DNA from: a virus
Lineage: Duplodnaviria; Heunggongvirae; Uroviricota; Caudoviricetes
Strand: one strand, 5' to 3'
Virus record (IMG/VR): IMGVR_UViG_3300028534_000019
Coordinates: 31,091 to 95,090 of that record
Length of the DNA stretch: 64,000 bases
Shown one piece after another: positions 1 through 64,000 of this stretch; within the stretch, counting starts at the first letter, position 1; each line of letters starts with the position of its first letter. Under the pieces are notes generated by a model that saw only the letters and a program-made list of their open reading frames with translations, was not told where the DNA came from and searched no databases. The position numbers and the translations under genes were made by a program.

Positions 1-178
1 ACCTGAAAATTCTTTTTTTATTTTTCAAATATCACCAACTCAATCAGAATTATTAGAAGTTGGAACATATTTTTTAAGTGTACAAATAACACATAAAAAT
101 GGTGCTGATGAACTAATATTCAGAAAAGAAGTTTTACAAGCAAAACTTAAAATAAAACAACAAGGTGTTCTTCTGTAA
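1..178 (+). CDS. 3' end of an upstream gene (partial, runs off window start)
   Basis: Frame 2 is open from base 2 to the TAA at 176-178 (59 sense codons). That is long for random AT-rich DNA. No recognisable domain. Confidence 0.3.
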   Translation, partial: PENSFFIFQISPTQSELLEVGTYFLSVQITHKNGADELIFRKEVLQAKLKIKQQGVLL

Positions 179-273
179 CACTTTGTTTCTACAAACAATA
201 AAAAATCTCAAAAATTAAGCAATACATAAGTATATTTTTACTATAATACACTATCAAAACAAAGGAGCAAAAT

Positions 274-618
274 GTGAATGGTTTATATGGAAGTATATTA
301 CAATCAGAAACATTGAAATATGCTGATAATATAGGTATAGAATATATACAAAAACTCAAAGAAATAGATATACAAACCCCGAAAGGTACAAAAGAAATTA
401 ATGAATACCTAACAAATGAATATTCCAAATTTAAAAAAATTGTTGATAATGATAAAATGATAGCTGAAATGTTGAAAAACACTGCTAAGTCAAGGTTTAT
501 ATTAGACCTTATAGCAAGATTTGCTGAATTTTATGATTTAAGTATTGAAGAATTTATGTATAGAGTTGGAGAACCAACACAAAAATTATTTGCTGAGGCG
601 GCAAACTTATTAGATTAA
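274..618 (+). CDS. hypothetical protein (GTG start)
   Basis: ORF with AAAGGAG 6 nt upstream of GTG at 274. A TACTATAAT -10-like box lies at about 238-246. Confidence 0.5.
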   Translation: MNGLYGSILQSETLKYADNIGIEYIQKLKEIDIQTPKGTKEINEYLTNEYSKFKKIVDNDKMIAEMLKNTAKSRFILDLIARFAEFYDLSIEEFMYRVGEPTQKLFAEAANLLD

Positions 619-640
619 AAAATAAAATATTAGGATTAAA

Positions 641-1129
641 ATGTTTGGGAATTATGTACTAGCACAAGAGTTATTTGAAAAAACAGGTTTTGCTTCAAGC
701 AATATTTCAATGGTAATTAAAGATGATAGAATTGAAGAAGGAAATGATTATCTTAAATTTAAAAGTGTTGTTTTACTCTATAAACATTCATTAAACTTAC
801 CAAAATTTATTACTGAGCCAATGAAAAAATATGAAGATGAATTTACAGATTTAAGTGATTTGATACCTTATATATATTTCACTGAATTAACTGATGAAAA
901 TATAAAATCAATAGAAGATAAATTTGAGATTGTTGAATTAGGTGGTGGTGAAGATATGCGACCTAAGAAATTTGTAAGAATTACAGATGAAACTTTACAT
1001 AATGTTATTTATGATGACAGCAAGATTAAAGTAACAGTTGAAAATTCTGAGATTAAAGAATTAGTTCAAGGAAAATATATTGATGGTTATATACAACTTT
1101 CAAATAGAAAATCTTTAGTTTGGTATTAA
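641..1129 (+). CDS. hypothetical protein
   Basis: 162-aa ORF, tightly spaced after the previous gene. No recognised motif. Confidence 0.5.
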   Translation: MFGNYVLAQELFEKTGFASSNISMVIKDDRIEEGNDYLKFKSVVLLYKHSLNLPKFITEPMKKYEDEFTDLSDLIPYIYFTELTDENIKSIEDKFEIVELGGGEDMRPKKFVRITDETLHNVIYDDSKIKVTVENSEIKELVQGKYIDGYIQLSNRKSLVWY

Positions 1130-1178
1130 AAATAAAAAATTAAGTAATTTTACTATATAATACATTTACAAAACAAAA

Positions 1179-1213
1179 AGAAGTAATAAAAAAATATAAA
1201 TATTATTACTTCT
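1179..1213 (+). terminator. stem-loop (11-bp perfect stem AGAAGTAATAA/TTATTACTTCT, 13-nt loop) 50 nt after the 641..1129 stop; weak U-tract
   Basis: Inverted repeat read directly from the sequence. Only TTT follows it, so it may be a terminator or an RNA-stability/regulatory hairpin in the gp32 leader. Confidence 0.3.
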
Positions 1214-1344
1214 TTAACATATAATAAAGAGTTATCATTTTATTGATGCTCTTTACAGTATGTTAAATAAGGTGCGATTAAATCGTTGGAAATGTTAGAA
1301 ATTGTTAGATTTCGTTAAATAATTGTTAGAAAAAGGAAAAATAT

Positions 1345-2358
1345 ATGTTAGATTTTAACAGCAACTCATTAGATTGGGATTCACTAGAAAAAAATTTAGG
1401 TGCGGATGTCAAAGACAAACCAAAGAAAAACTACAAAGATGATAGATTGTGGAGATTAGCTCAAGATGAAAATGGAGCAGGTGGAGCAATTATCAGATTA
1501 CTACCAGACCCTGAGGGTAAACCATTCATCAGACTTTACAAACACGCTTTTAGTTCATATGACCCTATTAAGAAAAGACAAAGATGGTATATTGGTACTT
1601 CACCACAAACTATTGAACAACCTTGTCCAGCTAGTGATTTATGGCAGTCTTTAATGGGAATTGGTACAGAAGAAGCAAAACAAGAGGCTAGAAGTTTTAA
1701 TAGAAGTATTAAATATATGTGTAACATCAAAGTTATTAAAGACCCAGCAAACCCACAAAATGAGGGTAAAATTTTCTTATGGGAATTTGGTACAAAACTT
1801 AAAGATAAATTTATGGCGGCTCTCAACCCATCAGAAACAGAAAGACAAATGGGAGAAGAACCAAAACAACTTTTCAATCCATTTACAGGGTGTAATGTAA
1901 AACTCAAAATTAAAAAAGTAGCTGGATTCCCTAACTATGATGAAACTGAAATTATGGGTGTAAGTGCTATTTATGAAAATGGAGATGTTGCCAAAGAAGA
2001 TATTCTTGCTAATGGGCATAAACTTTCAGAGTTCTTAAAACCTGATGCTTTTGATTCATATGAAGAACTTAAAGGTAAACTTAAATATGTTCTTGAAACA
2101 TATAAACCTAAACATCTTGATGAAGTTGTTTTTAGAAATGCTGTTGCACCTCTTATTAGTGGAACTAGTGGAACTAATGAGGAAGCACCAAAAACAGAAA
2201 GTGTTAAAGAAAATGTTGTTGATAGTGTAGATGTATCTCAAACTGAAACACCTGCTAATGATGTTCAAGAAACACCAAAAGTAGAAACAAAACAAGATAC
2301 AACCCAATCAGCACCATCAGCACAAAGTGATGATTTATCATTCTTAGAAGACCTTTAG
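1345..2358 (+). CDS. 32: single-stranded DNA-binding protein, T4 gp32 family
   Basis: Collinear similarity to T4 gp32: AIIRLLP, VIKDPANPQNEGKIF, NVKLKIKKVAGFPNYDE. Acidic C-terminal tail ending SDDLSFLEDL. Confidence 0.9.
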   Translation: MLDFNSNSLDWDSLEKNLGADVKDKPKKNYKDDRLWRLAQDENGAGGAIIRLLPDPEGKPFIRLYKHAFSSYDPIKKRQRWYIGTSPQTIEQPCPASDLWQSLMGIGTEEAKQEARSFNRSIKYMCNIKVIKDPANPQNEGKIFLWEFGTKLKDKFMAALNPSETERQMGEEPKQLFNPFTGCNVKLKIKKVAGFPNYDETEIMGVSAIYENGDVAKEDILANGHKLSEFLKPDAFDSYEELKGKLKYVLETYKPKHLDEVVFRNAVAPLISGTSGTNEEAPKTESVKENVVDSVDVSQTETPANDVQETPKVETKQDTTQSAPSAQSDDLSFLEDL

Positions 2359-2369
2359 TCTTCTAAGAT

Positions 2370-3512
2370 TTGGATTGTAAAATGAAACATAATTCTATAA
2401 TAGTAATAGATTTTTCTCATTTATCAAGTAGAATGTTATATGTTGCTGTATCACAAGCACATCCAAAAAAGAAAAATGGTAAATTTATTACTTCTGATTT
2501 TGTGAAATATTATAAACATTTGATATTTAATTCTTTACAATCAGTAAATACTAAGTTTAAAGGTGATATAATTATTGCTATGGATGGCAGAGATAATTGG
2601 AGAAAGAAATTTTATCCATTATATAAAGCACATAGGGCAAAAGATAGAGATAAATCTGAAATAAATTTTGCTGAATATTATGAAGAACTTGATAAGGTAG
2701 CAAATGCTTTAGAAAATTATTTCCCTTATAAAGTTATTAAAGTAGATGAAGCAGAAGCAGATGATATTGCTGGGGTTATAAGTAATACTTATGGTAATGA
2801 AATGAATATAACTTTAGTTACATCAGACCACGATTGGCAACAAGTACAAGCAGAAAATGATTTAATTACATTTTTTGACCCAATTAAAAGACTTGAAATA
2901 GAAATATCAGCAGATATGCAGGAAATTATTGATACACCTGAGGGTAAAATGTCAAGATTTACAGTAATTCATACCTTATTAGGTGATGATGGGGATAATG
3001 TACCGGGTGTTGTTAAATATACTGAATTTTCAGATAGTTTTATTTCTTTCTTAAAAGAAAATGGTATATATGATGTATCAGTTAAGAATTTTCATAAACT
3101 GAGTATGGCAGATGAACTACTTCAAAAATTTGATGTTTATAAAGTAGTTAAATCAGGGAAGAAAAAAGGGCAATTTTCAGATATTAAAGATATTTACAAA
3201 ACAAAAGCATTCGGAAAAGTTAAGGCTGAAAAAGTTTCACAAAATTCTGAAACACTTAATAAGTTTTTAGATTCTGATGAAATGTATAGAGATAATTTTA
3301 AAAGAAATGCTGTTTTAGTTGATTTCAATAAAATTCCAAAATTTGTAGAAGAAAAAATACTACAAGAATATAAAACAAAAAATAATCTTGCTAAAAATAA
3401 CAAGATATTAGAATATTTTATAAATGAAGGTTTGGGTGAGATGGTTCAAAAAGTTCATCTTTTTTATGGTGACTCAGATGAATCATCACTTGATGATTTT
3501 TTAGAATGGTAG
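2370..3512 (+). CDS. rnh: RNase H / FEN-family 5'-3' exonuclease (T4 rnh-like)
   Basis: N-terminal IIVIDFSHL (T4 rnh: ICLIDFSQI), DGRDNWRKKFYPLYKAHR, VDEAEADDIAGV and TSDHDWQQV match T4 RNase H acidic clusters. Position after gene 32 as in T4. Confidence 0.85.
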   Translation: MDCKMKHNSIIVIDFSHLSSRMLYVAVSQAHPKKKNGKFITSDFVKYYKHLIFNSLQSVNTKFKGDIIIAMDGRDNWRKKFYPLYKAHRAKDRDKSEINFAEYYEELDKVANALENYFPYKVIKVDEAEADDIAGVISNTYGNEMNITLVTSDHDWQQVQAENDLITFFDPIKRLEIEISADMQEIIDTPEGKMSRFTVIHTLLGDDGDNVPGVVKYTEFSDSFISFLKENGIYDVSVKNFHKLSMADELLQKFDVYKVVKSGKKKGQFSDIKDIYKTKAFGKVKAEKVSQNSETLNKFLDSDEMYRDNFKRNAVLVDFNKIPKFVEEKILQEYKTKNNLAKNNKILEYFINEGLGEMVQKVHLFYGDSDESSLDDFLEW

Positions 3513-3516
3513 TTTA

Positions 3517-3786
3517 TTATTCTGAAAAAACAAATTTTACAAAGGAATATTGTTTCCATATTTCACTTTTTTGAAGTGTTGTATTAATAAATGCTTCAAG
3601 TCTATCAGGATATTTATAAGAATTTATTCTTTTTATATTATGTTCTGATAGTTCTTTACTTGGTATTATTTTTTTATCCCCTAAAATTGCTAGACTATTT
3701 GATAAAATATAGTTTGCTTCTTCATTAGAATTTCTTTCAAGTAAAGTTTTATATATGTTATTGATGTTTTCATTAGAAAAAATCAT
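3517..3786 (-). CDS. hypothetical 89-aa protein on the minus strand
   Basis: Fills the rnh-primase gap exactly. Good AAGGAA RBS 6 nt upstream on the minus strand. No motif recognised. Confidence 0.45.
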   Translation of the reverse strand: MIFSNENINNIYKTLLERNSNEEANYILSNSLAILGDKKIIPSKELSEHNIKRINSYKYPDRLEAFINTTLQKSEIWKQYSFVKFVFSE

Positions 3787-3826
3787 ATTACATTCCTTAT
3801 TTTAAAAATATTTATAAAGGTTATTT

Positions 3827-4873
3827 ATGGCTATTATAGAACCATTAGAACAAAAATACTTCTTACTAGAAACCTCATCTAAAGACATAGGATACATTAA
3901 AAGTGATGATATATCTAAATCTTGTGATATATGTAATGAGGGTTCATCTTATGGTAGAAAACACCGACTTCATTTATACACTAAACCTACATATGATACA
4001 CCATCAATAGCGTGTTTTAATTGTGGTTATAAAGGTAATATGTATAGTTATCTTAGAGATTACCATCCTACTTTATTTGACCAATATAAAAAAGAAAAAA
4101 TGGGTAGTACCTTTAAAGAGTTAAAATTATCAAAAAATAAAAATAAAAACTCTAATAATGAAACAACAGAAGATATAAATTTAGATAATATTTTTAGTTC
4201 ACACAAAACAAAACACACACCAATATTAGGCGATTTACCAAAAAGTTTTAAGCCTTTATTAGAATTTGAAGAACCTATAAAATACTTAAAGAATAGAAAA
4301 ATAGAAAACTATGATAGATGGTATTTTTCACCAAAAGATAATAATATTGTATTTAATGGTGCTGAGGTAAGATTAAGTGAATATATTATTATACCATTCT
4401 ATAAAGAAGATAAAATATATGGTTTTCAAGCATTATCATACAAACAAAAAAGATTTTTTGTATTTTTATTAAAAGGTAATGATAGTTGGAAAGTTGAAAA
4501 TTGGTTTAATATAGATAGAGAGAAAAATATATATGTTTTTGAATCTGTTTATGATAGACTTTCATCAGGTTTAGATAATACTATTTCCCAAATGGGTGCT
4601 AGTTTATCAGTTGAAAGAATAGAAGAATTAAATAAAAATAAGCTAGTTTTTTGTTTGGATAATCAAAATATTGATGAAGCATCACAAAGAGAGTCTTTAA
4701 AATATGCTGAGAAAGGTTATAATGTTTTTATTTGGCCGACTAAGATACCAAAAAAATTTAAAGATACAAATGATTTACTAAAGGGTGGTGTACCAAAAGA
4801 AAAGATTAAAGAGATTATTGAAAATAATACCTTTAGTGGTACAGAAGCAATTTTGAGATTAAAAATGATATAA
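3827..4873 (+). CDS. 61: DNA primase, T4 gp61 family (zinc ribbon + TOPRIM)
   Basis: CDICNEG...CFNCGY zinc ribbon, collinear with T4 gp61 CPVCGDS...CYNCNY. YVFESVYDRL matches the gp61 TOPRIM motif YVLEGPIDSL. Confidence 0.8.
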   Translation: MAIIEPLEQKYFLLETSSKDIGYIKSDDISKSCDICNEGSSYGRKHRLHLYTKPTYDTPSIACFNCGYKGNMYSYLRDYHPTLFDQYKKEKMGSTFKELKLSKNKNKNSNNETTEDINLDNIFSSHKTKHTPILGDLPKSFKPLLEFEEPIKYLKNRKIENYDRWYFSPKDNNIVFNGAEVRLSEYIIIPFYKEDKIYGFQALSYKQKRFFVFLLKGNDSWKVENWFNIDREKNIYVFESVYDRLSSGLDNTISQMGASLSVERIEELNKNKLVFCLDNQNIDEASQRESLKYAEKGYNVFIWPTKIPKKFKDTNDLLKGGVPKEKIKEIIENNTFSGTEAILRLKMI

Positions 4874-4883
4874 AGGAATAATA

Positions 4884-5633
4884 ATGTATATACCAAGAAG
4901 AGAATTTGATGATGAACCAAAAATAATTATTTTTAGTGGTGCTGGATTGGATGCCCCATCAGGATTAAAAACTTTTAGGGGTTCTGATGGTTTATGGGAT
5001 AGCCACAAAATACAAGATATTTGTACTGAAAGTACTTGGAAACAAAATTTTGAAGAAGTTCATAATTTTTATAATGGTTTAAGAAATAAATTAGAAAAAG
5101 CACAACCAAATAAAGCACATTTAAAAATAAAAGAATTATATGAAAAGTACCCTGATAGTGTTCTAAATATTACAATGAATATATCAGACTTTTTTGAAAG
5201 GTTAGAAGTTCCAGTTCTTCATATTCACGGAGAACTTAAAAAAATGGAATGTTATGCTTGTGGTACTAAATGGGATATTGGGTATAAGCAGTGGGATATT
5301 GAAAAAGATAGGTGTCCTAAATGCAATAGTAGAAAAGGTGTGAAACCATCTATTGTATTTTTTGGTGGTCAAGCACCTATGTATAGCTACTTGTGGCGTG
5401 CTTTTGAGCATACTATGAATAAAGATACTATTGTGATTGTTATTGGTACTCAGGGTAATGTAGTGAATGTAGAAGAGAATTTAATAGGTACTCCTTGTAA
5501 GAAAATTCTTTGTAATATGGAAGCATCAGCAGATATTAATGTAAAAAAATGTGGTTTTGATAAGGTGTACTATGAAAGTATAGAAACAGCAATAGACAAA
5601 ATTATGGATGATATTGAAGAATGGAAAAAATAA
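4884..5633 (+). CDS. Sir2-family NAD-dependent deacylase / ADP-ribosyltransferase (short sirtuin)
   Basis: GAGLDAPSGLKTFRG (GAGIS..SGIP.FR), GLW, NISDFF, catalytic LHIHGEL, CxxC...CxxC Zn module, VVIGTQGNVV. Confidence 0.8.
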   Translation: MYIPRREFDDEPKIIIFSGAGLDAPSGLKTFRGSDGLWDSHKIQDICTESTWKQNFEEVHNFYNGLRNKLEKAQPNKAHLKIKELYEKYPDSVLNITMNISDFFERLEVPVLHIHGELKKMECYACGTKWDIGYKQWDIEKDRCPKCNSRKGVKPSIVFFGGQAPMYSYLWRAFEHTMNKDTIVIVIGTQGNVVNVEENLIGTPCKKILCNMEASADINVKKCGFDKVYYESIETAIDKIMDDIEEWKK

Positions 5634-6088
5634 AAATATTCACAAGTTACTATTCTAATATTAACAAAATCAGAGAGAATTATCCTGATTTTGTTTTAAT
5701 TTCAATTAGTGGTGGTTTGGAAAATAATATTATAACTTTAATAGATGATTGGGATAAAAGGTTAGCACCTAAAAAAGATTTCTTCTTAGAGTATAAAAAT
5801 TCAAAAGAAGGTTTACCACGAGAGATTAAATATGTAAAAGAATTTAATGATAAAGTTCTATATAAAGATAAAATAAAAATAATTATAAACTCTTGGTTAG
5901 AAAAATATCCAAACAAAACTATTGTAATGCTTTGTTATGAACATCCTAAAGATTTTTGTCATAGACAAATAGTAGCTAAAGAAATTGAAACTGTTTTTAA
6001 TGTTGATGTAAAAGAATTATTTTTTGAAAATTATGAAAGAATAGATTATAAAATGTTTCCTAAAGGCTTAGATGAAGATGAATGGTAA
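5621..6088 (+). CDS. DUF488-family protein, overlapping the Sir2 stop by 13 nt
   Basis: C-terminal MLCYEHPKDFCHRQIVAKEI resembles the DUF488 signature (LxCxExxPxxCHR). Family assignment is from memory of the Pfam consensus. Confidence 0.5.
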   Translation: MEKIKIFTSYYSNINKIRENYPDFVLISISGGLENNIITLIDDWDKRLAPKKDFFLEYKNSKEGLPREIKYVKEFNDKVLYKDKIKIIINSWLEKYPNKTIVMLCYEHPKDFCHRQIVAKEIETVFNVDVKELFFENYERIDYKMFPKGLDEDEW

Positions 6089-6165
6089 TTATTAATTTTT
6101 TATTTAATATTGTTTTAATCTAAATCATATTATAATTTCATCATATTTAAGGAAAAGGCTATAAT

Positions 6166-6639
6166 ATGAAAAAAGAATTAAAAATAGATATATTAGATAA
6201 TCTACAAAGAAATAGTGTTTGTGTTATTTTTAAACCAAGTGATAGTGTTTCACATATACTTATTTTGGAAGAATTAGTAAATAGAGTAGTATCAAGTGAA
6301 GTGATATTAAAAAGAGATACACTTGAGTATCTTAGAGATTCAGAAATAGAAATATATCCATTAGTTTATATGTCAAAAAATGATTTTGATGAATTACCTC
6401 AAAATGTCAAAGCAAGAGTTAGTTGTGTTGATGGTGAGATGTTATTTGAAAGTGTAGAAGATGATAGACAATTATCTAAAACAACCTTTTCTATACAAAT
6501 AGAAGATAAAGAATATACAAAAGATGAACTTTTAAAAGAAGTTGTTATGAGAATGAGTAATTTAGAAGATGGTACTTATGCTAGTACACCTGATGATTAT
6601 GATGACTTTTATAGTTCTTACAGTTTTAAAAAGATTTAA
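6166..6639 (+). CDS. hypothetical protein
   Basis: 157-aa ORF preceded by a TATTATAAT/GCTATAAT promoter-like region and a GGAAAAGG RBS. Confidence 0.5.
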   Translation: MKKELKIDILDNLQRNSVCVIFKPSDSVSHILILEELVNRVVSSEVILKRDTLEYLRDSEIEIYPLVYMSKNDFDELPQNVKARVSCVDGEMLFESVEDDRQLSKTTFSIQIEDKEYTKDELLKEVVMRMSNLEDGTYASTPDDYDDFYSSYSFKKI

Positions 6640-6640
6640 T

Positions 6641-6708
6641 TTTTAAGTTTCATTTAAGTTTAATATGTTATAATTTTACATATCAAAAGACAAAAAGGAT
6701 TTAAAATG
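6641..6708 (+). promoter_or_regulatory. promoter-leader cassette (extended -10 TGTTATAAT at 6666-6674, AAAAAGGA RBS); near-identical copy at 36837..36904
   Basis: A 66-nt stretch repeated with one mismatch upstream of two unrelated genes. Host sigma70-like extended -10. Confidence 0.6.
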
Positions 6709-6954
6709 TCACAAATTAATTTCAAAAAAGTTTCTTACTATGTAGTTTCAATTATGGTATTATTTTCTTTAATAGCAATATTATCAAAACCATCACAAAT
6801 TGAGATAGATGTAAAATCAGGTACTAAAACTCTAACTTGTGAATTTGCTGATGGATGGAGAGAAATAGAACCTGAAAAAGTTGTTGGGTTTAATGATGAA
6901 AATGGATATTGGACTTTTACAAATGGTTATGCTAAAAATTGTGAGGTTAGATAG
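6706..6954 (+). CDS. small membrane-anchored protein (N-terminal TM helix)
   Basis: 82-aa ORF with a hydrophobic N-terminus YYVVSIMVLFSLIAIL. Confidence 0.45.
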   Translation: MSQINFKKVSYYVVSIMVLFSLIAILSKPSQIEIDVKSGTKTLTCEFADGWREIEPEKVVGFNDENGYWTFTNGYAKNCEVR

Positions 6955-7157
6955 TGTTTGTTGATAAAATTTTAGAAAATGGTGTAGAGTGTGTTTTTAT
7001 TACACACTCCAACAAAATAAGAAAGGCATATAGATATAAAAATATTATTTGGAAAATATATGCTAGTGGTGGTTATTCTGAAGTTTTTGAAAGTGAAATT
7101 CAATTCTCAGGAACAAGAGAAGAAGCAAAACAGAAATATCCTGAATTATTTTTTTAA
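6954..7157 (+). CDS. small protein with C-terminal ...KYPELFF tail
   Basis: 67-aa ORF. Member of the recurrent YPE-x-x-F C-terminal set. Confidence 0.45.
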   Translation: MFVDKILENGVECVFITHSNKIRKAYRYKNIIWKIYASGGYSEVFESEIQFSGTREEAKQKYPELFF

Positions 7158-7166
7158 AGGTTAGAT

Positions 7167-7463
7167 ATGGATTTAGATAAAATAAGATTAATAGAAACAA
7201 ATAGTGCTTTAGGTTATATGGAAGTAGCATACCTAATACAAATAAATGAAAAAGAAATGCTTTGTGTGTATTCAAATGAAGAAGGATATGTAGGTGACCA
7301 TTCTTGGGTGGTTGGTGAAGTGTATGATATGTTTGAATATGAGAGTGATTATGATGAAGTAATTAATGATAAGAAAGAAATGGTATTAAAAGATTCTCCT
7401 CTATATGGTGATTTTTTATTTGACTTTTTCTTAAAACATCTAATTAAGAATAAACTATGTTAG
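7167..7463 (+). CDS. hypothetical acidic protein
   Basis: 98-aa ORF. Confidence 0.4.
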   Translation: MDLDKIRLIETNSALGYMEVAYLIQINEKEMLCVYSNEEGYVGDHSWVVGEVYDMFEYESDYDEVINDKKEMVLKDSPLYGDFLFDFFLKHLIKNKLC

Positions 7464-8191
7464 ACTATATATCTATATTAGCTGGTGGTTCTTGTAAATT
7501 TAATTGTGAATTTTGTGTTGGTAATTCTATAAGAGAAAATATCACACCTCATTATAGTTCAAAAATCAAAGGTTTTTTAGAATGTTATGCTGATAGAACA
7601 CAATTACTTTCAGTTTCAGGTGATACTTCAGACCCATCATTAATAAGTGAAACAATATTTATTCCTGTTGAAGCAAAAGAGTATAATAAAGATATAAAAG
7701 TTAGCATACATACAAGGGATATATATTTTACTGAAAAAGCAATGGATTATGGTTATGATAAAATTGTTTTAAGTATTGATGAAACACTTTCAGAAAATGA
7801 TTATCAAACCTTAGTAAATTATTATTACCACTATGGTTATAATATTAGATTAAGTTTTGTTTTAACATCATCTAATTTTTGGATTATTGATGAATGGAAA
7901 AAAGATTTTCCAGCATTATTTGATATGGAATTAACAATAAGACCTGATGTATTTGAAAAAGATGAGGTTTTTAGAAAACATATTTTTTTAGAAACATTTC
8001 TTGGTATAGATGGAGATTGGCAAAATATAGAGCAATATAAAAATGAATATGGTGCTATTGTTTTAGAAAAGTACCCTAATGTTTGGTATTGGGATTATAA
8101 TGTTACTAATAAAAATCTTGATGTTTTATATCTTTTTAGTAATGGTGACATAAAAAATAATTGTAAGTGGGAAAATTTATATGAAAATTAG
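7457..8191 (+). CDS. radical SAM domain protein
   Basis: N-terminal CKFNCEFC (CX3CX2C 4Fe-4S motif) preceded by a Gly-rich AGGS. Downstream SVSGDTSDP is a GGEP-like SAM-binding motif. Confidence 0.65.
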   Translation: MLDYISILAGGSCKFNCEFCVGNSIRENITPHYSSKIKGFLECYADRTQLLSVSGDTSDPSLISETIFIPVEAKEYNKDIKVSIHTRDIYFTEKAMDYGYDKIVLSIDETLSENDYQTLVNYYYHYGYNIRLSFVLTSSNFWIIDEWKKDFPALFDMELTIRPDVFEKDEVFRKHIFLETFLGIDGDWQNIEQYKNEYGAIVLEKYPNVWYWDYNVTNKNLDVLYLFSNGDIKNNCKWENLYEN

Positions 8192-8423
8192 ATTAATAGA
8201 TTATAAAGAAGAAAGTTTTGATTTTCCTTACCCACCAAATTATGGTATGGATTTAGCAAAAATAAAAATAATGGGTAGTACTTTAGATATAGATAAGAAA
8301 CTATCTAAACATCTTGCTGAGTATAATTATTTTATGTATAAGGGTATGAAGATATTTTTTGAAGATTTAAACAATGACTCAAAAAAGAAAATGTATTCAG
8401 AATACCCTGAATATTACTTTTAG
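8181..8423 (+). CDS. small protein with C-terminal ...EYPEYYF tail
   Basis: 80-aa ORF. Member of the YPE-tail set. Confidence 0.45.
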   Translation: MKIRLIDYKEESFDFPYPPNYGMDLAKIKIMGSTLDIDKKLSKHLAEYNYFMYKGMKIFFEDLNNDSKKKMYSEYPEYYF

Positions 8424-8438
8424 TGATTAGGGGATTAT

Positions 8439-8795
8439 ATGAGTTTAGAAAGTACAGTGGCTTCACAGTCAATACACCCAGGAACATATGAAGTACATTG
8501 GGAAAATACATTCGATACAAAAGAAATAGTTAGTACAATAGAAATAAAACAAACTATATATTCTAGTAATCAATTAAAAAAAGTTCTTAAAAAATTATTA
8601 AAAAATTTTGATAAATTAAATAGTGAAATAAAATTAATAGAACCATCATATAATAATACTGAAGAAAAAATTAATAGAACATTTGCTATAATTGATATGA
8701 ATAATGAATATGAGATTAATAAACTAATTTCAGAAGGGTATTCTTTAAAAGAGATACACCAAGGTAAATTTATATTATACAAAAGGATTATATAA
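8439..8795 (+). CDS. hypothetical protein
   Basis: 118-aa ORF. Confidence 0.4.
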   Translation: MSLESTVASQSIHPGTYEVHWENTFDTKEIVSTIEIKQTIYSSNQLKKVLKKLLKNFDKLNSEIKLIEPSYNNTEEKINRTFAIIDMNNEYEINKLISEGYSLKEIHQGKFILYKRII

Positions 8796-9316
8796 TGGTT
8801 TTAAATTTTTATGGCGGGCCGGGTATTGGTAAAAGTACAAAAGCATCAGAGTTATTTTTTAGATGTAAACAACAAAACTTACAGGTTGAATTAATACACG
8901 AGTTTGCTAAAGATATGGTTTATTCTCAATCTATGGAAATATTGAAAGACCAATATTATGTAGGTGCTAATCAACATCATAGGGTGTGGAGAGTTCATAA
9001 CTATTACTTACAACAAGGTTTTAAAGAGGATGAATTTCTTATAATAACTGATAGTCCTATTTTGTTGGGTGCGGCTTATACTGATGATGATAAATTAAGA
9101 GATTTTATTTTTGAAACTTCAGAAAGATATAATAATATTAATATTATGCTAACAAGAAAATTTAATTACCAAGAAGAGGGAAGAAACCAAGATTTAAAAG
9201 GTGCTATTGAGATTGATAAAAAAGTTTTAGATTTATTAAATAAAACTTCTTATATAGAAACAAATGATACAGATAAAATTTTATCTCTAATTAAGGAAAA
9301 AATGAGTACAATATAA
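8795..9316 (+). CDS. P-loop NTPase / small-molecule kinase (NadR-RNK or AAA_28-like)
   Basis: Walker A GGPGIGKST at the N-terminus and IITDSP Walker-B-like. The layout resembles ribosylnicotinamide/nucleotide kinases. Exact substrate is not inferable. Confidence 0.5.
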   Translation: MVLNFYGGPGIGKSTKASELFFRCKQQNLQVELIHEFAKDMVYSQSMEILKDQYYVGANQHHRVWRVHNYYLQQGFKEDEFLIITDSPILLGAAYTDDDKLRDFIFETSERYNNINIMLTRKFNYQEEGRNQDLKGAIEIDKKVLDLLNKTSYIETNDTDKILSLIKEKMSTI

Positions 9317-9335
9317 ATATTAAAAAGGAGATAAA

Positions 9336-9914
9336 ATGACACTTGAAACATTTGCTGTTGAGTATAATAACTTAAAAATAGAAAAAGTATATATAAATTC
9401 ACACACATTAGAATCAGTAAAAAAAAGATTTAATATAGATTTAAAAATATCAGACCTAAAATCTGATATTTCTTTATCTATTGCTTTTCAAAAATATAAA
9501 AAGAATTTTACAGTAAATGATTTTAAGTTTGTTATCTTTATAAATGATATTGTACTTGTATTAAATATATATGAAAAAAATAATAAGTTTTATGGTAAAG
9601 TACTAACAGCATTATCACAAAAACAATTTGAATTAAGCAAAAATTTTTATCTTGGTAGTATTTTTGGTAATTTTGAGTGTACTATAAAAGAATATGCTTA
9701 TGAAGAAGTTTATTTTAATAATAGTTTTGAAAATATAAAAAAATCACTAAATGATTACAAACAATTACCAATATCACTAGATATTGCAACAAGTGATAGT
9801 GATATTAAAAGATTGAGAAAAGCAAACAGAACTGTTGATGTACCTTATATAAAAGGTTATTTTATAAAAGTTGTTGATGGTATTGATTATCTTATTATAG
9901 GTAGTAAAAAATAA
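9336..9914 (+). CDS. hypothetical protein
   Basis: 192-aa ORF. Confidence 0.45.
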   Translation: MTLETFAVEYNNLKIEKVYINSHTLESVKKRFNIDLKISDLKSDISLSIAFQKYKKNFTVNDFKFVIFINDIVLVLNIYEKNNKFYGKVLTALSQKQFELSKNFYLGSIFGNFECTIKEYAYEEVYFNNSFENIKKSLNDYKQLPISLDIATSDSDIKRLRKANRTVDVPYIKGYFIKVVDGIDYLIIGSKK

Positions 9915-9931
9915 GTATATGGAGGGTTAAT

Positions 9932-10387
9932 ATGAATAAACAAAAGTTTTATTTTAATAGTGAACATTTTGAATATGCTATTAATGACATTAAAAATAGA
10001 GTCCTATTGAATGTTAAAAAAGATGGTTTACAGATTGTTTCAGTGTTTAAGGATGGTTTACCTTTGGGTGTAAGGTTATCAAATGAATTTAATACAGGGT
10101 TGAGTATTATAAATTATGAAAAGTTTAGCTCAAATTCTGATAGTGTAACATTGCTTAAAGATGATGGTTTAAGAGGTGCTACAAATATATTAATTGTAAG
10201 TGACTTAGTACAAGATAAAAAGGGTTTTGAAAAAATTGTAAAATATATTAAAGAAAAATATGATAAAGAACCTATTATATACACTTTATTTGGTGACCCT
10301 TTGGAAAATAATACTAGATGGAATTTTACATTTAAAGAAAATGGACAGAAAATTCAATTCATTCCTTGGGTTGGAATGGATGTATAA
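9932..10387 (+). CDS. hypothetical protein, weak phosphoribosyltransferase-like motif
   Basis: NILIVSDLVQDKKGF loosely resembles the type-I PRT motif (hhhVDDhhDTGgT). Weak call. Confidence 0.3.
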   Translation: MNKQKFYFNSEHFEYAINDIKNRVLLNVKKDGLQIVSVFKDGLPLGVRLSNEFNTGLSIINYEKFSSNSDSVTLLKDDGLRGATNILIVSDLVQDKKGFEKIVKYIKEKYDKEPIIYTLFGDPLENNTRWNFTFKENGQKIQFIPWVGMDV

Positions 10388-10411
10388 ATAATTCTAAAAT
10401 AGGAGAAAGAA

Positions 10412-10999
10412 ATGAAAAAATTTAGTGAATATATGAGTGAAAAAGCACTTGTAGAAGAAATGGAAGATAAGATAGGTTTAATGTTATATATGGCAGAAAA
10501 AAGTGATATTATAGCTGAATCTTATGATTTTGAAAATTTAACAGAAAGCCAAAGAATTGTACTTGAAGAAGGTGTAAATGATTGGTTAAACAAAGTTGGT
10601 CTTAAATTACATAAAACAAAAGGTATTATTGATTATTTAGCTGATTTTACTAAAGGTACAGGTAAAGTTCTTATGTCAGCAATTAAAGGTGATAAAGAGG
10701 CTGTTAAAGAACAACTTAAAAATGTTAAAAAAGAAGAAGTTTTAGATTTCTTACTTAAATTAGATATGGCTACATTACATATTGTTACCGGCCCGATACA
10801 CTTAATTGATGCTGTTACAGGTTGGGATTTAATGGCTAATGTTAAAGCAGTAGCTAAAACAGCAACTGATAAACTTAAAGAATTTTATCAAGCAATGAAA
10901 AAAGTAAAAGAAACAATTACAACTGTTTTACAAGGTACTAAACAAAAGAAAATGTTACAATTAGCAACAAACTTAGAAACAACAATTCCTGCACCTTAG
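10412..10999 (+). CDS. hypothetical protein
   Basis: 195-aa ORF. Confidence 0.45.
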   Translation: MKKFSEYMSEKALVEEMEDKIGLMLYMAEKSDIIAESYDFENLTESQRIVLEEGVNDWLNKVGLKLHKTKGIIDYLADFTKGTGKVLMSAIKGDKEAVKEQLKNVKKEEVLDFLLKLDMATLHIVTGPIHLIDAVTGWDLMANVKAVAKTATDKLKEFYQAMKKVKETITTVLQGTKQKKMLQLATNLETTIPAP

Positions 11000-11019
11000 A
11001 ACAAAAAAAAGGATTTTAA

Positions 11020-11538
11020 ATGCCAAAATTTGGTAAAAGAAGTAAAAGAAACTTAGAAACTTGTCATAGAGATTTAAGAATTATATGTAATGAAGCAATT
11101 AAATATTTTGATTTTTCTGTTATATATGGTATAAGAAGTGAAGAAGAACAATTTAAACTTTTTAATGAAGGCAAATCTCAACTTGATGGTATCCATAAAA
11201 AATCAAAACACCAAGGCAGAAAGTGTGAAAAACTTGATGCTGGTGTAGATGAAGAACACAAAATTTTAACAGATGAAGATGGTGATGCTATTGCTTCTTT
11301 TGCTGTTGATTTAATGCCTTACTATAAAGGTTTCAATCCTTTTACAAATGAGTCAGGAACTAAACTTTTTTATTACCAAGCAGGATTAATAATGGGGATA
11401 GCCGCTAGACTTTATGAAGAGGGAAAAATAAAACATACTTTAAGATGGGGTGGAAATTGGGATAATGATATGGACTTTTTCGGAGATTCTCATTTCTTTG
11501 ATTTACCACACTTTGAATTAGTAATACCTAAAAAATAG
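11020..11538 (+). CDS. peptidase M15-like (VanY / L-Ala-D-Glu peptidase fold) candidate cell-wall hydrolase
   Basis: TCHRDL...GIRSEEEQ...SKHQ...AVDL arrangement resembles the M15 Zn-binding H/D/H scaffold. Moderate call. Confidence 0.4.
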   Translation: MPKFGKRSKRNLETCHRDLRIICNEAIKYFDFSVIYGIRSEEEQFKLFNEGKSQLDGIHKKSKHQGRKCEKLDAGVDEEHKILTDEDGDAIASFAVDLMPYYKGFNPFTNESGTKLFYYQAGLIMGIAARLYEEGKIKHTLRWGGNWDNDMDFFGDSHFFDLPHFELVIPKK

Positions 11539-11741
11539 GGTATTACTATGAAGATATTTAAAAAAATTATTTTATCTATGATTATAAGTTTAAGCCTTTT
11601 TGTTTTTGACCCTTATAAACTTAACAGGTTAAGAGATTATCATAAAATTGAAAACACAAAATAACCTTAAAGACTTATAAAACTTACAATAACCTTACAA
11701 CACTACATAAAGTATTATAAATAATTATAAAAGGATTTATA

Positions 11742-12089
11742 ATGCTTTATACTTACAGAATTAAAAAAATACACAAAATATATGATGGTGATACAATTAC
11801 AGCAGAACTTGATTTAGGATTTAAGATTTCATTTATTGAAAAGATTAGATTGTCTTTTATTGATGCTCCTGAAATAAGAGGGGAAGAAAGAGAAGAAGGA
11901 TTAAAATCAAGATTATGGTTAGTAGAACATTTAAACTCAGCTATATCTAAAGGTGATGATGTTTTTGTTAGAACAAATAAAGATAGCCAAGGTAAATATG
12001 GAAGATATTTAGGGGATATTATAATTAATGGGGAGTCACTTAATCTAAAGATGGTTGAAGAGGGTTATGCTGAACTTTATAAAAAGTAA
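11742..12089 (+). CDS. staphylococcal-nuclease-like (SNase/thermonuclease) nuclease
   Basis: DGDT...IRLSFIDAPE...YGRYLGDI...VEEGYAELY matches SNase catalytic core motifs. Confidence 0.75.
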   Translation: MLYTYRIKKIHKIYDGDTITAELDLGFKISFIEKIRLSFIDAPEIRGEEREEGLKSRLWLVEHLNSAISKGDDVFVRTNKDSQGKYGRYLGDIIINGESLNLKMVEEGYAELYKK

Positions 12090-12099
12090 AGGTTTTATT

Positions 12100-13872
12100 A
12101 TGGAAGGAATATTTAATAAATTAAAAGAACATAATAAAGATGTTGTACTTAGTGATGAAGAGAAAAATAAAGTTTTAAGTGTTATAGATATAGAGAAAAA
12201 TAAAGAGGGTTTATATGTAGATGCCTTTGGTATGCCTATATCGCATAATGGGTTAAGAGATTTAAAAAAAGAGAAAACACAAATAAATCTTTCAGAAACA
12301 TTAATAAATGAAATTAAAACATCATATTTAGATTATTATTATTTTAGAGAAAATTATTGTAAAATTGTTACTAAAAAAGGTATTAAAAGACCTGAGCCAA
12401 GACCATACCAAAAAAGGTTAGAAGATGATTTAGTAACAGGTGAAGATGTTTTAGCATTTTGGCCGAGACAATCAGGAAAATCTGTAACTATTTCAACTTA
12501 TCTATTATGGAAAGCAATTACAACACCTAATATTAATATTGGTATAGCGGCAAATGTTCAAAAATTAGCTATGGAAGTATTAGACAAAATAAAAAATATA
12601 TTTTTGGAGTTACCTATTTGGATGAAGCCGGGTATAAAGGTTTGGAATAAAGGTTCTATTGAATTTGAAAATGGTACAAGAATTTTAACCTCAGCAACTA
12701 ATGGTGATGCTTTTAGGGGGTTTACTATTAATATATTATATGTTGATGAGGTTGCTTTTATTAGACATAGTGTGTGGGAAGAATTTGCTGATTCTGTTTT
12801 CCCTGCTCAAGAAGCACTTATGGAAAAACAAACTATTATGTCAAGTACGGCTGGTGGGCTTAATCATTGGTATCATTTAGTAGAGGGTGCTAGAAAGGGT
12901 AAAAATGGTTATAGAATAGCTGAAGCAAGTTGGAAAGAAGTTCCTAGATGGAAAAAAGATGGTACTCTTAAAACACCTGATGAATTTAAGGCTGAAATAA
13001 TAGCTAAAAATGGAGAGATGTTTTTCCAACAAAATTTTGGTAACTCTTTTTTAGGTAGTTCTAAAACTTTAATAGATTCACAAGCATTAAAAAATATTGA
13101 ACCTATGGATGATGATGAAATTTTGTTTGATAATGTTTTTAATGGACTAAGAATTTTTAAAGAGCCAAAACCTAATCATAATTATATAGTTACTTGTGAC
13201 CCCAAAAAAGAGGGTTTGGATAGTGCTGGATTACAAGTTGTTGATGTTACAAATTTACCTTTTGAACAAGTAGCATCAGCACAATTACACGAGAGTTATT
13301 TAACAATTCCTGGTAAATTAAATGATTTAGGGTTGTATTATAATAAGGCTATGATAGTATGTGAAAATAATGTAGCTGAGTCTATACCTAGTACTGTATA
13401 TTATAATTATGAATATGAGGGTGAAGTCTTTATAGAAAAAGATAGTAAGGGTCGCCCTAAAAAGGAAATGGGCATTAGGACAACTACCAAAACAAAAAGA
13501 TTAGGTTTAACTCTATTAAAGAAATTTGTAGAGAATGGAAACCTAATAATAAATGATACAAAAACATTAGATGAATTATTTAACTTCATTGAATATAAAG
13601 ATGGTATATATAAAGCAGAAGAGGGTTATCACGATGACCTTGTTATGTCATTAATGCTTGTTTTTGCTCCATTTTTAGATTTTAAAAACTTTGATGATTT
13701 TAGAGGTTTTGTTGATTATCTTGATAAAAAAGAAAAACAACAAGAAGAGAATGATAAAGAGATGGAAGAATTTATGGATTTAGGTTTTAGTTCTGATGAT
13801 GATTTGGAAGATGACGGGCCGTTTACTAAGGATATTTGGGGAAATAGAGATATGGTTGGTGGCTTCATATAA
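12100..13872 (+). CDS. 17: terminase large subunit (T4 gp17 family)
   Basis: Walker A PRQSGKSV (T4 SRQLGKT), Walker B ILYVDEVAF, and a C-terminal nuclease-like region. The longest ORF begins at 12055 inside the SNase gene, but the ATG at 12100 after the SNase stop is the likely start. Confidence 0.85.
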   Translation: MEGIFNKLKEHNKDVVLSDEEKNKVLSVIDIEKNKEGLYVDAFGMPISHNGLRDLKKEKTQINLSETLINEIKTSYLDYYYFRENYCKIVTKKGIKRPEPRPYQKRLEDDLVTGEDVLAFWPRQSGKSVTISTYLLWKAITTPNINIGIAANVQKLAMEVLDKIKNIFLELPIWMKPGIKVWNKGSIEFENGTRILTSATNGDAFRGFTINILYVDEVAFIRHSVWEEFADSVFPAQEALMEKQTIMSSTAGGLNHWYHLVEGARKGKNGYRIAEASWKEVPRWKKDGTLKTPDEFKAEIIAKNGEMFFQQNFGNSFLGSSKTLIDSQALKNIEPMDDDEILFDNVFNGLRIFKEPKPNHNYIVTCDPKKEGLDSAGLQVVDVTNLPFEQVASAQLHESYLTIPGKLNDLGLYYNKAMIVCENNVAESIPSTVYYNYEYEGEVFIEKDSKGRPKKEMGIRTTTKTKRLGLTLLKKFVENGNLIINDTKTLDELFNFIEYKDGIYKAEEGYHDDLVMSLMLVFAPFLDFKNFDDFRGFVDYLDKKEKQQEENDKEMEEFMDLGFSSDDDLEDDGPFTKDIWGNRDMVGGFI

Positions 13873-13925
13873 AAATTAAGTATTTTTACTGTATAATAAA
13901 ATCTATTAAAAATAAAAGGTTATAT

Positions 13926-14552
13926 ATGAGAAAGAAATTTAATGAAGATAAGAACAAAACTTATGAGAGTAAAGAACACTCTTTACATAAAAAGAAGATT
14001 GTAAAAAATCAAGACTATACAAAATTTAGGTTTTTTATAGGAACTTTTGATAATCAAACACCTAAGTTTCATTTAATATTAAATGATTTATATGATTCTA
14101 ATGAAAAAGATGAATTAGAATTAAGAATTATGTCACCAGTTGGATTGGTTATTGAATGTCAGCAAGTTGTGAATATAATGAATAACAAATTTAATGGTAG
14201 AACAACAGCATATATTGAAAGCCACGCTAGTTCAGCAGGTGCTATTGTTTTTGCTAATGCTGATAAAAGAGTTATATATGAAAATTCAAGAATAATGTTT
14301 CACAACTATTCAGGTGGTTATGGTGGTAAATTTCAAGATATTAAAGATAGATTAGATTTTGATGAAAAACATATTATTTCTTTTTTGAGTGTTGCTAAAC
14401 AATTCTTAAATAAAAAAGAATGGAAACAAATGGTAAATGGAAAAAACTTTTGGTTTGATGCTTCTGATATGTTAAAAAGAAATATAGCAACTCATATCAT
14501 AGTAGATGGTAAAGAGATGACTAAGAAAGAATATAAAAAATATAAAAAATAA
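13926..14552 (+). CDS. ClpP-like serine protease (candidate prohead protease)
   Basis: HASSAGAIVFANA (ClpP active-site Ser region), RIMFHNYSGG (catalytic His region). Adjacent to the terminase. Confidence 0.7.
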   Translation: MRKKFNEDKNKTYESKEHSLHKKKIVKNQDYTKFRFFIGTFDNQTPKFHLILNDLYDSNEKDELELRIMSPVGLVIECQQVVNIMNNKFNGRTTAYIESHASSAGAIVFANADKRVIYENSRIMFHNYSGGYGGKFQDIKDRLDFDEKHIISFLSVAKQFLNKKEWKQMVNGKNFWFDASDMLKRNIATHIIVDGKEMTKKEYKKYKK

Positions 14553-14606
14553 TAATCTCTATAATAGAAAATCATATAAATATTATTAAAATTAAAGAGG
14601 TATAAA

Positions 14607-15344
14607 ATGAACCTTAATTTATATGACTCATCACACGATAGAGAATATGAACTTTTTAGAGATACAACAGAAGAATTAATTAATATGTATGGTGTACCTG
14701 TAAAATATCTTATAACAGAAAAAATTAATCAAAATGAAATATTTGGTGAATGGAGTCATTTAAAGATAGACAATCAAAAGGTACACCAATTTTTTGGTTT
14801 ACCATCAGCTAGTGATAATTGGGAAGGTGATAACTCTTTATTTTCAAATTTTGGGCTTCAAAATGTAGAAAGTATTAATATATTCATTCCTAGAAAAGTT
14901 ATGGAAGTGATACACCCTGAAATTGTTAATAGAGATGGTAAAGCAACAATAGAAAATTTACCTATTGGGAATTTGGTAGTTTTTGAAAGTAATAAAATAA
15001 TGGAAGTTACTGGTTTTGAATTAAGTTCAGCAGATTTTGGTAATAATAATGTATTTACTTCTGATAGACTGAAAAATGTTTTTAAACTTAAATTAAAATC
15101 TTATATACCAAATAGAGATGATTATTCTTCAGCAGATGATATAACAGATAGTAACAATTTTGATTATGGTGATTTTGGTAACTTAGATTCAATATTCAGA
15201 GATGAAGAAGAAGAAGTAAAAAATGTTACACACAAAGCCGAAGATGTAGTATTAAAAAATGAAACTATTTATCCTGCTGAGGTTAGAGAAAAACCAATAA
15301 GAGAAAAAACAAAAGAAGATAATCCTTTTGGGTATCTTGGTTAA
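14607..15344 (+). CDS. hypothetical protein (acidic C-terminus)
   Basis: 245-aa ORF after the protease. Possibly a scaffold or head protein, unverified. Confidence 0.45.
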   Translation: MNLNLYDSSHDREYELFRDTTEELINMYGVPVKYLITEKINQNEIFGEWSHLKIDNQKVHQFFGLPSASDNWEGDNSLFSNFGLQNVESINIFIPRKVMEVIHPEIVNRDGKATIENLPIGNLVVFESNKIMEVTGFELSSADFGNNNVFTSDRLKNVFKLKLKSYIPNRDDYSSADDITDSNNFDYGDFGNLDSIFRDEEEEVKNVTHKAEDVVLKNETIYPAEVREKPIREKTKEDNPFGYLG

Positions 15345-15358
15345 TATAAAGGAAAAAT

Positions 15359-15754
15359 ATGAAAAATAACCTAAATGGTGTTGATAATACTAAAACAGTA
15401 GGTTCTTTTAATGAATTAGATAAGTTATTAAAAGATAAGAAAATGAAACCTGTTTTTGAAAGAGATGGTTTAACATTTTTTAAAAAATCAAGGTTTTATA
15501 TGAACAAAGGTGTATTAAGAGAACATATTGCTACATATAAGGGATATGCTATTCTACTAGACCACAACAATCTTAAAGAAACTTTAGATGAAAATAAAAC
15601 AAAAATGATGCCTATACTAATTAGTGCTAATGATATTAAATTACTTAAAAAAATAAATGGTAATATAATAAGAAAATTAAACCCACAAACTCTTACAAAA
15701 CTTGAAAAAGCAGTAATGCTTGATGAAGTAATGAAAAACATAGATTCAATGTAA
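15359..15754 (+). CDS. hypothetical protein
   Basis: 131-aa ORF. Confidence 0.4.
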   Translation: MKNNLNGVDNTKTVGSFNELDKLLKDKKMKPVFERDGLTFFKKSRFYMNKGVLREHIATYKGYAILLDHNNLKETLDENKTKMMPILISANDIKLLKKINGNIIRKLNPQTLTKLEKAVMLDEVMKNIDSM

Positions 15755-15830
15755 TCTATGTTCCCACAATAAAATTTTTAAAAAATCAATAATAAACATA
15801 CTATTTTTATTTTACTTTAAGCATATAGTA

Positions 15831-15867
15831 GCTATAATACTACATATAAAACATAAAAGGATTAGAA
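15831..15867 (+). promoter_or_regulatory. promoter-leader cassette GCTATAATACTACATATAAAACATAAAAGGATTA, identical 34-nt copy at 32565..32598
   Basis: Extended -10 plus RBS cassette directly before the ATG. Exact repeat in front of two different genes. Confidence 0.6.
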
Positions 15868-16212
15868 ATGGCAACAAGAAGTACAATTTGGATAGAAAAT
15901 GAAGATAAAAGTTTTGAAGGTATTTATGCTCATTGGGATGGATATTTATCACATAATGGTAGAATACTTTTAAATAACTATAATTCAGAAGAAAAAGCAA
16001 GAGAACTTATTGCTAAGGGTAATATTTCAGTTTTAGATGAAACTATTGACACTTGTAGATTTTATGATGAAGAGGGTTATAAATCAAGTTCTGATGATTT
16101 AACTGATTATCACGAAGAGTATCTATATCTTTTCAAAGATGGTAAATGGTTTGTATCAGAAGATGCTAAAAATTTTGTTGAATTAACAGAAAAACTTATA
16201 GGAGAAGAGTAA
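15868..16212 (+). CDS. hypothetical protein
   Basis: 114-aa ORF. Confidence 0.45.
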   Translation: MATRSTIWIENEDKSFEGIYAHWDGYLSHNGRILLNNYNSEEKARELIAKGNISVLDETIDTCRFYDEEGYKSSSDDLTDYHEEYLYLFKDGKWFVSEDAKNFVELTEKLIGEE

Positions 16213-16592
16213 TGTTTTCAGATAAGTATGTAAAAATTTTAAAAGAGGATTGGGAAGTAATCAAAAAAGATTATAACTCAATGCTGAAAGAAAATGAAAA
16301 GTTAAAAAAAGAAAATGCTGAGTTACAGAAATATAAAGCACAAGATGATTTACTTTATAGTTATGAAAACACATTAGTTGATAAAGATATTCAGATAAAC
16401 TCTTTAAAGGAAGAAATTCATAATTTAAAATATAATTTACTTATATTAGAAGATAAACTAGATAGAAGTGCTATTATGGAAAAATTATATCTTGAAACTT
16501 TACATAAGGAAAGATTGAAAAGAAGTTGTTTTAAAGAATGTGATGAATATGAAACTGTAAATACAGAGAGTATTTTAGATAAAACTGTTTAA
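16212..16592 (+). CDS. hypothetical coiled-coil protein
   Basis: 126-aa, K/E-rich heptad-like sequence. Confidence 0.4.
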   Translation: MFSDKYVKILKEDWEVIKKDYNSMLKENEKLKKENAELQKYKAQDDLLYSYENTLVDKDIQINSLKEEIHNLKYNLLILEDKLDRSAIMEKLYLETLHKERLKRSCFKECDEYETVNTESILDKTV

Positions 16593-16601
16593 AGGATTAA
16601 A

Positions 16602-17051
16602 ATGATATATTCAAATAATAAAAAAGTAAAACACGACTATGAAATAATTGAAACATTTGAGGCAGGTGTTGTTTTGAGCGGTCCGCAAGTAAAATCAATT
16701 AGAAAAGGTTCTTTAAGCCTTAAAGGTTCTTATGTTAGTCTTGATGATGGTGTTTTATCATTAAAACAATACTCACTTGCTAGACCTGATTATTTGGATG
16801 CTTTTAGTTCTTTTGATGATAAACCAATAAAATTTTTACTCAAAAAAAGAGAGATTAAAAAATTACAAAAAAAGATTCAAGAAAAAGGTTTAACATTATC
16901 TATAACAAAAGTTTATCAACCTGAAAATACTAGATTTATTAAGGCTGAGTTAGTTCTTGTGAGAGGTAAAAAACTATATGATAAAAGAGAAGATTTAAAA
17001 AAGAAAACACAAGAAATGGATATGAAAAAGGCTATAAAATATGATAGATAA
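16602..17051 (+). CDS. smpB: SsrA-binding protein SmpB
   Basis: Collinear with E. coli SmpB: KHDYEIIETFEAGVVLSGPQVKSIRKGSLSLKGSYV vs [36 protein letters not shown]. C-terminal GKKLYDKREDLKKK vs GKKQHDKRSDIKER. Confidence 0.9.
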   Translation: MIYSNNKKVKHDYEIIETFEAGVVLSGPQVKSIRKGSLSLKGSYVSLDDGVLSLKQYSLARPDYLDAFSSFDDKPIKFLLKKREIKKLQKKIQEKGLTLSITKVYQPENTRFIKAELVLVRGKKLYDKREDLKKKTQEMDMKKAIKYDR

Positions 17052-17250
17052 TCTAAAAAGTGCTGATGAAATATATTTAGTAGTACAGTTTGGAGCAAAA
17101 GATTTTAACAATAGAACACAAGAATTGATTGATGAAAATTATATTCCATTTAGTGATGTTGCTGTTCAAAGTTTTCACGATGAATTTTGCTTTTCACAAC
17201 AGTTTATAAAAAATCCAAAATACATAGAAGAAACAAAAAGGAAAATATAA
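17041..17250 (+). CDS. hypothetical small protein
   Basis: 69-aa ORF bridging smpB and the next gene. Confidence 0.35.
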   Translation: MIDNLKSADEIYLVVQFGAKDFNNRTQELIDENYIPFSDVAVQSFHDEFCFSQQFIKNPKYIEETKRKI

Positions 17251-18041
17251 TGTTAATAGTACCTGTTGGTTTGCCTGGTTCAGGAAAAACTGTTTTATCA
17301 AGAAAATTTAATACAGTTATAAATGCTGATGAATTGTTTAAGGATAATTATACATTAGATGATTTAATAAATTATATAAAAGAATATAATTATACAGTAA
17401 CAGATGTTTATTTGGATGGTTTATTTATTACAAGGAATTTAGTTAAGAAATTGATTGAAACTTTTGATTATTATATTAGATTAGTATATTTTAAACCTAA
17501 TATAGAAAATTGTATCTACAATGATTTATCAAGAAATAGAGAAAAAGATAGTGTTAATATAATTTATGGTTCTGATTTAAGTTTTATGAAAGAAAGTTAT
17601 TTTAGAAATAAAATAAGAGAAACAATGGAAGTATATAAGGCTGATTATGTAGAATATATAAAAGAAGAAAATAACTTTCAAAATTATATAGAAACACAAG
17701 AGTATGTCTTAGAAGGAAGTACATATGGTACTTGTTGGGATGAAGACGGCCCGTCTGAAACAACACCTGATGACCCATACCATTTTACTGATTTTACAGA
17801 ACTTGAAAAGATATTTAAAAAAATGAATATTCCTTATACAGAAGAAAATTATAATAAAATTGAAAGTGTTATAGAAGAAGAAGATAGAAGTGAGGGTGAT
17901 TATTATGGTGGTTATGCTTATAAAGAGGTTTATAGAGTTGAAGTTACATTATTAATAAAAGCAATACTAAAAGAGTTTTTTGGTATTGATAAAACAGATA
18001 TGGCATATATTAAAAAAGAATACCCTGAACTAATATTTTAA
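17250..18041 (+). CDS. P-loop kinase (polynucleotide-kinase-like kinase domain) ending ...KKEYPELIF
   Basis: MLIVPVGLPGSGKT Walker A at the N-terminus, as in the T4 Pnk kinase domain (ILTIGCPGSGKST). The ORF track extends to 17187, but the ATG at 17250 gives the P-loop at the N-terminus. Confidence 0.5.
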   Translation: MLIVPVGLPGSGKTVLSRKFNTVINADELFKDNYTLDDLINYIKEYNYTVTDVYLDGLFITRNLVKKLIETFDYYIRLVYFKPNIENCIYNDLSRNREKDSVNIIYGSDLSFMKESYFRNKIRETMEVYKADYVEYIKEENNFQNYIETQEYVLEGSTYGTCWDEDGPSETTPDDPYHFTDFTELEKIFKKMNIPYTEENYNKIESVIEEEDRSEGDYYGGYAYKEVYRVEVTLLIKAILKEFFGIDKTDMAYIKKEYPELIF

Positions 18042-18056
18042 AAAAAAGGCTAAAAA

Positions 18057-18569
18057 ATGGTAGAAGAAAATAATTTTAGAGAAACAAAAACACATATTTA
18101 TTTTTGGGGTAGTATCTATTCTCAATGGTACACTTCAAAAAACCAATTCAAAGAAGATGGATTTATTTTTCAAAATGCTGAACAGTATATGATGATGAAA
18201 AAAGCAGAACTTTTTAAAGATTATGATGTATTAGAAAAAATGAAACAAACAAGTAATCCAAAGGTATTAAAAAAATTGGGTAGAGAAATTAAAGGTTTTG
18301 ATGAAGATATTTGGAATTTTAATAAAATGGATATTGTTGAAAGAGGGAATTTTTTAAAGTTCTCTCAAAATCCTAAGTTATTAGAAAAACTTATAGCACA
18401 CAAAAATAAACATATAGTAGAAGCATCACCTTATGATAAGATTTGGGGTATTGGGCTTCATTGGTCAGATGATAAGGTATTAAATGAAAGTACTTGGAAT
18501 GGTGAAAATCTTTTAGGTAAATGTATTATGTCAGCAAGAGATAAAATTTTAAATCCAAAATCTATATAA
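18057..18569 (+). CDS. NADAR-domain protein (YbiA-like, ADP-ribose/NAD-related N-glycosidase family)
   Basis: Collinear with E. coli YbiA: FWGSIYSQWY, NAEQYMMMKKAELF, FSQNPKLLEKL, VEASPYDKIWGIG (YbiA: VEHTENDAYWGDG). Confidence 0.8.
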   Translation: MVEENNFRETKTHIYFWGSIYSQWYTSKNQFKEDGFIFQNAEQYMMMKKAELFKDYDVLEKMKQTSNPKVLKKLGREIKGFDEDIWNFNKMDIVERGNFLKFSQNPKLLEKLIAHKNKHIVEASPYDKIWGIGLHWSDDKVLNESTWNGENLLGKCIMSARDKILNPKSI

Positions 18570-18639
18570 TAAGAAAAAATTAAATAAAAATATTATATAA
18601 TTAAGAATTAAAACATTTAAAACACAAAGGAGATAATTT

Positions 18640-20490
18640 ATGGCAGTTATTGGTATAGATTTAGGAACGACAAATAGTGCTGTTTCAGTTTATGAAGTAG
18701 GGGAATTTAAAATTATTCCTAATGCTGAGGGTAAAAATACAACACCTAGTATTGTAGCATTTACAGATAAAGGGGATGTATTAGTAGGGGAATCAGCAAA
18801 AAGACAAGCAGTCACAAACCCTGAAAAAACTATTGAAGCAATTAAAAGAATTATGGGTATGCAATTTAATGAACCTAGATGTAAAGAGGCTCAAGAAAAA
18901 GTACAATATAAAATTGTAGATAAAAATGGTTTGGCCGCTGTTGATGTTGATGGTAAGATTTATACACCACAAGAAATTTCAGCTAAAATCCTTACAAAAC
19001 TAAAAGATGATGCAGAAGCATTTATTGGTAAAGAAGTTACAGATGCTGTAATTACAGTTCCAGCATACTTTAATGATGCTCAGAGAAAGGCGACACAAGA
19101 GGCAGGCGTTATTGCAGGGCTTAATGTACTAAGAATTATTAATGAACCTACTTCGGCCGCTCTTGCTTATGGTTTGGACAAAAAAGGTGAGGAAAATATT
19201 CTTGTTTATGATTTTGGTGGTGGTACTTTTGATGTATCTGTATTAGAAATTGGAGATGGTACTTTTGAAGTTCTTTCAACTGATGGTAATGCTTTCTTAG
19301 GTGGTAAAGACTTTGACCAAATTTTAGTTAATTATATTGCTGAATATTTTAAAGAGAAACAGGGTGTTGATTTAAGAAATGATAAAATGGCACTTCAAAG
19401 ATTATATGATGCTTCAGAAAATGCTAAAAAAGAGTTATCAAGTGTTGTAGAAACTGAAATTAACTTACCATTTATTACTATGACAGAAGCCGGCCCGCAG
19501 CATCTTGTTTTAAAAATTTCAAGAGGTAAATTTGAGGGGTTAGTACAAAATCTTGTAGATGAAACTATTGAACATATTACAACAGCATTACAAGACGCTG
19601 GTTTAAGTGTAGATGATATTAGTGAATTGATTATGGTTGGTGGCTCAACAAGAATACCTTTAGTACAAGAGGCAGTTTCAAAGTATTTTAAAGGTAAAAC
19701 TCTTAATAAATCTGTTAATCCTGATGAAGTTGTAGCCGCTGGTGCTTCAATTCAAGGTGGTGTATTAACAGGAGATGTAAAAGATGTTCTTCTTCTTGAT
19801 GTTACACCATTATCACTTGGTATTGAAACTATGGGTGGTATTGCTACTAAAATCATCCCAAAAGGTACAACTATTCCTGTTAAAAAATCAGAAATCTTTA
19901 GTACAGCAGTTGATAATCAACCAGCAGTTAGTATTGTAGTAGTACAAGGTGAAGCAAAATTAGCAGAAGATAATAAATCTTTAGGACAATTTAATCTTGA
20001 GGGTATAACACCAGCTAAAAAAGGTGTACCACAAATTGAAGTTAATTTTGATGTTGATTCTAATGGTGTTTTGAGTGTATCAGCTATTGATAAAGGAACA
20101 GGTAAAGAACAGAAAATAACAATTACAGGTTCGACAGGTTTAAGTGAAGAAGAAATTAGAAAGATGATTGATGATGCTGAAAAACAAAATCAAGAAAAGG
20201 CTGAAAAAATTAAAGCAATTGAAGCAAAAAATGAATTGGATGCTACTCTTTCAAGAATTAAAAACTTTAATGATGAAGAAAAAAATGAAGTGCTATCAGC
20301 TAAAATTTCTGATGTTGAAGAATATGTAAAAGAAGATAGAACAGCAGAAGAAATTAGAAAAATTAGAGATGAACTTGAAGAAGTTTATTTAAAAGCATTT
20401 GAAGAGAAATCAAAAAGAAATGAAGGTGCTGAGGTAAAAGAAAGCACTGAAAATAATGATGATGTTATTGATGCTGAAATTGAAGAATAA
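18640..20490 (+). CDS. dnaK: Hsp70 chaperone DnaK homolog (full NBD + SBD + lid)
   Basis: [26 protein letters not shown] and the substrate-binding domain are all canonical. Confidence 0.95.
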
Positions 20491-20501
20491 AAGAGGAAAA
20501 A

Positions 20502-21305
20502 TTGAAAAAATTATATAAAATTCTTGAAATTGAAGAAACTTCTACAACAGTAGAAATAAAAAAAGCATATAGAAAATTAGCTAAAAAATACCACCCTGAT
20601 GTTTGTAAAGAAGAGGGTGGTGAAGATAAGTTTAAAGAAATTAATAGAGCATATGAAGTTCTAAGCAATCCACAAGAAAAACAAAAGTATGATAGATTTG
20701 GTGATGAAATGTATGAAAAAATGGGGTCAGGTGGTGGAAGACCTAATCCAAATGCTGATGAGTTTGCAGAAGCAATGGCATCATTTTTCAACCAAAAGGG
20801 AAATCCCCGACAAGGTAATCCTTTTGGTATGGGTGGTAATCCTTTTATTCATACAACAATTCAAGCATATATTTCGATAGAAGATTTATTTAAAGGTACT
20901 TCTATACAATTACAAGATGGTACTAAAGTAAAAATACCACCTAGAACAATACCGGGTAGTAGGGTAAGAGTTAAAGGCAAAGGTATGTCAGATGGTAAAA
21001 ATACAGGAGATTTATTTATTATCATAACACCAAAAAATAATGATAAAGAATTTGTTGAGAATGATACTATTATAAAGATTATCAAAATTGATTTAGTTAG
21101 TATGATTTTTGGAAATGAAATAAAATATAATCATTATGGTAAAGATTTAATTGTTACTGTTCCAAAAAATACAAAGCCCGGTGACTTTGTACAAATTCCC
21201 AATCAGGGCTTAGGTACTCAGGGTTCATTAATTTTACATTTAGATTTAGAATTACCAAAAGCAGAAGATTTAGATGAAGAAAAAGTAAAAGAATTATTTA
21301 ATTAA
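20502..21305 (+). CDS. DnaJ-like J-domain co-chaperone (type II, no Zn finger), TTG start
   Basis: J-domain YKILEI...AYRKLAKKYHPDV...YEVLSNPQEKQKYD. Gly-rich linker and a DnaJ C-terminal domain. AAGAGGAAAAA RBS before the TTG. Confidence 0.85.
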   Translation: MKKLYKILEIEETSTTVEIKKAYRKLAKKYHPDVCKEEGGEDKFKEINRAYEVLSNPQEKQKYDRFGDEMYEKMGSGGGRPNPNADEFAEAMASFFNQKGNPRQGNPFGMGGNPFIHTTIQAYISIEDLFKGTSIQLQDGTKVKIPPRTIPGSRVRVKGKGMSDGKNTGDLFIIITPKNNDKEFVENDTIIKIIKIDLVSMIFGNEIKYNHYGKDLIVTVPKNTKPGDFVQIPNQGLGTQGSLILHLDLELPKAEDLDEEKVKELFN

Positions 21306-21364
21306 TATACAATTAAGGTTTCTTTTGCTATAATTTCATCATATATAAACTAAAAGGATTCAAA

Positions 21365-21769
21365 ATGGCAAAAGAAAAAAGTTATGGGGTTGCTCCTTAT
21401 TTAATTATAAATGGGCAATATTATATATTGTTAAATAAAACATCAGAACATAGTAGATACAATTTCTTCAAAGGTAAAATTGAAGAGGGTGAAACTATTG
21501 CTCAATGTGCCAAAAGAGAATTTTGGGAAGAAACAGGTGTAGAAGTTGATGAGAGAGATTTTGAAGAATATTTTTTCCAAAAGTCTTCTAAAAAAGATGT
21601 TGGTATTTTTTTAATTAATTGGTCTAAATATATTAATAAAAAATTTCAATTTCAAAAAAGAGAAATTTGGGCTTCTTATTGGGTAGAGGTTGATGATGTT
21701 CAAACATCCAAAAACCAAAAAGAAATTGTTGATTCTATTGAATCTTTTTTTAAAAATAAATCTGAGTAA
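21365..21769 (+). CDS. Nudix hydrolase
   Basis: Nudix box GKIEEGETIAQCAKREFWEETGV (GX5EX7REUXEEXGU). Confidence 0.8.
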   Translation: MAKEKSYGVAPYLIINGQYYILLNKTSEHSRYNFFKGKIEEGETIAQCAKREFWEETGVEVDERDFEEYFFQKSSKKDVGIFLINWSKYINKKFQFQKREIWASYWVEVDDVQTSKNQKEIVDSIESFFKNKSE

Positions 21770-21785
21770 AAAGTAAAGGTAAAAA

Positions 21786-22823
21786 ATGTCTAAAGAAATT
21801 GATGGATATGTAGTAAAACAAGAAACAGTTCAAGGTGTAATGAGTATTGAAGATATTGAAAAGAATTTCAATTCTTTTGTTAAAGAGATAGATTCAAATA
21901 TGGATAAAATGTCCACTGTAATACAAAATGATGAGTTAAATCAAATTAGTGATGAAATTCTTAAAGCAAAAGAATATATTGAAACATTTTCAAGAGGTGA
22001 AACAAAAAGTTTTAAAGAAAAAACACTAAGCCATTTAGGTAATGTACCGATGATTGGGGATTGGGCTAAGGGTAAGTATGAAGAAGTCAGAAGAACAAAT
22101 TTTGAAAATAGTTCTGTTAAAGAAATTATTGAGGGTATTTTTAATACTTTTGAAGAAAAGAAGAAAAGACTTATTGTTTTGAGTGAAAATATTGATTTAC
22201 TTAGAAGTAATTTACAAGTACAAGAGGCAAAACTTGAAGAGTATATTGTTCAACTTGATTATATTATTGATAATACAACTAGCTCAGGTGAAAAACTTAA
22301 AGCAATTGATATGAGTATTGTTGCTCAATCTCAAAGACAAGTGGTTAAAGAAATGTTATATAATCAAATTGATTTTATTCTTAACCTTATGGAAACTTTA
22401 ATGGTTAAAATTGTAAAAACTTTACCTGTTCTTAAAAATACATTAAATAGTTCTGTAAACATAGCGGCAACTATTAATAGTATGAAAGATACTGTTGAAA
22501 TGATGAACTCTTTAGAAGAATTGACAAATAAAGTTACACAAGAATCAACAAATAATATTCAAAGTCTTATTATTGATGTTATGGATAACTTCTCAGAAAA
22601 AATTGATGAAGAATTTTATGAAAAAGCCGCTGATAGAAATATACAGTTTACTAAAGATTTGATTGATTCAAGAAAAAAATATATTGAAAAATCTGTTAAA
22701 GGTTATAAAAATCTTAAAAGTATTGAGGTAAAAATGCAACAAGCACTTCTTGAAAGAGCAAATGCTGAAGAAGAAACATTACAAATTATGCAGTCAAGTA
22801 CAATTTCATCAGAGGCTGTGTAA
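21786..22823 (+). CDS. coiled-coil protein (possibly TelA-like; weak)
   Basis: 345 aa and long alpha-helical. The resemblance to toxic-anion-resistance TelA is an impression only. Confidence 0.35.
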   Translation: MSKEIDGYVVKQETVQGVMSIEDIEKNFNSFVKEIDSNMDKMSTVIQNDELNQISDEILKAKEYIETFSRGETKSFKEKTLSHLGNVPMIGDWAKGKYEEVRRTNFENSSVKEIIEGIFNTFEEKKKRLIVLSENIDLLRSNLQVQEAKLEEYIVQLDYIIDNTTSSGEKLKAIDMSIVAQSQRQVVKEMLYNQIDFILNLMETLMVKIVKTLPVLKNTLNSSVNIAATINSMKDTVEMMNSLEELTNKVTQESTNNIQSLIIDVMDNFSEKIDEEFYEKAADRNIQFTKDLIDSRKKYIEKSVKGYKNLKSIEVKMQQALLERANAEEETLQIMQSSTISSEAV

Positions 22824-23236
22824 TGGAAAATTCTGAATTTTATATTGAGATAAATAACACTATTTTATTTTGTCCTGATATTTTGACGGCTGAAAGAAAA
22901 TATGATGAGGTTTTATTGACTTGTAACAATGGTACTGAAATAATTTTATCAGATGCTAAATATCTTGATGAGATACTAGATAAAAAAGCAAACTTTCATA
23001 AATTACAAAATATTGTGAATGTAGATAAAACAATTTTAGATATTGAGGAAAAAGTTAAACAAAAAAGTTTAGCAAATATTCAGGAAATTGAAGATAAATT
23101 TAAAAGTTCTTTAGCTCAAACAGAATCAAAAATTGATAGTATTAGACAAACTATAAGCACTATTGACCCATCAAGAGCAGTGAGTTTGGTTGATGATATG
23201 GAAACACTTTTATCAAAATTTAAGGCTTTAATCTAA
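22823..23236 (+). CDS. hypothetical protein
   Basis: 137-aa ORF, start overlapping the previous stop. Confidence 0.45.
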   Translation: MENSEFYIEINNTILFCPDILTAERKYDEVLLTCNNGTEIILSDAKYLDEILDKKANFHKLQNIVNVDKTILDIEEKVKQKSLANIQEIEDKFKSSLAQTESKIDSIRQTISTIDPSRAVSLVDDMETLLSKFKALI

Positions 23237-23245
23237 AGGAATAAT

Positions 23246-24100
23246 ATGTTCAAAAAAGATAAAAATACCTCAACTATTTTAAAAGTTATTAAAGAGTATG
23301 ATAATATTCAGAAATTGTTTAATATAGAGTTGGATAAAGCAACATCAGAACAATTTGTGGATGAACTTAAAAAACAACTTAAATTAAATTTAGAAACTCT
23401 ATCTATCTTAACTGAAAAAACAGAGGTGTTTTCAGATACAAAAACATTTACAGGTTTTGGTTTTAGGTTGCCATATGAAGAACAAAAAATAGAGTATCTA
23501 AAATATGATAATATTTCAAGTGATGAAGAAAGTGCTTATAATATAATTGAGCATAATAAATTTATAACTTTATATAAACATAAAAAAGAATATAAAAAAA
23601 TCTTTACAAAAGAAAGTATATATTTTGAAAGTGTTTTATTAGAAATTAATAAAATATATGGTAGTATAAAAAGTGATTATTCACATAATACAGAATTAAG
23701 AGATGCTTTATTTATTATTAAAGAGTTTTCAAGAACAACACAAAAAGGTGTAGTTTATTATATTTCTTTAAGATATATAGAAAAATTTTTGATAGAAGTA
23801 TTTCCAACATTTTCAAATGTAATAAAAAAAGAATTTAAAGACTATAAAGAAAATACAAAAAATGATTTTGGGTATTGGAAAATAGAAAATTTATATAATA
23901 TTTTATTAGGATTTGAGTCTTTAATTTCATATTCAAAACAAAAAGATGAGTTTACCTTTAGACCAAGAATTAGTGTATCTATAATTTTAAAAAATGAAGA
24001 TGGTTATGTAACTAAGAAAATATTAAAAGAACTAATGAAAGAAACAAGGTATTTAGATTTTAAAATTTATCAGAAAAATAAAAAGGATAGTAATGAATAG
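23246..24100 (+). CDS. hypothetical protein
   Basis: 284-aa ORF. Confidence 0.45.
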   Translation: MFKKDKNTSTILKVIKEYDNIQKLFNIELDKATSEQFVDELKKQLKLNLETLSILTEKTEVFSDTKTFTGFGFRLPYEEQKIEYLKYDNISSDEESAYNIIEHNKFITLYKHKKEYKKIFTKESIYFESVLLEINKIYGSIKSDYSHNTELRDALFIIKEFSRTTQKGVVYYISLRYIEKFLIEVFPTFSNVIKKEFKDYKENTKNDFGYWKIENLYNILLGFESLISYSKQKDEFTFRPRISVSIILKNEDGYVTKKILKELMKETRYLDFKIYQKNKKDSNE

Positions 24101-24380
24101 ATATTCAAAAGATGAAACAATAAAAACATTCTTAACACAAAATAAAGCAACTATAATTTATGATGGTATGTATAAACTTGTTTTTGATGATGGTGGTGTT
24201 ATGATAACAACTAAAACTTCTGATGAGATGTTTTCATTCTTAATTGGTTATAAGTATGCTAGTATGAATTATGAAAAGATTTTAGAGAGAATTAATACTG
24301 AACACAATAATATGGTAAAACAGTATGATGAACAAATGAACATTATGTCATCTATGGTTGAAGATAAAGAAGAAAATTAA
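24093..24380 (+). CDS. hypothetical protein
   Basis: 95-aa ORF overlapping the previous stop. Confidence 0.4.
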   Translation: MNRYSKDETIKTFLTQNKATIIYDGMYKLVFDDGGVMITTKTSDEMFSFLIGYKYASMNYEKILERINTEHNNMVKQYDEQMNIMSSMVEDKEEN

Positions 24381-24447
24381 TTTTAATTTTTAATTTTCTT
24401 TTAATATTAAAATGCTATAATTACATAATTAAAAAAGAAGGATATTT

Positions 24448-25548
24448 ATGTTAGTTCAAAATAAAAAAGTTCCAAAAGAAACATTAGAGTTATTGGACTC
24501 TAAAATAGAAGAATTTGAAAAAAATACAAATTCAACTGTTTTATATATTACAATTACAGGTTCTGTTCTTTATGGTACTGATAATGAAAATAGTGATTTA
24601 GATTTTAAAGGTATTTTTATGCCTAATCTAAAAGAAGTGCTTATTGGTAATACACCTAGTGCTTTTGTTTTTAATTCAAATACAAAAGATAAAAACTCTT
24701 CTGATGATATTGATTTAACATTACACCCTGTAAATGACTTCTTTAATCATCTTAGAAAATCTGAAACAGGTGCTGTTGATTTACTTTTTAGTATGTTTAG
24801 AGAAGATACTATTGTTTTTGATGATGGTATTTTCACGAACTTTATGAAGAAAAATTATCAAAAGTTTAGAAATTCTAATATGAAAAGTTTTATCGGTTAT
24901 GCTGTTGGTCAAACTAAAAAATTTGGGATTAAAGGTGCTAGATATGAAGAGTTAGATGTTTTTTATAAAGATTGTGTTAATTATTTTAATCTTGCTCCAA
25001 AAGAAAATAAATTAGGTGAATATTGGGATTTTCTTGAACTAAAAGCCCAAGGTAAAAAATATATTAAGTTTACAAAAGCAGAAGGTGCTAGAAGAAATGA
25101 TGGTAGTAGTAATATCATTGATTATATTTCTGTTCTTGGTAAACTATATCATAAAGATGTAACAGTAGGTTATTTTTTAGAAAGAGTTTCTAAATTTTAT
25201 AATCAATTTGGTAATAGAACTAAAACAGTAGCTAAAACTGAATCAAAAACAGATTGGAAAGCAATGAGCCACGCCCTTAGAGTAGCTATGGAAGTTAAAG
25301 AGTTACTTCAATTTGGTTTTATTAAATTTCCATTGACTTATGCTGATGAGATTAAAGAAGTTAAATTTGGTAACAGAGAAGAACAAGAAACATTAGATAA
25401 AATTAGAGATGTATTGGGTGAAGTTGATACAATATTAGAAAATATTGATAAAGATAACTTTCCTTGTGAAATGAGTGAAGAATTACTTAAAAAATTAAAA
25501 TGGGAAGTAATTCTTCTATATAAAGAGTTTTTAGATTTAGGTTTTTAA
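24448..25548 (+). CDS. nucleotidyltransferase-fold protein (Pol-beta / CD-NTase-like GS...D.D motif)
   Basis: ITGSVLYGTDNENSDLDFKGIF is the [GS]x9-13 Dh[DE]h signature. A third acidic DIDLT lies downstream. 366 aa. Confidence 0.55.
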   Translation: MLVQNKKVPKETLELLDSKIEEFEKNTNSTVLYITITGSVLYGTDNENSDLDFKGIFMPNLKEVLIGNTPSAFVFNSNTKDKNSSDDIDLTLHPVNDFFNHLRKSETGAVDLLFSMFREDTIVFDDGIFTNFMKKNYQKFRNSNMKSFIGYAVGQTKKFGIKGARYEELDVFYKDCVNYFNLAPKENKLGEYWDFLELKAQGKKYIKFTKAEGARRNDGSSNIIDYISVLGKLYHKDVTVGYFLERVSKFYNQFGNRTKTVAKTESKTDWKAMSHALRVAMEVKELLQFGFIKFPLTYADEIKEVKFGNREEQETLDKIRDVLGEVDTILENIDKDNFPCEMSEELLKKLKWEVILLYKEFLDLGF

Positions 25549-25549
25549 A

Positions 25550-26602
25550 ATGGATTTTGATTTTGATGAAATTGTTGCTACAAGAACTTATGTTGATTGT
25601 TATTGTAATGATAATATAAGTTCAGATGATATTAAAGGTATATTAAATCCTAATTTTATTAATAAAACATTAAATGAAATAGATAATTTTTTATATGGTG
25701 GTTTTAATTATTTTAGTAAAAGAGTTCCATTCACTTTAGCTGGTGGTTCTCTTCTTAGTTATTGTTCTTATTATATAGCTACAAAAAATGATTATGGTAA
25801 TCCAAAAAGTTATTTAGATTGGTTGGAATATTCAGGTAATTCTGATATTGATTTATTTTTTGAATGTGAGGAAGATTATATAAAAATGCTTGAAGCAGTA
25901 CAAAAAAATGGTTTTAGTAATTTATCACCTAAACCAAATGCTAAAAGTTTTTATAAAAAAAGAGGAAAAAATAAAAATACAATTTCAATAGATTTAGTAC
26001 ATAAAGATTATTCAGCACCACAAAAACTTATAGATAGATTTGATTTGAATAAGAGTAAAATTGCTATAAGTTCTTATGGCAATCTTTATATAGGTAATGA
26101 TTTTGATAATTATCTTTGTTTAAATCCATTAAATATAAATTATAATACTATATCAAGATTTAAAAAATATTCTATAACAAAACATATACAACCTTCATAT
26201 AAAACTTTACAAGAACTTGTACATATTTTCATTGATAAACAAGATGAAGTATATGAAAGTTTTTATAATGATGAAAAAAGAGATATACCTATGTATGGTG
26301 GGCTTGAAAATCTGATTACAATTATTGTAGATTGTAAAAAGTTATATAACATAGATTTAAAACTTAGTCGTGATGAGGTATTTAACTTATATTTAATATT
26401 GGAGAAACATTTTTCTGAAAAAGATAGATTAATTTCTTTTTTTACAAAAATAATTAATGAAGATAGTATTGATTATATACCTAAAATATATGAATTATTA
26501 TTACAACGACAAGATAGATTTTATGGAAAACAATTTGAAGATAATATGGATGAATCTATTAGAGATAAAGTTTTAGAAACATACCCTGAAATAATGTTTT
26601 AA
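25550..26602 (+). CDS. second nucleotidyltransferase-fold protein, ending ...VLETYPEIMF
   Basis: LAGGSLLSYC...SGNSDIDLFFECEE NTase signature. 350 aa. Start 2 nt after the previous stop. Confidence 0.5.
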   Translation: MDFDFDEIVATRTYVDCYCNDNISSDDIKGILNPNFINKTLNEIDNFLYGGFNYFSKRVPFTLAGGSLLSYCSYYIATKNDYGNPKSYLDWLEYSGNSDIDLFFECEEDYIKMLEAVQKNGFSNLSPKPNAKSFYKKRGKNKNTISIDLVHKDYSAPQKLIDRFDLNKSKIAISSYGNLYIGNDFDNYLCLNPLNINYNTISRFKKYSITKHIQPSYKTLQELVHIFIDKQDEVYESFYNDEKRDIPMYGGLENLITIIVDCKKLYNIDLKLSRDEVFNLYLILEKHFSEKDRLISFFTKIINEDSIDYIPKIYELLLQRQDRFYGKQFEDNMDESIRDKVLETYPEIMF

Positions 26603-26664
26603 CACATAAAAATTAAGTAATATTACTATATAATATGACTTATTAAATATAATAAAGGAAAAAA

Positions 26665-27576
26665 ATGGAAGAACAAATAGCGATTGATTTAGGCTATTCA
26701 ACATCAAAAGTTGCTTATGCTGATAAAATAGCAAAATTCCCAACTGCTGTTTCTTTTGCTACTGATGTAGGTACATCATATGGTGAAGGGAATATTTATG
26801 ACTTTGAGGGAGATAAGTATTATGTGGGTAGTGAAGCCGCTGATGCTGAGGCTTTTACAACTATGGATTTTAAATTTTTATATAAATTTGCTCCTCTTCT
26901 TATCTATCATATTTTAAGTAAATTTGATAAAGCAGAACTTGAAAAACCTATTGTTGTAAAAACAGGATTGGCAATTGTTGATTGGCATAAAAAAGATGAT
27001 TTTATTGAAAGAATTTCAAAAATTGAAGTGAATGGGCAAACTGTTGAAACAACACCCATTCTTATTCCTCAAGGTGCTGGATGTGCTGTTGATTGGGTTT
27101 CATCAGATAATGATGGAGAATGGCCGGACAATCTTACAGTAGTTGATATTGGTTATAATACTATTAACCTTATATCATTTTTAGAGGGTAAACCAATTAG
27201 AAAAAATATGAAAAGTTACCCAGGACACGGTGTTTCTAGTATAATTAAACCTTTTACTAGTTATCTTGAAAATACTTTTGGTACAACATTTTCAGAACAA
27301 GAAGCAATTAAATTTTTTGTTAAAGGTACTTTTAAATATAATGGTGAAGACCAACCTAAAGTATCAGAAAAAATTACAGAATTAAAATCACAATTTGTTA
27401 AAAAAATGTTTCAATCTGTTTTAGTTTCTGATAAAAAACTTCTTGCTATGTCAGATGTAGTGCTTATTGCTGGTGGTGGTGCTTATTTACTTCAAGATAT
27501 TCCATTCCCGCCAAATGTTGAGTTTGTTGATTCTCCTTATGAGTTCAGTAATACTCGTGGTTATTTAATTTCATAA
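26665..27576 (+). CDS. actin-like ATPase of the ParM/StbA/Alp family
   Basis: Phosphate-1 IAIDLGYSTSKVA, phosphate-2 VVDIGYNTINL, adenosine motif LIAGGGA. 303 aa. Confidence 0.75.
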   Translation: MEEQIAIDLGYSTSKVAYADKIAKFPTAVSFATDVGTSYGEGNIYDFEGDKYYVGSEAADAEAFTTMDFKFLYKFAPLLIYHILSKFDKAELEKPIVVKTGLAIVDWHKKDDFIERISKIEVNGQTVETTPILIPQGAGCAVDWVSSDNDGEWPDNLTVVDIGYNTINLISFLEGKPIRKNMKSYPGHGVSSIIKPFTSYLENTFGTTFSEQEAIKFFVKGTFKYNGEDQPKVSEKITELKSQFVKKMFQSVLVSDKKLLAMSDVVLIAGGGAYLLQDIPFPPNVEFVDSPYEFSNTRGYLIS

Positions 27577-27589
27577 AAAAGGATAAAAA

Positions 27590-27931
27590 TTGTTAAAATT
27601 ATGGTATAGAATTAAGTGTTTTTTTGGACACTGTTTAGAACTTGATATTATTAAAAGTAAGGAAGAAATTAGAAAAAGAGATTATGATGTTTCTAAAGCA
27701 CCTTATAAAGTTGAAGGTGTGGCTGAGGAATTTCCACAAGAATTTAAAGATATTCTTGAAAAGAAAGAAGATAAAGAAAATGAGTCTGAAAAAACAGAAA
27801 AACTTAAAAGGGCTTGGTTCAATAATGGAGTTGAACAAAGATTAGTTCAAATTCAACCTATTGATGAAAGTTTAAGTTTACCTGATGGATGGGTAAAAGG
27901 TAAATTAAAAAAAGGTATGAATAATGAGTAA
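27590..27931 (+). CDS. hypothetical K/E-rich protein
   Basis: 113-aa ORF. Confidence 0.4.
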   Translation: MLKLWYRIKCFFGHCLELDIIKSKEEIRKRDYDVSKAPYKVEGVAEEFPQEFKDILEKKEDKENESEKTEKLKRAWFNNGVEQRLVQIQPIDESLSLPDGWVKGKLKKGMNNE

Positions 27932-28136
27932 AAATAGATATGGTGTCAGAGACGCTTATAAAAATTTAGCAAACATCACAAAAACAATTAATACTCTTAG
28001 TGGTGAAGCCCTTGAAGAGGCAGAAAGAAAAATTTATCTTTATAGAGATTTTATTGATTATTCAAGAGATTTATACAATAATGGTTTGATAAATCAGAAA
28101 GAATTAAAAGGTTTAGGTAAGGTAGATAATGGATAA
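27924..28136 (+). CDS. hypothetical small protein
   Basis: 70-aa ORF. Confidence 0.35.
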   Translation: MSKNRYGVRDAYKNLANITKTINTLSGEALEEAERKIYLYRDFIDYSRDLYNNGLINQKELKGLGKVDNG

Positions 28137-28428
28137 TGTAAAACCAACAAGTGTATCTATTAATTTAGATGAACACTCAGTAAAAACAATTAAAAAAGTA
28201 AATAGCATACATAGAGATTCTTTAATCAATATTGGTATTGCTATGGTGGCAAAAACACCTTATTATAAAACATTATTAGGTGTAGAACAAGAAGATTTAG
28301 ATGAAGTAGCATCATTAGATATGTTAGATGAAGAAAATGAAACTACAACATCAAAAAAATCTAAAAAGAAAGAAGAAACTAAAACAGAAGTAAAAGCAAA
28401 ACCTACATCTTCTTGGGATAGTTTCTAA
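28129..28428 (+). CDS. hypothetical protein
   Basis: 99-aa ORF. Confidence 0.4.
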   Translation: MDNVKPTSVSINLDEHSVKTIKKVNSIHRDSLINIGIAMVAKTPYYKTLLGVEQEDLDEVASLDMLDEENETTTSKKSKKKEETKTEVKAKPTSSWDSF

Positions 28429-28442
28429 TAAAAGGAACAATT

Positions 28443-28889
28443 ATGATTTTAGATAAAATCACAAAAGAACAATTATTAGCAAGAAAGAATAGAGATACCT
28501 TTAAAACAGGTATCTTAACTACATTAATGTCAGAAGTATCTATTATAGGTAAGAATAAAGGTAATAGAAAAACAACTGATGAAGAAGCAATTGCTGTTAT
28601 AAAGAAATTTATTTCAAATGCTGAAAATAACATTGAATCTCTTCAAGGTTCTCATAATTGGGAAAATTGTACTGAAAGTATTCAAGAATTTCAAGATGAA
28701 ATAGAATTACTTCAAGGTTTTTTACCAAAACAAATGACCGAAGATGAGTTAAAAGTATCTATTGAAGTTATGGTTTCAAAAGGTGCTAACAATATTGGTG
28801 CTATTATGGGTACTCTTAAAAAAGAATATGGTGGATTATATGATGGCAAGATGGCTAGTAAACTAGCTAAAGAAGTTTTATCAAAATAA
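28443..28889 (+). CDS. GatB/YqeY-domain protein
   Basis: 148 aa. The C-terminal KGANNIGAIMGTLKKEYGGLYDGKMASKLAKEVL matches the YqeY/GatB C-terminal helical domain pattern. Confidence 0.6.
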   Translation: MILDKITKEQLLARKNRDTFKTGILTTLMSEVSIIGKNKGNRKTTDEEAIAVIKKFISNAENNIESLQGSHNWENCTESIQEFQDEIELLQGFLPKQMTEDELKVSIEVMVSKGANNIGAIMGTLKKEYGGLYDGKMASKLAKEVLSK

Positions 28890-28940
28890 TTAACATATTT
28901 TATGTTATAATTCTAACATAAAAATAAAAAAAGGATATTA

Positions 28941-29846
28941 ATGACATTAGAAAAAGATGGTATATCTTACGAAAAACCGATAGTAACACTATTACAAGAT
29001 ACAGGTATAGGTGTAGCTGAATATGCCGCTAGAACTTGCTATGATAGTTTTAACAATAGTGAAAACACACTAATTAAAGAAGTTAATTACCAACTTGATT
29101 CTTATATAGGTCAAGACCATTATGATGAGTCATACAAAGATGATTTAAACAATATTGAAGATTCTGAATTGCTTAGTGATTTAGCTTGGGCATATCATCA
29201 CCATTCAATTTTAGAACATTCTAATCTATCTTTCTTAATTAAAGGTACTTCAAGAGGTGTACTTCAAGAACACGCTCGACATAGAATACAAGCAATTTCA
29301 GTAAGAAGTACAAGATATACAATGAGTGGTATTATTAATGCTTTTGTTGCTAGTAAATTTCATATTGGTTCAGAATTACAGTTTTTTACTGAAAAGTTAA
29401 TGAATATGGATATGTTTGTAACTACTGATGAAATGTATCAAAAAATTGAAATAGCAGGTATTTTTGATAAACTAAATTTTCAATATAATAACTGTAATGA
29501 ATTTTATGAGATGGCAGTTGCTAAATCTAGTATGAAATTTCTTGAAGCAAATGATAATCCTTATAATGCTTATGATATTTTTGAAAAACTTCAAAAAGGT
29601 AAGAAGAAAAGAAATGTTGGAGATGCTTTTAAACATATAGTTTCAGATAACTGGAAAGTAGATATGGTAGTGACTTTTAATATTAGAAGCCTTAAAAACT
29701 ACTTTACATTAAGAGATAGTGGTGCGGCATATTTTCAAATTAAGTGGTTAGCAGAAGAAATGAAAAAAGCAACACCTATTAAATACTTAAAACTTATTGA
29801 TAAAAAATATAGAGATGTTGATGTTAAAGGAATAGATAATGATTAG
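28941..29846 (+). CDS. thyX: flavin-dependent thymidylate synthase ThyX-like
   Basis: ThyX signature RHRIQAISVRSTRY (RHR...S.R). It could be a dNMP hydroxymethylase-type variant in a base-modifying phage. Confidence 0.75.
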   Translation: MTLEKDGISYEKPIVTLLQDTGIGVAEYAARTCYDSFNNSENTLIKEVNYQLDSYIGQDHYDESYKDDLNNIEDSELLSDLAWAYHHHSILEHSNLSFLIKGTSRGVLQEHARHRIQAISVRSTRYTMSGIINAFVASKFHIGSELQFFTEKLMNMDMFVTTDEMYQKIEIAGIFDKLNFQYNNCNEFYEMAVAKSSMKFLEANDNPYNAYDIFEKLQKGKKKRNVGDAFKHIVSDNWKVDMVVTFNIRSLKNYFTLRDSGAAYFQIKWLAEEMKKATPIKYLKLIDKKYRDVDVKGIDND

Positions 29847-30483
29847 TATTAAAAATTTCAAAGGAACACTTGTTTTAAATGGTGTTTCTTCTTTTGATGA
29901 ACCATATTTAGATGATGAATTATTAGAAAAGATAAATGAAAGAAAAGAAGAAATGGATGATATATTTGAAGCAAGAAAAACAAATGAAAATATATCATAT
30001 GATTGTTTATATTTAGAAAATAGAGTAAAATTATTAGAAAAACAATTAGAAATTGATAATAAAGAAATTGCTAAAATACTAGAAGATAATCTTGAAGTTG
30101 ATTTAGAATCTAATGATTTTGAAAAAGATTTAGAAAATACTTATAATAAAGTTCTATTACTTGTTAGAAATAAAGTTAGAATTACTGAAATAATGAACCA
30201 TTATTCAGTTTTATTATTAAGTCTTAAAGATGATTCTGATTTTATAGGTAAAAGTAAATTTGAATTTGAAATGTTTCTAAACTCTAAAAAGAACTTAGGT
30301 AGCATTAAAGAATATTCAGTAAAAGTTAATGATGATAAAACATTTATAAGTTTAAAAGTGTTTTTTAAGAATGAAGATGAACCTGTATATTTCTTGGTTA
30401 CTGAAGAATATATTAAATTTTCAAACTTATCCACTTTTGAAGTACTAAATCTACACTCATTAGAGGATTTAGATGATGAGTAA
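29839..30483 (+). CDS. hypothetical acidic coiled-coil protein
   Basis: 214-aa ORF. Confidence 0.45.
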   Translation: MISIKNFKGTLVLNGVSSFDEPYLDDELLEKINERKEEMDDIFEARKTNENISYDCLYLENRVKLLEKQLEIDNKEIAKILEDNLEVDLESNDFEKDLENTYNKVLLLVRNKVRITEIMNHYSVLLLSLKDDSDFIGKSKFEFEMFLNSKKNLGSIKEYSVKVNDDKTFISLKVFFKNEDEPVYFLVTEEYIKFSNLSTFEVLNLHSLEDLDDE

Positions 30484-30667
30484 TGAACTTTTTAAACATA
30501 AAGAAAAAGGTACTATTTATAAAGTAATTAAAACAGATAATATCAATGGTATTAACACTGTTACTTATAAAGAGGACTCTTTCCCTGATAGTGCTAAACC
30601 AAGAATATATGTAAGAGATTTATATATGTTTCTTAAAAATATGGAATTAATTGAAGATAAAGGTTAG
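30473..30667 (+). CDS. hypothetical small protein
   Basis: 64-aa ORF. Confidence 0.35.
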   Translation: MMSNELFKHKEKGTIYKVIKTDNINGINTVTYKEDSFPDSAKPRIYVRDLYMFLKNMELIEDKG

Positions 30668-30669
30668 AG

Positions 30670-30909
30670 ATGGAAATACAATCTTTATTATATAAATGTG
30701 ATAAATGTGATGCTATTATAGATAATCCAATTTCTAAAGAATATAATATTCATTTTTGTAACAAATGTGTTTTAGAGTTTATTCATAATAAGATGGTAAT
30801 TGAATTTAATGAACCTCAAAAAATTCATAACATAAATGAAAATCATAAAGATGAACATATAACGACAAAAAATATAGATTTTTGTGAAGTTAGTATTAAG
30901 GATTTATAA
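30670..30909 (+). CDS. small zinc-ribbon protein
   Basis: CDKCDA...FCNKC pairs of Cys. Confidence 0.4.
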   Translation: MEIQSLLYKCDKCDAIIDNPISKEYNIHFCNKCVLEFIHNKMVIEFNEPQKIHNINENHKDEHITTKNIDFCEVSIKDL

Positions 30910-31217
30910 TGTCAAAGCAATGGCTTAGTGAATTAATAGAACAGCCATATGAATGGTGTATTGAAACTGTTACAAAAGAGCCTGAATTACTAAAAAATAT
31001 AAAAGTACAAACACAAGAACTTTGTGAAATAGCATTTTATGAAGATTATAAAACAGCAAAATATATACATCAAGAATTTAGATTTAATGAGAGAATTTTA
31101 GCTATTGCTCGACAGCATAGTTTATTAAATAAAAGCATACCACAAGATATGCTTGAAAAAATAAATGAATATCCATATAATTACTTTGAAAAGAAATATC
31201 CTGAAATCTTTTTCTAA
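30909..31217 (+). CDS. hypothetical protein ending ...EKKYPEIFF
   Basis: 102-aa ORF. Member of the YPE-tail set. Confidence 0.45.
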   Translation: MSKQWLSELIEQPYEWCIETVTKEPELLKNIKVQTQELCEIAFYEDYKTAKYIHQEFRFNERILAIARQHSLLNKSIPQDMLEKINEYPYNYFEKKYPEIFF

Positions 31218-31345
31218 TTTAATAAAAGGTTAAGGTTGTATTAGCTATAATTCTACATACACAAAATAAAAGTAAAGGATTTGATATGACATAAATGTTT
31301 GTTATAGAAATTTAGATACATAATATAAAACAAAAGGAAAAAGAA

Positions 31346-31549
31346 ATGGATAGCAAAACAGCAGAAGGTTTAGGTATAGCAATTGGTGCTATTATTGTAT
31401 TAATTATAGGATTAGCAATTCAATTAGGTATTTTTTATCTAATCGCTTTAGGGTTGATTTGGGCTTTTGATATAGCAATAGTACCAATTAAATTAGCAAT
31501 TGGAATGTGGTTAGTTAAAATAGTGCTTAGTTTAGCAGTAAGAAAATAA
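31346..31549 (+). CDS. small two-helix membrane protein (candidate SPFH partner)
   Basis: 67 aa, almost entirely hydrophobic, with two predicted TM helices. Immediately upstream of the Band7 gene. Confidence 0.5.
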   Translation: MDSKTAEGLGIAIGAIIVLIIGLAIQLGIFYLIALGLIWAFDIAIVPIKLAIGMWLVKIVLSLAVRK

Positions 31550-31567
31550 AAAATAAAAAGGAAAGAA

Positions 31568-32455
31568 ATGGATAAAGGTTTATTTGGAATTATTGGAGCA
31601 GGTGTATTAGTAGTTATGCTATTAATTTTAGGTGCTACATCAGTTTATACAGTTGATGAGGGTAAAGTTGGTATTGTAAAGACTTGGGGTAAAGCAGTAA
31701 AGCAAGTTAATCCCGGACTTCACTTCAAAATGCCTATTGCTGATGAGGTTGTAGAGATTGAGGTAAGAACAAGAAAAAATGTTGAAACTATGAGTATTGC
31801 TACAAGTGAGCAAATGGCGGCAAAAGCAACTGTTTCTATGAACTGGACTGTTAATAAAGCAAGTGTTTTAGAACTCTATAAGAAATATGGCTCACTTGAC
31901 CAATTTGAAAGTAGAATTTTAGACCCAAAACTTAGAGATGCCACAAAAGAGGGTATTGCTAAATTTACAGCAGAACAAAATATTAAGAACAGAGGTGTAA
32001 GCACACTCAAAGTTAAGGAATTATTTATTAACCAAATTAAAGGTTATCCTATTACTGTTAATGGTTTTCAAATTGAAGATATTCAATTAAGTAAAAAATA
32101 TCTTGCTTCAATTGATGCTAAACAAACAGCTAAAAATGAAAGAGATGCTGAAAAATTTAAACTTGAAAAACAAGCCCTTGAAGCACAAAGAGCAGTAAAT
32201 ACAGCAAATGCTGAAAGAGATGCCGCTAAAGCAAGAGCAGATGGTGTGGCTTATAAAATTGAAGCAGAAGCAAAAGCAAATGCTAAGAAAATTGCCCTTA
32301 TTGCTGGAGCAGAAGCAAAAGCAATTAAACAAAAAGCACAAGCACTTAAAAATAACCCTGCTATTATAGACTATATGAGAGCAGAAAAATGGAGTGGGAA
32401 TTATCCTACTACTATGATGGGTAGCAACCCAAACATTCTTATGAAATTAAAATAA
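31568..32455 (+). CDS. SPFH / Band 7 (stomatin-prohibitin-HflK family) membrane protein
   Basis: N-terminal TM helix, then YTVDEGKVGIVKTWGK...PGLHF (SPFH core). C-terminal Ala/Lys-rich coiled coil. Confidence 0.8.
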   Translation: MDKGLFGIIGAGVLVVMLLILGATSVYTVDEGKVGIVKTWGKAVKQVNPGLHFKMPIADEVVEIEVRTRKNVETMSIATSEQMAAKATVSMNWTVNKASVLELYKKYGSLDQFESRILDPKLRDATKEGIAKFTAEQNIKNRGVSTLKVKELFINQIKGYPITVNGFQIEDIQLSKKYLASIDAKQTAKNERDAEKFKLEKQALEAQRAVNTANAERDAAKARADGVAYKIEAEAKANAKKIALIAGAEAKAIKQKAQALKNNPAIIDYMRAEKWSGNYPTTMMGSNPNILMKLK

Positions 32456-32465
32456 GAGTATCTTC

Positions 32466-32489
32466 TAATAGAGGTTTTTACCTCTATTA
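32466..32489 (+). terminator. hairpin TAATAGAGG-TTTTTA-CCTCTATTA 10 nt after the Band7 stop (no U-tract)
   Basis: 9-bp perfect inverted repeat seen in the sequence. No poly-T follows, so it may be a transcript 3' stabiliser or weak terminator. Confidence 0.3.
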
Positions 32490-32602
32490 CCCCTAACACA
32501 TCTACATACATATAATCACAACAACAAAACAACAAAAAATTTTAATATTACATTAAGAATATTCAGCTATAATACTACATATAAAACATAAAAGGATTAA
32601 AA

Positions 32603-32914
32603 ATGGAAGAGTTTTTAAATAAGTTTGAAAAAATAGTTGATAGTTTCCCTTTAAACCCATCATACTTTTTAGTATTGGATATAGCAAATGATGTTTCAAA
32701 TGCTATGTTAGAAGATGATAAAGAAGTTTGTAGAAATATGTTATTAAAATATATTAAAATTGAATGTAGCATAGAAACATATAATGAAAACAGAAAAGAA
32801 ATTGATAAATTAATTTCAAAAATTAAAGAAACATTGATTACACTTTGTTTAACATTTTCAAGAGATGATAGTTTTATAATGGTTGATGATAATTTAATAG
32901 ATTTAGAATTATGA
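32603..32914 (+). CDS. hypothetical protein
   Basis: 103-aa ORF driven by the repeated GCTATAAT cassette. Confidence 0.45.
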   Translation: MEEFLNKFEKIVDSFPLNPSYFLVLDIANDVSNAMLEDDKEVCRNMLLKYIKIECSIETYNENRKEIDKLISKIKETLITLCLTFSRDDSFIMVDDNLIDLEL

Positions 32915-33183
32915 TTGAAAATTATTTTGATTGGTTTTTAAATAATTCTGAAGAATTAAGTGATTTTAGGAATGATTTTTTATATACGATAATAACTATT
33001 GAAACAGCACCAAAAATGGAACTTAGTTTATTCTATGTTTTTAAAGATTTAGGTATTAATCTTGATATATCTGATATTAGTGTTAAGGTTAATAGTACAA
33101 GTTCTAGTTTAAGTGTTTCAGATAATTTAAAAGAAAAACTAAAACTCTATATAAAAGAAAAATATCCTGAAATTATATTCTAA
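32911..33183 (+). CDS. hypothetical protein ending ...KEKYPEIIF
   Basis: 90-aa ORF. Member of the YPE-tail set. Confidence 0.45.
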   Translation: MIENYFDWFLNNSEELSDFRNDFLYTIITIETAPKMELSLFYVFKDLGINLDISDISVKVNSTSSSLSVSDNLKEKLKLYIKEKYPEIIF

Positions 33184-33245
33184 TTAATTTTAATTTAAGC
33201 ATTTAATAGATATAATATCACATATAAAAGGAAAAAGGAACAAAA

Positions 33246-33461
33246 ATGAGTTTAACATATAAACAGATTACAGAACATATTTCTAAGATTAAAGAAAATA
33301 TTTCTATTCTTGAAGATAGACTTGATACTGAATGTAAAAGTGCTGAGTCTAATAGTTGTATTGCTAAAACATTACTAGAAGAACTTGATAAGCAAGAGAT
33401 GGCTTTAATGGTAGCTGAAGATTATTTTGATAGAGTAATAGATAGAGGAAGAGGAGATTAA
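33246..33461 (+). CDS. hypothetical small coiled-coil protein
   Basis: 71-aa ORF. Confidence 0.4.
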   Translation: MSLTYKQITEHISKIKENISILEDRLDTECKSAESNSCIAKTLLEELDKQEMALMVAEDYFDRVIDRGRGD

Positions 33462-33464
33462 AGA

Positions 33465-34577
33465 ATGAAAATTACAGAGATTAAACCTATTTTACAGTTT
33501 TCTAAAGATGCTGATGATGCTGTAATCATTGAGGGTAAACACGGTATTGGTAAATCAGAAATAGTTAAACAATATTGTTCGGAAAATGGTTATTTTTATA
33601 CTGTTTTATTTTTAAGTCATCAAGAAGTTGGTGATTTGATTGGTATGCCTTTTGAAAAAAATGGTATTCAATATTGGTCTAAACCATCTTGGTTAGTAAG
33701 AATGGAAGAAGCATCAGCAAGAGGGGAACATAATGTTTTACTCTTAGATGAGTTAAACCGAGCCCAAACTGATGTATTACAAAGTGCTTTACAACTTGTT
33801 TTAGAAAGACAAATTCACGAGCATTTCTTACCTACTACTGATGGTGTAAGAAGTCAAGTAATTGCTTGTATTAACCCTGATGATGATTTATATCAAGTAA
33901 TTACACTTGACCCAGCACTAAAAGATAGATTTTTACATTTAAAAACAAGTGAAGATTTACAAGGATGGGTTAAATGGGGTGGTGAAAAAGGAGTACCTGA
34001 TGTTGTTATTCATTACTTGCTTGAAAATGAAAATGATTTTCATAGTACAAATGAAGATGGTGAGGGTGCTACACCAAGAAGTTGGTATAAATTAAGTCAA
34101 TTCTTGAAAATATTTGAAGATAAAGAAGTTGAAGAATTTCAACTTTGGGAGATTATTAAAGGTAAAGTAGGTTCAAGTATCGGTAGCAAATTCCTTAACT
34201 TTTATAATACTCATAGTACATTTATTGATGTTACAAAAATTAAAAAGTTTTTAAATAAATATAAAAGAGATATTTCTGATTTACCTGAAATTGGTGCTGA
34301 ATTAGCTAGTTATATTAAAGGTCTTGAACAAGTAACTAAAGTAGAACAAGTTAATAAACTATATCACGACAGTATTGAAAAAATTAAAGATACTAAAGTT
34401 ACTATGGATGATGAAGATATTTTCACTATTTTTGCTATGCTTCACGCTTTTGAAATAGAAGTAACAACATCAGTTATGAAGCAATGGAAAAATGAAAGTG
34501 TGAGTGATTTTATGGATTTTGTTAAAAAAGATAATAAAGAACTCATTACATTAATAACAAGAAGATTAAAAACATAA
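33465..34577 (+). CDS. MoxR/CobS-like AAA+ ATPase (AAA_5)
   Basis: Walker A GKHGIGKSE, Walker B/sensor LLLDELNRA. 370 aa. Confidence 0.75.
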   Translation: MKITEIKPILQFSKDADDAVIIEGKHGIGKSEIVKQYCSENGYFYTVLFLSHQEVGDLIGMPFEKNGIQYWSKPSWLVRMEEASARGEHNVLLLDELNRAQTDVLQSALQLVLERQIHEHFLPTTDGVRSQVIACINPDDDLYQVITLDPALKDRFLHLKTSEDLQGWVKWGGEKGVPDVVIHYLLENENDFHSTNEDGEGATPRSWYKLSQFLKIFEDKEVEEFQLWEIIKGKVGSSIGSKFLNFYNTHSTFIDVTKIKKFLNKYKRDISDLPEIGAELASYIKGLEQVTKVEQVNKLYHDSIEKIKDTKVTMDDEDIFTIFAMLHAFEIEVTTSVMKQWKNESVSDFMDFVKKDNKELITLITRRLKT

Positions 34578-34592
34578 AAGAGGTATTAAAAA

Positions 34593-34802
34593 ATGTATGC
34601 TTTAATAGGTTATAATGATGAGTATTATTACATTCAAATTTTTTCAGAAACTGATGTTGTGTATGGTTATATAATATATAACTTTAGTGGGGATAAAAGT
34701 TTAGTAGTTGATAATTTCCCAATTAGTTCAGTATTAAAAAGGTTTGAAACATTATATACTATTGAAGAAATACAAAATTTATACCCTGAATTAAAGTTCT
34801 AA
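34593..34802 (+). CDS. small protein ending ...NLYPELKF
   Basis: 69-aa ORF between the AAA+ and VWA genes. Member of the YPE-tail set. Confidence 0.45.
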   Translation: MYALIGYNDEYYYIQIFSETDVVYGYIIYNFSGDKSLVVDNFPISSVLKRFETLYTIEEIQNLYPELKF

Positions 34803-34814
34803 GAAAGGTTTTAT

Positions 34815-35183
34815 ATGGTAAAATTTCATAAAGATTATGATTTTAAAGGTGCTGATTTAGAAATCTTAAAAAAATTTCATAAAGATAATAATATTTCAAG
34901 AGTTGTATTAGATATAGAACTTAAAAAAGATAAAATTATGTTTTATTGGATTGAATATTCTAATTTTAGATATTTGTATGTTGATGATTTAAAAAGAAGT
35001 AGAGATATTAATATTAGCATATTCAAAATTAATGATATTATTTCTATAACAAATAGAGATTTTAACACACAAATATATTTTAAAGATGATATGTTTTATA
35101 TACCAAATAATAAAAATACTGATGTATTAATTGATGAATTTATCGAAGGTGATACATCAGTGAAAATTTTAAGAAAGATTTAA
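34815..35183 (+). CDS. hypothetical protein
   Basis: 122-aa ORF. Confidence 0.4.
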   Translation: MVKFHKDYDFKGADLEILKKFHKDNNISRVVLDIELKKDKIMFYWIEYSNFRYLYVDDLKRSRDINISIFKINDIISITNRDFNTQIYFKDDMFYIPNNKNTDVLIDEFIEGDTSVKILRKI

Positions 35184-35219
35184 TATTTTTTAGTGTATAA
35201 TGTCATATAAAGGATTAAA

Positions 35220-36473
35220 ATGGCTAAGAGTAATTTAAGAAGTGAAATTATTGAGGAAACTGTTATAAATGCCTTTTCAAATAAGAGAGATGGTTTTGTA
35301 AATGAGTATGCTTTTTATTTTCATATGTTTGCTATGTGTAATATAATTGAAACAGAAGATGTAGAGTTAGCAGGTGTTAATTTTATTAAAAAATGGAATT
35401 TATATATAAATCCTAAAGAGTTTCAAAAATATTCACTTAATCAAAGACTTGGTATAATTAAGCACGAAATGCTTCACATAATTTTTAACCATTTAGTAAG
35501 AATGGAAAACAAAGAAAAAGAAGAATGGAATTTAGCTACTGATTGTGCTATTAATCAAATGATTAGAAGTGCTGATTTACCTAAAGAAAGAGTAGATACA
35601 AAAAGTCTAAGTGAATATTTGGGTGTTGATGTACCTACTAATCAAAGTGCTGATTATTATTATGATTTAATTATGAAAAATAAAAAACAACAAAATAAAT
35701 GTGGTGGCAGTTCATCAGGTGGTTGTCCACAACAAGGTGATGGTAGTGGTTCTGATGAAAGTGATGGTTTAGGTACATTAGATGACCATAATAAATGGGA
35801 AGAGTCGGAAAGTATGGATGGTATAGAAGAACTTATTGAATCTTCTGTTAAAGATATGGTTTCAAAAGCCCAAGACAAAAACAGAGGTCTAACACCACAA
35901 GAACTTAATGAAATTATTGAGATTATTTTTGGTAAATCTGTTGTTAATTGGAAAAGTGTTTTAAGAAATATTGTTTCTAATAGAAGAGTTAATAAAAGAT
36001 ATACAATTCAAAAAAGGAATAGAAGATTCCCAAAAAGAATAGAAATTAGAGGTACAACAAAAGAGAAAAAATTTGATATTGTTGTTATACTTGATATTTC
36101 AGGTAGTATGAATGATAGTGAAATTCAAGATGGTTTAAATGAAATTAAAGCAATTGCTAAATTAACAAAATCTAGTATTAAGATAATTCAAGTCGATACA
36201 ACTGTTAAAGAAGTTCAAGAGTTTACAGCAAAGACAAAAACATTTAATAGACTTGGTTGTGGTGGTACAATGATGTATCCAGCACTTCAATATATAAAAG
36301 ATAACAAAATAGATATGGATTGTGGCATTTTGATTTCAGATATGATGATTGAAAGTTTAGATACTTGGGAACAAAAAGGTTTAGCACCAAAATGTAAATT
36401 TATCTTTTTGAATACTAGTAACCACTCACTAAAAACAACAACAAGAAAAAACTATATGTTTTTTGATTTATAA
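35220..36473 (+). CDS. VWA-domain protein with N-terminal HExxH metallopeptidase-like domain (CobT/DUF2201-like partner of MoxR ATPase)
   Basis: KHEMLHIIFNH (HExxH). Gly/Ser-rich linker. VWA MIDAS VVILDISGSMND...GGT. Confidence 0.7.
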   Translation: MAKSNLRSEIIEETVINAFSNKRDGFVNEYAFYFHMFAMCNIIETEDVELAGVNFIKKWNLYINPKEFQKYSLNQRLGIIKHEMLHIIFNHLVRMENKEKEEWNLATDCAINQMIRSADLPKERVDTKSLSEYLGVDVPTNQSADYYYDLIMKNKKQQNKCGGSSSGGCPQQGDGSGSDESDGLGTLDDHNKWEESESMDGIEELIESSVKDMVSKAQDKNRGLTPQELNEIIEIIFGKSVVNWKSVLRNIVSNRRVNKRYTIQKRNRRFPKRIEIRGTTKEKKFDIVVILDISGSMNDSEIQDGLNEIKAIAKLTKSSIKIIQVDTTVKEVQEFTAKTKTFNRLGCGGTMMYPALQYIKDNKIDMDCGILISDMMIESLDTWEQKGLAPKCKFIFLNTSNHSLKTTTRKNYMFFDL

Positions 36474-36485
36474 AAAGGAAATAAA

Positions 36486-36833
36486 ATGGAATATTTATAT
36501 ATAATTTTAATTGGTTATGCTTTTAATTTTGCTGTTGAAATTATTTGGACAATACTTACAATTATTGTAACCACTGGTTCTATAATACAAGACCCAAAGA
36601 GTATGTTAGAACTTAAAAAATTAGAATCTTTAACAGCTAGATATAAATTGTTAAATAAAGATATACCCTTTAGTAAAAAAAGCACTGAGAAAATAGCTTC
36701 GGCTTTTCCTTTTGCTTCAATAGTTGGTATGATTCTATTAACATATAAAATTAAACAAAATAATGGTTTAGTTGGTTATATTGAGAGTGAAAATAAAAGA
36801 TTTGAAGAAATAATAAAAGAGCAAAAAGGTTAA
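36486..36833 (+). CDS. small membrane protein
   Basis: 115 aa with two hydrophobic segments. Confidence 0.45.
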   Translation: MEYLYIILIGYAFNFAVEIIWTILTIIVTTGSIIQDPKSMLELKKLESLTARYKLLNKDIPFSKKSTEKIASAFPFASIVGMILLTYKIKQNNGLVGYIESENKRFEEIIKEQKG

Positions 36834-36901
36834 ATTTTTTAAGTTTCATTTAAGTCTAATATGTTATAATTTTACATATCAAAAGACAAAAAGGATTTAA
36901 A

Positions 36902-37321
36902 ATGATTTTAATCATAGATACATTATTTACAGAAAGTGTTGCTTTAACAGTTATTCAAGAAAAAGAGAATGAAAAAAGAGTTAAAGAAGTTAATTATAAA
37001 GATGTTAAAAAAGAAATTGAAAATAACACTTTTAATATTTGTAATTTAAAAGATGATGTTATAAGATTTATTAAAATAAATGATGTTCCTGCTGATGTTT
37101 TTGAAAGTTTTAAAGAGTATTTAAGAGGTTGTTTATTTGAATTAACAGTTAAAAACCTTAAAAAAGGTTTTGAAGATACTTTGAAAATACAAGAAGTTAC
37201 TAAATCAATTAATGATTTAGATATTAAAATTTCTATTGCTGATAATGTTTTTGAATTAGGACAATTATCAATAGCATTAGATTATTATAAAAATGAATTA
37301 GATAAAATAAAAGGGTTATAA
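36902..37321 (+). CDS. hypothetical protein
   Basis: 139-aa ORF behind the second copy of the 66-nt promoter cassette. Confidence 0.45.
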   Translation: MILIIDTLFTESVALTVIQEKENEKRVKEVNYKDVKKEIENNTFNICNLKDDVIRFIKINDVPADVFESFKEYLRGCLFELTVKNLKKGFEDTLKIQEVTKSINDLDIKISIADNVFELGQLSIALDYYKNELDKIKGL

Positions 37322-38004
37322 TGGATAATATATTATTAAGAGATTTAGTTAATGAGATTGATGAAAATACTAAGGTTATTTCAGATACTCATTTTTCTCA
37401 TAAAAATATCCTAAATTTTGAGCCTTGTAGATTAACACAAATGAGAATTGATGGTTATGATGCAGATGAACACGACAAATGGCTCATAGATAAATGGAAT
37501 GAGAATGTAGGTAAAGATGAACTTGTTATACATTTAGGTGATTTTGCTTTTAAAAGAGTAGCTGAATGTTTAGAAGAATTAAATGGTAGAATTATTTTAA
37601 TTCTTGGAAACCACGATGGAAATTCAAAAAATACAAAATATAATAAGGCTACTGTTGTAGATGGTTCTTATATGTTTCTAAAGTCTTATACAGATGATAC
37701 AATATTATGTAAAATTGTTGATGAAGATGAGAAAAATAGTTCTTTGATAATTGAAATTGGTGGTAAGACTGTTATGTTTTGTCATTATGCTTTATTTAAT
37801 AAAAATGGTGAATGGGATTATAAAAATCCAAAGATAGCACCAAGAATTAAATATCTTGAGAGTATTTATTCTATGTTAGATTGTGATGTAAATGTACACG
37901 GTCATCTACATAGTTCTATTAGTACTTTTGATAAAAGTATAAACTGTTCTCTTGAACATATTGAGTTTAAACCAACAAAAATAAAAGATTTAAAAGGGTG
38001 GTAA
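37321..38004 (+). CDS. calcineurin-like metallophosphoesterase
   Basis: MPP motifs ISDTHFSH, HLGDF, ILGNHDG, GHLH. Confidence 0.75.
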   Translation: MDNILLRDLVNEIDENTKVISDTHFSHKNILNFEPCRLTQMRIDGYDADEHDKWLIDKWNENVGKDELVIHLGDFAFKRVAECLEELNGRIILILGNHDGNSKNTKYNKATVVDGSYMFLKSYTDDTILCKIVDEDEKNSSLIIEIGGKTVMFCHYALFNKNGEWDYKNPKIAPRIKYLESIYSMLDCDVNVHGHLHSSISTFDKSINCSLEHIEFKPTKIKDLKGW

Positions 38005-38172
38005 ATGGTAGTAAATGATTTAAGAGTTATGCTAAGTACAGCATTAGAAATTATTGGTGATAGAAATGCTTTACCATCAGATAAAGATAAAATTATTCTA
38101 TTGATGAAGAGTGAAGCAACAACACATAATCTTGAAGAAATAGAAAAGATTTGTGAAAAATATAAAGGATAG
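38005..38172 (+). CDS. possible small ORF (~55 aa) not in the ORF track
   Basis: ATG at 38005 overlapping the previous stop. Open to a TAG at about 38170. Fills the gap before the CCA-enzyme gene. Confidence 0.3.
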   Translation: MVVNDLRVMLSTALEIIGDRNALPSDKDKIILLMKSEATTHNLEEIEKICEKYKG

Positions 38173-38174
38173 TA

Positions 38175-39122
38175 ATGTTTGTTGTTAGAAAATTGCTTGA
38201 AGAAGCAAATGATAATTATTTTAAAAGACTTAATGATAATGAAATATCTAAAAATGATATAGAAATTTATGAAACTATTTTCCCTATTAGAAAATTAGAT
38301 GCTAGAAAATTAGATGATTTTGTTTCTAAAACTAACATTGATAATCTATTAATTAAAATTTCAAAACTAGATAATTCTTATATTAAAACTTTACTTAATG
38401 ATGTAATACTGATATTATCTAATGAAAAACCAAACTCAAGTCTAGCAGAAAATCTAAATCTTGTAAAAATGAGAATTGAAATAGATTTAGATGATGATGT
38501 TAAAAATTTTATATATGCTGAGGATATTATAGAAGTTTTAAAAACATTACCTAAAAGAACATTTATTGTAGGTGGTTTTGTTAGAGATTCAATAGCTAAT
38601 AGAAGTGCTAATGATATGGATTTTTGTACTGAAAATAGCTATGAAGATGTAAAAAAAGTTTTTGAAAAAAATAAAAACTTCTCTATTAAAGAAACAGGTA
38701 AACATTTTTCTGTTTTGATTGTTACAGATAAAAATAATCTTGAATCTTTTGAAATTGCTCAATTAAGAAAAGACAAAGATAATGGTGGTGCTGAAATAGG
38801 AACTATTATAGATGATGCTGAAAGAAGAGATTTTATGAATAGTGCTATTTACTTTGATATTAATTCTAAAGTATTAATTGACCCTCACGGTCAATCAATA
38901 GATGATAGTGTCAGAAATGTAATTAGATTTATTGGCAAACCTGAGGATAGAATAAAAGAAGACCCTCTAAGGGTTCTAAGATTTTATAGATTTATGGGTA
39001 GAGGTTGGGTAGCTGATTCAAAATCATTAAAAGCAGTGAGAACTAATTTTAGTTTAATGATGAATGAAACATCTCATAATAGAGTTATGAGTGAAATTGA
39101 AAAAATGGTAATGGGAGCATAA
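38175..39122 (+). CDS. cca: tRNA nucleotidyltransferase (CCA-adding enzyme, class II head domain)
   Basis: FIVGGFVRDSI (GGxVRD), NDMDFC (DxD), DAERRDFMNSAIYFD (RRD motif), EDPLRVLRFYRF (EDxxR). Confidence 0.8.
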   Translation: MFVVRKLLEEANDNYFKRLNDNEISKNDIEIYETIFPIRKLDARKLDDFVSKTNIDNLLIKISKLDNSYIKTLLNDVILILSNEKPNSSLAENLNLVKMRIEIDLDDDVKNFIYAEDIIEVLKTLPKRTFIVGGFVRDSIANRSANDMDFCTENSYEDVKKVFEKNKNFSIKETGKHFSVLIVTDKNNLESFEIAQLRKDKDNGGAEIGTIIDDAERRDFMNSAIYFDINSKVLIDPHGQSIDDSVRNVIRFIGKPEDRIKEDPLRVLRFYRFMGRGWVADSKSLKAVRTNFSLMMNETSHNRVMSEIEKMVMGA

Positions 39123-39353
39123 ATGAATTGTACAGTTTTATATAAAGACAAAGATTATGATATAACAGTGAAAGGTTTTAAAAACATTACAGAAGCAGAG
39201 GATTTTATTCAAGATAAAACTGAAGATGATGAATGTTATGAACCGAGAATAATGGTTGATTATCCAATCATTCAACAACAAGAAGAAACAATAAAACTAT
39301 TAAGAAGTTTACTTGAATCTTTTGCTAATGATTTTAAAGTAAAAAGATTATAA
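39123..39353 (+). CDS. hypothetical small protein
   Basis: 76-aa ORF. Confidence 0.4.
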   Translation: MNCTVLYKDKDYDITVKGFKNITEAEDFIQDKTEDDECYEPRIMVDYPIIQQQEETIKLLRSLLESFANDFKVKRL

Positions 39354-39451
39354 ATATCTTTGATATTTTATAAAAAATTAAGTAAAGTTAGAGTATAATT
39401 ACACATACAAAAAGGATATGTTGTTTTAATTATAAAAACTTTACTTACTAT

Positions 39452-39772
39452 GGGGATGATATGGTTTCGACTGGAAGTCATAGCACTAATGATACCTTTT
39501 AAAATTAAACGCAAACAACACAGATTACACTGGTAACACAGTGCTTTCAGCATAGTCTAAGGACTTGACTGAGGGGTTTTTAAGTTTTACCTTGCAACAG
39601 AAAAACTTATCCTTTTCGTTTTATATGGTTGTATGTCCTTAACATACATTAAAGTTTGTAATCTTTTCAAAATTACACATAAAAGTTAATAGTTCTTGGT
39701 TCTTTTAAAAACTAGAACATATCATTAGTGTGGATTTTTAGGACTCGGGTTCAATTCCCGACATCTCCACCA
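39452..39772 (+). ncRNA. ssrA: tmRNA (ssrA), about 321 nt
   Basis: 5' GGGGAUG pairs with 3' CAUCUCC-ACCA, giving an acceptor stem with a G3:U wobble (Ala identity). 3' tRNA-like GGACUCGGGUUCAAUUCCCGA T-arm. Encoded CCA. Internal tag ORF GCA AAC AAC ACA GAT TAC ACT GGT AAC ACA GTG CTT TCA GCA TAG gives ANNTDYTGNTVLSA-stop. Coordinates are +/-1 to 2. Confidence 0.85.
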
Positions 39773-39843
39773 ATCAAAAAATATTTTTAAAGTTTATAAT
39801 AAATAGATTTTTAAAATATTTTTAAAAATATAAAAGGATTATA

Positions 39844-41706
39844 ATGAGTCAAGATATTGTTTTAGGTATTGATTTAGGTACAACAATGAGTGTAATATCA
39901 TATTACGACCCCCACGAAAAAGCAGTCAAACTTATTAAAGATAAAGAACAAAAAGTTTTATTTCCATCAGTTGTTGCTTTGGTTGATGGTAAATGGGAAG
40001 TTGGTGAAAGGGCTTTAGAACAATATGAAGTAACTCCTGAATTAACAATAAGAAATATTAAAAGACTTATGGGAACACCATTTTATTCTGATGGATGTAA
40101 ACAAGCAAAAAATATAATCAGTTCAAAAGTTGTTAATATGGATGGTATGGCAGGTGTTGAGTTGATGGGTAAACAATATTCACCTGAAGAAATTTCCTCA
40201 ATCATTCTTAGTTTTTTAAAAGATACAGCAGAAAAACATTTTGAAAGATTGAAATTAGATTATAATATTAGTGGTGTTGTTATAACAGTTCCAGCATACT
40301 TCAATCATAACCAAAGAACAGCCACAAGGCGTGCTGGAGAGGTAGCTGGACTAAATGTATTAAGGATAGTTAATGAGCCGACAGCGGCTTCTCTTGCTTA
40401 TGGTTTACAAAATAAAGAAGATGGTAAAATAGTAGCAGTTGATTTAGGTGGTGGTACATTTGATGTATCAGTAATTGATATTTCTGATAGTACATATAAA
40501 GTTCTAAGTACAAATGGTAACTCTTATTTTGGTGGAGAAGACCTAAATAATAAAATTTTTAAAAATTTAGTAGATTTTATAAAGGCTAATATTGGAATAG
40601 ATATTACACTAAGTGATAGGTCACAAGCAATATTAAATGAAGAAATAGAGAGAGTAAAACAAGAACTTTCTTTTAATAAATCTTCTTACCTAAATGCTAA
40701 TGATATTTTTGAAAAAGACCCTTATAATTTTTCAGCTAAGATTACAAGAGAAGAATTAGAAGAAATTCTTGATTTTGGAGAAGTTAAAAAACACATAATT
40801 AAGGCTATTGAAGATGCTGATGTAAAATATGAAGAAATACAAGATGTTGTTTTAGTTGGTGGTTCAACAAGAATACCTATGTTGAAAAAAATAGTTTCTA
40901 AATTATTTGATGGTAGAGAACTTTATGATAAATTAAACCCTGATGAGGTAGTTTCAATAGGTGCTTCTATTCAGGGTGCTATTATTTCAGGTTATATTGA
41001 TGATATTTTGTTAATTGATGTTGCTTCTTTATCTTTGGGTATAAAATTAGATGACGAAACATTTTTACCAATTATTAAAAAAGGAACAGTATTACCAGCA
41101 GAATTTAATGATAATGTTACAACTTCTGAGAATGACCAAAAATTCTTAGTTTTTAATATAGCCCAAGGTGAAGCAGAAAAATTTAGTGATAATATTTTCT
41201 TAGGTAACTTTATTTTTGAGGGTTTTGATACCGGACCGGCAGGTTATCCAAACATAACTGTAACAATAAAACAAAATTTAGATGGTATTATAGAAGTATT
41301 AGTTAAAGATGAAAATTCTAAAGCAAAAGAAACTTATCTCATTGAGGGTGAATATAATATTTCACAAAGTAGAATACAAGAATTAACAGCTAAAAATGAA
41401 GAAAGTAATGAAGAAAACAAAGAAGAAAATGAAAGAAAAAGATGTTTATCGAGAATAAAATATAAATTGTTTGAAATTGAAAGATATGCTGAAAAATTTG
41501 ATTCTGAGAGAATGAGAGAATTATATAAAAATGGTTTGGATGCCATAAAAGAAGATAAACTAAAAGCAAGTGATTTATCAGTTATAGAAAATTATCTATC
41601 AAGTAGATATTTTAGTGTTATGGCTTCACACCAAAAAGAAATAGAAAACAAATTAGAAGAAAATGCTAGAAATTATGCTAAAAAACTTAGAAAAAAGGAA
41701 AAATAA
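39844..41706 (+). CDS. second, divergent Hsp70-family chaperone
   Basis: [25 protein letters not shown] motifs. 620 aa. SBD-like C-terminal half. Confidence 0.9.
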   Translation: MSQDIVLGIDLGTTMSVISYYDPHEKAVKLIKDKEQKVLFPSVVALVDGKWEVGERALEQYEVTPELTIRNIKRLMGTPFYSDGCKQAKNIISSKVVNMDGMAGVELMGKQYSPEEISSIILSFLKDTAEKHFERLKLDYNISGVVITVPAYFNHNQRTATRRAGEVAGLNVLRIVNEPTAASLAYGLQNKEDGKIVAVDLGGGTFDVSVIDISDSTYKVLSTNGNSYFGGEDLNNKIFKNLVDFIKANIGIDITLSDRSQAILNEEIERVKQELSFNKSSYLNANDIFEKDPYNFSAKITREELEEILDFGEVKKHIIKAIEDADVKYEEIQDVVLVGGSTRIPMLKKIVSKLFDGRELYDKLNPDEVVSIGASIQGAIISGYIDDILLIDVASLSLGIKLDDETFLPIIKKGTVLPAEFNDNVTTSENDQKFLVFNIAQGEAEKFSDNIFLGNFIFEGFDTGPAGYPNITVTIKQNLDGIIEVLVKDENSKAKETYLIEGEYNISQSRIQELTAKNEESNEENKEENERKRCLSRIKYKLFEIERYAEKFDSERMRELYKNGLDAIKEDKLKASDLSVIENYLSSRYFSVMASHQKEIENKLEENARNYAKKLRKKEK

Positions 41707-42164
41707 TGTTTTATGATAGAGATACAATGGATATGTTATTAGAAAGTTCTTATAGAACTTTCAGATATTTATTTAGACAAGGTAAAAAATTTAGTATAGT
41801 TATTTGGAATAATAATGATTGGAATCATCCATTACCACAAGAAACTATGAAAGCCCACCCTGAGCATATTTTGCTTGATATTAATAGCCAAGAAATAGAA
41901 AGAAGTGAAATCTTAGAAGATGGTTCTGTATTACTTAGATTAATTTTTGGTGAAACACATTATGAAAAAGTTATATTACCAAAAGATATTATAGCAATTT
42001 TAGATGGAAGTGGTAGAGCAATACATTCAAATAACTTTAAGGATGTAGCAAAAGAAGAATTACTTGATAGTGTATTTAGTTTAAATGATTTATATGAAAC
42101 TTTATTAGCATCAGGTGTAGAAGATGAAAATATTATAAAATCAATGGAAGCATTCGGATTATGA
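41706..42164 (+). CDS. hypothetical protein
   Basis: 152-aa ORF overlapping the Hsp70-2 stop. Confidence 0.4.
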   Translation: MFYDRDTMDMLLESSYRTFRYLFRQGKKFSIVIWNNNDWNHPLPQETMKAHPEHILLDINSQEIERSEILEDGSVLLRLIFGETHYEKVILPKDIIAILDGSGRAIHSNNFKDVAKEELLDSVFSLNDLYETLLASGVEDENIIKSMEAFGL

Positions 42165-42364
42165 CAGATTATAGAAAGATTACAACAAAAACAACAAAAA
42201 GAAAATTAATTGAAACATATATGTCAAATAACAATATATTTGTAAATTCAGTTTTAACACAAATTTTTGAGAAAATTGATATTGGTTTATCAACAGGTTC
42301 TTGGAAAGTTAGAATTATTGATGAAGAATTAGAAATAATCCATATTATAGAAATAATTAAATAA
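42161..42364 (+). CDS. hypothetical small protein
   Basis: 67-aa ORF. Confidence 0.35.
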   Translation: MTDYRKITTKTTKRKLIETYMSNNNIFVNSVLTQIFEKIDIGLSTGSWKVRIIDEELEIIHIIEIIK

Positions 42365-42405
42365 AAATATACTATAATATTACATATAAAATAAAAAGGA
42401 AATAG

Positions 42406-42903
42406 ATGAAAACTGAAAATCAAAGAATTAAAGAATGGAATGAAGAAAGAGGTTTAATAAAAACACCAAAAGATATTAATTTAGTTAATGAATTTTCTTT
42501 CATTGTTGAAGAAATATTAGAAGGTTTAACAAATCTTAAAAGTGAAGAAGCAAGAGAATATGCCAAAACACTAACAAAAACAATAGCAAGTGGGAATATC
42601 AAATACTTATGTGATTTAATAGAAGAACATAATTTAGATATTGAACAAGATGGTGGAGATGAAATTATACCTTTAAGCAATGATGAAGTAGTAGATGCTT
42701 TATGTGATATTAAGGTATTTGCTAGTGGTTCAATAAGAAAATTAGGCTATGATGCTGATATTGCTATGGATGAAACACTTAAAGAAATTGAATCAAGAGT
42801 TGGAAAACAAATTGATGGTAAATTTGTTAAAGATAAATCTGATGAAGCAAAAGCAAAATGGTACAAAGCAGATTATTCACTAGCAATTGTTGAAACATTG
42901 TAA
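42406..42903 (+). CDS. hypothetical protein (possibly MazG-like NTP pyrophosphohydrolase; weak)
   Basis: The N-terminal IKEWNEERGL...EFSFIVEEILE resembles the MazG/HisE helical EExxE region. Impression only. Confidence 0.3.
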   Translation: MKTENQRIKEWNEERGLIKTPKDINLVNEFSFIVEEILEGLTNLKSEEAREYAKTLTKTIASGNIKYLCDLIEEHNLDIEQDGGDEIIPLSNDEVVDALCDIKVFASGSIRKLGYDADIAMDETLKEIESRVGKQIDGKFVKDKSDEAKAKWYKADYSLAIVETL

Positions 42904-42972
42904 AATATTAAGAAATATATAAGTATAAATAGTGTAAAATTTTATTATAAATATTCATAAAGAGGAATAAAA

Positions 42973-43482
42973 ATGAAAAGTTTTACAGATATACTTATAG
43001 AAAGTACAGAACAAGATGAAGTGGTAATAGGAATTAATAATTTTATAAAACAAGTAGAAAAAGATTTTCATAGCCATTTTCCAAATGGATATATCAATAT
43101 TAATTATGGTACAGGTGGTTTAACTGAGCATATTTCAGGTACTTTTGGTATGATTGGAAATTTAAAAGATAATACCCACGGTATAGCTGGAAATGATAAA
43201 ATGAAACACGGCTTCATTATGTTCCCTGTAAACAAAGAAAGAACTTTATGGAGTTTTAAAGTTTCAGGTAGTAGTTGTATATATATTAAACCAGCACCTG
43301 ATTCTTATAATGCTATGGATAGAATTAAAACGAAATTAGGTAATAATTCTAAAATCACTTTAGATAAGGCAGAAGTAAAATTCAGAAAATTCTTCAAAAA
43401 ACTTTCAGATTTAATGAAAGAAAACAAACAAAATATTTTTGGTGTTGAAGATATTGATAAAAAATATTTGGTTTTTAAATAG
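42973..43482 (+). CDS. hypothetical protein
   Basis: 169-aa ORF. Confidence 0.4.
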   Translation: MKSFTDILIESTEQDEVVIGINNFIKQVEKDFHSHFPNGYININYGTGGLTEHISGTFGMIGNLKDNTHGIAGNDKMKHGFIMFPVNKERTLWSFKVSGSSCIYIKPAPDSYNAMDRIKTKLGNNSKITLDKAEVKFRKFFKKLSDLMKENKQNIFGVEDIDKKYLVFK

Positions 43483-43497
43483 AAATAAAGGTATTTA

Positions 43498-43989
43498 GTG
43501 AAAAAATATGATAATGTGTTAATGATTAATGCTAAATCTTGGGCAAAACAGAGTTACTGTAATAGAAAAAAAGTAGGTGCTGTTTTAGCCAAAGATGGTA
43601 GGATTTTAGCAACAGGTTATAATGGTACTATCTCAGGTACTGAAAATTGTTGTGAAGAAAAATGTGATGTTTGTAATGGTACAGGTAGGTCATATTTAGA
43701 TGATGAAGAATATTGTCCTAGATGTAATGGTGGTGGTAAAATTACAAATGATTTTACATTACACGCTGAACAAAATATAATTACATTTTGTGCTAAAGAA
43801 GGAATACCAACAAAAGATACTACGATTTACATTACTCTAAGCCCTTGTAAAACTTGTGCTAAATTAATTGCTCAAAGTGGTATTAAAAGAGTTGTGTATA
43901 ATGAACAATATAGAGATACATCAGGTGTTGATTTTCTTAAAAATCTTGGAATACAATGTGAACAACATAATACAAAAGGAAAAGAATGA
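43498..43989 (+). CDS. cd: dCMP/cytidine deaminase (zinc-dependent), GTG start
   Basis: HAE...PC..C zinc ligands (LHAEQNII, SPCKTCAKLI). An extra Cys-rich insertion. Confidence 0.75.
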   Translation: MKKYDNVLMINAKSWAKQSYCNRKKVGAVLAKDGRILATGYNGTISGTENCCEEKCDVCNGTGRSYLDDEEYCPRCNGGGKITNDFTLHAEQNIITFCAKEGIPTKDTTIYITLSPCKTCAKLIAQSGIKRVVYNEQYRDTSGVDFLKNLGIQCEQHNTKGKE

Positions 43990-44579
43990 AAAAAACATTA
44001 ACAGGTACTAGTTTAGCTGGTGGAAGTGTAAATTATGATAGAGTAGAAAATGATTTTTATGCTACTGATAAGAATAGTACTAGAGGTTTATTGGATATAC
44101 ATAATATAGAATCTGATAGTTTTTATGAACCTTGTGTTGGTCAAGGGCATATAGTTGAAGTTCTTAAAGAATATTTTCCAAATGCTGAATATACTTATAG
44201 TGATTTAGTTGATAGAGGTTATGAAAATACACAAATTTTTGATTATCTAAATACTGAAACAGATATTAAAGCAGATTGGATAATCACTAATCCACCTTAT
44301 AAATTAGCAAAAGAATTTATTTCAAAAAGTTTAACACAAGCTAATAAAGGTGTGGCAATGTTTCTTAAAATCCAATTTTTAGAAGGACAAGCTAGAAAAG
44401 AATGGTTTAAAAACACACCATTAAAATATGTATATGTTTTTAGTAAAAGACAAGACCCTTTAAGAGATGGAATGGAATTAAATCCAAAAACAGGTAAAAA
44501 ATGGGGTAGCACTATGTGTTTTGCTTGGTTTGTATGGGAGATTGGATATGAGGGTGAACCAATTATTAGGTGGATATAA
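43986..44579 (+). CDS. NPPY-motif methyltransferase (amino-MTase; N6-adenine DNA or protein/RNA)
   Basis: Motif I-like EPCVGQGHIV and motif IV ITNPPY. Only 197 aa. Confidence 0.5.
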   Translation: MKKTLTGTSLAGGSVNYDRVENDFYATDKNSTRGLLDIHNIESDSFYEPCVGQGHIVEVLKEYFPNAEYTYSDLVDRGYENTQIFDYLNTETDIKADWIITNPPYKLAKEFISKSLTQANKGVAMFLKIQFLEGQARKEWFKNTPLKYVYVFSKRQDPLRDGMELNPKTGKKWGSTMCFAWFVWEIGYEGEPIIRWI

Positions 44580-44794
44580 TGACAAATATTCAAAAAATTA
44601 AATTTGATGCTAAATTTAGTGTTTCATATATGAATGGAAAATATGTTATTTCAGGTTTTAATCATACTTATTCTTTACATATAAAAGATAGATGTGATGA
44701 ATTAAATTATTTCATTGAAGATTATGAATTATGGAATTTAAGAGAAAAAGAATGGGAAGACCTTGTAAATACAATTAAGAAAGAGGGATTTTAA
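44570..44794 (+). CDS. hypothetical small protein
   Basis: 74-aa ORF, last gene of the + block before the inverted tail block. Confidence 0.4.
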   Translation: MDIMTNIQKIKFDAKFSVSYMNGKYVISGFNHTYSLHIKDRCDELNYFIEDYELWNLREKEWEDLVNTIKKEGF

Positions 44795-45411
44795 ATCTCT
44801 CCTGATTGTATTTTACTTAATAAACTAGCTGTATCGCCAATAAAATTATTCTGAATATTAACAGTTTTTTCATCATTTTGTTTTTCTAATTCATAAGCAT
44901 TTAAAAATTTCTTAACTTTAAGTTGTGTTTCAGCAACAGTAGAATAACTATCCATCAATAACTTCATACTTGTAACATTACCTTTTTTAAGTTCAGCATA
45001 TGCCATTAAAACACTACCTGAAACCTCTTCAGAGTGTGATACAGCTAAATCCTTACCTAACTTAGATAAAATCTCTTTCGTCGTCTGTATATCTTCTCTT
45101 AGTGCTTGTTTAACTATATCAAAATCAGTTAATAATTCATCACTCTTTACAATACTTGCTAATGTATCACTATCATTTAAAACAGGAACTTGTTTTATTT
45201 TCTCATCTATTTCTTGTTTTCTTTTTTTAAGATTATCTTCAAGACCATCAGCCTCTAATTCAAAAGCGTCTAACAAACCTAAAAATTTATTTGCTTCTTC
45301 TAATTCTTTAGAAACCTTTTCATTTACATCTTCTATAATTTCTATTTCATCAGTATTATCAGTTGATTTATTTTCTGTAAAATCTATATTATTTTCTTCT
45401 ATATTAGACAT
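44791..45411 (-). CDS. acidic helical protein downstream of gp15 (position of T4 gp16, small terminase; weak)
   Basis: 206 aa, highly acidic N-terminus. Sits where gene 16 follows 15 in T4. No motif confirmation. Confidence 0.4.
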   Translation of the reverse strand: MSNIEENNIDFTENKSTDNTDEIEIIEDVNEKVSKELEEANKFLGLLDAFELEADGLEDNLKKRKQEIDEKIKQVPVLNDSDTLASIVKSDELLTDFDIVKQALREDIQTTKEILSKLGKDLAVSHSEEVSGSVLMAYAELKKGNVTSMKLLMDSYSTVAETQLKVKKFLNAYELEKQNDEKTVNIQNNFIGDTASLLSKIQSGEI

Positions 45412-45434
45412 TTAAAACCTTTTTTATTATTTTT

Positions 45435-46223
45435 TTATTCATTTGGATGTGTTATAGTTGTTTTAGCATTATCTATGTTATAATCATCTTCATCTACTTG
45501 TTTTGAATTAATAAAACCTGATAATTCCTCTATCTCATATACTTCACTTTTGTAATTTATTTCAGTTGTAACAGCAGTAGTATAAATTTCAACCTCTTTA
45601 ATAATGTGTGCTTCTTTTATAGGTAAGTATAAATTACCCTTAACAGTTATCGGTACTGAAATTTCAACAAGATATATTTCATCATCATTTGGTTCAGGTA
45701 ATTCAATATCAAAATCACCTAATTGTACTTGTATAGATGTAGGTTCTTCTTGTATATCTAATTCATTAATTTTTAATGTGTAATCAGGTCTAAATAATGG
45801 TGCTATCTGTTCAATGATTATAGTAGCATCAGAAAATGTTTTTGTAGCAATATGTAAAGTAAATTCAAAATCATAAGCAACAGAATTTTTATGAAATAAT
45901 CTTGTAATATCTTCTTTACTTAAATTATCTTTTGATGTTCTGTTTACAATAGAATTTTTATTTGTATTTCTATTTAATGCTTTATTTAAGCCATTAAATT
46001 CTAAAGCCATTCTTGGTAATACATTAACATTACCATTATTAATATTTTCTATATCATAATCACTCAACATAAAAGCAATATTTCTATTCCCAAATTTTAT
46101 AGGTACTTTTGTATCTGAAATTCTTTTACCTGTATTATCAAATCTTGGTACACTAATATCATTAAATAAATCTATCAAAGCAATAGTATAATTTTTAGTT
46201 GAGTTGTGGTAAAAGTAGTTCAT
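45435..46223 (-). CDS. 15: tail sheath stabiliser / tail completion protein, T4 gp15 family
   Basis: N-terminus MNYFYHNSTKNYTIALIDLFNDISV vs T4 gp15 MFGYFYNSSFRRYATLMGDLFSNIQI. Length 262 vs 272. Confidence 0.7.
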   Translation of the reverse strand: MNYFYHNSTKNYTIALIDLFNDISVPRFDNTGKRISDTKVPIKFGNRNIAFMLSDYDIENINNGNVNVLPRMALEFNGLNKALNRNTNKNSIVNRTSKDNLSKEDITRLFHKNSVAYDFEFTLHIATKTFSDATIIIEQIAPLFRPDYTLKINELDIQEEPTSIQVQLGDFDIELPEPNDDEIYLVEISVPITVKGNLYLPIKEAHIIKEVEIYTTAVTTEINYKSEVYEIEELSGFINSKQVDEDDYNIDNAKTTITHPNE

Positions 46224-46260
46224 AATTTTCCTTGTTAAAATATGTTATTTTATATTAATA

Positions 46261-46280
46261 TTCTTAGGAAAAATCCTAAG
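46261..46280. terminator. hairpin TCTTAGGA-AAAA-TCCTAAGA between the tail-tube gene and gp15, followed by T6 on the + strand
   Basis: Perfect 8-bp stem and 4-nt loop seen in the sequence. Lies immediately 3' of the 46290..46814 gene on the - strand. Likely an attenuating or 3'-protective structure, possibly bidirectional. Confidence 0.4.
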
Positions 46281-46289
46281 AATAATTTT

Positions 46290-46814
46290 TTACATTTTAA
46301 TCCAGTGAGTAAATGCAAAATCAACAGTAAACTCAGTTACCATATCATTACTTTCATCAGCCATATCAATAGAACTGATATTAGTCGGCCAAAGGTTTCT
46401 AAATTGATAAGTAAGTTTTACACTATTATCTCTTGTATCTAATTGTTGAATTTGTGCTGTTTCAGTCATATAAGAAGCATTAGTAGTAACTTTTCTTTTA
46501 TGATTTTCCATATCATCAATAAATACCAACCAATCATCAAATAATTTTCTTAATTCGTGGTCTTGTGTGTTGTAAAATGTTAAAGACCAAGTATTTTCAT
46601 AAGCCGCATCACCTGCAATTATAAGTTTTCTACCTTGTGTCCAAACCTCAATTTGCCCAATAGATTTAGCTGGTATCGGCCCGCCCTTACAAAGAGTATC
46701 TATCTTTTTATCATCTTTTGGTCCGACAGGAGCCGCCAACATAACTCTATATTTATTTGCTCTTGCACCTAAACCAAGAGTACTTTTTAATTCTTGTACT
46801 TTACTAGAAGCCAT
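46290..46814 (-). CDS. 19: tail tube protein, T4 gp19 family (paralog A)
   Basis: C-terminus RNLWPTNISSIDMADESNDMVTEFTVDFAFTHW vs T4 gp19 GLWPTNVGELQLDWDSNNEIQTFEVTLALDYWE. Confidence 0.8.
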   Translation of the reverse strand: MASSKVQELKSTLGLGARANKYRVMLAAPVGPKDDKKIDTLCKGGPIPAKSIGQIEVWTQGRKLIIAGDAAYENTWSLTFYNTQDHELRKLFDDWLVFIDDMENHKRKVTTNASYMTETAQIQQLDTRDNSVKLTYQFRNLWPTNISSIDMADESNDMVTEFTVDFAFTHWIKM

Positions 46815-46864
46815 AACTTCCTCCTTTTTTTAATCTTAATACAAAATTTGTACTAATTCTTATT

Positions 46865-46872
46865 TATTTATA
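46865..46872 (-). promoter_or_regulatory. late promoter TATAAATA (minus strand) about 50 nt upstream of gp19 paralog A, with a GGAGG RBS
   Basis: TATTTATA on the + strand, which reads TATAAATA on the - strand. Downstream leader AAAAAAAGGAGGAAGTT-ATG. Confidence 0.5.
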
Positions 46873-46886
46873 TATGGTATTTTTTA

Positions 46887-47399
46887 TCAATCCCAATGTG
46901 AATAATTAAATGTAACAGTAAACTCTAACAACCCTTCTGTATCATCACTATAAGTAGATTCAGATAATGCTTTAGGATATAAATCATATATTGTATATGT
47001 AGCCATTGGTGAGTTATCTTTTGTGCTTAATTGTTGTAAAACAGCATCAGTCATATAACTTGGTGCTGATGAAGCACTTCTATTATTTGTATTAAAATCA
47101 TCTATAAAATTCATCCAAGCTAAAAATGCTTTTCTTAATGTATGCTGTTCTGTATCAACAAATGTTAAATCCCAAGTTCCTGTAAAAAGTGTTTCACCAG
47201 CGATAGTTAATTTTTTACCTTGTACATATACTTCTACATCAGCAAATTCTTTACCAGGAATATTAGCACCTTTAACTAATGTATTAACTATATTATTACC
47301 CGGCCCGCCACCTTTTGAATTAAGAATTAGTTTATATCTATTTGACCTAGCACCTATACCAAGTGTATTTTTTAGATTTTGAATTGTACTATTTGCCAT
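46887..47399 (-). CDS. 19: tail tube protein, gp19 family (paralog B)
   Basis: Clear paralog of the previous gene (MANSTIQNLKNTLGIGARSNRYKL vs MASSKVQELKSTLGLGARANKYRV). Same C-terminal WPxxxS...EFTV..F..HW pattern. Confidence 0.8.
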   Translation of the reverse strand: MANSTIQNLKNTLGIGARSNRYKLILNSKGGGPGNNIVNTLVKGANIPGKEFADVEVYVQGKKLTIAGETLFTGTWDLTFVDTEQHTLRKAFLAWMNFIDDFNTNNRSASSAPSYMTDAVLQQLSTKDNSPMATYTIYDLYPKALSESTYSDDTEGLLEFTVTFNYSHWD

Positions 47400-47410
47400 T
47401 ATATATCCTT

Positions 47411-47935
47411 TTAAAATGTTTCAATATATGATGCTTTGGCTGTTATACTAAATTCAGCTATTGAAGCACCAGCACTATTATCTAAAGTCGGCCCGCCTAC
47501 TGTAACTAAAATACAATCTTTGAATTTAATAATATCTTGAAAGGTATTAATATCAAAGTCAGTGGCAGTTTGAACTAATATATCAAACCTTTGGTTTTTA
47601 GGGTATTCTCTTGAAAATTTTTGTGAAGCACTTGACCACATTCTATATAGTGTAAAATTTTCTAAATCTTTCATAGTAACAGTAACTTGAAAATTTTCTA
47701 ATCTACCCACTGCAAATCTCCATTCCTCAGCTACCCATTCCTCAATAGGTGATGAATTAACCTCAGCTAACTGTATATTAGTTATAGCGGCCGTCAGTGT
47801 ATCAGGGTCAACTGTAATAGCACCAGCGGCTGTTCCACCTGTTGGTAATATCATAACCTTAAATTTAGAGGGGTCTTGCCATCTAATAGACTTAGCAAGT
47901 TGTATAGGTGCTGATAAAGCCATAAGCATCTCCAT
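47411..47935 (-). CDS. tail-tube-fold protein (third, divergent gp19/gp48/gp54-like paralog)
   Basis: Same size class and the first gene of the minus tail operon. Similarity to the other two is weak. The real start may be the third Met (GGAG 6 nt upstream). Confidence 0.5.
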   Translation of the reverse strand: MEMLMALSAPIQLAKSIRWQDPSKFKVMILPTGGTAAGAITVDPDTLTAAITNIQLAEVNSSPIEEWVAEEWRFAVGRLENFQVTVTMKDLENFTLYRMWSSASQKFSREYPKNQRFDILVQTATDFDINTFQDIIKFKDCILVTVGGPTLDNSAGASIAEFSITAKASYIETF

Positions 47936-47936
47936 A

Positions 47937-47956
47937 TTTTATAAATATTTATAAAA
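47937..47956. promoter_or_regulatory. perfect 20-nt palindrome TTTTATAAATATTTATAAAA carrying T4-type late promoter TATAAATA on both strands (bidirectional late promoter)
   Basis: TATAAATA at 47940-47947 (+) and as the complement of 47946-47953 (-). Sits between divergently oriented structural genes, about 17 nt before the + ATG. Confidence 0.65.
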
Positions 47957-47964
47957 GGAAAACA

Positions 47965-48654
47965 ATGGCTTTAGTATATAAAGAAGAATATAAAAATATA
48001 GCTAAAATAGGTGGTAAAGAAATTCATTTTAAACCGTGGAATACAAAAAATGAAAAAGAATTTTTAATTGCTGTTGAATCTGATGAAGATATTACAGATT
48101 CAATGCTATATGAATTATTAGTTAAACCTTGTATAAAAGAACAAGATATTGTACTTGATGAATACGAACAAAAATTACTTATGATTGAAATGAGGAAAAA
48201 ATCTATTGGTAGTACTTTCCCATTGAGTTACAAATGTTCTAATTGTAAAAATCTTAATGAGATTGAAGTAGAATTAGATGATATTATTAAATATAATGAA
48301 CCAAAATATGATGAGGTTACCGTAGAAGATATAACTATATCTTTTGGAGTTCCAAGAACTGAAAAATTAATCAAAAGACTTGATGAAGTTGATACAAAAG
48401 TAGAAAAAACTTTTTATAATTTTTTAATACATATAAACTATATTATTATTGATGGTGTTAAAGAAGATACATTTAGTTTTGAGGAGTTAAAAGATTATAT
48501 TGAAAGTTTACCAACATCTATTTTTGATGAATTTTATGAAAAATATAGTGCTATGAGTCCTAATTTAAGGTTTGAGTTAGACCAATATTGTATGTTTTGT
48601 AATGAGAAAAATCAGATTAATCTTGAAGGAATCCCAAATTTTTTATGGGCATAA
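47965..48654 (+). CDS. zinc-ribbon protein, paralog 1 (candidate tail assembly chaperone / hub protein)
   Basis: 229 aa. CSNCKN...CMFCNEKNQ. Paralog of the next gene (MALVYKEEYKNIAKIGGKEIHFKPW vs MALQYKQSYNNISKIGDKEIHFRPW). Immediately upstream of the tape measure. Confidence 0.5.
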   Translation: MALVYKEEYKNIAKIGGKEIHFKPWNTKNEKEFLIAVESDEDITDSMLYELLVKPCIKEQDIVLDEYEQKLLMIEMRKKSIGSTFPLSYKCSNCKNLNEIEVELDDIIKYNEPKYDEVTVEDITISFGVPRTEKLIKRLDEVDTKVEKTFYNFLIHINYIIIDGVKEDTFSFEELKDYIESLPTSIFDEFYEKYSAMSPNLRFELDQYCMFCNEKNQINLEGIPNFLWA

Positions 48655-48889
48655 TGGTAGAGTCATCTTTACTAAGTATATACCAATTTTACTCTAATAT
48701 GAAATTTTTTGGAAATTATTCTATTCCTGAGGTTGATGAAATGTTGCCTTTTGAAAGAGATATTTTTTACTCTTTATTAGTTAAACTTAAAGAAGAACAA
48801 AATAAAGTTGGTATGTAAAAATTAAGTATTTTTTAGATATAATATATTTAATTTAAAGAATAAAGAACCATTATGTCATTAAAGACTCA

Positions 48890-49618
48890 ATGATAAATAT
48901 AAACAAAAGGAAAATTATGGCTTTACAATATAAGCAATCGTATAATAATATCTCTAAAATAGGAGATAAAGAAATTCATTTTAGACCTTGGAGTGCTAAA
49001 GATGAAAGACTTTATTTGAAGTTAATTGAAAAAACTGAAAATATAACAGAAGAAGATTTTTATAACACTTTAATAAAACCTTGTATAGAAGAAAAAGATT
49101 TAGTTTTAAGTCAAGCAGAACAAAAGAAACTATTACTAGATATTAGAATTAAATCAATTTCTGAATTTATTGAAGATGATATTGTATGTGAAGAATGTGA
49201 AGAAATCACTAAAATCAAAGTTAAAATAGAAGACTGTTTAACTTATATACCAAATACATTTAAACCAATTAAAATAGATGATATAGAGATTGAATTTGAT
49301 AAACCAAAAACAATGAAAGATTATTTTAATGTAACTGAGGGTGAAAGTGTCGTAGATTATATCTATGATATGTTTTTGCTACATATAAGTAAAATAAAAA
49401 TGGTTAGTGAAGATGGTGAAAAAGTTTATGATGATATTTCTATTCAAGATAAAGAAGATTTTATAAATTCATTACCTAGTAAGATGTTTGATGAATTTTT
49501 TGAAAAATTTCAAGAAATGCTAGATGAAACAAAAATAACCTATAAGTTTACTTGTCCTAAATGTAAACACAAACAAGAAACAGACTACAATTTTATACCT
49601 AACCTTCTTTGGGTATAA
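48890..49618 (+). CDS. zinc-ribbon protein, paralog 2
   Basis: 242 aa. CEECEE...CPKCKHKQ. See the previous feature. Confidence 0.5.
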   Translation: MININKRKIMALQYKQSYNNISKIGDKEIHFRPWSAKDERLYLKLIEKTENITEEDFYNTLIKPCIEEKDLVLSQAEQKKLLLDIRIKSISEFIEDDIVCEECEEITKIKVKIEDCLTYIPNTFKPIKIDDIEIEFDKPKTMKDYFNVTEGESVVDYIYDMFLLHISKIKMVSEDGEKVYDDISIQDKEDFINSLPSKMFDEFFEKFQEMLDETKITYKFTCPKCKHKQETDYNFIPNLLWV

Positions 49619-49654
49619 AATAAACTATAAAATCTCTTACTATATTAAGTTATC

Positions 49655-49662
49655 TATAAATA
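49655..49662 (+). promoter_or_regulatory. late promoter TATAAATA 30 nt upstream of the tape-measure ATG
   Basis: Exact T4 late -10 consensus. Confidence 0.5.
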
Positions 49663-49692
49663 CTTTTAAGATAAAAATAGTCAGGAGATTTT

Positions 49693-52600
49693 ATGAGTGC
49701 TAACAAAAGAACTAATAAAAGAAAAACTTTTAAAAAACCTACATTAATAACTTTACCAAAAATAAAAGGTAGTGATTATAGAAATAAAGATAATTATGAA
49801 GAACCTAATGGTTTTAAAGAAAAAAAATCTAAACCATCATCTTTATTTGCTAAAATGGCTCAAGATTTAGCTAAGGTTAAAAAAGAGAATGAAGAATTAA
49901 ATAATAAACTTGAAAAAATTTATGAAGTTCAAAAAAACTCTAATGCTCAGATAATCAAAAACCAACAACAAAGTATAGATATACAGCACGACCAAATGGA
50001 ACAACAAAGAGAGGCTGAATATAAAAAAGAACATTCTTATGCTAAAAAAGTAAAAGAAAAAATAGTTTATATTAAAGAAAAAACTAAAGATTCTTTATCA
50101 AATGCTGGTGGAAAAATCAAGAATGGTTTTAATAAAGTAAAACAGAAAACATCAGGTTTTTTTGATTTTATAAAGAAAGCAGCGGGAATAGCATTATTTT
50201 TAAAACTTTTTTGGCCGGTGATTAAAAAGAAAGTGATACCTTATGTTAAAGATACACTAATACCTCAAATTAAAGATTTTTTAAATAATAAAGTAATACC
50301 ATTTTTTAAAGATACTGTAATACCCGGCTTAGAGAAATTTTTCAAAGATACACTTTGGCCGATGATAAAAAACAATTTTGGTGATATTTTAAAAGGGTTA
50401 GGTATAACAGCATTTTTGTTAAATCCTGTTAAATTTATAACAACAGCAATAAAATTGGCTTTTAAAACTACTTTTTTTGGAATTAAACAAATAGTAAAAT
50501 TATTACCTAAACTAGCAGGTTTTTTAAAATCACCAGCAAAATATTTAGCAACAAAAGGGTTAGATTTAGCTAAACAAGGTGCTACTAAGGTTTCTGATTT
50601 AGCTAAACAAGGTGCTACTAAGGTTTCTGATTTAGCTAAACAAGGTGCTACTAAGGTTTCTGATTTAGCTAGAGATGGAGTTGATGCTGTTTCTGATTTT
50701 ACAAAAAATGATAGTATAAGTGATATGGCTGAAAATGGTTATGATAAATTAAAAGACTCTAAAGGAAGTGGTGGTTTATTAGAAAAAATTAATAAAAAAA
50801 TTGATTCTATGAAAGAAAAAATAACAAAAATTTCAGGGTCTTTGATAGATAAAGGAATTGGTTTAGCTAAAAAATTACCATCAAGTTTTGGTGCCGCACT
50901 GAAAATGTTAAAACCACTAGCAAAACTTATTCCATTTTTAGGAACAGCATTAATGGTGTGGGATGTTATAGATTTATTTTTCCCTAATTTAACAAGTAAA
51001 CTCACAGAATTTTTTAGTTGGAAGAATATTAAAGAAATGGCTTCAAGTATATGGGAAAAAGTTAAAGAAGTATTTGGTAGTGTTTCTAAATGGATAAGTG
51101 ATAAATTTAGTGGTATAATTTCAAGTGTAAGAAAAATGGTAGGTAAATTATTTTTAATGAGTCCTATGACTGCATTGTTACCTGATTCTATTAAGAAAAA
51201 AGTATATAATTTTATTGTAGGAGATGATAAAGAAGCTAAAAAAGAAGAAAAATCTTCAGCTATGTTTAAAAAAGGTTATGCTAATGATGATTGGGGTGAT
51301 AATAGTATAAATGAACAAAAGATTAAAAAAGATTTAAAAACAGGTAAAATTAATATTAAAGATTTAGAAGCATTGTTACAATATGGGAATTTAGATGAAG
51401 ATGAACAAGATAAATTAAAGAAAATAATTTCTTCTAATACTAAAACTAAAAAAACTAAAAAAACTTTAGGTAATGTTTCATCTATTAGTAATACTACTGA
51501 TGTTAAAAAACCTCTAACAAAAGAACAAAAACAAGATAATTATATTAAATCTATGGATGCCCAAATTGGAGCATTTACAAAAACAAGAGATAAAATTAAA
51601 ACAGCACTTGATAATAAAGATTTAAGTCCTAAGAAAAGAAAAGGTTTAGAGAAAGCATTATCTTATTATGATACACTTATCAAGAAGAAACAAGAAAAGA
51701 AACAAAGTTTAGTAAAACATAAAAAACATAAAAAACCTACAAGAACATCAGAATCATCATATATGATGGCTGATGGGAAAGGTGGGAAAGTTCCAATAAC
51801 TAAAGAGCAACACGACAGAATGGATGCCATTCAAAATAAAATTTCTGTTGCTTTTGATGGTGGAAACAGTGAAGAAATAGATAAATTACTTAAAGAACAA
51901 GAAGATTTAAGAGCAACAATAATTAAAGAAGGATTTAAACCTTCACAAAGTATAAGTATTTCTAATACTTCTAGTAGTTCTAGTACAACAAATAATTCTT
52001 TTGGTAATGTTAGTAATGTTAGTAATGTAGGTAATACTTTTTTATCAGCAAAACCTAATACTGCTCAAAGTGTAGCAAATCCAAGTGAGTCTGAAACACC
52101 AAAAACAGATGGTTTTTTTACTTCTCAAATGAAACCTAGTTTTGATACAAAACCAAAAGATGTAAGTACAAGTGGTTTTAATCAATCACAAAGTAATGAT
52201 TTAGATGATAAAGAAAGAAAACAATTAAAAATGGAAAAAATACCTGCTAAAAAAATATTCAAATTAACAGGTAGTGCTTCAAGTGGTGGTTTTGAAAAAA
52301 TGAATAAATCATTACAACATAATGTTAAATTATTTGGTATGGAATATGCTGAAAAAACAGGAGAAAAACTAACTATTAATTCAGCATATAGAAGTGTTAA
52401 ATTACAAAAAAAATTATTTGAAAATAAGAAAAAAGAAGTAAGAAAAAAACACCCTGAATGGTCAGATAGTCAAGTTCTTAGGGAAACAAGAAGATGGGTA
52501 GCACCTCCAGGGAGAAGCGCACACAATTCAGGTTTAGCAATTGATATAGGTTATCAAAATAGAAAATCTCCATCAATGGATAAAGCAGATAGATTAGGTT

Positions 52601-53952
52601 TATTATCAAAATATGGTTTAACAAGGATGTTACCAAACGAGCCTTGGCATATTACACCATCAAGTTTAACAAAAACTGATTTAAAATCAGTTGCTAATGA
52701 AATAGAACAAGATGTAAAAGATGGTAATTTTACAGAAGATAATATTACAAAAGGAGTATATTTAGCTAAAGCAACAGGTTCTACAATATCAGATATGGAT
52801 GAGCCTGAATTACCAAGTACTTTAGCAAATTCTTTAACACAACCTAAAGAACAAAGTATAACTATACCTAATACAAGTAATGTAGCTAATACAAGTAATG
52901 TAGCTAATACAAGTAATGTAGCTAATACAAGTAATGTAGCTAATACAAGTAATGTAGCTAATACAAGTAATGTTAAAAATAAAAAAAATAAGTTTAAAGA
53001 ACTTGTTAAAAAAATTGATGGGTCAATAGTTTATGCTCAAAGAGGATTAAAAGATTTTGGTATAACTTCTCTTAATCCATCAGATATGGGAGAAGCAAAA
53101 AATAGTGGTGGTTTTGTTGGTAATGAGTCATTATATGATAAACAGGATTCTTTATATACTGATATGTTAAAAAGTCAAAAGGCTCAAAATAATATTGTAA
53201 AAGATTCTTATAATGCTTATAGTACAGTGGATGGTGCTATTAAAACTGAAAATGTACCTGATGGGTATGAAATATATACAACAGATGGTGGTGTATCTAC
53301 ATTAATTAAGAAACCTTTAGAAGATAGCAAGAATAATAAACCTATGGCTAAAGAAGTTGTAAAACAAGAACAACAAATACAACATAAACCTATGGCTAAA
53401 GAAGTTGTAAAACAAGAACAAAATCAAAGTGTATATAAAAAAGGGTTGAGTAAATTTGGTAAAATACTATCTAATCCATTTGAAAGTTTAGGTAATGGAA
53501 TAGAAAAAGTTGTTAGTAAAACACAAGATTTTGGTAACAAAGTTAAAGATGTATTAACTGATAATCCTATTGTTAATAAAGAGAAAGAAATAATAGATAA
53601 TGTTAGTGGTAGTATAAGTGGAATTTTTGGTGGAGTTGAGAATCATTTTGATGATATGAGTTCAAAAATTAAAGGTAAAGATAATATTAATTTATTAAAT
53701 GATAATAAATCATATTCTAAAGCACCTTTACAAAAAGCAAAAGTTAAAAAAACTTCAGCACCAAAAATAGATATTGATAATGTAGCCAAAAAACTATTAG
53801 CATCAAATAAAACAGAAACTAAACAAGTAAAAGATGAAAATAAAGCACCTATAATAATTAATCAGTCATCAGGTGGTGTTAGAAATGATGATGTTTCATT
53901 ACACGAAATAAAACCAAAACAAGATATGTTTGGTATTATGGAGATGTTATAA
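49693..53952 (+). CDS. tail tape-measure protein (gp29-like) with an internal M15-family peptidoglycan peptidase domain
   Basis: 1419 aa. Long helical/coiled regions and hydrophobic segments. Internal SAYRSVKLQ...APPGRSAHNSGLAIDIG matches the M15 (VanY-like) SxHxxGxAxD zinc motif. Several tandem amino-acid repeats. Located between chaperone-like paralogs and baseplate genes. Confidence 0.7.
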   Translation: MSANKRTNKRKTFKKPTLITLPKIKGSDYRNKDNYEEPNGFKEKKSKPSSLFAKMAQDLAKVKKENEELNNKLEKIYEVQKNSNAQIIKNQQQSIDIQHDQMEQQREAEYKKEHSYAKKVKEKIVYIKEKTKDSLSNAGGKIKNGFNKVKQKTSGFFDFIKKAAGIALFLKLFWPVIKKKVIPYVKDTLIPQIKDFLNNKVIPFFKDTVIPGLEKFFKDTLWPMIKNNFGDILKGLGITAFLLNPVKFITTAIKLAFKTTFFGIKQIVKLLPKLAGFLKSPAKYLATKGLDLAKQGATKVSDLAKQGATKVSDLAKQGATKVSDLARDGVDAVSDFTKNDSISDMAENGYDKLKDSKGSGGLLEKINKKIDSMKEKITKISGSLIDKGIGLAKKLPSSFGAALKMLKPLAKLIPFLGTALMVWDVIDLFFPNLTSKLTEFFSWKNIKEMASSIWEKVKEVFGSVSKWISDKFSGIISSVRKMVGKLFLMSPMTALLPDSIKKKVYNFIVGDDKEAKKEEKSSAMFKKGYANDDWGDNSINEQKIKKDLKTGKINIKDLEALLQYGNLDEDEQDKLKKIISSNTKTKKTKKTLGNVSSISNTTDVKKPLTKEQKQDNYIKSMDAQIGAFTKTRDKIKTALDNKDLSPKKRKGLEKALSYYDTLIKKKQEKKQSLVKHKKHKKPTRTSESSYMMADGKGGKVPITKEQHDRMDAIQNKISVAFDGGNSEEIDKLLKEQEDLRATIIKEGFKPSQSISISNTSSSSSTTNNSFGNVSNVSNVGNTFLSAKPNTAQSVANPSESETPKTDGFFTSQMKPSFDTKPKDVSTSGFNQSQSNDLDDKERKQLKMEKIPAKKIFKLTGSASSGGFEKMNKSLQHNVKLFGMEYAEKTGEKLTINSAYRSVKLQKKLFENKKKEVRKKHPEWSDSQVLRETRRWVAPPGRSAHNSGLAIDIGYQNRKSPSMDKADRLGLLSKYGLTRMLPNEPWHITPSSLTKTDLKSVANEIEQDVKDGNFTEDNITKGVYLAKATGSTISDMDEPELPSTLANSLTQPKEQSITIPNTSNVANTSNVANTSNVANTSNVANTSNVANTSNVKNKKNKFKELVKKIDGSIVYAQRGLKDFGITSLNPSDMGEAKNSGGFVGNESLYDKQDSLYTDMLKSQKAQNNIVKDSYNAYSTVDGAIKTENVPDGYEIYTTDGGVSTLIKKPLEDSKNNKPMAKEVVKQEQQIQHKPMAKEVVKQEQNQSVYKKGLSKFGKILSNPFESLGNGIEKVVSKTQDFGNKVKDVLTDNPIVNKEKEIIDNVSGSISGIFGGVENHFDDMSSKIKGKDNINLLNDNKSYSKAPLQKAKVKKTSAPKIDIDNVAKKLLASNKTETKQVKDENKAPIIINQSSGGVRNDDVSLHEIKPKQDMFGIMEML
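50563..50661 (+). repeat. perfect 33-nt tandem repeat x3 inside the tape-measure gene (DLAKQGATKVS x3)
   Basis: GATTTAGCTAAACAAGGTGCTACTAAGGTTTCT repeated three times head-to-tail. Confidence 0.8.
52870..52974 (+). repeat. 18-nt tandem repeat x5.8 inside the tape-measure gene (NTSNVA repeats)
   Basis: AATACAAGTAATGTAGCT repeated. A related 9-nt AGTAATGTT repeat lies at about 52003-52030, and a 33-nt duplication (PMAKEVVKQEQ) at 53341 and 53389. Confidence 0.8.
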
Positions 53953-53955
53953 ATA
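53948..53955 (+). promoter_or_regulatory. late promoter TATAAATA overlapping the tape-measure stop, 21 nt before the next ATG
   Basis: Exact motif. Confidence 0.45.
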
Positions 53956-53975
53956 ATTTAAAAAGGTATTAATTT

Positions 53976-54686
53976 ATGATTTATCCATTAAATTTATTTA
54001 CACCAGACCCTATAACAAATAGCCTTAGACCATTTATGATGTTCTCAGCAAAAGAAGTCAATTTTAATGCTATGAGGGCTAAATCGTGGTCTGATGCTAA
54101 GGAAACATTATCAACAAAAATGATATTTGCTTTACCTATACCAAATACAGGTATTATGGATTCATTCCAAAATGAATATGGCAGTGAACCATCAGTTGGT
54201 GGTTTACTTGCTCAGAAAGCCCAAGATACTTTTAATGCACTTCCGGGTGCCGCTGGAATTTCATCAGCATCAGCAAGATTAGGCTTTGTTGCCGACCCTA
54301 AATATACTCAACTATACAAAGGTTCTTCACCTAGAAGTTGGAGTGGTACTTGGCAAATTGTTCCTGAATCATTAGGAGAATCACTTGTTGCTCATATGAT
54401 GTTAAGAGCAATTAAATATTGTGCCGCACCTGATAAAAAATCTGATGCTAGTAATAAAATAGGTGTATTAATACAGCCTTATGTTTTTTCAATAACAATT
54501 TCTAATCCTTTAATAGATAGAGCAGTAAAATTTGATAAAATGGTGATGAAATCTTATGATATTACTTATTATGCTCAAGGTTATGCTAGTTCTTATAAAG
54601 ATATGTTTCCAAAACAAATATCTTTATCATTAAAATTTGAAGAATTTGGAATTAAAACTAGAAAAGATTGGGGAAAACCTTTCTAA
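53976..54686 (+). CDS. tail/baseplate structural protein (possible gp48/gp54-like tube-baseplate junction)
   Basis: 236 aa, directly after the tape measure as gp48/54 are in T4. No strong motif. Confidence 0.4.
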   Translation: MIYPLNLFTPDPITNSLRPFMMFSAKEVNFNAMRAKSWSDAKETLSTKMIFALPIPNTGIMDSFQNEYGSEPSVGGLLAQKAQDTFNALPGAAGISSASARLGFVADPKYTQLYKGSSPRSWSGTWQIVPESLGESLVAHMMLRAIKYCAAPDKKSDASNKIGVLIQPYVFSITISNPLIDRAVKFDKMVMKSYDITYYAQGYASSYKDMFPKQISLSLKFEEFGIKTRKDWGKPF

Positions 54687-54706
54687 TAAGAGAGTAAGGA
54701 AAAATA

Positions 54707-55216
54707 ATGAAAAATAAATATTTAGAATTTGATAATATGGATTTTATTGATAACAAACAAGTTAAGAATTTCACAAGGTTATCTTATTTACCTGATTTAC
54801 CTAAAGATTTTTGGGATAATTTTACATTTGATACATATTTAGTTGATGATGATGAATATATAGAAGGTATATCTTGGAGATTATATGAAACTACTGATTA
54901 TTGGGATGTATTAATGTTTCTAAATGGTATAACAAATTTTTATGATTTACCTAAAAATTTCAATGTTGTTGTAGAAAGAACTATGTCAAAAGTTGATAAA
55001 TGGAATCAGTTCTCAAATAAAAAGTTATCAGAAGAAGAAAAAGAGAAAAAATATAAAGAGTTATTAGATAAAGAAAATGAAAAAAATGAAAGATTTAGAC
55101 ATATTAAATATCTTACACCAAGTGGGTTATCTGATTTAGAACATTATTTAGATACATTTAAAGGTAAACCAAAAATATTACCTAACTTAATAATAAATCC
55201 ACCACAAGAAAACTAA
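54707..55216 (+). CDS. hypothetical structural-module protein
   Basis: 169-aa ORF in the baseplate cluster. Confidence 0.4.
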   Translation: MKNKYLEFDNMDFIDNKQVKNFTRLSYLPDLPKDFWDNFTFDTYLVDDDEYIEGISWRLYETTDYWDVLMFLNGITNFYDLPKNFNVVVERTMSKVDKWNQFSNKKLSEEEKEKKYKELLDKENEKNERFRHIKYLTPSGLSDLEHYLDTFKGKPKILPNLIINPPQEN

Positions 55217-55243
55217 ATATCTAAATATACTAAAGGAGTATAA

Positions 55244-56353
55244 ATGGGTTATAATATAGGGGTACAATCAAACCATTTTAAAGAATTTTCTTTAACAATA
55301 GATGGTATTAAGATAGTAGAAGAACAAATAATATCACTTATGATAAATTGGGATATTAATCACTTTAAAATAACAGGTTCTCTTAGTTGGAAAGATGGAA
55401 GTTGTATGGTAGAAGAAACACCGATTAGAGGTGGTAATACAGTAGTAATTAATATGACTGATTTTGATGGGGCTTCATATTCAGGGAACTTTAAAGTCTT
55501 AAATACAAATTATGAAAGAAGCACAGATTTTTATATAAGTACAATATCTTTTATTGATACAGAAAGTTTTAACATTTTAAAACTTTATCCAACAAAGTCT
55601 TGGCTTCAAGCAACTATGGTACAAATAATTGATGATGCCAAGACAGCAAAACCTTTCTTAACTTCAAAAGGTAAAGAATTTAATGACCCTGGTTTAATGC
55701 ACGAGAATTTTGTTGTGCCTCAAAATAAAAACTTTTATTGGACAATAGAGTGGTTAAAACAAAGAAATAATAGGTTAATGTTTCAAAATAGAGAGAAATA
55801 TATTATTGATGATTTTAATACATTAATAAACAAAGGTGTTAAAGGTAAGCCATATTATTTTAAAGCAAATAATGCTTCATATAAAAGAAATGTTTATGAA
55901 TATAGTGTAAAAAATTCAGATTTTATTAAGAATATAGCAACTATGCCAAATGTAGAATTTCCTTATTTTAATGTTGATTACAAACATAAACAACAAACAA
56001 AAGGCTCATATGCAGATGCTTCAGGTGCTATTGGTGGGCAAGGTACATTAAATGATTTTAGTTCAAATGGGGATAAATTTAGTTTTATATCAAATACAAA
56101 TTTTGAAGAAACTAAAGATTTTTATTTTCAGAAAAATGCTTTATCTAACTTAGTTGTAGAAATATTAGTTCCTGGGCAATGTAAAACAAATTTAGGTGAT
56201 GTAGTATGTTTAGAATTTGATAATTTATTTGAGGGAAAAGGTCCGGAAAAGAATATTAAAGGTAAATTTCTAATTGTAGGATTAACAGATATTTTTCAAA
56301 ATCCTGAATATTTACAAAAATTAACATTAGCAAGACCAAAATGGTTTAAATAA
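55244..56353 (+). CDS. baseplate protein (possible hub gp27-like)
   Basis: 369 aa, immediately upstream of the gp5-like gene. Confidence 0.4.
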   Translation: MGYNIGVQSNHFKEFSLTIDGIKIVEEQIISLMINWDINHFKITGSLSWKDGSCMVEETPIRGGNTVVINMTDFDGASYSGNFKVLNTNYERSTDFYISTISFIDTESFNILKLYPTKSWLQATMVQIIDDAKTAKPFLTSKGKEFNDPGLMHENFVVPQNKNFYWTIEWLKQRNNRLMFQNREKYIIDDFNTLINKGVKGKPYYFKANNASYKRNVYEYSVKNSDFIKNIATMPNVEFPYFNVDYKHKQQTKGSYADASGAIGGQGTLNDFSSNGDKFSFISNTNFEETKDFYFQKNALSNLVVEILVPGQCKTNLGDVVCLEFDNLFEGKGPEKNIKGKFLIVGLTDIFQNPEYLQKLTLARPKWFK

Positions 56354-56364
56354 AGGGATATTAA

Positions 56365-57435
56365 ATGAATGATATAATGTATAATAAGAGTAATTTAAAC
56401 TCAACTAAAATTTTTTATAGAGCAGTAATAGAAAATAGAGTTGACCCTAAAAAACTTGGTAGATGTCAAGTTAGAATATTAGGAATACACTCCGAAGAAG
56501 CCACAGGAGATAAAGTTCCAAAGGAGAACCTACCTTGGGCTGAGTTGATAGGAAGCAACGGTTATAACGGAGGTATGAGTGGTATAGGTATTAGTGCTGT
56601 ACCTGAGCAAGGTTCTTGGGTATGGGTATTCTTAGAAGATGGTGATTGGAATAAACCTATTATAGTAGGTACAATATATGGTATATCATCAATGTTAAGC
56701 CCCGGCACTAACCCCGGTTTTCACGACCCTGATGTACAATTTCCTTATGCTGATAGACTTAATGAGCCTGATTTTAATAGATTAGCAAGAAATGAAAAAG
56801 TAAATGAAACAATAATTATTACAATCAAGGATGCTAATAGAGATAAATCAATACCAACATCAACTGGTAAATTATGGGATGAATTGAAAGAAACTACTAC
56901 TTTAGCAGAATACCCAAATAATAGAGTGATAGAAACAAGACACCATTCTTATATAGAACTTGATGATACTGATGGTAATGAAAGATACCATTATATTCAT
57001 AAAACAGGAACTTATAGAGAAATAGTAGAAACAGGTGATGAAACAAACAAAGTAATAAGAGATAAGTACCTAATAGTTGATAGAAATCTTAAAGAATTAA
57101 TAAAGGGTAATATGTGGACTACTGTTTATGGTGATAATGAAGATTATGTACAAGGTTATAGAGAGATACTTGTTTCAGATTATCAACACGAAATAGTTGA
57201 AAAACATCTTAAAGAAGAATATATGGACTATAAAGAAGAAGATGTGCATAAATATCTAAAAGAGCATTATCATAGCACCAAAGATGAAACAGTTGATGGT
57301 ATGCTAACAGAGAAATATAATAGTACAAAAACAGAAACAGTGTCAGGTTTAGTAAGTGAGAGTTATAATTCAGGACAAACAACAGATGGCGGGCCGTTTA
57401 TACAAATAACAGCAGGTGTTATAACTCTTAACTAA
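56365..57435 (+). CDS. 5: baseplate hub / spike protein gp5-like (N-terminal OB domain, no obvious lysozyme domain)
   Basis: FYRAVIENRVDPKKLGRCQVRILGIH resembles the T4 gp5 N-terminal OB fold (VVEDxMDPxxLGRVRVRxxGxH). Confidence 0.6.
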   Translation: MNDIMYNKSNLNSTKIFYRAVIENRVDPKKLGRCQVRILGIHSEEATGDKVPKENLPWAELIGSNGYNGGMSGIGISAVPEQGSWVWVFLEDGDWNKPIIVGTIYGISSMLSPGTNPGFHDPDVQFPYADRLNEPDFNRLARNEKVNETIIITIKDANRDKSIPTSTGKLWDELKETTTLAEYPNNRVIETRHHSYIELDDTDGNERYHYIHKTGTYREIVETGDETNKVIRDKYLIVDRNLKELIKGNMWTTVYGDNEDYVQGYREILVSDYQHEIVEKHLKEEYMDYKEEDVHKYLKEHYHSTKDETVDGMLTEKYNSTKTETVSGLVSESYNSGQTTDGGPFIQITAGVITLN

Positions 57436-57446
57436 AAGGATAAAAA

Positions 57447-58292
57447 ATGGAATTAAAAGTAAAAGATTTTATTATAGATAAAAATATACCATTAGCACTA
57501 ATAGAAAATCCTGTTAAGGCAACGGCTTGTGCTGTAAAAGGTATGAAATTATATGAAGAAAGTAAAATTTTAAAAAGTTTGTTTAATATAGGAAGAATAA
57601 AATTAAGAGTTTTAAAACCAATATTAGAAGGACTTTTATTAATTGAAACTGTTAAAAATTTATCAGTAGTATTACCAAGTCCAACTAAGATTACAGAAGT
57701 AAATGCTAATGCTAGTATAAATTTACCTGAATGTTTGGTTGGTAAAAAAGTAACAGCAGTTGCTAATAAAATAAATAATTCTACATCAAAAGCAAGTGTT
57801 AGTGTAGAAATTAAGAATAATATTGATATAATGTCAGTAACAGCAGAAGATTATATAAACAAAACTGTTTCAGGGATTGTTAATAGTGTATATTTACCAT
57901 TCTTTTATTTACTTGATGAGTATAGATGGTTTATTCAAAAAACTGAGTTTGCTAAACTTTATAAAGAATGGAAAGAAGATTATAGTTGTTTTGTTAATAA
58001 TTGCGAACCACTAAAAGATATTGTAACAGATGATTCTTATATGTGGGAAGATAATAGAAGTCAATTTATTTTACCAATTGATATTAATTCAGGAAAATTA
58101 AGACTTTGGAAGATATTAGGAAATCCTAGTGAAACAACAAAAGATAAATGTTATGAAATAGAAAAAGAATATTATGATTTTACACAAAAAAGAAAAGAAT
58201 TAGCTCAACAAGGTAAGAAAATATTATATGAAAAAGGAATACCTGATGAAATAAACCCTTTTATAGAACTAATAAATAAATATAAAATATAA
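57447..58292 (+). CDS. baseplate-module protein
   Basis: 281-aa ORF between gp5-like and gp25-like. Confidence 0.4.
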   Translation: MELKVKDFIIDKNIPLALIENPVKATACAVKGMKLYEESKILKSLFNIGRIKLRVLKPILEGLLLIETVKNLSVVLPSPTKITEVNANASINLPECLVGKKVTAVANKINNSTSKASVSVEIKNNIDIMSVTAEDYINKTVSGIVNSVYLPFFYLLDEYRWFIQKTEFAKLYKEWKEDYSCFVNNCEPLKDIVTDDSYMWEDNRSQFILPIDINSGKLRLWKILGNPSETTKDKCYEIEKEYYDFTQKRKELAQQGKKILYEKGIPDEINPFIELINKYKI

Positions 58293-58303
58293 TAGGGTAT
58301 AAT

Positions 58304-58654
58304 ATGAGATATGTTGATATTAATAATAATTTAAAGTTAGATAAAGATTATAAAGCAGTAGAAAATTCTGTACATAATATATTATCAACAAGAAAAGGTT
58401 CAGTGCCAGGAGTTCCAAATTTTGGAAGTAATTTATATTCTATTGTTTTCAATCAACTAGACCCAATTATAGAAACAACAATAAAAAATGAAATAGTAGA
58501 AGCATTAGAATATTGGGAACCGAGAATTGATATTAAACATATAAATATCATTGAAGATGAAGATTATAACAGACTAAAAGTGTTCATAGGTTATGAGATA
58601 TTATATGATGTAATACAAAAAGAATATGAATATCTGTTTGTAATTAACAAATAA
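58304..58654 (+). CDS. 25: baseplate wedge protein gp25 / GPW family
   Basis: VHNILSTRKGSVPGVPNFGSNLYSIVFNQLD matches the GPW_gp25 core. 116 aa. Confidence 0.75.
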   Translation: MRYVDINNNLKLDKDYKAVENSVHNILSTRKGSVPGVPNFGSNLYSIVFNQLDPIIETTIKNEIVEALEYWEPRIDIKHINIIEDEDYNRLKVFIGYEILYDVIQKEYEYLFVINK

Positions 58655-58670
58655 GGATATGGAGAAATAA

Positions 58671-61600
58671 ATGAGTACAACTAGTGAAGAACTTTTAGAG
58701 ATAGTACCTTATGATTTAGAAGAAATTAAAAAAGAACTTAAAGATAGAGCAATATCTGATTTAGGAATGACTGATGCTCAATATGAGGGTTCAAATATTT
58801 CACAAATAATAGATATTATTGCTTATAATACATTAATTAATAATTATAATTTTACTTATGGTTTTAATGAAATGTTTATTACAAAAGCAAGAGATAAATC
58901 TAATGTAATTTCACACGCAAGGGCTTTGGGTTATATTAATAAAAGAAAAACATCTTATCAATATAAAATTAGATTAAAATCTAAAGTAGCTGGACAAGTA
59001 ACATTAGATAAATACACACCTTTTGAATCAGGTGGTAATCAATATGTTTATATGGGTGACCCTTTTACTGATTCTTTTGGTACTGAGATAATTATCTATT
59101 CTCTATATAATGAATATGAAAATGGTTTAACTCAAGATTTTTATAAAAATATTGTAAAAGATGATTATATTATTACTGAAGAGGGTGTTGTATTTAGACT
59201 TCTTGATAATACAGAAGAAGCAGAATATCCAAAAATGCTACTTGAACAAATTACAAAAGGTGAAGTAAAAGAGTTATCAGGTTTACCACAACAAATTTTT
59301 TATAAAGATAAAAGAACATCAAAATTAGTTCAATTCGGAACAGTTGATAGTTATCTAATTTCAGGTGATAAATTTCTAGTACAATATAATTCAGATTCTT
59401 ATAATAGATTAAATCCTTGGACTGTAAGTCCTTTAATAACAAATAGTTTTAAATTAATAGATGGTAAATTAACAGTTGATAATGACTTAAATTTTAATAA
59501 TCAGTCAGATTTTAAAATACAAAGTATAGTTGAAGTATTAGTTGATATTGAAGCAGATGGTAATTATGTTGTATATGATGTTAATTCTGTTACAATATCA
59601 GATGATAAAACAACAGTTTATTTCCCTACTGATAAGATGGCTGTAAGAGAAAATGTAAACTCAGCAAATATTCATTCATTGGGTGGTGATGCTTATTCTA
59701 TTGATACTCAATATATCATATATGATGAAGATTCAGTAACAGAATTAGAAATTATTATTGCTGGTTTAGAACCTCTAAGATTATATAAAAAAGGTTATGT
59801 AGTTGTTAATGATGATGATGATAAACTTAAAAGAGTTGCTTTAGACCCTATTAAAAATAGATTAACTGATGATTATATAGCACCTGAAATAAATACAACT
59901 TTGTATGTATTTGATAAACCAATTGTTGAAAGAGTTATAAGTGTAGATTTAGTAAAAATAACCAAAGCATCAGATGGTAGTGTAATATTTGTTCCTGATG
60001 ATAAAATAACATTATCTGATAATCAAATGATTATAGATGATTCAGTAGGTTTAGAAAAAGATGATGAAGTAGAAGTTAGTTATACTTTTTATACTAATGT
60101 TACTGAAGCAGATGTTTATGTTCATTACTTATATTCTTATAGTGATTTAGATGGTAAACATCTTAAAATAAGTATAGGTTATGATGAAAATAATGATGGA
60201 AGACCTGATGCTTTAATTTCTTTTTCAGATTTAAAACCTGAGCCCGGGATTAATTGGGAAGGTTTTCCTTTGTTTGATTGGCAAGAAGAAACAGAAATTC
60301 TTATATTTGATATTAGAACTTTGAATATAGATGACACATTAGTTAAACAATCTTTATATAAAGAAACTGGTTTACAAATACACGAATGTTTTACTACACC
60401 TTTTAGATTAACAAGATTTTCAAAGACACAACCTGAAGTAGATGCTTTAGGTAAAGTTACTTATCAAGATTTTGATAGTAGCACTTGTTTTGCTAGTACA
60501 AAAACTATACAAGAAAAATATGAATTTGAAGTTGTTGTTACTGAGGGTTCTATGGAAAGATATAGTGAATTAGATGATGAAGGTAACATTAAATATCCTG
60601 AATTAAGTGTTGTTATTACACCTGATATGGAACAATCAGGTTATTTTGTTATTTATGGTAAAGATATAGAACAAAATGGTATAGAAATGTTTATTGATGG
60701 TGTTAAGAAAAATGGTACACTTCATAACTCTAAACCTTGGTATCAAAGAAGTTCATTATTAGCTGAAAAGATAATTGAAGATAATACTTTTATTTCATTA
60801 CCTGATGCTGAATATCCTGATTATATCAAAATTTATACTAGATATGCTTCTTCAGGTATAGAAATTATGAGTGGAAACTTATGTAAATTGAATATACTTA
60901 AAACATCAGGTTCTAAGGGTTATACTAACCTTTTAATTTCTCCTAAAGATACTAGTATTTTTGATGCTGTTTATATTAATGAAGAAGCAAAAGTTCCTAA
61001 TATATTATTTGTAGAAGGAAGTGATGAAGAGAGTATTGATGAAATTAGAGAAAATGCTCCATTATTTAGTAATACAGCTAATAGAGCAGTAACTAAAAAA
61101 GATTATAAAACTATTTGTGAGGCTCAACCTTATGTTTATAATGCTCAGATTTGGGGTGGTGAAGAGATAAGACCTTGTCCTCATTTAGGAGAAGTTTATA
61201 TATCTATTATACCTTATTCAAGAACATTAGACTTGGTTAAAGATAATGATACTTATAAAATTGATACATCATTACCTGAAATGTTTTTTCCAACATATTA
61301 CCAAATAACAGGTAAGATTGAGGAAACATCAACTGAGAAAAATATAACTGATAAGAGTATTTTATTTAATATTTTAGATAATTATAAAGTAATTACAATA
61401 AAATTAAATTATGCTAAACCTGTATATATAGAAAGTAAAGTAACAATAGATTTACTTAAAAATAAACCGGGTAAATCAGTTAATGAAATTAGACAAGATT
61501 TGGTTAATGCTATTAGAAATTATTTTACTGAAAATGTAGAATTTTTTGAATCAACAATTTATAAATCAACTTTAGTTAAAAAACTTGATGAAGTTATAGG

Positions 61601-62429
61601 TGATTATTATGGTTTAAATGCTAATATTTCTTATTGGGTTAATATTTGGGCTGATGTAGTTAATACAACAAATGGTTCTTTTAGTTTCAGTCACACAAGA
61701 ACAGTGGATTATGATGAAACACACCAAGTAGCAACAGGTATTATACAAAGAATTAATAAATTTAATTTATATCTTGCTTATCCTATTGAACCTATGTTTA
61801 AACCAAATAAAGTTATAGATGGTAATTTGGTATATGGTGATTTGGATGTTGATGCTTTAACTAAGATAGGTGCTAGAGATGTTTTTTTAACTAATGATGA
61901 AATATATTTAGATTTAAACTATGCTCATATTAGAGCATTTGATAAAAATGATGTAGAAACAAGAGCATACCCAACTGAGGAAGACCAATTGATACAAATT
62001 CCTATTATGTGGAAAGTTCCTAATTATAATATAGGAAAAATGCTAACTATTTTACCTACTGAGGTAAAAGATAAATTAGGTTTAGAAAACCAAACAGGTT
62101 CAACATTAACAATAGATTTAGAATATAGAATAGGATGGTATAATATTTATAGAGATATTAAAATTATTGATGTTGTTATAGAACAATTAGATGAAAATAC
62201 AACAAGTTTTTTAGAAACTTCTTTTATAAATTATATTGTTATGAATCAAGTTGATGAATATATTTTAAAAACTTTCCCAGGAGAAAGTAGATGGGATTAT
62301 AAATCAACTATATTACCTAGAATGGCTTTTTTAGAAAGAATAAAATTAGATATTTTACCTCAATATGAAGATTTACAATTTGTTAGAAACACCTTTCCAA
62401 TAATTGAACAAGTAGAATTTATAGCATAA
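58671..62429 (+). CDS. 6: baseplate wedge protein gp6-like (baseplate J family, enlarged)
   Basis: 1252 aa. Directly after gp25, as in T4 (25-6-7). Confidence 0.55.
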   Translation: MSTTSEELLEIVPYDLEEIKKELKDRAISDLGMTDAQYEGSNISQIIDIIAYNTLINNYNFTYGFNEMFITKARDKSNVISHARALGYINKRKTSYQYKIRLKSKVAGQVTLDKYTPFESGGNQYVYMGDPFTDSFGTEIIIYSLYNEYENGLTQDFYKNIVKDDYIITEEGVVFRLLDNTEEAEYPKMLLEQITKGEVKELSGLPQQIFYKDKRTSKLVQFGTVDSYLISGDKFLVQYNSDSYNRLNPWTVSPLITNSFKLIDGKLTVDNDLNFNNQSDFKIQSIVEVLVDIEADGNYVVYDVNSVTISDDKTTVYFPTDKMAVRENVNSANIHSLGGDAYSIDTQYIIYDEDSVTELEIIIAGLEPLRLYKKGYVVVNDDDDKLKRVALDPIKNRLTDDYIAPEINTTLYVFDKPIVERVISVDLVKITKASDGSVIFVPDDKITLSDNQMIIDDSVGLEKDDEVEVSYTFYTNVTEADVYVHYLYSYSDLDGKHLKISIGYDENNDGRPDALISFSDLKPEPGINWEGFPLFDWQEETEILIFDIRTLNIDDTLVKQSLYKETGLQIHECFTTPFRLTRFSKTQPEVDALGKVTYQDFDSSTCFASTKTIQEKYEFEVVVTEGSMERYSELDDEGNIKYPELSVVITPDMEQSGYFVIYGKDIEQNGIEMFIDGVKKNGTLHNSKPWYQRSSLLAEKIIEDNTFISLPDAEYPDYIKIYTRYASSGIEIMSGNLCKLNILKTSGSKGYTNLLISPKDTSIFDAVYINEEAKVPNILFVEGSDEESIDEIRENAPLFSNTANRAVTKKDYKTICEAQPYVYNAQIWGGEEIRPCPHLGEVYISIIPYSRTLDLVKDNDTYKIDTSLPEMFFPTYYQITGKIEETSTEKNITDKSILFNILDNYKVITIKLNYAKPVYIESKVTIDLLKNKPGKSVNEIRQDLVNAIRNYFTENVEFFESTIYKSTLVKKLDEVIGDYYGLNANISYWVNIWADVVNTTNGSFSFSHTRTVDYDETHQVATGIIQRINKFNLYLAYPIEPMFKPNKVIDGNLVYGDLDVDALTKIGARDVFLTNDEIYLDLNYAHIRAFDKNDVETRAYPTEEDQLIQIPIMWKVPNYNIGKMLTILPTEVKDKLGLENQTGSTLTIDLEYRIGWYNIYRDIKIIDVVIEQLDENTTSFLETSFINYIVMNQVDEYILKTFPGESRWDYKSTILPRMAFLERIKLDILPQYEDLQFVRNTFPIIEQVEFIA

Positions 62430-62462
62430 TTTATGCTATAAATACTTTTAAAAAGAGGTTAA

Positions 62463-64000
62463 TATGACTAATGATATATATCCACTTTTGGATGAAAGTC
62501 TAATAAATGAAAATATAGTAAATTATAATTTATTTAAAGATATATTAATGTCTTTTTTTAGAAATAATGCTAATATTGAAAATGTTATTAATAATCCTGT
62601 TTTACTTTATGACTTTGATTATCTAATTGAACAATATTATGATACTTTAGCTGGTGAAGATACAAATAAAATTAGAAAAGAACTATTTAAAATTAATATG
62701 GAAGAAATAAATGATGTTCTTGATAGTACATCACTTAATGATGATGTATTAGAACATTTTTATGATTTTTATAGAAGTATGGGTAAAGGTATTGATGATG
62801 TTAAATTAATTAATAACTTATCAAATGATATTAATTCTCAATATTTTAATACAGCTAGAATTTATAAAATGAAAAAAGGTACATATTTAGGATATGATTT
62901 TATATTTAGTCTTTTAGGAAAAACAGGTCTTGAACCATTATTTAAAGGTGCTGAATTAGAAATTAAAGAACTTGATGAACCTTTTAAATACCAAATTAAA
63001 TCACAAGTACCAAGAGAAATATTAAAAGATACATTGTTAAAAATAACACATCCTTGTGGTTTTGAATACAGTTTTGTTTCATATGATTATATTGGTTTTG
63101 ATGAATTTTATTCTTTTTATTATGAAACTTTTTATAACTCAATAATTTTTAAACAAAATGATGGTACAATAATATTCTCATTAGAGAAAGAGTCTGATTA
63201 TTCGACAAATTTAATTTCTAGTTATTATGATGGAATTAGAAATTTTAATGTTACTGATGATGAAGTTTATGGTACTTTGGTTGAAGTTTTATTCATAAAT
63301 AATTTTTATTTTAAAGAATTAATGGATAGAACAACTGAATTATTTTTAAAATTACAATATAATGAAATTTATACAGTACAAGAAGATTCTCCTATTGAAG
63401 TTAAAGATATATATGATGTTGGAACTAATTTAGAAATATTAATAACAAATATTGAGTTAATTAATATTGAAATTGGTGAATTATATTATGAAGTAGGAAA
63501 TAAAGAAAATTCTATTAATAATGGAAAATATCTTTTTAACTTTAAACTAAAAGAAGCAAAAACATTATATATAGTTGGACAAAATTCATTTAAAGTTAGA
63601 TATACAATAGCTGGTGATAGCCCTAATCAAGGGTGGTATTATGCTGATATACCTATTATAGACCCTGTTGTATCACAAGATAATAAAAAAGTTTATGAAG
63701 ATATTAATTTTACGAAAGAAGATATTCTAAAAGATTTTAATTATAATGGTGTTTATCTTAAAAAATTTGATACTACTAATTATTTTTTAATCAATAAAAC
63801 AGAAAACAATAAACTTGATTTGATTAGAGATGAATTATATTGGGATATGTTTATACATATTGGACTTTATACATCACAAACATTTTTATTAGAAGATATA
63901 TTTGAGCCAAAACCTAATGAAATTTGTAGAAAAGTACAAATAGGTATGGAAACTACTTATTATAAAGAAAAACTTAAAATAGGTGGTTTTAAAATTGGTT
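62463..64000 (+). CDS. 5' part of a large baseplate wedge gene (gp7-like by position), runs off the window end
   Basis: Open frame from the ATG at 62463 (RBS AAAGAGG) with no stop to base 64000. Absent from the ORF track only because it is unterminated. Confidence 0.5.

Follow-up and report, generated by a model that had tools for sequence, protein, structure and literature searches.

A canonical DnaK with its J-protein and a divergent orphan Hsp70 in a T4-like phage of Campylobacterota

The window analysed here, a 64,000-nt stretch of IMG/VR record IMGVR_UViG_3300028534_000019, belongs to a T4-like myovirus of vent or sediment Campylobacterota. It is AT-rich (26% GC) and encodes the hallmark phage proteins TerL, gp23, gp32, gp5, gp6 and gp25 together with a tape measure, in agreement with its initial annotation as phage DNA. 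Two Hsp70 genes are present. We consider it fairly probable that they represent two functionally different machines, a generalist DnaK–J system and a specialised second Hsp70, hereafter Hsp70-1 and Hsp70-2. The initial annotation stated that phages normally borrow the host DnaK and DnaJ, which overstates the rarity of such genes: phage DnaK, DnaJ and Hsp20 have already been published (PMC12619734), PHROG 22485 comprises phage Hsp70s, and at least 592 IMG/VR stretches encode an Hsp70. In a 2026 survey, reference databases yielded no convincing Caudoviricetes Hsp70 (PMC12978162). Since phage-borne DnaK/DnaJ chaperones are known, only the second Hsp70 copy is unusual here.

The canonical DnaK and its chaperone module

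Hsp70-1 (616 aa; 18640..20490, + strand) is a canonical DnaK, with the limits first annotated. It scores 766.8 bits against PF00012 and lies above both NCBIfam DnaK equivalog cut-offs (NF001413, 870.9 vs 648; TIGR02350, 846.8 vs 822.55). A residue audit showed that the cleft residues K55, R56 and V59, E267, the G32 loop, the M404/A429 arch and D477 are all retained, as is the C-terminal DnaK motif. In its GrpE-signature loop, Hsp70-1 matches Sulfurimonas DnaK at every position. In the NJ tree, Hsp70-1 falls within a 13-member clade of phage-borne DnaKs (bootstrap 100) that is sister to Sulfurimonas DnaK, and the nearest bacterial DnaK is only ~68% identical. The contigs of the clade members are phage-like; in one of them, L004, TerL and a ClpP-like protease are 47% and 36% identical to those of the window. 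Hsp70-1 thus belongs to an old phage clade and is not a recent host capture. Its lineage would first have been captured from a Sulfurimonas-like host.

The J-protein gene (20502..21305, + strand) begins with a TTG codon located 11 nt past the DnaK stop and 5 nt downstream of a strong Shine-Dalgarno sequence, AAGAGGA. The 267-aa product is a class B (type II) J-domain co-chaperone (Pfam DnaJ, 85.8 bits; DnaJ_C, 61.7 bits) that carries the HPD motif, a K48 equivalent and a G/F-like linker, and has no zinc finger. Without the TTG start the J-domain would be lost, because no internal Met occurs before residue 70, which already lies past this domain. The tightly linked type II J-protein with a TTG start described initially is therefore borne out. 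The protein is 35-38% identical to J-proteins encoded 3′ of GrpE in four related contigs (L004, L010, L016 and L023).

In three of these contigs (L004, L016 and L023) the gene order is Hsp20–DnaK–GrpE–DnaJ, with a NADAR gene upstream in L023. The order in the window is NADAR–DnaK–DnaJ, with spacers of 70 nt and 11 nt. The NADAR-domain gene (18057..18569, + strand; Pfam NADAR, 154.5 bits) is 52% identical to its L023 counterpart and would mark the upstream edge of an ancestral NADAR–Hsp20–DnaK–GrpE–DnaJ module, from which Hsp20 and GrpE appear to have been lost here. Neither Hsp20 nor GrpE was seen in ~76 kb. For GrpE, said initially not to be evident nearby, tblastn and a custom HMM gave no match in the 64-kb window, 9.4 kb upstream and 1.5 kb downstream. 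A grpE gene or a second J-protein gene could sit elsewhere in the genome, as at least 27 kb of the 100.9-kb source contig remains.

All features of GrpE dependence are retained in Hsp70-1, and it therefore probably uses host GrpE. We propose that Hsp70-1 and the class B J-protein make up a generalist DnaK system passed down in one lineage of large Campylobacterota phages and that, after deletion of Hsp20 and GrpE from the module, Hsp70-1, as a slow-exchange DnaK, would recycle via the host exchange factor. CIRCE and HAIR operators are absent, and the system may supply chaperone capacity independent of the HrcA/HspR-repressed heat-shock genes of the host.

Residues and predicted structure of the second Hsp70

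Hsp70-2 (620 aa; 39844..41706, + strand) is an orphan, divergent DnaK-type Hsp70. The second, more divergent Hsp70 reported after the tmRNA was correctly delimited; it starts 71 nt past the tmRNA end. The protein scores 471.6 bits against PF00012, falls below every NCBIfam cut-off and stands alone, as a singleton, among 5.8 billion proteins. In the tree it groups on the DnaK side, with a very long branch. It carries the Campylobacterota-type DnaK indels and is 40% identical to Hsp70-1 over 514 aa. The paralogy implied by the initial term "paralogs" is not established, as in-phage duplication and a second capture are indistinguishable.

The catalytic machinery of Hsp70-2 is preserved. All 14 of the ATPase core residues checked are retained, and the neighbouring N13 is Met. 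R167, N170, T173, Q378, P419 and the ILLID interdomain linker are also kept. AF2 models the whole protein with confidence (pLDDT 82.1), and the top fold match is ATP-state DnaK (4B9Q, TM 0.76-0.79). The lid is simplified. Hsp70-2 would be a fast-evolved, specialised Hsp70 in which ATP hydrolysis and domain coupling persist. One change may bear on this coupling: D148, conserved in all reference Hsp70s, is His in Hsp70-2, and because it is conserved even in HscA and HscC, its replacement could impair, rather than retune, the interdomain signal.

The very long branch, an orthologue found nowhere, D148H and a variable C-terminus would suit a duplicate under relaxed constraint that is heading for loss and has no specific function. 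We hold this to be very unlikely. From base composition, the probability that 620 codons stay open by chance in DNA of 26% GC is estimated at ~1e-24, and such a frame would not have lasted by chance. The core residues persist at ~40% identity, and Hsp70-2 also keeps 105 of the 142 NBD columns in which 30 other DnaKs do not vary. The predicted fold is confident, the gene has a good Shine-Dalgarno sequence, and the next gene is translationally coupled to it. Moreover, the two known alleles are both intact and of equal length, without amino-acid change in residues 1-566.

The changes in Hsp70-2 are concentrated in the GrpE loops, the nucleotide cleft, substrate loops L1,2 and L3,4, and the J/NBD docking face. 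Both nucleotide-cleft salt bridges are missing (cleft changes K55L, R56E, V59E and L257R), G32 is Gln, and the GrpE-signature loop has a 2-aa deletion and an altered sequence. With the salt bridges and GrpE-contact loops gone, ADP release would need no exchange factor, and we infer that Hsp70-2 frees ADP unaided, like HscA and HscC. E264 and E267 are retained, however, and other residues might re-form a salt bridge. In the substrate-binding domain the DnaK arch is replaced (M404D, A429S) and the pocket altered (F426V, V436L, I438F). These replacements point to a narrow, non-DnaK client set. Finally, D477K reverses the charge of a J-domain salt-bridge partner. The linked J-protein is therefore probably tuned to Hsp70-1 or to host DnaK rather than to Hsp70-2. 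The residue audit thus favours for Hsp70-2 the dedicated non-canonical role that was initially raised as an alternative.

The same features recur in E. coli HscA and HscC, in which both cleft salt bridges and the GrpE-contact features are gone, the arch and pocket residues are altered and D477 is absent; such a combination typifies GrpE-independent Hsp70s of narrow specificity that have their own J-partner (PMC8215388). Hsp70-2 is not a member of either family, since it scores below the HscA cut-offs and lies on the DnaK side of the tree. Unlike HscA, it has no N-terminal extension and no Phe arch residue, and its GrpE-signature motif is not deleted, whereas in E. coli HscA this loop has 10 residues fewer. 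Unlike HscC, it does not show the 76-101 deletion. No HscB- or DjlC-like partner for Hsp70-2 was found.

Both Hsp70s might instead be generalists that meet a heavy virion-protein load, with Hsp70-2 a drifted second copy. Some structural proteins of the phage are indeed very large (the 1419-aa tape measure and another of 1252 aa), the fold and catalytic set of Hsp70-2 are complete, and a late-type motif, TATAAATA, lies 103 nt 5′ of the tmRNA, with no terminator predicted ahead of Hsp70-2. However, the arch, the pocket floor and D477, all changed in Hsp70-2, are invariant in generalist DnaKs (PMC8215388). Its SBDβ is more diverged than its NBD (31-34% vs 39-45% identity; 18 of 35 invariant SBDβ columns kept), the reverse of the pattern in Hsp70-1. 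Cultured T4-like Campylobacter phages, with similar virions, are absent from the Hsp70 matches. Neither Hsp70 gene lies in a structural module: both loci are found among translation-rescue, RNA-repair and nucleotide genes, 29 kb (Hsp70-1) and 8 kb (Hsp70-2) upstream of the gene for the tape measure. The structural genes are preceded by a T4-type late-promoter motif, which was not found directly 5′ of either Hsp70 gene. We therefore regard redundant dosage as distinctly unlikely, and the initial idea that the chaperones serve the tape measure or baseplate is unsupported.

Neighbours and C-terminal polymorphism of Hsp70-2

The tmRNA upstream of Hsp70-2 (39452..39772, + strand; ARAGORN; Rfam RF00023, 90.8 bits vs a cut-off of 47) encodes the tag ANNTDYTGNTVLSA. 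Downstream, ORF152 (41706..42164, + strand) is an ORFan whose start overlaps the Hsp70-2 stop (TAATG), an arrangement indicative of translational coupling. On this gene overlap, ORF152 is a candidate dedicated partner or client of Hsp70-2. A database search returned only ORF152 itself, there was no Pfam, NCBIfam, PHROG, PADLOC or PDB match, and its AF2 model is of low confidence (pLDDT 47.8). A visual impression of an SspB-like ssrA-tag adaptor was supported by neither BLASTP, Pfam nor fold search.

This arrangement could suggest a quality-control module of tmRNA, Hsp70-2 and ORF152, with Hsp70-2 handling tmRNA-tagged or stalled-ribosome products. The terminator scan predicted none in the 71 nt between tmRNA and Hsp70-2, SmpB is encoded by the same phage, and a gene for a CCA-adding enzyme lies just 5′ of the region. 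Such a module is nonetheless highly improbable: the argument is one of adjacency, the arrangement was found in no other genome, and the SspB likeness gained no support.

Independent ENA and Logan assemblies carry both Hsp70 ORFs intact, and the GC3 values of the two genes (0.107 and 0.114) are like those of the structural genes. Neither gene is a pseudogene or a recent host capture, contrary to the possibility raised initially. Hsp70-1 and the adjacent J gene differ by 1 nt between the window and the ENA assembly. In contrast, the 3′ part of Hsp70-2 forms a polymorphic cassette (41451..41701, + strand) with 31 nt differences between the window and ENA, vs 6 in the other 13.3 kb compared; the Logan and ENA contigs stop at 41519 and 41785, respectively. 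Over the whole gene, the window and ENA alleles, from co-occurring strains, differ by 17 nonsynonymous and 8 synonymous codon changes. The amino-acid changes are confined to residues 567-620 and include a charge flip, and the flanks are identical.

A tail that varies in its last 54 residues while the other 566 are identical could track a variable partner. Hsp70-2, possibly with ORF152, would then target a host protein, such as a regulator or a defence sensor that uses DnaK/DnaJ. Both are lineage-specific orphans, which are common among conflict genes. bNACHT25 senses phage through host DnaJ, and a counter-defence role has been suggested for phage chaperones (PMC12619734). However, no defence-related match emerged, from PADLOC or otherwise, the comparison is limited to two alleles, and dN/dS is ~0.6 by rough estimate and not >1. 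The patch could also be a neutral recombination tract, because smaller patches occur elsewhere. We judge this takeover role unlikely and retain a specialised Hsp70 with a narrow client set, of which ORF152 may be one.

Relation to other Hsp70 systems

A close precedent is found in the moraphages, large aquatic phages of Bacteroidota with DnaK, DnaJ and Hsp20 (PMC12619734, 2025). Like the window phage, they are large and carry host-derived DnaK, J-proteins and sometimes Hsp20; their DnaKs also form a clade nested in the DnaK tree of the host phylum, and one is divergent and on a long branch. The window phage differs in its host phylum, Campylobacterota, in its T4-like lineage, in carrying a canonical DnaK and an orphan Hsp70 in one genome, and in having relatives with GrpE, a protein with 0 mentions in the text of the moraphage paper. 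The Rki protein of T4-like phage RB43 is likewise a J-domain co-chaperone acting on a DnaK, in that case the host DnaK, and it stabilises sigma-32 (PMC3486835). Unlike Rki, the J-protein described here has the complete class B architecture, client-binding CTDs included, adjoins a phage DnaK, and keeps this position in related phages.

The closterovirus Hsp70 homologue is a viral Hsp70 repurposed for a non-chaperone, virion-related role. Giant eukaryotic viruses (Imitervirales) also have their own Hsp70s, sometimes two different copies (PMC12978162). Unlike the window phage, giant viruses and closteroviruses have eukaryotic hosts, and their Hsp70 origins are independent. Among cells, Myxococcus xanthus likewise has two DnaK-type proteins in one genome, DnaK1 and DnaK2, whose clients are largely non-overlapping and whose functional divergence is carried by the NBD and SBDβ and not by the lid (PMC11019930). 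In contrast to this bacterium with its complex proteome, the phage has a genome of at least 100 kb and a far more divergent second copy, at 40% identity.

A canonical DnaK and its reduced co-chaperone module

The first Hsp70 of the phage, Hsp70-1 (18640-20490, + strand, 616 aa), is the canonical DnaK that the initial annotation had proposed at this position: its scores lie above both NCBIfam DnaK equivalog cut-offs (NF001413, 870.9 for a cut-off of 648; TIGR02350, 846.8 for 822.55). Residues were audited in E. coli DnaK numbering, with functional meanings taken from PMC8215388. The cleft and exchange residues K55, R56, V59, E267 and G32 are kept, position 264 is a conservative D, and both positions of the cleft salt bridges (K55-E267 and R56-E264) are retained. 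The substrate and docking features are also present, namely the arch (M404/A429), the pocket (F426/V436/I438), D477 and the acidic C-terminal motif. Since the features of GrpE dependence are retained and the GrpE-signature loop is identical in sequence to that of Sulfurimonas DnaK, we infer that Hsp70-1 would be a partner of the host GrpE.

Sulfurimonas DnaKs are the best bacterial matches of Hsp70-1 (~68% identity). Thirteen metagenomic proteins (69-74% identity) cluster with it (NJ bootstrap 100), and this clade is sister to Sulfurimonas DnaK; the members with available context are located on phage-like contigs. The GC3 of the gene (0.107) is the same as in the structural genes, which indicates that it is a long-standing resident of the phage. 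A DnaK of the same clade is found on contigs L001/L002 (JGI 3300026521; ENA ERZ27262639 k141_55163; 65-153 kb, 21% GC), which carry capsule-synthesis and export genes together with Hsp20–DnaK–GrpE, ClpP and many ORFans, and derive from a phage or a small-genome cell.

The DnaJ-like gene of type II reported next to dnaK lies at 20502-21305 (+ strand). Its 267-aa product matches PF00226 (85.8 bits) and PF01556 (61.7 bits), carries a YHPD motif, is rich in Gly and Phe around residues 75-115 and lacks a zinc finger (no CXXCXGXG motif). PMC8215388 defines class B (type II) J-domain proteins, 260-360 aa long, by an N-terminal J-domain containing HPD, a linker rich in G/F, CTDs of the β-sandwich type and the lack of a zinc finger. 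The 267-aa product belongs to this class, and it is an orthologue of neither DnaJ (TIGR02349, 156.3 for a cut-off of 377.2) nor CbpA (NF007618, 97.1 for 403). The proposed TTG start stands: AAGAGGA is located 5 nt upstream and the DnaK stop 11 nt upstream, and the TTG aligns with the ATG starts of orthologous J-proteins. Since no internal Met occurs before residue 70, past the J-domain, TTG must be the real start.

In related contigs the module reads (NADAR)–Hsp20–DnaK–GrpE–DnaJ (L004, L016, L023) or DnaK–GrpE–DnaJ (L010), and in the window NADAR–DnaK–DnaJ with short spacers. The relationship extends to other proteins: the window terminase and ClpP-like protease have counterparts in L004, of hydrothermal-vent metagenome origin (47% and 36%, respectively), and L023 shares NADAR (52%) and the protease. 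The lack of a GrpE nearby, first noticed by eye, holds for the window and its ~11 kb flanks, where neither tblastn nor HMM searches returned a match to GrpE or to Hsp20. No second J-domain was found either in the ~76 kb searched of this phage, whose contig measures 100.9 kb. The gene orders are explained most simply by a loss of Hsp20 and GrpE from the module in this phage.

The orthologous dnaK of L023 (IMGVR_UViG_3300026512_000571, 5226-6530) is interrupted behind DGNAFLGG by an insert of ~1.3 kb. Within it, a 272-aa ORF of GIY-YIG-like type lies between two group I intron matches that stay below threshold (RF00028, 35.7 and 27.3 bits); the insert is probably a mobile group I intron. Group I introns with an endonuclease are typical of T4-like phage genes.

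We propose that Hsp70-1 and the J-protein form a lineage-conserved generalist DnaK system. Such a system would make the phage independent of the host's repressor-controlled chaperone supply, with GrpE probably borrowed from the host; the host-type heat-shock operators CIRCE and HAIR are absent. Phage DnaK, DnaJ and Hsp20 have been reported (PMC12619734) and a functional phage J-protein is known (PMC3486835). The Hsp20–DnaK–GrpE–DnaJ module of Campylobacterota phages has no precedent in the papers or collections searched, nor has its reduction in the window phage, and these phages bear on the maintenance of folding in hosts with repressor-controlled heat-shock genes.

A second Hsp70 outside the DnaK, HscA and HscC families

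The second, divergent Hsp70 (Hsp70-2, 39844-41706, + strand) was correctly recognized and placed: its gene starts 71 nt 3′ of a genuine tmRNA. It is full-length by Pfam (PF00012, 471.6 bits over residues 6-562), with a complete NBD–linker–SBDβ–lid architecture, and falls below all curated DnaK and HscA cut-offs. Assignment to DnaK was rejected on the equivalog models (NF001413, 467.6 versus 648; TIGR02350, 449 versus 822.55), on the arch criterion of PMC8215388 (A429S and M404D; A429 is highly conserved among prokaryotic DnaKs according to the same source), and on the cleft and GrpE loop, where K55L, R56E, V59E, L257R and G32Q are found and the signature loop is 2 aa shorter and rewritten. HscA was also rejected: the TIGR01991 score is 386.3 versus 708.55, the N-terminal extension of ~17 aa is missing, the protein forms a separate branch in the tree, position 429 is Ser where the HscA criterion is Phe, and the deletion in the GrpE signature covers 2 aa versus 10 residues in E. 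coli HscA. Finally, HscC does not fit a protein of 620 aa (versus 550-580 aa) that contains the DnaK 76-101 region and shares 34% NBD identity with HscC.

In a search of 5.8 billion proteins the sole close match of Hsp70-2 was itself, followed by DnaKs of Nautiliales and other Campylobacterota at 38-44% identity. When the C-terminal half (SBD and lid) was compared with 1.84 billion representatives, only the protein itself scored below 1e-30, the remaining matches being generic Hsp70 SBDs (24-36% identity). An Hsp70 family of phages exists (PHROG 22485) and hundreds of IMG/VR contigs carry an Hsp70; among at least 592 Hsp70-encoding stretches of IMG/VR, the best 80 are all at most 38% identical to Hsp70-2. 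An exact-product look-up was without match because of an allelic difference in the ENA contig.

Hsp70-2 occupies a long branch at the base of DnaK, apart from HscA and HscC. It contains two Campylobacterota-type indels, which point to descent either from the DnaK of the phage itself or from one of that phylum. Signature columns, used to compare an origin in the phage DnaK clade with one in a bacterial DnaK, gave counts of 1:0 against all Campylobacterota and of 6:0 against Sulfurimonas alone, with too few clean columns for a decision; the latter count may reflect ancestral states. The description of the two Hsp70s as paralogs is therefore plausible; the signature columns do not separate duplication from a second capture.

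The ATPase core of Hsp70-2 is intact: all 14 residues checked are kept (D8, G10, T11, T12, K70, P143, R151, E171, D194, G196-198, T199 and D201), the adjacent N13 being replaced by Met. The J-contact residues R167, N170, T173, Q378 and P419 are kept as well, together with a hydrophobic linker, ILLID. K55L and R56E remove both nucleotide-cleft salt bridges; in HscA, the absence of both goes with a 700-fold faster ADP release (PMC8215388). The arch substitutions are accompanied by changes in the substrate pocket (F426V, V436L, I438F). D148H affects a signalling residue that HscA and HscC also retain, and D477K reverses the charge of the partner of J-domain K48, a lysine present in the phage J-protein. 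The AlphaFold (AF2) model is of good confidence (pLDDT 82.1, pTM 0.75) and matches the ATP state of DnaK (4B9Q, TM 0.76-0.79). It displays a complete NBD, an eight-strand SBDβ and a lid simplified to three helices, which is helical up to the C-terminus, in contrast to the disordered acidic tail of DnaK.

Among columns invariant in 30 other DnaKs, Hsp70-2 keeps 105 of 142 in the NBD and 18 of 35 in SBDβ. Those lost are concentrated in the cleft and GrpE surfaces, in loops L1,2 and L3,4 of the substrate site and on the J/NBD docking face, a pattern of targeted remodelling and not of a uniform decay. A decaying copy ranks lower than the best-supported interpretation, that the phage possesses two different Hsp70 machines. 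Redundant dosage, in which the second gene would simply supply more of the same chaperone, also ranks lower; the kept ATPase core would suit it, and the rewritten surfaces would not. In the preferred interpretation of two machines, Hsp70-2 would be a specialised Hsp70, probably GrpE-independent, with altered client specificity and J-coupling.

Phage-borne Hsp70 systems are barely characterised. Giant viruses with two-copy Hsp70 sets are known, and according to a survey of viral Hsp70s from 2026 the reference databases contain no convincing case from Caudoviricetes (PMC12978162). In the papers and collections searched there is no precedent for a phage that combines a canonical DnaK with a remodelled orphan Hsp70. 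The genome thus offers a natural comparison between a canonical DnaK whose own GrpE and Hsp20 were apparently given up and a second Hsp70 in which the exchange-factor, substrate and J-docking surfaces are rewritten around a retained ATPase engine. If the predictions hold, the pair would show how fast a virus can convert a generalist Hsp70 into a specialist, and would make a compact GrpE-free Hsp70 available for mechanistic studies.

Polymorphic tail of Hsp70-2 and the overlapping ORF152

The same phage is contained in three independent assemblies: the 100.9-kb JGI contig, ENA ERZ27262685 and Logan SRR8439170. The window and the ENA assembly differ at 37 positions in the 13.6 kb compared, 31 of which fall within 41451-41701, and the Hsp70-2 gene differs by 32 nt. 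The two alleles have the same length, and their proteins do not differ in residues 1-566. In the C-terminal 54 residues (567-620), 17 amino-acid positions differ, with 17 nonsynonymous versus 8 synonymous codon changes. The end changes from …AKKLRKKEK to …ARKTKEEEQ, a charge flip, and the start of the following gene, ORF152, is unchanged. Both alleles are intact, and the possibility that Hsp70-2 is a pseudogene, raised initially as what would overturn the claim, is excluded. Two independent assemblies break at or just after the variable patch (Logan contig end, 41519, at the onset of the variation; ENA contig end, 41785), which suggests co-existing alleles.

With two alleles compared, the patch corresponds either to diversifying selection or to a recombination tract. 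DGR-type mutagenesis was set aside: on inspection the changes are not adenine-specific, and the window ORFs scanned include no reverse transcriptase. The metagenome and viral contig collections searched, which do not hold this contig, yielded no further copies of the tail. A polymorphic tail of this kind has no precedent in the papers or collections searched.

ORF152 (41706-42164, + strand) overlaps the Hsp70-2 stop through TAATG, and for this reason the two are probably translated together. It occupies the post-Hsp70 slot that GrpE has in relatives. A divergent GrpE (PF01025), suggested by position and size, was rejected: the locus gave no Pfam or NCBIfam match, and tblastn with three phage GrpEs and the GrpE HMM were both empty there. 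Homologues of ORF152 were not found, and Pfam, NCBIfam, PHROG, PDB and PADLOC gave no match to a family, a structure or a defence system. Its AF2 model is weak (pLDDT 47.8) and the fold search returned nothing at E≤0.001. A visual impression of an SspB-like adaptor found no support in BLASTP (E=1.7 to E. coli SspB), Pfam, PDB sequences or the fold search made with this poor model.

Hsp70-2 may act with ORF152. The most interesting of the other readings is that Hsp70-2 is a conflict or takeover factor, given that its tail is polymorphic and that Hsp70-2 and ORF152 are both orphans; it ranks below two different Hsp70 machines. In its full form, to which we give only a small chance, Hsp70-2 and ORF152 would be a self-contained, exchange-factor-independent chaperone–partner pair, and contact with a variable host target, for example a component of defence or quality control, would place the tail under diversifying selection. 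The pair would follow the logic of HscA–IscU as an invention of the phage, and Hsp70-2 would be the first phage Hsp70 to have been turned from folding to conflict.

Gene neighbourhood and late transcription signals

Of the 87 ORFs in the window (26% GC, 92% coding), 79 share one strand. Among the gene products are a large terminase and a ClpP-like prohead protease, a 1419-aa tape measure, a T4 neck protein, a gp5-like spike, baseplate proteins resembling gp6 and gp25, and gp32; directly upstream of the window lies a gp23-type capsid gene. The terminase places the phage closest, among cultured phages, to the Vibrio phiKT1024 group (41%) and to the T4-like Campylobacter phages CP220/CPt10 (38-39%), and GenBank phages contain no DNA nearly identical to the window.

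On the plus strand, copies of the T4 late-promoter consensus TATAAATA lie preferentially just upstream of genes (9 of 13 versus a 19% baseline, p=1.3e-4). The nine copies (9312, 10383, 11716, 14575, 42924, 42946, 47940, 49655 and 53948) lie 24-38 nt from the gene start in eight cases and 49 nt in one, and suggest T4-style late transcription. Neck, tail and tape-measure genes are preceded by this motif, which is not found directly upstream of Hsp70-1 or Hsp70-2; one copy (39349) lies 103 nt before the tmRNA. Counts of sigma-70 promoters and terminators were not above those of shuffled sequence in this AT-rich DNA. Both Hsp70 genes are within a long block of auxiliary genes, away from the virion genes, and nothing was found in support of the early suggestion that the chaperones fold the tape measure or baseplate proteins.

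The auxiliary block includes SmpB, NADAR, Nudix, RlaP, an actin-like ALP, YqeY, ThyX, a MoxR ATPase with its metallopeptidase-VWA partner, a CCA-adding-type nucleotidyltransferase, tmRNA, MazG and dCMP deaminase. A function of Hsp70-2 as a partner in trans-translation, which its position next to the tmRNA would fit, ranks lower than two different Hsp70 machines, to which the remodelled surfaces point. PADLOC found no relatives among defence systems.

The phage SmpB (16602-17051, Pfam 132 bits) and the tmRNA (39452-39772, tag ANNTDYTGNTVLSA) form a complete trans-translation pair, their genes being 22 kb apart. The MoxR-type AAA+ ATPase (33465-34577) and the metallopeptidase-VWA protein (35220-36473) belong to a chaperone/co-chaperone pair noted in jumbo phages (PMC7824862) and constitute a third chaperone-like system. 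Genes of RNA and tRNA repair and of nucleotide signals surround the chaperone genes (RlaP, 24448-25548; CCA-adding/poly(A)-polymerase type, 38175-39122; NADAR, 18057-18569; Nudix, 21365-21769; YqeY, 28443-28889), which hints at a broader translation-maintenance module. The block also holds the actin-like protein (ALP_N and MreB-like_C, 26665-27576), and a Band_7/SPFH protein is encoded at 31568-32455. Finally, an ORF at 4884-5633 has a SIR2 domain annotation in the identical ENA contig (L011, 14244-14993); together with the DUF488-like ORF that follows it, it may represent conflict-related genes in the replication module.

Follow-up and report, generated by a model that had tools for sequence, protein, structure and literature searches.

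Two putative nucleotidyltransferases, of the RlaP and Gad2 families, encoded beside a predicted actin-like ATPase in a T4-like phage

The stretch of DNA analysed here, referred to below as the window, comprises 64,000 nucleotides of a T4-like myovirus with about 26% G+C, and in its non-structural region three genes follow one another on the plus strand. ORF1 (24448..25548, 366 aa) encodes a predicted Pol-beta nucleotidyltransferase (NTase) of the RlaP/T4 NrdC.11 type, ORF2 (25550..26602, 350 aa) a predicted divergent NTase of the Gad2 family (PF26128) and ORF3 (26665..27576, 303 aa) a predicted actin-like ATPase of the Alp/ParM type. The same three products are present in the public gene calls of an overlapping contig, and the coordinates and lengths given by the first-pass annotation, which had described two back-to-back ORFs followed by an actin, were confirmed exactly. 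ORF2 starts one nucleotide past the stop codon of ORF1 and no terminator-like sites were found in 24000-28000; the one-nucleotide gap suggests co-expression and counts against full independence of the two genes. The products had been described as not detectably similar to each other, and rightly so: BLASTP gave no in-register match between ORF1 and ORF2, profile-profile comparison of their families returned a probability of 0.4%, and it can be said that, judged by their profiles, the two families are unrelated.

ORF1 passes the gathering score of Pfam PF10127 RlaP (52 bits, cut-off 23, E 1e-13) and matches phrog_388, "nucleotidyltransferase", over residues 20-350 (E 5e-57). PF10127 was found in all but one truncated protein among the 120 listed of its 206 homologues. 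With tblastn 1511 phage records were matched, many of them annotated nrdC.11, and at least 80% of ORF1 was covered in 949; the nrdC.11 products of Aeromonas phages 31 and 44RR2.8t share 31% identity with it (E 2e-39, 86% coverage). An NTase domain forms the N-terminal part of the protein, and the C-terminal part is large and helical. The catalytic motif G38-S39-x10-D50-L-D52 (24559..24603, plus strand), read from the sequence, combines hG[GS] with the DxD metal-binding carboxylates, and D87-I-D89 (24706..24714, plus strand), located in strand 88-94 of the model, is a candidate for the third catalytic carboxylate. Residues G38, S39, D50, D52, D87 and D89 do not vary among 46 ORF1 homologues (alignment A3), and the strict motif pattern appears by chance in 2.9% of ORF1 shuffles. 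The solved structures nearest to the AF2 model (pLDDT 92.4) are NTases of the KNTase/ANT(4') type, the NTase-like protein 3c18 and Hailong HalB.

Biochemically characterised members of the RlaP family, in which T4 NrdC.11 is counted, add one or two NMP to the RNA 3'-OH, and this addition, with no action on DNA, is known only for PfRlaP and PaRlaP (PMC12776372). Their predicted role is to restore nucleotides ahead of ligation (PMC7824862), and RlaP genes are usually found together with RNA ligase genes (PMC12776372; PMC7824862). Among the approximately 50 ORFs scanned in the window, which represents 64 kb of a 100.9-kb contig, neither an RNA ligase or RtcB nor a Pnkp/polynucleotide kinase was recognised. 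In T4, too, the NrdC.11 gene is not known to lie next to the ligase genes. By analogy with its family, ORF1 is most likely an RNA-repair-type enzyme extending RNA ends; its substrate would be broken or trimmed RNA, above all tRNA fragments produced by host ribonuclease defences, to whose 3'-OH it would attach one or two nucleotides while discriminating little between NTPs, and the RNA could then be resealed or restored.

The NTase core of ORF2 (25721..26233, plus strand, residues ~58-228) carries the motifs AGGS (64-67), DIDLFF (99-104), ISIDLVH, RFDLNKS (163-169) and RFKKY (203-207). A GS-x(9-13)-DxD signature had been ascribed to both enzymes, which holds for ORF1 (x10) and fails for ORF2, where the sole G[GS]...DxD is G65-G66-S67...D99-I-D101 with a spacing of 31 residues. 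This spacing is due to inserted residues that separate the GGS helix from the DxD strand (25751..25843, plus strand, residues 68-98). The insertion is private to ORF2 within the family alignment A1, and the ORF2 model has an extra helix there at 88-95 (pLDDT 75-84). The relaxed motif pattern arises by chance in 30% of ORF2 shuffles, and the G[GS]...DxD motif by itself is weak evidence for NTases. The earlier claim that both proteins are Pol-beta-superfamily NTases with intact catalytic carboxylates nevertheless stands, because it follows from homology and from family-wide invariance of the residues and not from the motif alone; in ORF2, D99, D101, D165, R203 and Y207 are invariant in 49 relatives. 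Behind the core lies an all-helical region (26234..26599, plus strand, residues ~229-350, with helices at 249-349 in the model), which ends in YPEIMF. The consensus of this subfamily motif is YPExFI, and the motif is conserved throughout A1 as well as in Vibrio phage pv27.

In a 5.8-billion word-indexed search ORF2 retrieved itself alone, and an exhaustive phmmer search yielded 48 distant relatives (best E 6.4e-11, 28% identity). The precomputed Pfam label of ORF2 is "PF26128 Gad2 (weak)", and five of its relatives (P0169, P0170, P0124, P0126, P0123) carry PF26128 without the weak mark. With hhalign, the ORF2-family profile matched the validated Gad2 of B. laterosporus at 98.3% (E 1.4e-14) and the seven-sequence Gad2 alignment of the original study at 99.4% (E 1.3e-21, 154 columns). 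Gad2 residues G31, G32, D45, D47, D107, R152 and Y156 fall in register with G65, G66, D99, D101, D165, R203 and Y207 of ORF2, and these equivalents vary little or not at all within the ORF2 family. From these alignments ORF2 is identified as a Gad2-family member that has diverged strongly and has a predicted intact catalytic site. Founding Gad2 members counteract the Gabija defence system, inhibition being shown only for SPbetaL7 Gad2 and its B. laterosporus homologue, and the mechanism of Gad2 was not yet known as of February 2026 (PMC12904381). Identity between ORF2 and Gad2 is about 21% across the aligned core, the hhalign alignment ends near Gad2 residue 175 and ORF2 residues 229-350 have no counterpart in Gad2, so that transfer of the anti-Gabija role to ORF2 is an extrapolation. 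The original list of Gad2 homologues also contains short proteins of 214-278 aa devoid of the C-terminal half. The relation of ORF2 to this anti-defence family had been missed by the first-pass annotation. ORF2 would use NTP to add NMP to a nucleic-acid end at its 3'-OH, or alternatively to some other target in the host, and we infer that such a transferase activity would serve host takeover or anti-defence.

The structures closest to the ORF2 model are class II CCA- and A-adding enzymes, which align with it over about 190-205 residues, spanning the head and a portion of the neck. They include the A-adding 3wfo, the CC-adding 4wby, the CCA-adding 3h37, 9kma and 1miv and the poly(A) polymerase 3aql, some of these enzyme identities being presumed by us. 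Global TM-scores against class II structures are 0.3-0.4 and the model contains the head-domain fold of class II NTases. A third NTase of the window, a class II enzyme with a CCA-adding/poly(A) polymerase head (38175..39122, plus strand; PF01743 PolyA_pol, E 7.5e-18), bears the motifs GGFVRD...NDMD, RRDF and EDPLRVLRFYRF in its translation, and the ORF2-family profile matched this enzyme at 93.7% (E 1.9e-7). Even at E 10, PF01743 gives no match to ORF2, and it matches one of the 49 ORF2 relatives, at E 1e-3. The motifs GGxVRD and EDxxR, the latter nucleotide-templating or nucleotide-selecting, are defining for class II CCA-adding enzymes, and at the places where they are expected ORF2 reads AGGSLLS and NTISRFKKY. 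For lack of these motifs and of a PF01743 match ORF2 is filed as class II-like and not as a member, and its catalytic core is probably a derived class II head domain. CCA-like RNA tailing or 3'-end modification, suggested earlier for the two enzymes, came closest of the options then offered, as regards ORF1 being an RlaP and ORF2 having a fold nearest to class II.

A cGAS/DncV-like cyclase or second-messenger synthase was another of those options, according to which one or both enzymes would be CD-NTases by which the phage makes or mimics signalling nucleotides. In its favour, ORF1 and ORF2 are of CD-NTase-like size and both bear the generic Pol-beta signature G[GS]/DxD, and Hailong HalB, an oligodeoxyadenylate synthase, is among the weak structural neighbours of ORF1. 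The ORF2-family profile gave very weak matches (E 0.8-0.9) to 6p8u and 6p82, which we take to be the CD-NTases CdnC and CdnD, confined to a 45-residue motif region at the N-terminus. PADLOC returned for ORF1 sub-threshold PDC-S09 matches alone (E 0.015-0.029) and for ORF2 nothing, and no CD-NTase appears among the structural neighbours listed for either model. On these grounds the candidate was rejected, and the signalling option, deprived of backing from PADLOC and from the structural matches listed, is very improbable.

Gene order was compared in three other distinct RlaP neighbourhoods (L006, L007/L008 and L009/L010) and in about ten neighbourhoods of Gad2-like genes, and in none of either set does an RlaP gene lie next to a Gad2-like gene. 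The closest relative, L006, whose RlaP is 51% and Alp 76% identical to those of the window, keeps the order NUDIX...RlaP...Alp...YqeY-ThyX, with two ORFs unrelated to ORF2 in the slot of ORF2; neither a Gad2-like gene nor an Alp was found in the RlaP neighbourhoods L007-L010. A tandem pair or three-gene unit, as the first-pass annotation had implied, did not survive this comparison, given families that are unrelated and an adjacency absent from the other neighbourhoods: ORF1-ORF3 do not form a conserved three-gene unit.

A narrower proposal joins only the first two genes as a co-expressed RNA 3'-end repair or tailing pair directed against tRNA-cleaving host defences, where RlaP would fill in and ORF2 would complete or cap tRNA or tmRNA 3' ends, together with the CCA-like enzyme, the phosphoesterase and tmRNA. 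It draws on the minimal gap between ORF1 and ORF2, on the missing terminator-like site in 24000-28000, and on tRNA 3'-end enzymes being the nearest folds to ORF2. Further along the window, at 37321-39772, a metallophosphoesterase gene (37321..38004) lies upstream and a tmRNA gene (39452..39772) downstream of the class II NTase gene, and YqeY and NUDIX genes are close to the ORF1-ORF3 locus. RlaP and CCA-adding enzymes have, moreover, both been described as phage RNA-repair NTases (PMC7824862). Such a pair is nevertheless rather unlikely, since the ORF1-ORF2 adjacency is unique to this phage among the neighbourhoods examined, ORF2 is absent at this position in L006, it lacks both the EDxxR motif and a PF01743 match, and an RNA ligase was not found in the window.

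A gene for an AAA_5 ATPase recurs beside ORF2-like genes. In the majority of the further phages compared it lies directly upstream, with a gap of often just 0-60 nt, namely in L002, L003, Vibrio phage pv27 (L011), L014, L015 and L017/L018, and its product is about 40% identical to the AAA_5 protein of the window (40-41% in L002, L003, L011 and L014); in L017 a DUF2201 gene is also present ~3 kb upstream. In the window itself an AAA_5 (MoxR/CobS-like) ATPase gene (33465..34577, plus strand; Pfam AAA_5 E 1.6e-10, phrog_1297 E 3.9e-52) and a VWA/DUF2201 gene occupy 33465-36473, the same pairing as in L017. ORF2 might hence be functionally tied to the AAA_5 ATPase and its VWA/DUF2201 partner, its adjacency to RlaP and Alp resulting from rearrangement, which we consider a minority reading, though the best placed of those set against separate roles. 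All of the carriers are T4-like phages related to one another, and common descent may account for their shared synteny without any functional link; the ORF2 and AAA_5 genes are 7 kb apart in the window, the Gad2-like genes of L012, L013 and L020/L021 have no AAA_5 neighbour, and there is no mechanism that would link a MoxR-type ATPase with an NTase.

ORF3 exceeds the cut-offs of both Pfam ALP_N (47.5 bits, cut-off 26.3, E 2.8e-12) and MreB-like_C (34.9 bits, cut-off 27.8, E 2.7e-08), which bears out the earlier mention of a ParM/Alp actin after the NTases, and it matches phrog_691, "partition protein" (E 3.5e-25). Its best PDB sequence match is Alp12, 4apw (E 0.025), and it contains the phosphate-1 (D8-L-G-Y-S-T-S-K), connect (P135-Q-G), phosphate-2 (D161-I-G-Y-N-T) and adenosine (A269-G-G-G-A) motifs. 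By these features ORF3 is classed as an Alp/ParM-type actin-like ATPase. The closest phage homologues lie within DNA-replication modules (topoisomerase, exonuclease, dUTPase, helicases). AlpC of prophage CGP3 acts in the replication and transport of phage DNA (PMC4446434, PMC5539076), and ORF3, like AlpC, would most likely form ATP-dependent filaments positioning or moving replicating phage DNA. Near ORF3 neither a ParR/AlpA-like adaptor gene nor centromere-like repeats were recognised; repeats in 24000-29000 are weak and A+T-rich, and the 113-aa ORF downstream of ORF3, 33% identical to its counterpart in L006, belongs to no recognisable DNA-binding family.

Since ParM/Alp systems require an adaptor, cooperation of ORF2 with ORF3 may be imagined, with the NTase-fold protein acting for example as filament adaptor or DNA-end modifier. 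A Gad2-like gene is followed by an Alp gene within ~300 nt in the IMG/VR contigs L012 and L013, whose proteins share 24-30% identity with their window counterparts, and this order counts against full independence of ORF2 and ORF3. The two contigs resemble each other and thus represent one lineage, the only one besides the window with an ORF2-like gene before an Alp. No Gad2-like gene adjoins the closest Alps (L006, 76% identity; Yersinia phage YerA41 gp104, 50%; the actin-like protein of Cobetia phage Carin-5, 48%), the Gad2-like and Alp genes of pv27 are ~70 kb apart, and ORF2 retains its full set of catalytic residues, for which a pure adaptor would have no use. Such cooperation is, on balance, improbable.

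It is considered probable, though with room for the readings above, that ORF1, ORF2 and ORF3 are separate genes, each belonging to a family already described and with the role proposed for it here. The analysis shows to which families the proteins belong, that catalytic residues are conserved, which folds are nearest and how gene orders compare; every substrate and biological role is inferred. A bolder and rather doubtful view treats ORF2 as a distinct branch of the Gad2 superfamily, with a class II-like head, a YPExFI helical C-terminus and a usual position behind AAA_5, representing a possible new counter-defence that was possibly recruited beside RlaP. Were this true, ORF2 might nucleotidylate nucleic-acid 3' ends or a host sensor, and it may have joined RlaP as a two-enzyme unit of RNA-end repair or tailing.

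Compared with known systems, ORF1 resembles RlaP (PF10127) in its full-length match to NrdC.11-type proteins and in the retained G-S, DxD and D-x-D; it differs by an identity of ~31% to the nearest proteins of isolated phages and of 51-55% to metagenomic ones, and the bacterial operons from which the family takes its name contain RNA ligase/RtcB/Pnkp genes, none of which was found near ORF1. Gad2 (PF26128; SPbetaL7, Brevibacillus laterosporus prophage) has an N-terminal NTase core in common with ORF2, with the same order of motifs (AGG[ST], DxDxxF, an IQLIH-like strand, FD[FL][TN], RxxKY), and the ORF2 family is likewise phage-borne. In contrast to ORF2, Gad2 (394-400 aa) possesses a ~220-residue C-terminal half in place of the helical region ending in YPExFI, lacks the private 31-residue insertion ahead of the DxD strand and belongs to the SPbeta gad1/gad2 locus, whereas the ORF2 subfamily usually has an AAA_5 ATPase gene as its neighbour. 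Class II tRNA nucleotidyltransferases have tRNA-holding body and tail domains that are absent from ORF2. ORF3 shows marginal sequence similarity to the solved Alps (Alp12, E 0.025); nevertheless, it shares with Alp12, ParM and AlpC both Alp Pfam domains and all nucleotide-binding motifs, and with AlpC of prophage CGP3 the phage origin, its homologues being placed in replication modules.

The three genes lie on the + strand at 24448..25548 (ORF1, 366 aa), 25550..26602 (ORF2, 350 aa) and 26665..27576 (ORF3, 303 aa), exactly where the first-pass annotation had placed them, and the same gene calls are found in the public assembly contig. They are independent members of known families, namely RlaP/NrdC.11 nucleotidyltransferases (ORF1), Gad2-like nucleotidyltransferases (ORF2) and Alp actin-like ATPases (ORF3). 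The nucleotidyltransferase signature originally ascribed to both of the first two proteins is present in ORF1 as claimed (G38-S39-x10-D50-x-D52). The proposed spacing of 9-13 residues was wrong for ORF2, where G65-G66-S67 and D99-I-D101 stand 31 residues apart, and the family alignment assigns the extra spacing to an insertion private to ORF2. The bare pattern was held by 2.9% of shuffles for ORF1 and 30% for ORF2 and is not significant alone; the motifs are meaningful because their residues are invariant across the relatives of each protein. The mutual dissimilarity of ORF1 and ORF2 was confirmed by BLASTP (no match) and by profile-profile comparison (0.4% probability), and the possibility of a tandem duplication was therefore rejected. 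Apart from the ORF2 motif spacing, the initial observation is essentially correct.

ORF1 matches phrog_388 over nearly its whole length (E 5e-57), and its 206 homologues in a large protein database, up to 55% identical, are all labelled PF10127. It was found by tblastn in 1511 isolated-phage records, mostly of T4-like phages of enterobacteria, Aeromonas, Vibrio and Acinetobacter, where the matches are annotated as nrdC.11 or nucleotidyltransferase, and residues G38, S39, D50, D52, D87 and D89 are invariant among its relatives. A PDB sequence search with ORF1 returned nothing. Its AlphaFold model is confident (pLDDT 92.4), and the nearest solved structures, with modest scores, are KNTase/ANT(4')-type nucleotidyltransferases, the nucleotidyltransferase-like protein 3c18 and Hailong HalB; the solved RlaP crystal structure (PMC12776372) was absent from the Foldseek matches and gives no direct structural confirmation. 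CD-NTases were likewise absent among these nearest structures. NCBIfam and PADLOC searches of ORF2 gave nothing meaningful. The suggested cGAS/DncV-like reading is unsupported, and the tempting idea of phage-made cGAS-like signalling molecules is removed. According to a 2025 preprint, two Pseudomonas RlaP enzymes add 1-2 NMPs onto the 3'-OH of RNA, not DNA, with little NTP specificity and a preference for mimics of broken tRNA, and T4 NrdC.11 is assigned to the same family (PMC12776372). Phage RlaP proteins have been predicted in a comparative study to act ahead of ligation, replacing nucleotides that cleaved RNAs have lost (PMC7824862). Two further RlaP genes were seen in related loci. In a hydrothermal-vent metagenome contig (L009:545-5486) the gene for an RlaP with 55% identity to ORF1 precedes a run of five radical-SAM genes, after which comes an intein-containing helicase gene. 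The second (L007:1296-15047, 54% identity) has an AAA_33/KTI12-like kinase gene directly downstream and lies in an accessory region with many anti-defence and RNA-repair genes, including NAMPT, a class II PolyA_pol-type nucleotidyltransferase, an Acb2/Tad1-hairpin protein, a metallophosphoesterase and Acb1.

The window comes from a T4-like myovirus that has not been cultured and that carries many accessory genes connected with translation and RNA. With a G+C content of about 26% and coding almost wholly on the + strand, the window comprises T4-type proteins (gp32, RNase H, primase, large terminase, neck protein, gp15 tail-sheath stabiliser, baseplate and baseplate-hub proteins) together with accessory genes: two Hsp70s, DnaJ, NUDIX, Sir2 with DUF488, SPFH, AAA_5 with DUF2201/VWA, YqeY, ThyX, a phosphoesterase, a class II nucleotidyltransferase and a tmRNA, the last being the only hit of an Rfam gathering-threshold scan of the whole window. 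Three RNA-related features follow one another, a metallophosphoesterase gene (37321..38004), a gene for a class II CCA-adding/poly(A) polymerase-type nucleotidyltransferase (38175..39122) whose N-terminal extension of about 125 residues has no family assignment, and the tmRNA gene (39452..39772, tag ANNTDYTGNTVLSA), and the whole (37321..39772) looks like a cluster for RNA-end healing and translation rescue. A scan of approximately 50 window ORFs turned up neither an RNA ligase nor a polynucleotide kinase. The translation- and RNA-related accessory genes of the phage fit RNA-end repair by ORF1; for ORF2 no role can be established from such a setting.

Several other features of the window can be recorded. 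At 18640..21305 and 39844..41706 the phage has genes for a DnaJ homologue and for two Hsp70/DnaK homologues of full length (616 and 620 aa), the second Hsp70 gene beginning 72 nt past the tmRNA gene. A Sir2-family gene (4884..5633) and the beginning of a DUF488-N3a gene (5621..6088) overlap, and the two genes may form a phage-borne pair related to NAD/ADP-ribose. The best PHROG for the gene at 35220..36473 is phrog_1314 (E 2.4e-68), labelled 'HNH endonuclease', which conflicts with the DUF2201_N (putative metallopeptidase) and VWA-like domains assigned by Pfam and is probably a PHROGs mislabel. The sole minus-strand gene block (44791..47935) includes the gp15-like tail-sheath stabiliser, and both GC skew and AT skew change sign over it.

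The proposal of an actin homologue was borne out, as both Alp domains in ORF3 score above threshold; the protein also matches phrog_691 ('partition protein'), and its phosphate-1, phosphate-2 and adenosine motifs are intact. The top homologues from isolated phages belong to Yersinia phage YerA41 (50% identity) and Cobetia phage Carin-5 (48%), where the Alp genes sit amid topoisomerase, exonuclease, dUTPase and helicase genes and have no nucleotidyltransferase gene as a near neighbour. At the DNA level, the locus gave only short matches of 65-71% to isolated phages, all within the Alp gene. It is known that AlpC of prophage CGP3 aids phage DNA transport and replication via the adaptor AlpA (PMC4446434, PMC5539076). 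Neither a recognisable adaptor gene for ORF3 nor, in a repeat search of its surroundings, convincing centromere-like iterons were found. A 113-aa ORF directly 3' of the Alp gene (27590..27931) is, on position alone, a candidate adaptor; it shows 33% identity to an ORF at the same place in the closest relative (L006:10213-10575) and weakly matches the C-terminal part of a PHROG labelled HNH endonuclease.

Whether the three genes form a unit was approached through gene order. The junction between ORF1 and ORF2 is 1 nt, which implies that the two are co-expressed. A scan of 24000-28000 for promoters and terminators was of no help, with fewer promoter-like sites than in shuffled sequences and no terminators. 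The closest relative, L006, retains the order NUDIX ... RlaP ... Alp ... YqeY-ThyX (identity to the window 76% for Alp and 51% for RlaP), and the slot of ORF2 is filled there by two unrelated ORFs. One of these, of 175 aa, was considered as a decayed ORF2 homologue and rejected on comparison, as was a 122-aa ORF after the AAA_5 gene of the window as a degraded one. Other RlaP neighbourhoods differ, with a kinase-like gene and the anti-defence genes Acb1 and Acb2/Tad1 in one and the radical-SAM genes in another, and RlaP was absent from all ORF2-like neighbourhoods examined outside the window, one of which has a DNA ligase gene upstream. It can be said that the RlaP-ORF2 adjacency is particular to this phage among the loci compared. 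For the ORF2 subfamily, a link to AAA_5 ATPases (MoxR/CobS-like) is commoner than other associations: the AAA_5 gene lies immediately upstream of the ORF2-like gene in six distinct loci (L002:521-2679, L003:1-2219, Vibrio phage pv27, i.e. L011:4740-7047, L014:2548-4898, L015:3824-5821 and L017/L018, in L017 at 4700-6834). The ATPases of these loci are about 40% identical to that of the window (33465..34577), which is 7 kb away from ORF2. The DUF2201 VWA/peptidase partner is seen nearby in L017, and the window has one too, at 35220..36473. A link to Alp occurs in one other lineage, the gene lying within about 300 nt 3' of the Gad2-like gene in two IMG/VR contigs (L012:5960-8069 and L013:3039-5176) whose Gad2-like and Alp proteins are only 24-30% identical to their window counterparts; the Alp frame of L013 is broken into ORFs of 201 and 118 aa. 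The AAA_5 and Gad2-like neighbours could be a functional pair or merely inherited T4-like synteny, which is a possible cause of the Alp link too because all these phages are T4-like.

Relatives of ORF2 were hard to reach. Even at E 10, Pfam, in a library without PF26128, yielded no match, and the hits from PDB phmmer were all noise (e.g. Cry toxins, OXA beta-lactamases). A word-indexed search of a 5.8-billion database returned only ORF2 itself, and the three matches of a tblastn search of isolated phages, to Vibrio phages, were weak. Among direct sequence searches, relatives were obtained solely by exhaustive phmmer against 1.84 billion representatives, which yielded 48 distant ones (best E 6.4e-11, 28% identity) sharing residues ~95-245. 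In the resulting 49-sequence alignment the motifs run in the order FIAGGS, DIDIFF, IQLI, FDLNxS, RxxKY and C-terminal YPExFI, with D99, D101, D165, R203 and Y207 invariant. Against Pfam its members gave only scattered sub-threshold nucleotidyltransferase families (DUF6932, ANT(2''), PolyA_pol, Polbeta), and the family profile had no significant match in PDB sequences and found only 5 proteins in the 5.8-billion database. The alignment as a whole offers no conserved stretch on which to search for related loci, and 9 of its sequences led to only 3 IMG/VR loci.

A precomputed annotation assigns ORF2 ('weak') and its relatives to PF26128 'Gad2', and this was tested independently with the validated Gad2 of Brevibacillus laterosporus and six more homologues, all taken from the supplementary data of the Gad2 discovery paper. 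With hhalign the ORF2-family profile matched the single B. laterosporus protein at 98.3% (E 1.4e-14) and the Gad2 alignment at 99.4% (E 1.3e-21, 154 columns), with the invariant residues of both families in register. The value of the locus is concentrated here, Gad2 being a validated anti-defence protein, while ORF1 and ORF3 are routine annotations for labelling an uncultured T4-like phage. Gad2, a predicted nucleotidyltransferase, neutralises Gabija by genetic evidence. Expression of the SPbetaL7 Gad2 is toxic, strong induction of a Gad2-family gene from a Pseudomonas phage has a cytotoxic effect, and a February 2026 review lists the mechanism as unknown (PMC12904381). By predicted fold and by profile, the Gad2 core is linked to the head domain of class II CCA-adding/poly(A) polymerases, which narrows the hypotheses on Gad2-type enzymes and points to template-independent nucleotidyl transfer at 3' ends. 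The suggestion of CCA-like RNA tailing stands in part, for the RlaP family of ORF1 and the class II-like fold of ORF2, and not as an established role of ORF2. ORF2 is a very divergent Gad2 relative of a different build, from a shorter subfamily spread among T4-like phages, usually beside an AAA_5 ATPase gene, and as a smaller homologue of different architecture it could be useful for tests. On the Gad2 side the match is confined to residues 22-175, the N-terminal nucleotidyltransferase domain, and in contrast to validated Gad2 proteins (394-400 aa) ORF2 is without the C-terminal half and carries its own helical domain there instead.

Follow-up and report, generated by a model that had tools for sequence, protein, structure and literature searches.

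We analyzed a window of 64,000 nt (positions 31,091 to 95,090 of IMG/VR record IMGVR_UViG_3300028534_000019) in which a one-piece tmRNA (ssrA) gene lies between genes for a tRNA nucleotidyltransferase and a divergent Hsp70, and which also carries smpB and a DnaK-DnaJ pair. The window had been taken for phage DNA, and the TerL, gp32, gp15, baseplate, and tape-measure genes that we found in it bear this out; by gene content, the phage is predicted to be large and T4-like. Gene identities, anatomy, homology, and tag statistics were all computed here. The genes and motifs on which the argument rests are:

16602..17051, + strand: SmpB, 149 aa, with the C-terminal tail GKKLYDKRE (tblastn, Pfam, NCBIfam)
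18640-20490, + strand: DnaK (NCBIfam DnaK equivalog, 870 bits)
20502-21305, + strand: DnaJ (DnaJ and DnaJ_C domains)
38175..39122, + strand: tRNA nucleotidyltransferase, CCA-adding or poly(A) polymerase head domain (PF01743, PHROG 2244)
39349-39356 and 39394-39399, + strand: candidate tmRNA promoters, TATAAATA (T4 late-type) and TATAAT, consensus matches from a motif scan
39452..39772, + strand: one-piece tmRNA (ssrA) gene, 321 nt, 3' CCA encoded (ARAGORN, Rfam RF00023)
39844..41706, + strand: divergent Hsp70, number 2 (Pfam HSP70, 471 bits)

ARAGORN called a single tmRNA, at 39452-39772 (+) with the tag ANNTDYTGNTVLSA*, and Rfam model RF00023 (gathering score 47) matched it end to end (model positions 1-374, 90.8 bits, E 5e-34). 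The MFE fold of the whole RNA had a z of -3.96 relative to shuffles. A string search recovered the identical 321-nt gene (100%) on a 56.8-kb contig of ENA assembly ERZ27262685, and ARAGORN extracted the same 321-nt tmRNA from that contig and from a Logan contig (SRR8439170). Because the sequence is identical in these three assemblies, which may share one source sample, an assembly artefact was ruled out. The GC content of the tmRNA (34%) is nearer to that of the phage (26%) than to that of its cellular homologues (42-59%), which, together with the agreement of the three assemblies, indicates a resident gene and no contamination. An origin as an attP site or integration fragment was rejected, as the gene is full length and the surrounding gene content is T4-like.

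The stop codon of the tRNA nucleotidyltransferase gene, whose product scored under the NCBIfam equivalog cutoffs, lies 330 nt upstream of the tmRNA, and the divergent Hsp70 gene, under the DnaK equivalog cutoff, starts 72 nt downstream of it. The best named matches of this Hsp70 were the DnaK proteins of Caminibacter, Nautilia, and Nitratiruptor, which hints at a Nautiliaceae or Nitratiruptor host, with the host, at ~40% identity, placed to phylum only. The related phage IMGVR_UViG_3300026484_000351 lacks the divergent Hsp70 in its syntenic region, and the tmRNA and this Hsp70 appear to form an inserted block. The candidate promoters are consensus matches only; if they are used, the mature tmRNA 5' end would need RNase P processing.

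The smpB gene lies 1.6 kb upstream of the DnaK-DnaJ pair. Its product was found by tblastn with an E. coli SmpB query (31.7% identity, E 2.7e-16), matched PF01668 over its full length (132 bits, cutoff 27), and scored above two NCBIfam equivalog cutoffs, NF003843 (130.3, cutoff 130) and TIGR00086 (126.8, cutoff 119.1), with the invariant residues and the C-terminal tail kept in the alignment. Comparison with homologues gave no clear lineage affinity. A SmpB partner for the tmRNA is present in the phage genome, and the pairing of the two is predicted from the genes.

Anatomy of the tmRNA and its tag frame

Sequence inspection, Rfam and MAFFT alignments, and MFE and centroid folds delimit the following parts of the RNA:

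39452..39458, + strand: 5' strand of the acceptor stem, GGGGAUG, paired with CAUCUCC at 39762-39768 (sequence, MFE)
39471..39494, + strand: 5' strand of helix P2, paired with 39720-39741 (MFE, centroid)
39495..39510, + strand: A/U-rich linker CCUUUUAAAAUUAAAC, 16 nt, from P2 to the resume codon (Rfam, MAFFT)
39511..39555, + strand: tag frame, GCA AAC AAC ACA GAU UAC ACU GGU AAC ACA GUG CUU UCA GCA UAG
39528..39543, + strand: hairpin CACUG-GUAACA-CAGUG, 5 bp, within tag frame codons 6-11 (MFE)
39544..39575, + strand: helix 5, with the 5' strand CUU UCA GCA and the UAG stop in the upper stem (MFE)
39576..39719, + strand: rest of the pseudoknot domain, at least three clear hairpins (MFE, Rfam)
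39745..39761, + strand: T arm UCGGG-UUCAAUU-CCCGA (Rfam alignment, MFE)
39769-39772, + strand: ACCA 3' end, read from the sequence

The tRNA-Ala-like domain has all its parts: a 7-bp acceptor stem with a G3.U wobble, which Rfam aligns with the highest posterior probability, a T arm, and an encoded 3' CCA. The G3.U wobble is the alanine identity element. In the MFE and centroid folds P2 has two runs, 9 and 12 base pairs long, and ACUAAUGAU is paired with AUCAUUAGU in the Rfam alignment; cellular tmRNAs conserve a GCAUG/CAUGU segment of P2 that is gone here (MAFFT). The tag-frame hairpin and helix 5 were folded both in the whole RNA and in the mRNA-like domain alone, and UGA at tmRNA positions 119-121 pairs with all three bases of the Ser codon UCA (MFE). 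Downstream of helix 5, clear hairpins occupy tmRNA positions 130-158, 179-197, and 206-226. The Rfam alignment also sets PK2-like and PK3-like stems in 39576-39719, at low posterior probability, and this A/U-rich stretch permits many alternative crossing stems and has no homologues for covariation.

An earlier note on this DNA had placed a tag at 39511-39555, and the ARAGORN call covers exactly those coordinates; the frame (gene positions 60-104) encodes ANNTDYTGNTVLSA followed by a stop, 14 codons compared with 13-14 in cellular tags. The Rfam alignment puts the resume GCA in the same place, and the shorter ANNTDYTG-stop tag once suggested for an alternative frame does not exist (the -1 frame reads RKQHRLHW*, the +1 frame QTTQITLVTQCFQHSLRT*). 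Homology also fixes the frame and resume codon: cellular tmRNAs match both the upstream TTAAAC and the 18 nt that open the frame, GCAAACAACACAGATTAC. The mRNA-like domain has UUAAAC directly before the resume GCA, with U at -5 and A at -4 retained, 14 codons, and a UAG within the helix 5 stem.

We scanned species-representative genomes for tmRNA-like ANNTDY starts and obtained at least 120 matches, at 92 of which ARAGORN called a tmRNA. The matches listed were nearly all from Campylobacterota, the former Epsilonproteobacteria, an Ardenticatenales MAG being the non-Campylobacterota exception with a tmRNA, and the ANNTDY start can stand as the epsilonproteobacterial signature that it had been proposed to be. 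Among these listed matches, GCAAACAACACAGATTAC corresponds to the nearly invariant GCAAACAAYACAGATTAY of the 92 cellular tmRNAs, and TTAAAC is the commonest upstream hexamer (28/92). Codons 1-6 of the phage tag show nucleotide-level homology to cellular tags. The cellular tags continue with a core, x-P-A-[YLF]-A-x-A, in which P8, A9, and A11 are each present in 91 of the 92 listed; phage residues 7-14 are T-G-N-T-V-L-S-A and have only the last Ala in common with the cellular x-P-A-x-A-x-A motif. The missing core would be equally compatible with a host degron that has been lost.

The observation that the tag does not end in Ala-Ala was correct, its end being Leu-Ser-Ala. The accompanying view of Ala-Ala as the canonical end did not survive the survey: 68 of the 92 cellular ANNTDY tags among the matches listed end in -VA and 24 in -AA, so Ala-Ala is not the rule in this cellular set. 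None of those 92 listed tags ends in -SA, nor was this end seen in any other tag recovered.

The closest comparison is with the chromosomal, one-piece ssrA genes (RF00023) of Sulfurovum, Nitratiruptor, Nitratifractor, Hydrogenimonas, and Sulfurimonas, whose tags are ANNTDYRPAYAVA(A). The phage gene shares with them the tRNA-like domain (up to 49 of the last 62 nt), UUCGAC, the upstream TTAAAC, the resume GCA, the first six codons, the last Ala, and a tag length of 13-14 residues. It differs in lacking pseudoknot 1 and the GCAUG/CAUGU part of P2, in tag residues 7-13, which are unrelated, in building helix 5 from different codons, in a tag end of -LSA instead of -AVA or -AA, and in being phage-borne.

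Pseudoknot 1 and the search for relatives

The interval between P2 and the resume codon is usually occupied by pseudoknot 1 (helices 3 and 4), which is absent from the phage tmRNA. Model positions ~46-81 (~36) are deleted in its Rfam alignment, and MAFFT alignment with 11 cellular tmRNAs leaves a ~28-nt gap at the pseudoknot 1 site. The resume codon is at position 60, compared with 85-91 in the cellular tmRNAs among the matches listed, and the distance from TTCGAC to the resume codon is 39 nt, compared with 64-71 nt in the 92 listed cellular tmRNAs; the whole RNA measures 321 nt, against 355-401 nt in the cellular relatives among these matches. Pseudoknot 1 is present in almost all natural tmRNAs (PMC1168896). 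The earlier note had noticed neither this loss nor the smpB gene. Its absence would weigh against reading the locus as a working module, tmRNA function here being a prediction.

No related phage with a tmRNA was found among INPHARED, IMG/VR, and the neighbour-gene relatives examined. Blastn of the tmRNA region against INPHARED phages gave no match, and neither did IMG/VR scans with the 24-nt tag start or with TTCGAC-N{30,60}-ANNTDY; a scan with TTCGAC-N{25,55}-TAAACGCAAACAAY gave nothing beyond chance matches and two-piece tmRNAs of marine phages, which are unrelated, and the 3' T-arm plus acceptor motif hit 48 IMG/VR loci, of which 0 were related. JGI metagenomes gave zero matches to the tmRNA variant without pseudoknot 1, the source phage itself also going unmatched. 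No tmRNA was found on contigs with homologues of the CCA enzyme, Hsp70, and SmpB. In the 80 IMG/VR loci with CCA enzyme relatives there was a single doubtful tmRNA call, and motif searching showed no one-piece tmRNA; the 80 with SmpB relatives contained 53 tmRNAs, each at most ~1.2 kb downstream of smpB and mostly close to the contig end. These 53 were interpreted as smpB-ssrA loci of the host on prophage borders; apart from two poorly supported exceptions (L286 and L287), they resume at positions 71-96 and have tags ending in -AA. The nearest relative, IMGVR_UViG_3300026484_000351, carries SmpB, and no tmRNA was seen in the 41 kb of it that were examined, even at Rfam E<=1.

Predicted function and comparison with known systems

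We consider it probable that the phage carries its own trans-translation module, made up of a streamlined Campylobacterota-type tmRNA and SmpB and serving mainly in ribosome rescue. The tmRNA probably descends from a Campylobacterota-type tmRNA that was streamlined by deletion of pseudoknot 1, rebuilding of P2, and shortening. Its expression and charging, its use in tagging, and what becomes of tagged proteins are predicted from sequence, and the cycle would run as follows: host RNase P would trim the 5' end of the precursor RNA, host AlaRS would add alanine via the conserved G3.U, phage SmpB and host EF-Tu would bring the tmRNA to ribosomes stalled on broken or non-stop mRNAs, and translation would restart at GCA (39511), add ANNTDYTGNTVLSA, and end at the helix 5 UAG, freeing the ribosome. 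During infection, the phage would probably profit chiefly from the recycling of ribosomes. The C-terminal half of the tag would have drifted as the mRNA-like domain was reorganised, since the 5' strand of the new helix 5 is made up of the Leu-Ser-Ala codons.

Several lines of evidence support this module reading: the intact tRNA-like domain with UUCGAC, T arm, and CCA at top posterior probability; the kept resume context, 14-codon frame, and stop in helix 5; a fold far more stable than shuffled sequence; a full-length SmpB above two NCBIfam equivalog cutoffs; the residency of the tmRNA in three assemblies with its phage-ward GC; the variable end dipeptide of the cellular tags (68 -VA and 24 -AA among the matches listed); the tolerance at the tag end known from the literature (PMC10862746, PMC7652416, PMC2584231); and the known tmRNA and SmpB genes of other large phages. 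The loss of P8, A9, and A11 together, the -SA end, unique among the tags recovered, and the failure to find tmRNA-bearing relatives may weigh against it.

The -LSA end is unusual, yet it is no evidence that tagged proteins escape degradation. E. coli ClpXP degrades a protein with an FKLVA end like one with YALAA, and when the last Ala is conservatively replaced by Ser, KM goes up ~8-fold but kcat does not fall (PMC10862746); replacing the penultimate Ala increases KM and hardly affects Vmax (PMC7652416). A trans-translation target of H. pylori was only weakly stabilised when DD took the place of the terminal AA, and the essential function in that species is ribosome rescue, not tagging (PMC2584231). 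The Val-Leu-Ser-Ala end of the phage tag still resembles a hydrophobic, Ala-terminated degron, and with Val-Leu before its C-terminal Ala the tag may well still be one. Most likely it is a working or weakened proteolysis signal that poses no block to degradation. Given the -VA ends and the tolerant tag ends of E. coli and H. pylori, the suggestion in the earlier note of a non-degradable tag is speculation, and its step from a missing Ala-Ala to a non-degradable or re-routed tail as a new host-takeover strategy is unsupported.

It nevertheless deserves weighing in its stronger form, in which the tmRNA rescues ribosomes but deliberately adds a protease-blind or re-routed tail, leading for example to the phage Hsp70 or DnaK-DnaJ, so that rescue is uncoupled from ClpXP load or degradation. 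Such a tail would explain why the C-terminal eight residues match the conserved cellular motif at the last Ala only and why -SA is unique among the tags recovered; short polar residues close to the C-terminus weaken E. coli ClpXP degrons (PMC10862746), and Hsp70 genes adjoin both components, Hsp70 number 2 following the tmRNA after 72 nt and DnaK-DnaJ following smpB after 1.6 kb. However, the end remains hydrophobic and Ala-terminated, -VA is the majority end of the cellular ANNTDY tags among the matches listed, even -DD stabilises a target only weakly in H. pylori (PMC2584231), and adjacency to Hsp70 is weak evidence. The Leu-Ser-Ala codons are moreover constrained by helix 5 pairing, so these residues may be a by-product of RNA structure. 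We judge a deliberately protease-blind tail unlikely, and quite doubtful its fullest form, a self-contained tmRNA without pseudoknot 1 that has co-evolved with its SmpB and whose off-degron tail leaves products spared or passed to the phage Hsp70 or DnaK-DnaJ.

The tmRNA could instead be a decaying relic, a captured host gene that is losing its function, with a drifted degron, and has simply not yet been deleted. The missing pseudoknot 1 and conserved GCAUG/CAUGU part of P2 are what decay might leave, as is a C-terminal tag half unrelated to cellular tags; the tmRNA is a singleton, with none seen in the 41 kb examined of the nearest relative, and the 8-codon stretch could be open by chance, which is not improbable. 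Against this, the G3.U, T arm, UUCGAC, CCA, and resume context, all the elements that charging and ribosome entry require, are intact, P2 has not eroded but forms a long new helix with runs of 9 and 12 base pairs, the stop codon still lies within a helix-5-like stem, and an intact SmpB is kept elsewhere in the phage genome. The composition of the tmRNA has also moved toward the phage's own, which implies that it has long been resident and has kept its structure. A relic seems to us improbable.

Highly improbable is a decoy or inhibitor that competes with the host tmRNA for SmpB, AlaRS, EF-Tu, or stalled ribosomes and so blocks host trans-translation, a role previously proposed for phage RNAs of a tRNA-like domain only: such genes exist in phages and loss of pseudoknot 1 could impair normal function, but the complete mRNA-like domain, resume context, open frame, and stop that were kept here are needless for a decoy, and the phage supplies SmpB rather than titrating it.

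Since tmRNA and SmpB genes are already known in other large phages (PMC7162821; PMC9004378; PMC4131195), their presence alone is not news. What stands out is a natural tmRNA without any pseudoknot 1 that yet has the elements for charging and resuming, and its own SmpB. If it works, it would be a natural minimal design with a bearing on the long-standing question of why tmRNAs have pseudoknot 1, and the host-like first six tag residues joined to a replaced C-terminal core offer a natural test of rescue only versus rescue with degradation. That -VA is the commonest end of the Campylobacterota ANNTDY tags among the matches listed should temper claims of a "non-canonical degron" drawn from E. coli rules.

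tmRNA has been reported in 402 of 18,146 phage genomes (PMC9004378), and phage-encoded tmRNAs include those of the mycobacteriophage Bxz1 group, Bacillus phage G, and huge phages, and the two-piece Melnitz/pelagimyophage type (PMC4131195; PMC7162821; PMC9004378). Like these, the present tmRNA is a complete gene in a large, lytic-type phage genome, and as in huge phages it is accompanied by SmpB; no sequence relative of it was found in INPHARED or IMG/VR. The other phage tags recovered end mostly in -AA, the exceptions being one -HA and five -LV or -SV predictions. Two short one-piece phage tmRNAs (L327 and L335) have their resume codon at positions 91-93 and therefore keep pseudoknot 1, having shed later parts, the reverse of the phage tmRNA described here. 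A further form of reduction is seen in mycobacteriophage DS6A, where a tmRNA-like gene is cut down to the tRNA-like domain (PMC4131195), and in at least 11 elements of 88-135 nt with this domain only at IMG/VR loci. The tmRNA described here resembles the DS6A type as a reduced tmRNA derivative on a phage and differs from it in retaining the whole mRNA-like domain with its tag frame and the greater part of the RNA body.

The lack of pseudoknot 1 between P2 and the resume codon is a feature shared with engineered E. coli tmRNAs. Tanner et al. in 2006 and Wower et al. in 2009 reportedly removed pseudoknot 1 from such RNAs or replaced it with a hairpin, and tagging is said to be able to survive its loss or replacement. 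Unlike these constructs, the phage RNA, with its function predicted from sequence, is natural, bridges the gap with only a single-stranded linker of 16 nt, no hairpin taking the place of the pseudoknot, and comes with a SmpB of its own.

Anatomy of the phage tmRNA

Within the window ARAGORN makes one tmRNA call, a one-piece gene that Rfam family RF00023 covers end to end (model positions 1–374, 90.8 bits against a gathering score of 47, E = 5e-34).

39452–39772, + strand: tmRNA gene, the sole ARAGORN tmRNA call
39511–39555, + strand: tag ORF, ANNTDYTGNTVLSA-stop, gene positions 60–104 (ARAGORN)

The tag codons are GCA AAC AAC ACA GAU UAC ACU GGU AAC ACA GUG CUU UCA GCA UAG, and ARAGORN and the RF00023 alignment assign the resume codon to one and the same GCA. 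Because ARAGORN, RF00023 and the sequence itself agree, the tag coordinates and peptide of an earlier note are correct; the refuting case it named, a resume codon in another frame that would give an -AA end, is not what the RF00023 alignment shows, and the shorter ANNTDYTG-stop tag it read in an alternative frame does not exist, the adjacent frames encoding RKQHRLHW-stop and QTTQITLVTQCFQHSLRT-stop. The entire 321-nt gene is identical in ENA assembly ERZ27262685 (56.8-kb contig) and the Logan assembly of SRR8439170, and the adjoining proteins are identical on a JGI contig (100,859 bp); these assemblies are independent, though possibly from one sample.

The acceptor stem (GGGGAUG/CAUCUCC) retains the G3.U pair, the identity element for alanine charging; also intact are the UUCGAC motif, the T arm, the encoded CCA and, upstream of the resume codon, U at -5 and A at -4. 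P2 is a long helix made of a 9-bp and a 12-bp run, separated from the resume codon by only 16 A/U-rich nucleotides (CCUUUUAAAAUUAAAC), a spacer too short for pseudoknot 1 (helices 3 and 4). In this interval the Rfam alignment deletes ~36 model positions, and MAFFT alignment with 11 cellular homologues gives a clean gap of ~28 nt at the pseudoknot 1 position; the same alignment shows the phage tmRNA to be missing the conserved GCAUG/CAUGU part of P2.

For comparison, we scanned bacteria and archaea, one genome per species, with the pattern TTCGAC-N{50,80}-GCNAAYAAYACNGAYTAY, which covers tags starting with ANNTDY only. The scan matched at least 120 loci, and ARAGORN called a tmRNA at 92 of the loci among the matches listed. 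In these 92 cellular tmRNAs TTCGAC lies 64–71 nt from the resume codon, which stands at position 85–91 in genes of 355–401 nt, versus 39 nt, position 60 and 321 nt in the phage. Comparative work found pseudoknot 1 to be near-universal in natural tmRNAs, with Oenococcus oeni and a plastid fragment as stated exceptions (PMC1168896).

The whole RNA folds far more stably than shuffled controls (z = -3.96). In the predicted structure, a 5-bp hairpin (CACUG/CAGUG) would lie within the tag frame, the 5' strand of helix 5 would be made up of the final three sense codons, CUU UCA GCA (Leu-Ser-Ala), with UAG in the upper stem, and the body 3' of helix 5 would comprise clear hairpins in A/U-rich sequence. 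Helix 5 of the cellular homologues differs, being GCUUACGC-AGUA-GCGUAAGU and spanning the AYAVA-stop codons.

SmpB, genome context and host affinity

The following genes accompany the tmRNA.

16602–17051: SmpB ORF, 149 aa, full-length Pfam SmpB match (132 bits)
18640–21305: DnaK and DnaJ, DnaK exceeding the NCBIfam equivalog cutoff (870 bits)
24448–25548 and 37321–39122: RlaP, metallophosphoesterase and tRNA nucleotidyltransferase, near the tmRNA
38175–39122: tRNA nucleotidyltransferase, stop codon 330 nt upstream of the tmRNA
39844–41706: second, divergent Hsp70, adjoining the tmRNA

The SmpB ORF, 22 kb from the tmRNA, exceeds both NCBIfam SmpB equivalog cutoffs, carries the invariant residues and the C-terminal GKKLYDKRE tail, and was matched by tblastn with E. 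coli SmpB as query (16617–17039, E = 2.7e-16). With a tmRNA and a full-length SmpB present, both trans-translation partners are therefore phage-borne, a point missing from the earlier note. These features are best explained as a streamlined trans-translation module resident in the phage, made up of a tmRNA without pseudoknot 1 and the phage's own SmpB. The main role of this module, as far as sequence can indicate, would be ribosome rescue; restructuring of the mRNA-like domain would have altered the C-terminal half of the tag.

The phage origin assumed in the earlier note is borne out by T4-like gene content: the window belongs to a T4-like myovirus (GC ~26%) with gp32, RNase H, large terminase, gp15, baseplate, tape-measure-like, gp6-like and hub proteins, and its ClpP-like protease is probably the prohead protease. 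The terminase is ~39% identical to those of CP220-group Campylobacter phages and ~41% to those of some Vibrio phages. RlaP belongs to an RNA-repair nucleotidyltransferase family, and together with the metallophosphoesterase and tRNA nucleotidyltransferase may make up a set for 3'-end repair of tRNA and tmRNA; the 64-kb window contains no tRNA genes.

The cluster at 16602–21305 (smpB, two small ORFs, a NADAR-domain gene, full DnaK and DnaJ) and the second Hsp70 make up a large protein quality-control kit for a T4-like phage. The phage also codes for a protein of the Sir2 family (4884–5633) and for an actin-like one resembling ALP/MreB (26665–27576). The T4 late-promoter consensus TATAAATA is not enriched window-wide (20 observed, 27 expected); many of its 13 + strand copies lie just 5' of + strand ORF starts (e.g., 9312, 10383, 14575, 47940, 49655 and 53948), and one match, at 39349, precedes the tmRNA by 96 nt.

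That the ANNTDY start is an epsilonproteobacterial sign, as the earlier note proposed, is upheld by the scan, in which nearly all of the matches listed (at least 120 loci) belong to Campylobacterota, including Sulfurovum, Nitratiruptor, Nitratifractor, Hydrogenimonas, Sulfurimonas, an Arcobacter MAG and many Campylobacterales MAGs. Matches listed from other phyla are without a tmRNA at the site, except in an Ardenticatenales MAG (L071). Nucleotide-level conservation between the Campylobacterota tmRNAs and that of the phage extends over the opening 18 nt of the tag and the hexamer that precedes it, and the best named matches of the Hsp70 at 39844–41706 are DnaK proteins of Caminibacter, Nautilia and Nitratiruptor (~40% identity). 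Such sequence comparisons support an affinity to Campylobacterota at the phylum level.

The tag C-terminus and the fate of tagged proteins

The phage tag does depart from -AA, reading Leu-Ser-Ala, but Ala-Ala is not the norm that the earlier note took it to be: among the matches listed, the ending is -VA in 68 of the 92 cellular ANNTDY tags (mostly ANNTDYRPAYAVA), -AA in 24 and -SA in none. P at position 8, and A at each of positions 9, 11 and 13, occur in 89–91 of these 92 listed tags, whereas positions 7–14 of the phage tag read T-G-N-T-V-L-S-A and have only the final Ala in common with them. Because -VA is commonest in the cellular set and nothing but the final Ala is shared, the odd feature of the phage tag, at the level of sequence, is replacement of the whole conserved C-terminal core rather than a missing Ala-Ala. 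Other recovered tags mostly end in -AA, including those of 53 tmRNAs beside smpB, interpreted as host smpB-ssrA loci bordering prophages, and of ~40 phage two-piece tmRNAs.

A rare exception is the predicted 26-residue tag of IMG/VR locus L351, ending in -HA. Five further exceptions, the IMG/VR phage contigs L132, L137, L144, L149 and L151, hold arrays of ~25 tRNA genes ending in a predicted two-piece tmRNA, called by ARAGORN alone and overlapping a tRNA-Ala call, with predicted tags ANNIVAFSRQTALV or ANNIVAFSRQTVSV ending in -LV or -SV.

Because the Leu-Ser-Ala codons are base-paired in the predicted helix 5, the Ser may simply reflect an RNA-level constraint. To our knowledge, H. pylori is the only member of Campylobacterota in which tagging has been studied. 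There, it is ribosome rescue that makes ssrA and smpB essential, cells are viable with a tag shortened to two residues, changing AA to DD stabilised a model target only weakly, and the SspB motif is absent (PMC2584231). For E. coli ClpX, the chief determinant is the terminal Ala-Ala, and changing either Ala raises KM but leaves Vmax almost unaffected (PMC7652416); a terminal Ala-to-Ser change raised KM from 8.3 to 65 uM without lowering kcat, a large screen found FKLVA to be the top-enriched C-terminal tag, with degradation like that of YALAA, and short polar residues were disfavoured at the antepenultimate position (PMC10862746). Given these E. coli and H. pylori data, and by analogy with them, 'non-degradable' would be a weak reading of the -LSA tag; nor does the new takeover strategy drawn from it in the earlier note follow, given the -VA majority and this tolerance of tag changes.

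Comparison with other phage tmRNAs

Several pattern designs recovered no relative of this tmRNA from INPHARED, IMG/VR or the JGI metagenome collection. The phage itself has a family-level relative, IMGVR_UViG_3300026484_000351, with identities of 58% (terminase), 66% (neck-region protein), 59% (NADAR), 49% (SmpB), 48% (phosphoesterase) and 41% (tRNA nucleotidyltransferase). The 41 kb of it that were compared are without DnaK-DnaJ, the second Hsp70 and a tmRNA (even at Rfam E ≤ 1); because both are missing there, the tmRNA and second Hsp70 of the phage described here look like a block inserted between the tRNA nucleotidyltransferase block and the next shared genes, to judge by gene order. The terminase alignment to this relative is interrupted by a ~1.3-kb insertion resembling the annotated terminase intein of Campylobacter phage CP220.

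Phage-encoded tmRNAs are already established: reports cover the mycobacteriophage Bxz1 group as well as Bacillus phage G, and DS6A has one pared down to its tRNA-like domain (PMC4131195); both tmRNA and SmpB occur in huge phages (PMC7162821), and one survey counted 402 tmRNA-bearing phage genomes among 18,146 (PMC9004378). At least 11 IMG/VR loci (L369, L334, L331, L364, L360, L361, L346, L358, L340, L338 and L332) hold 88–135-nt elements with matches to the tmRNA model at both of its ends, scoring above the gathering threshold; these are mini-tmRNAs with the tRNA-like domain only, like the DS6A form, and appear to be widespread among uncultured phages. What makes the tmRNA described here of interest is less its -LSA end than a natural loss of pseudoknot 1 in an RNA accompanied by its cognate SmpB. 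Two short one-piece phage tmRNAs from IMG/VR (L327 and L335; 284 and 289 nt, resume codon at 91–93) retain pseudoknot 1 and have shed later parts, the opposite of the reduction seen in this phage.
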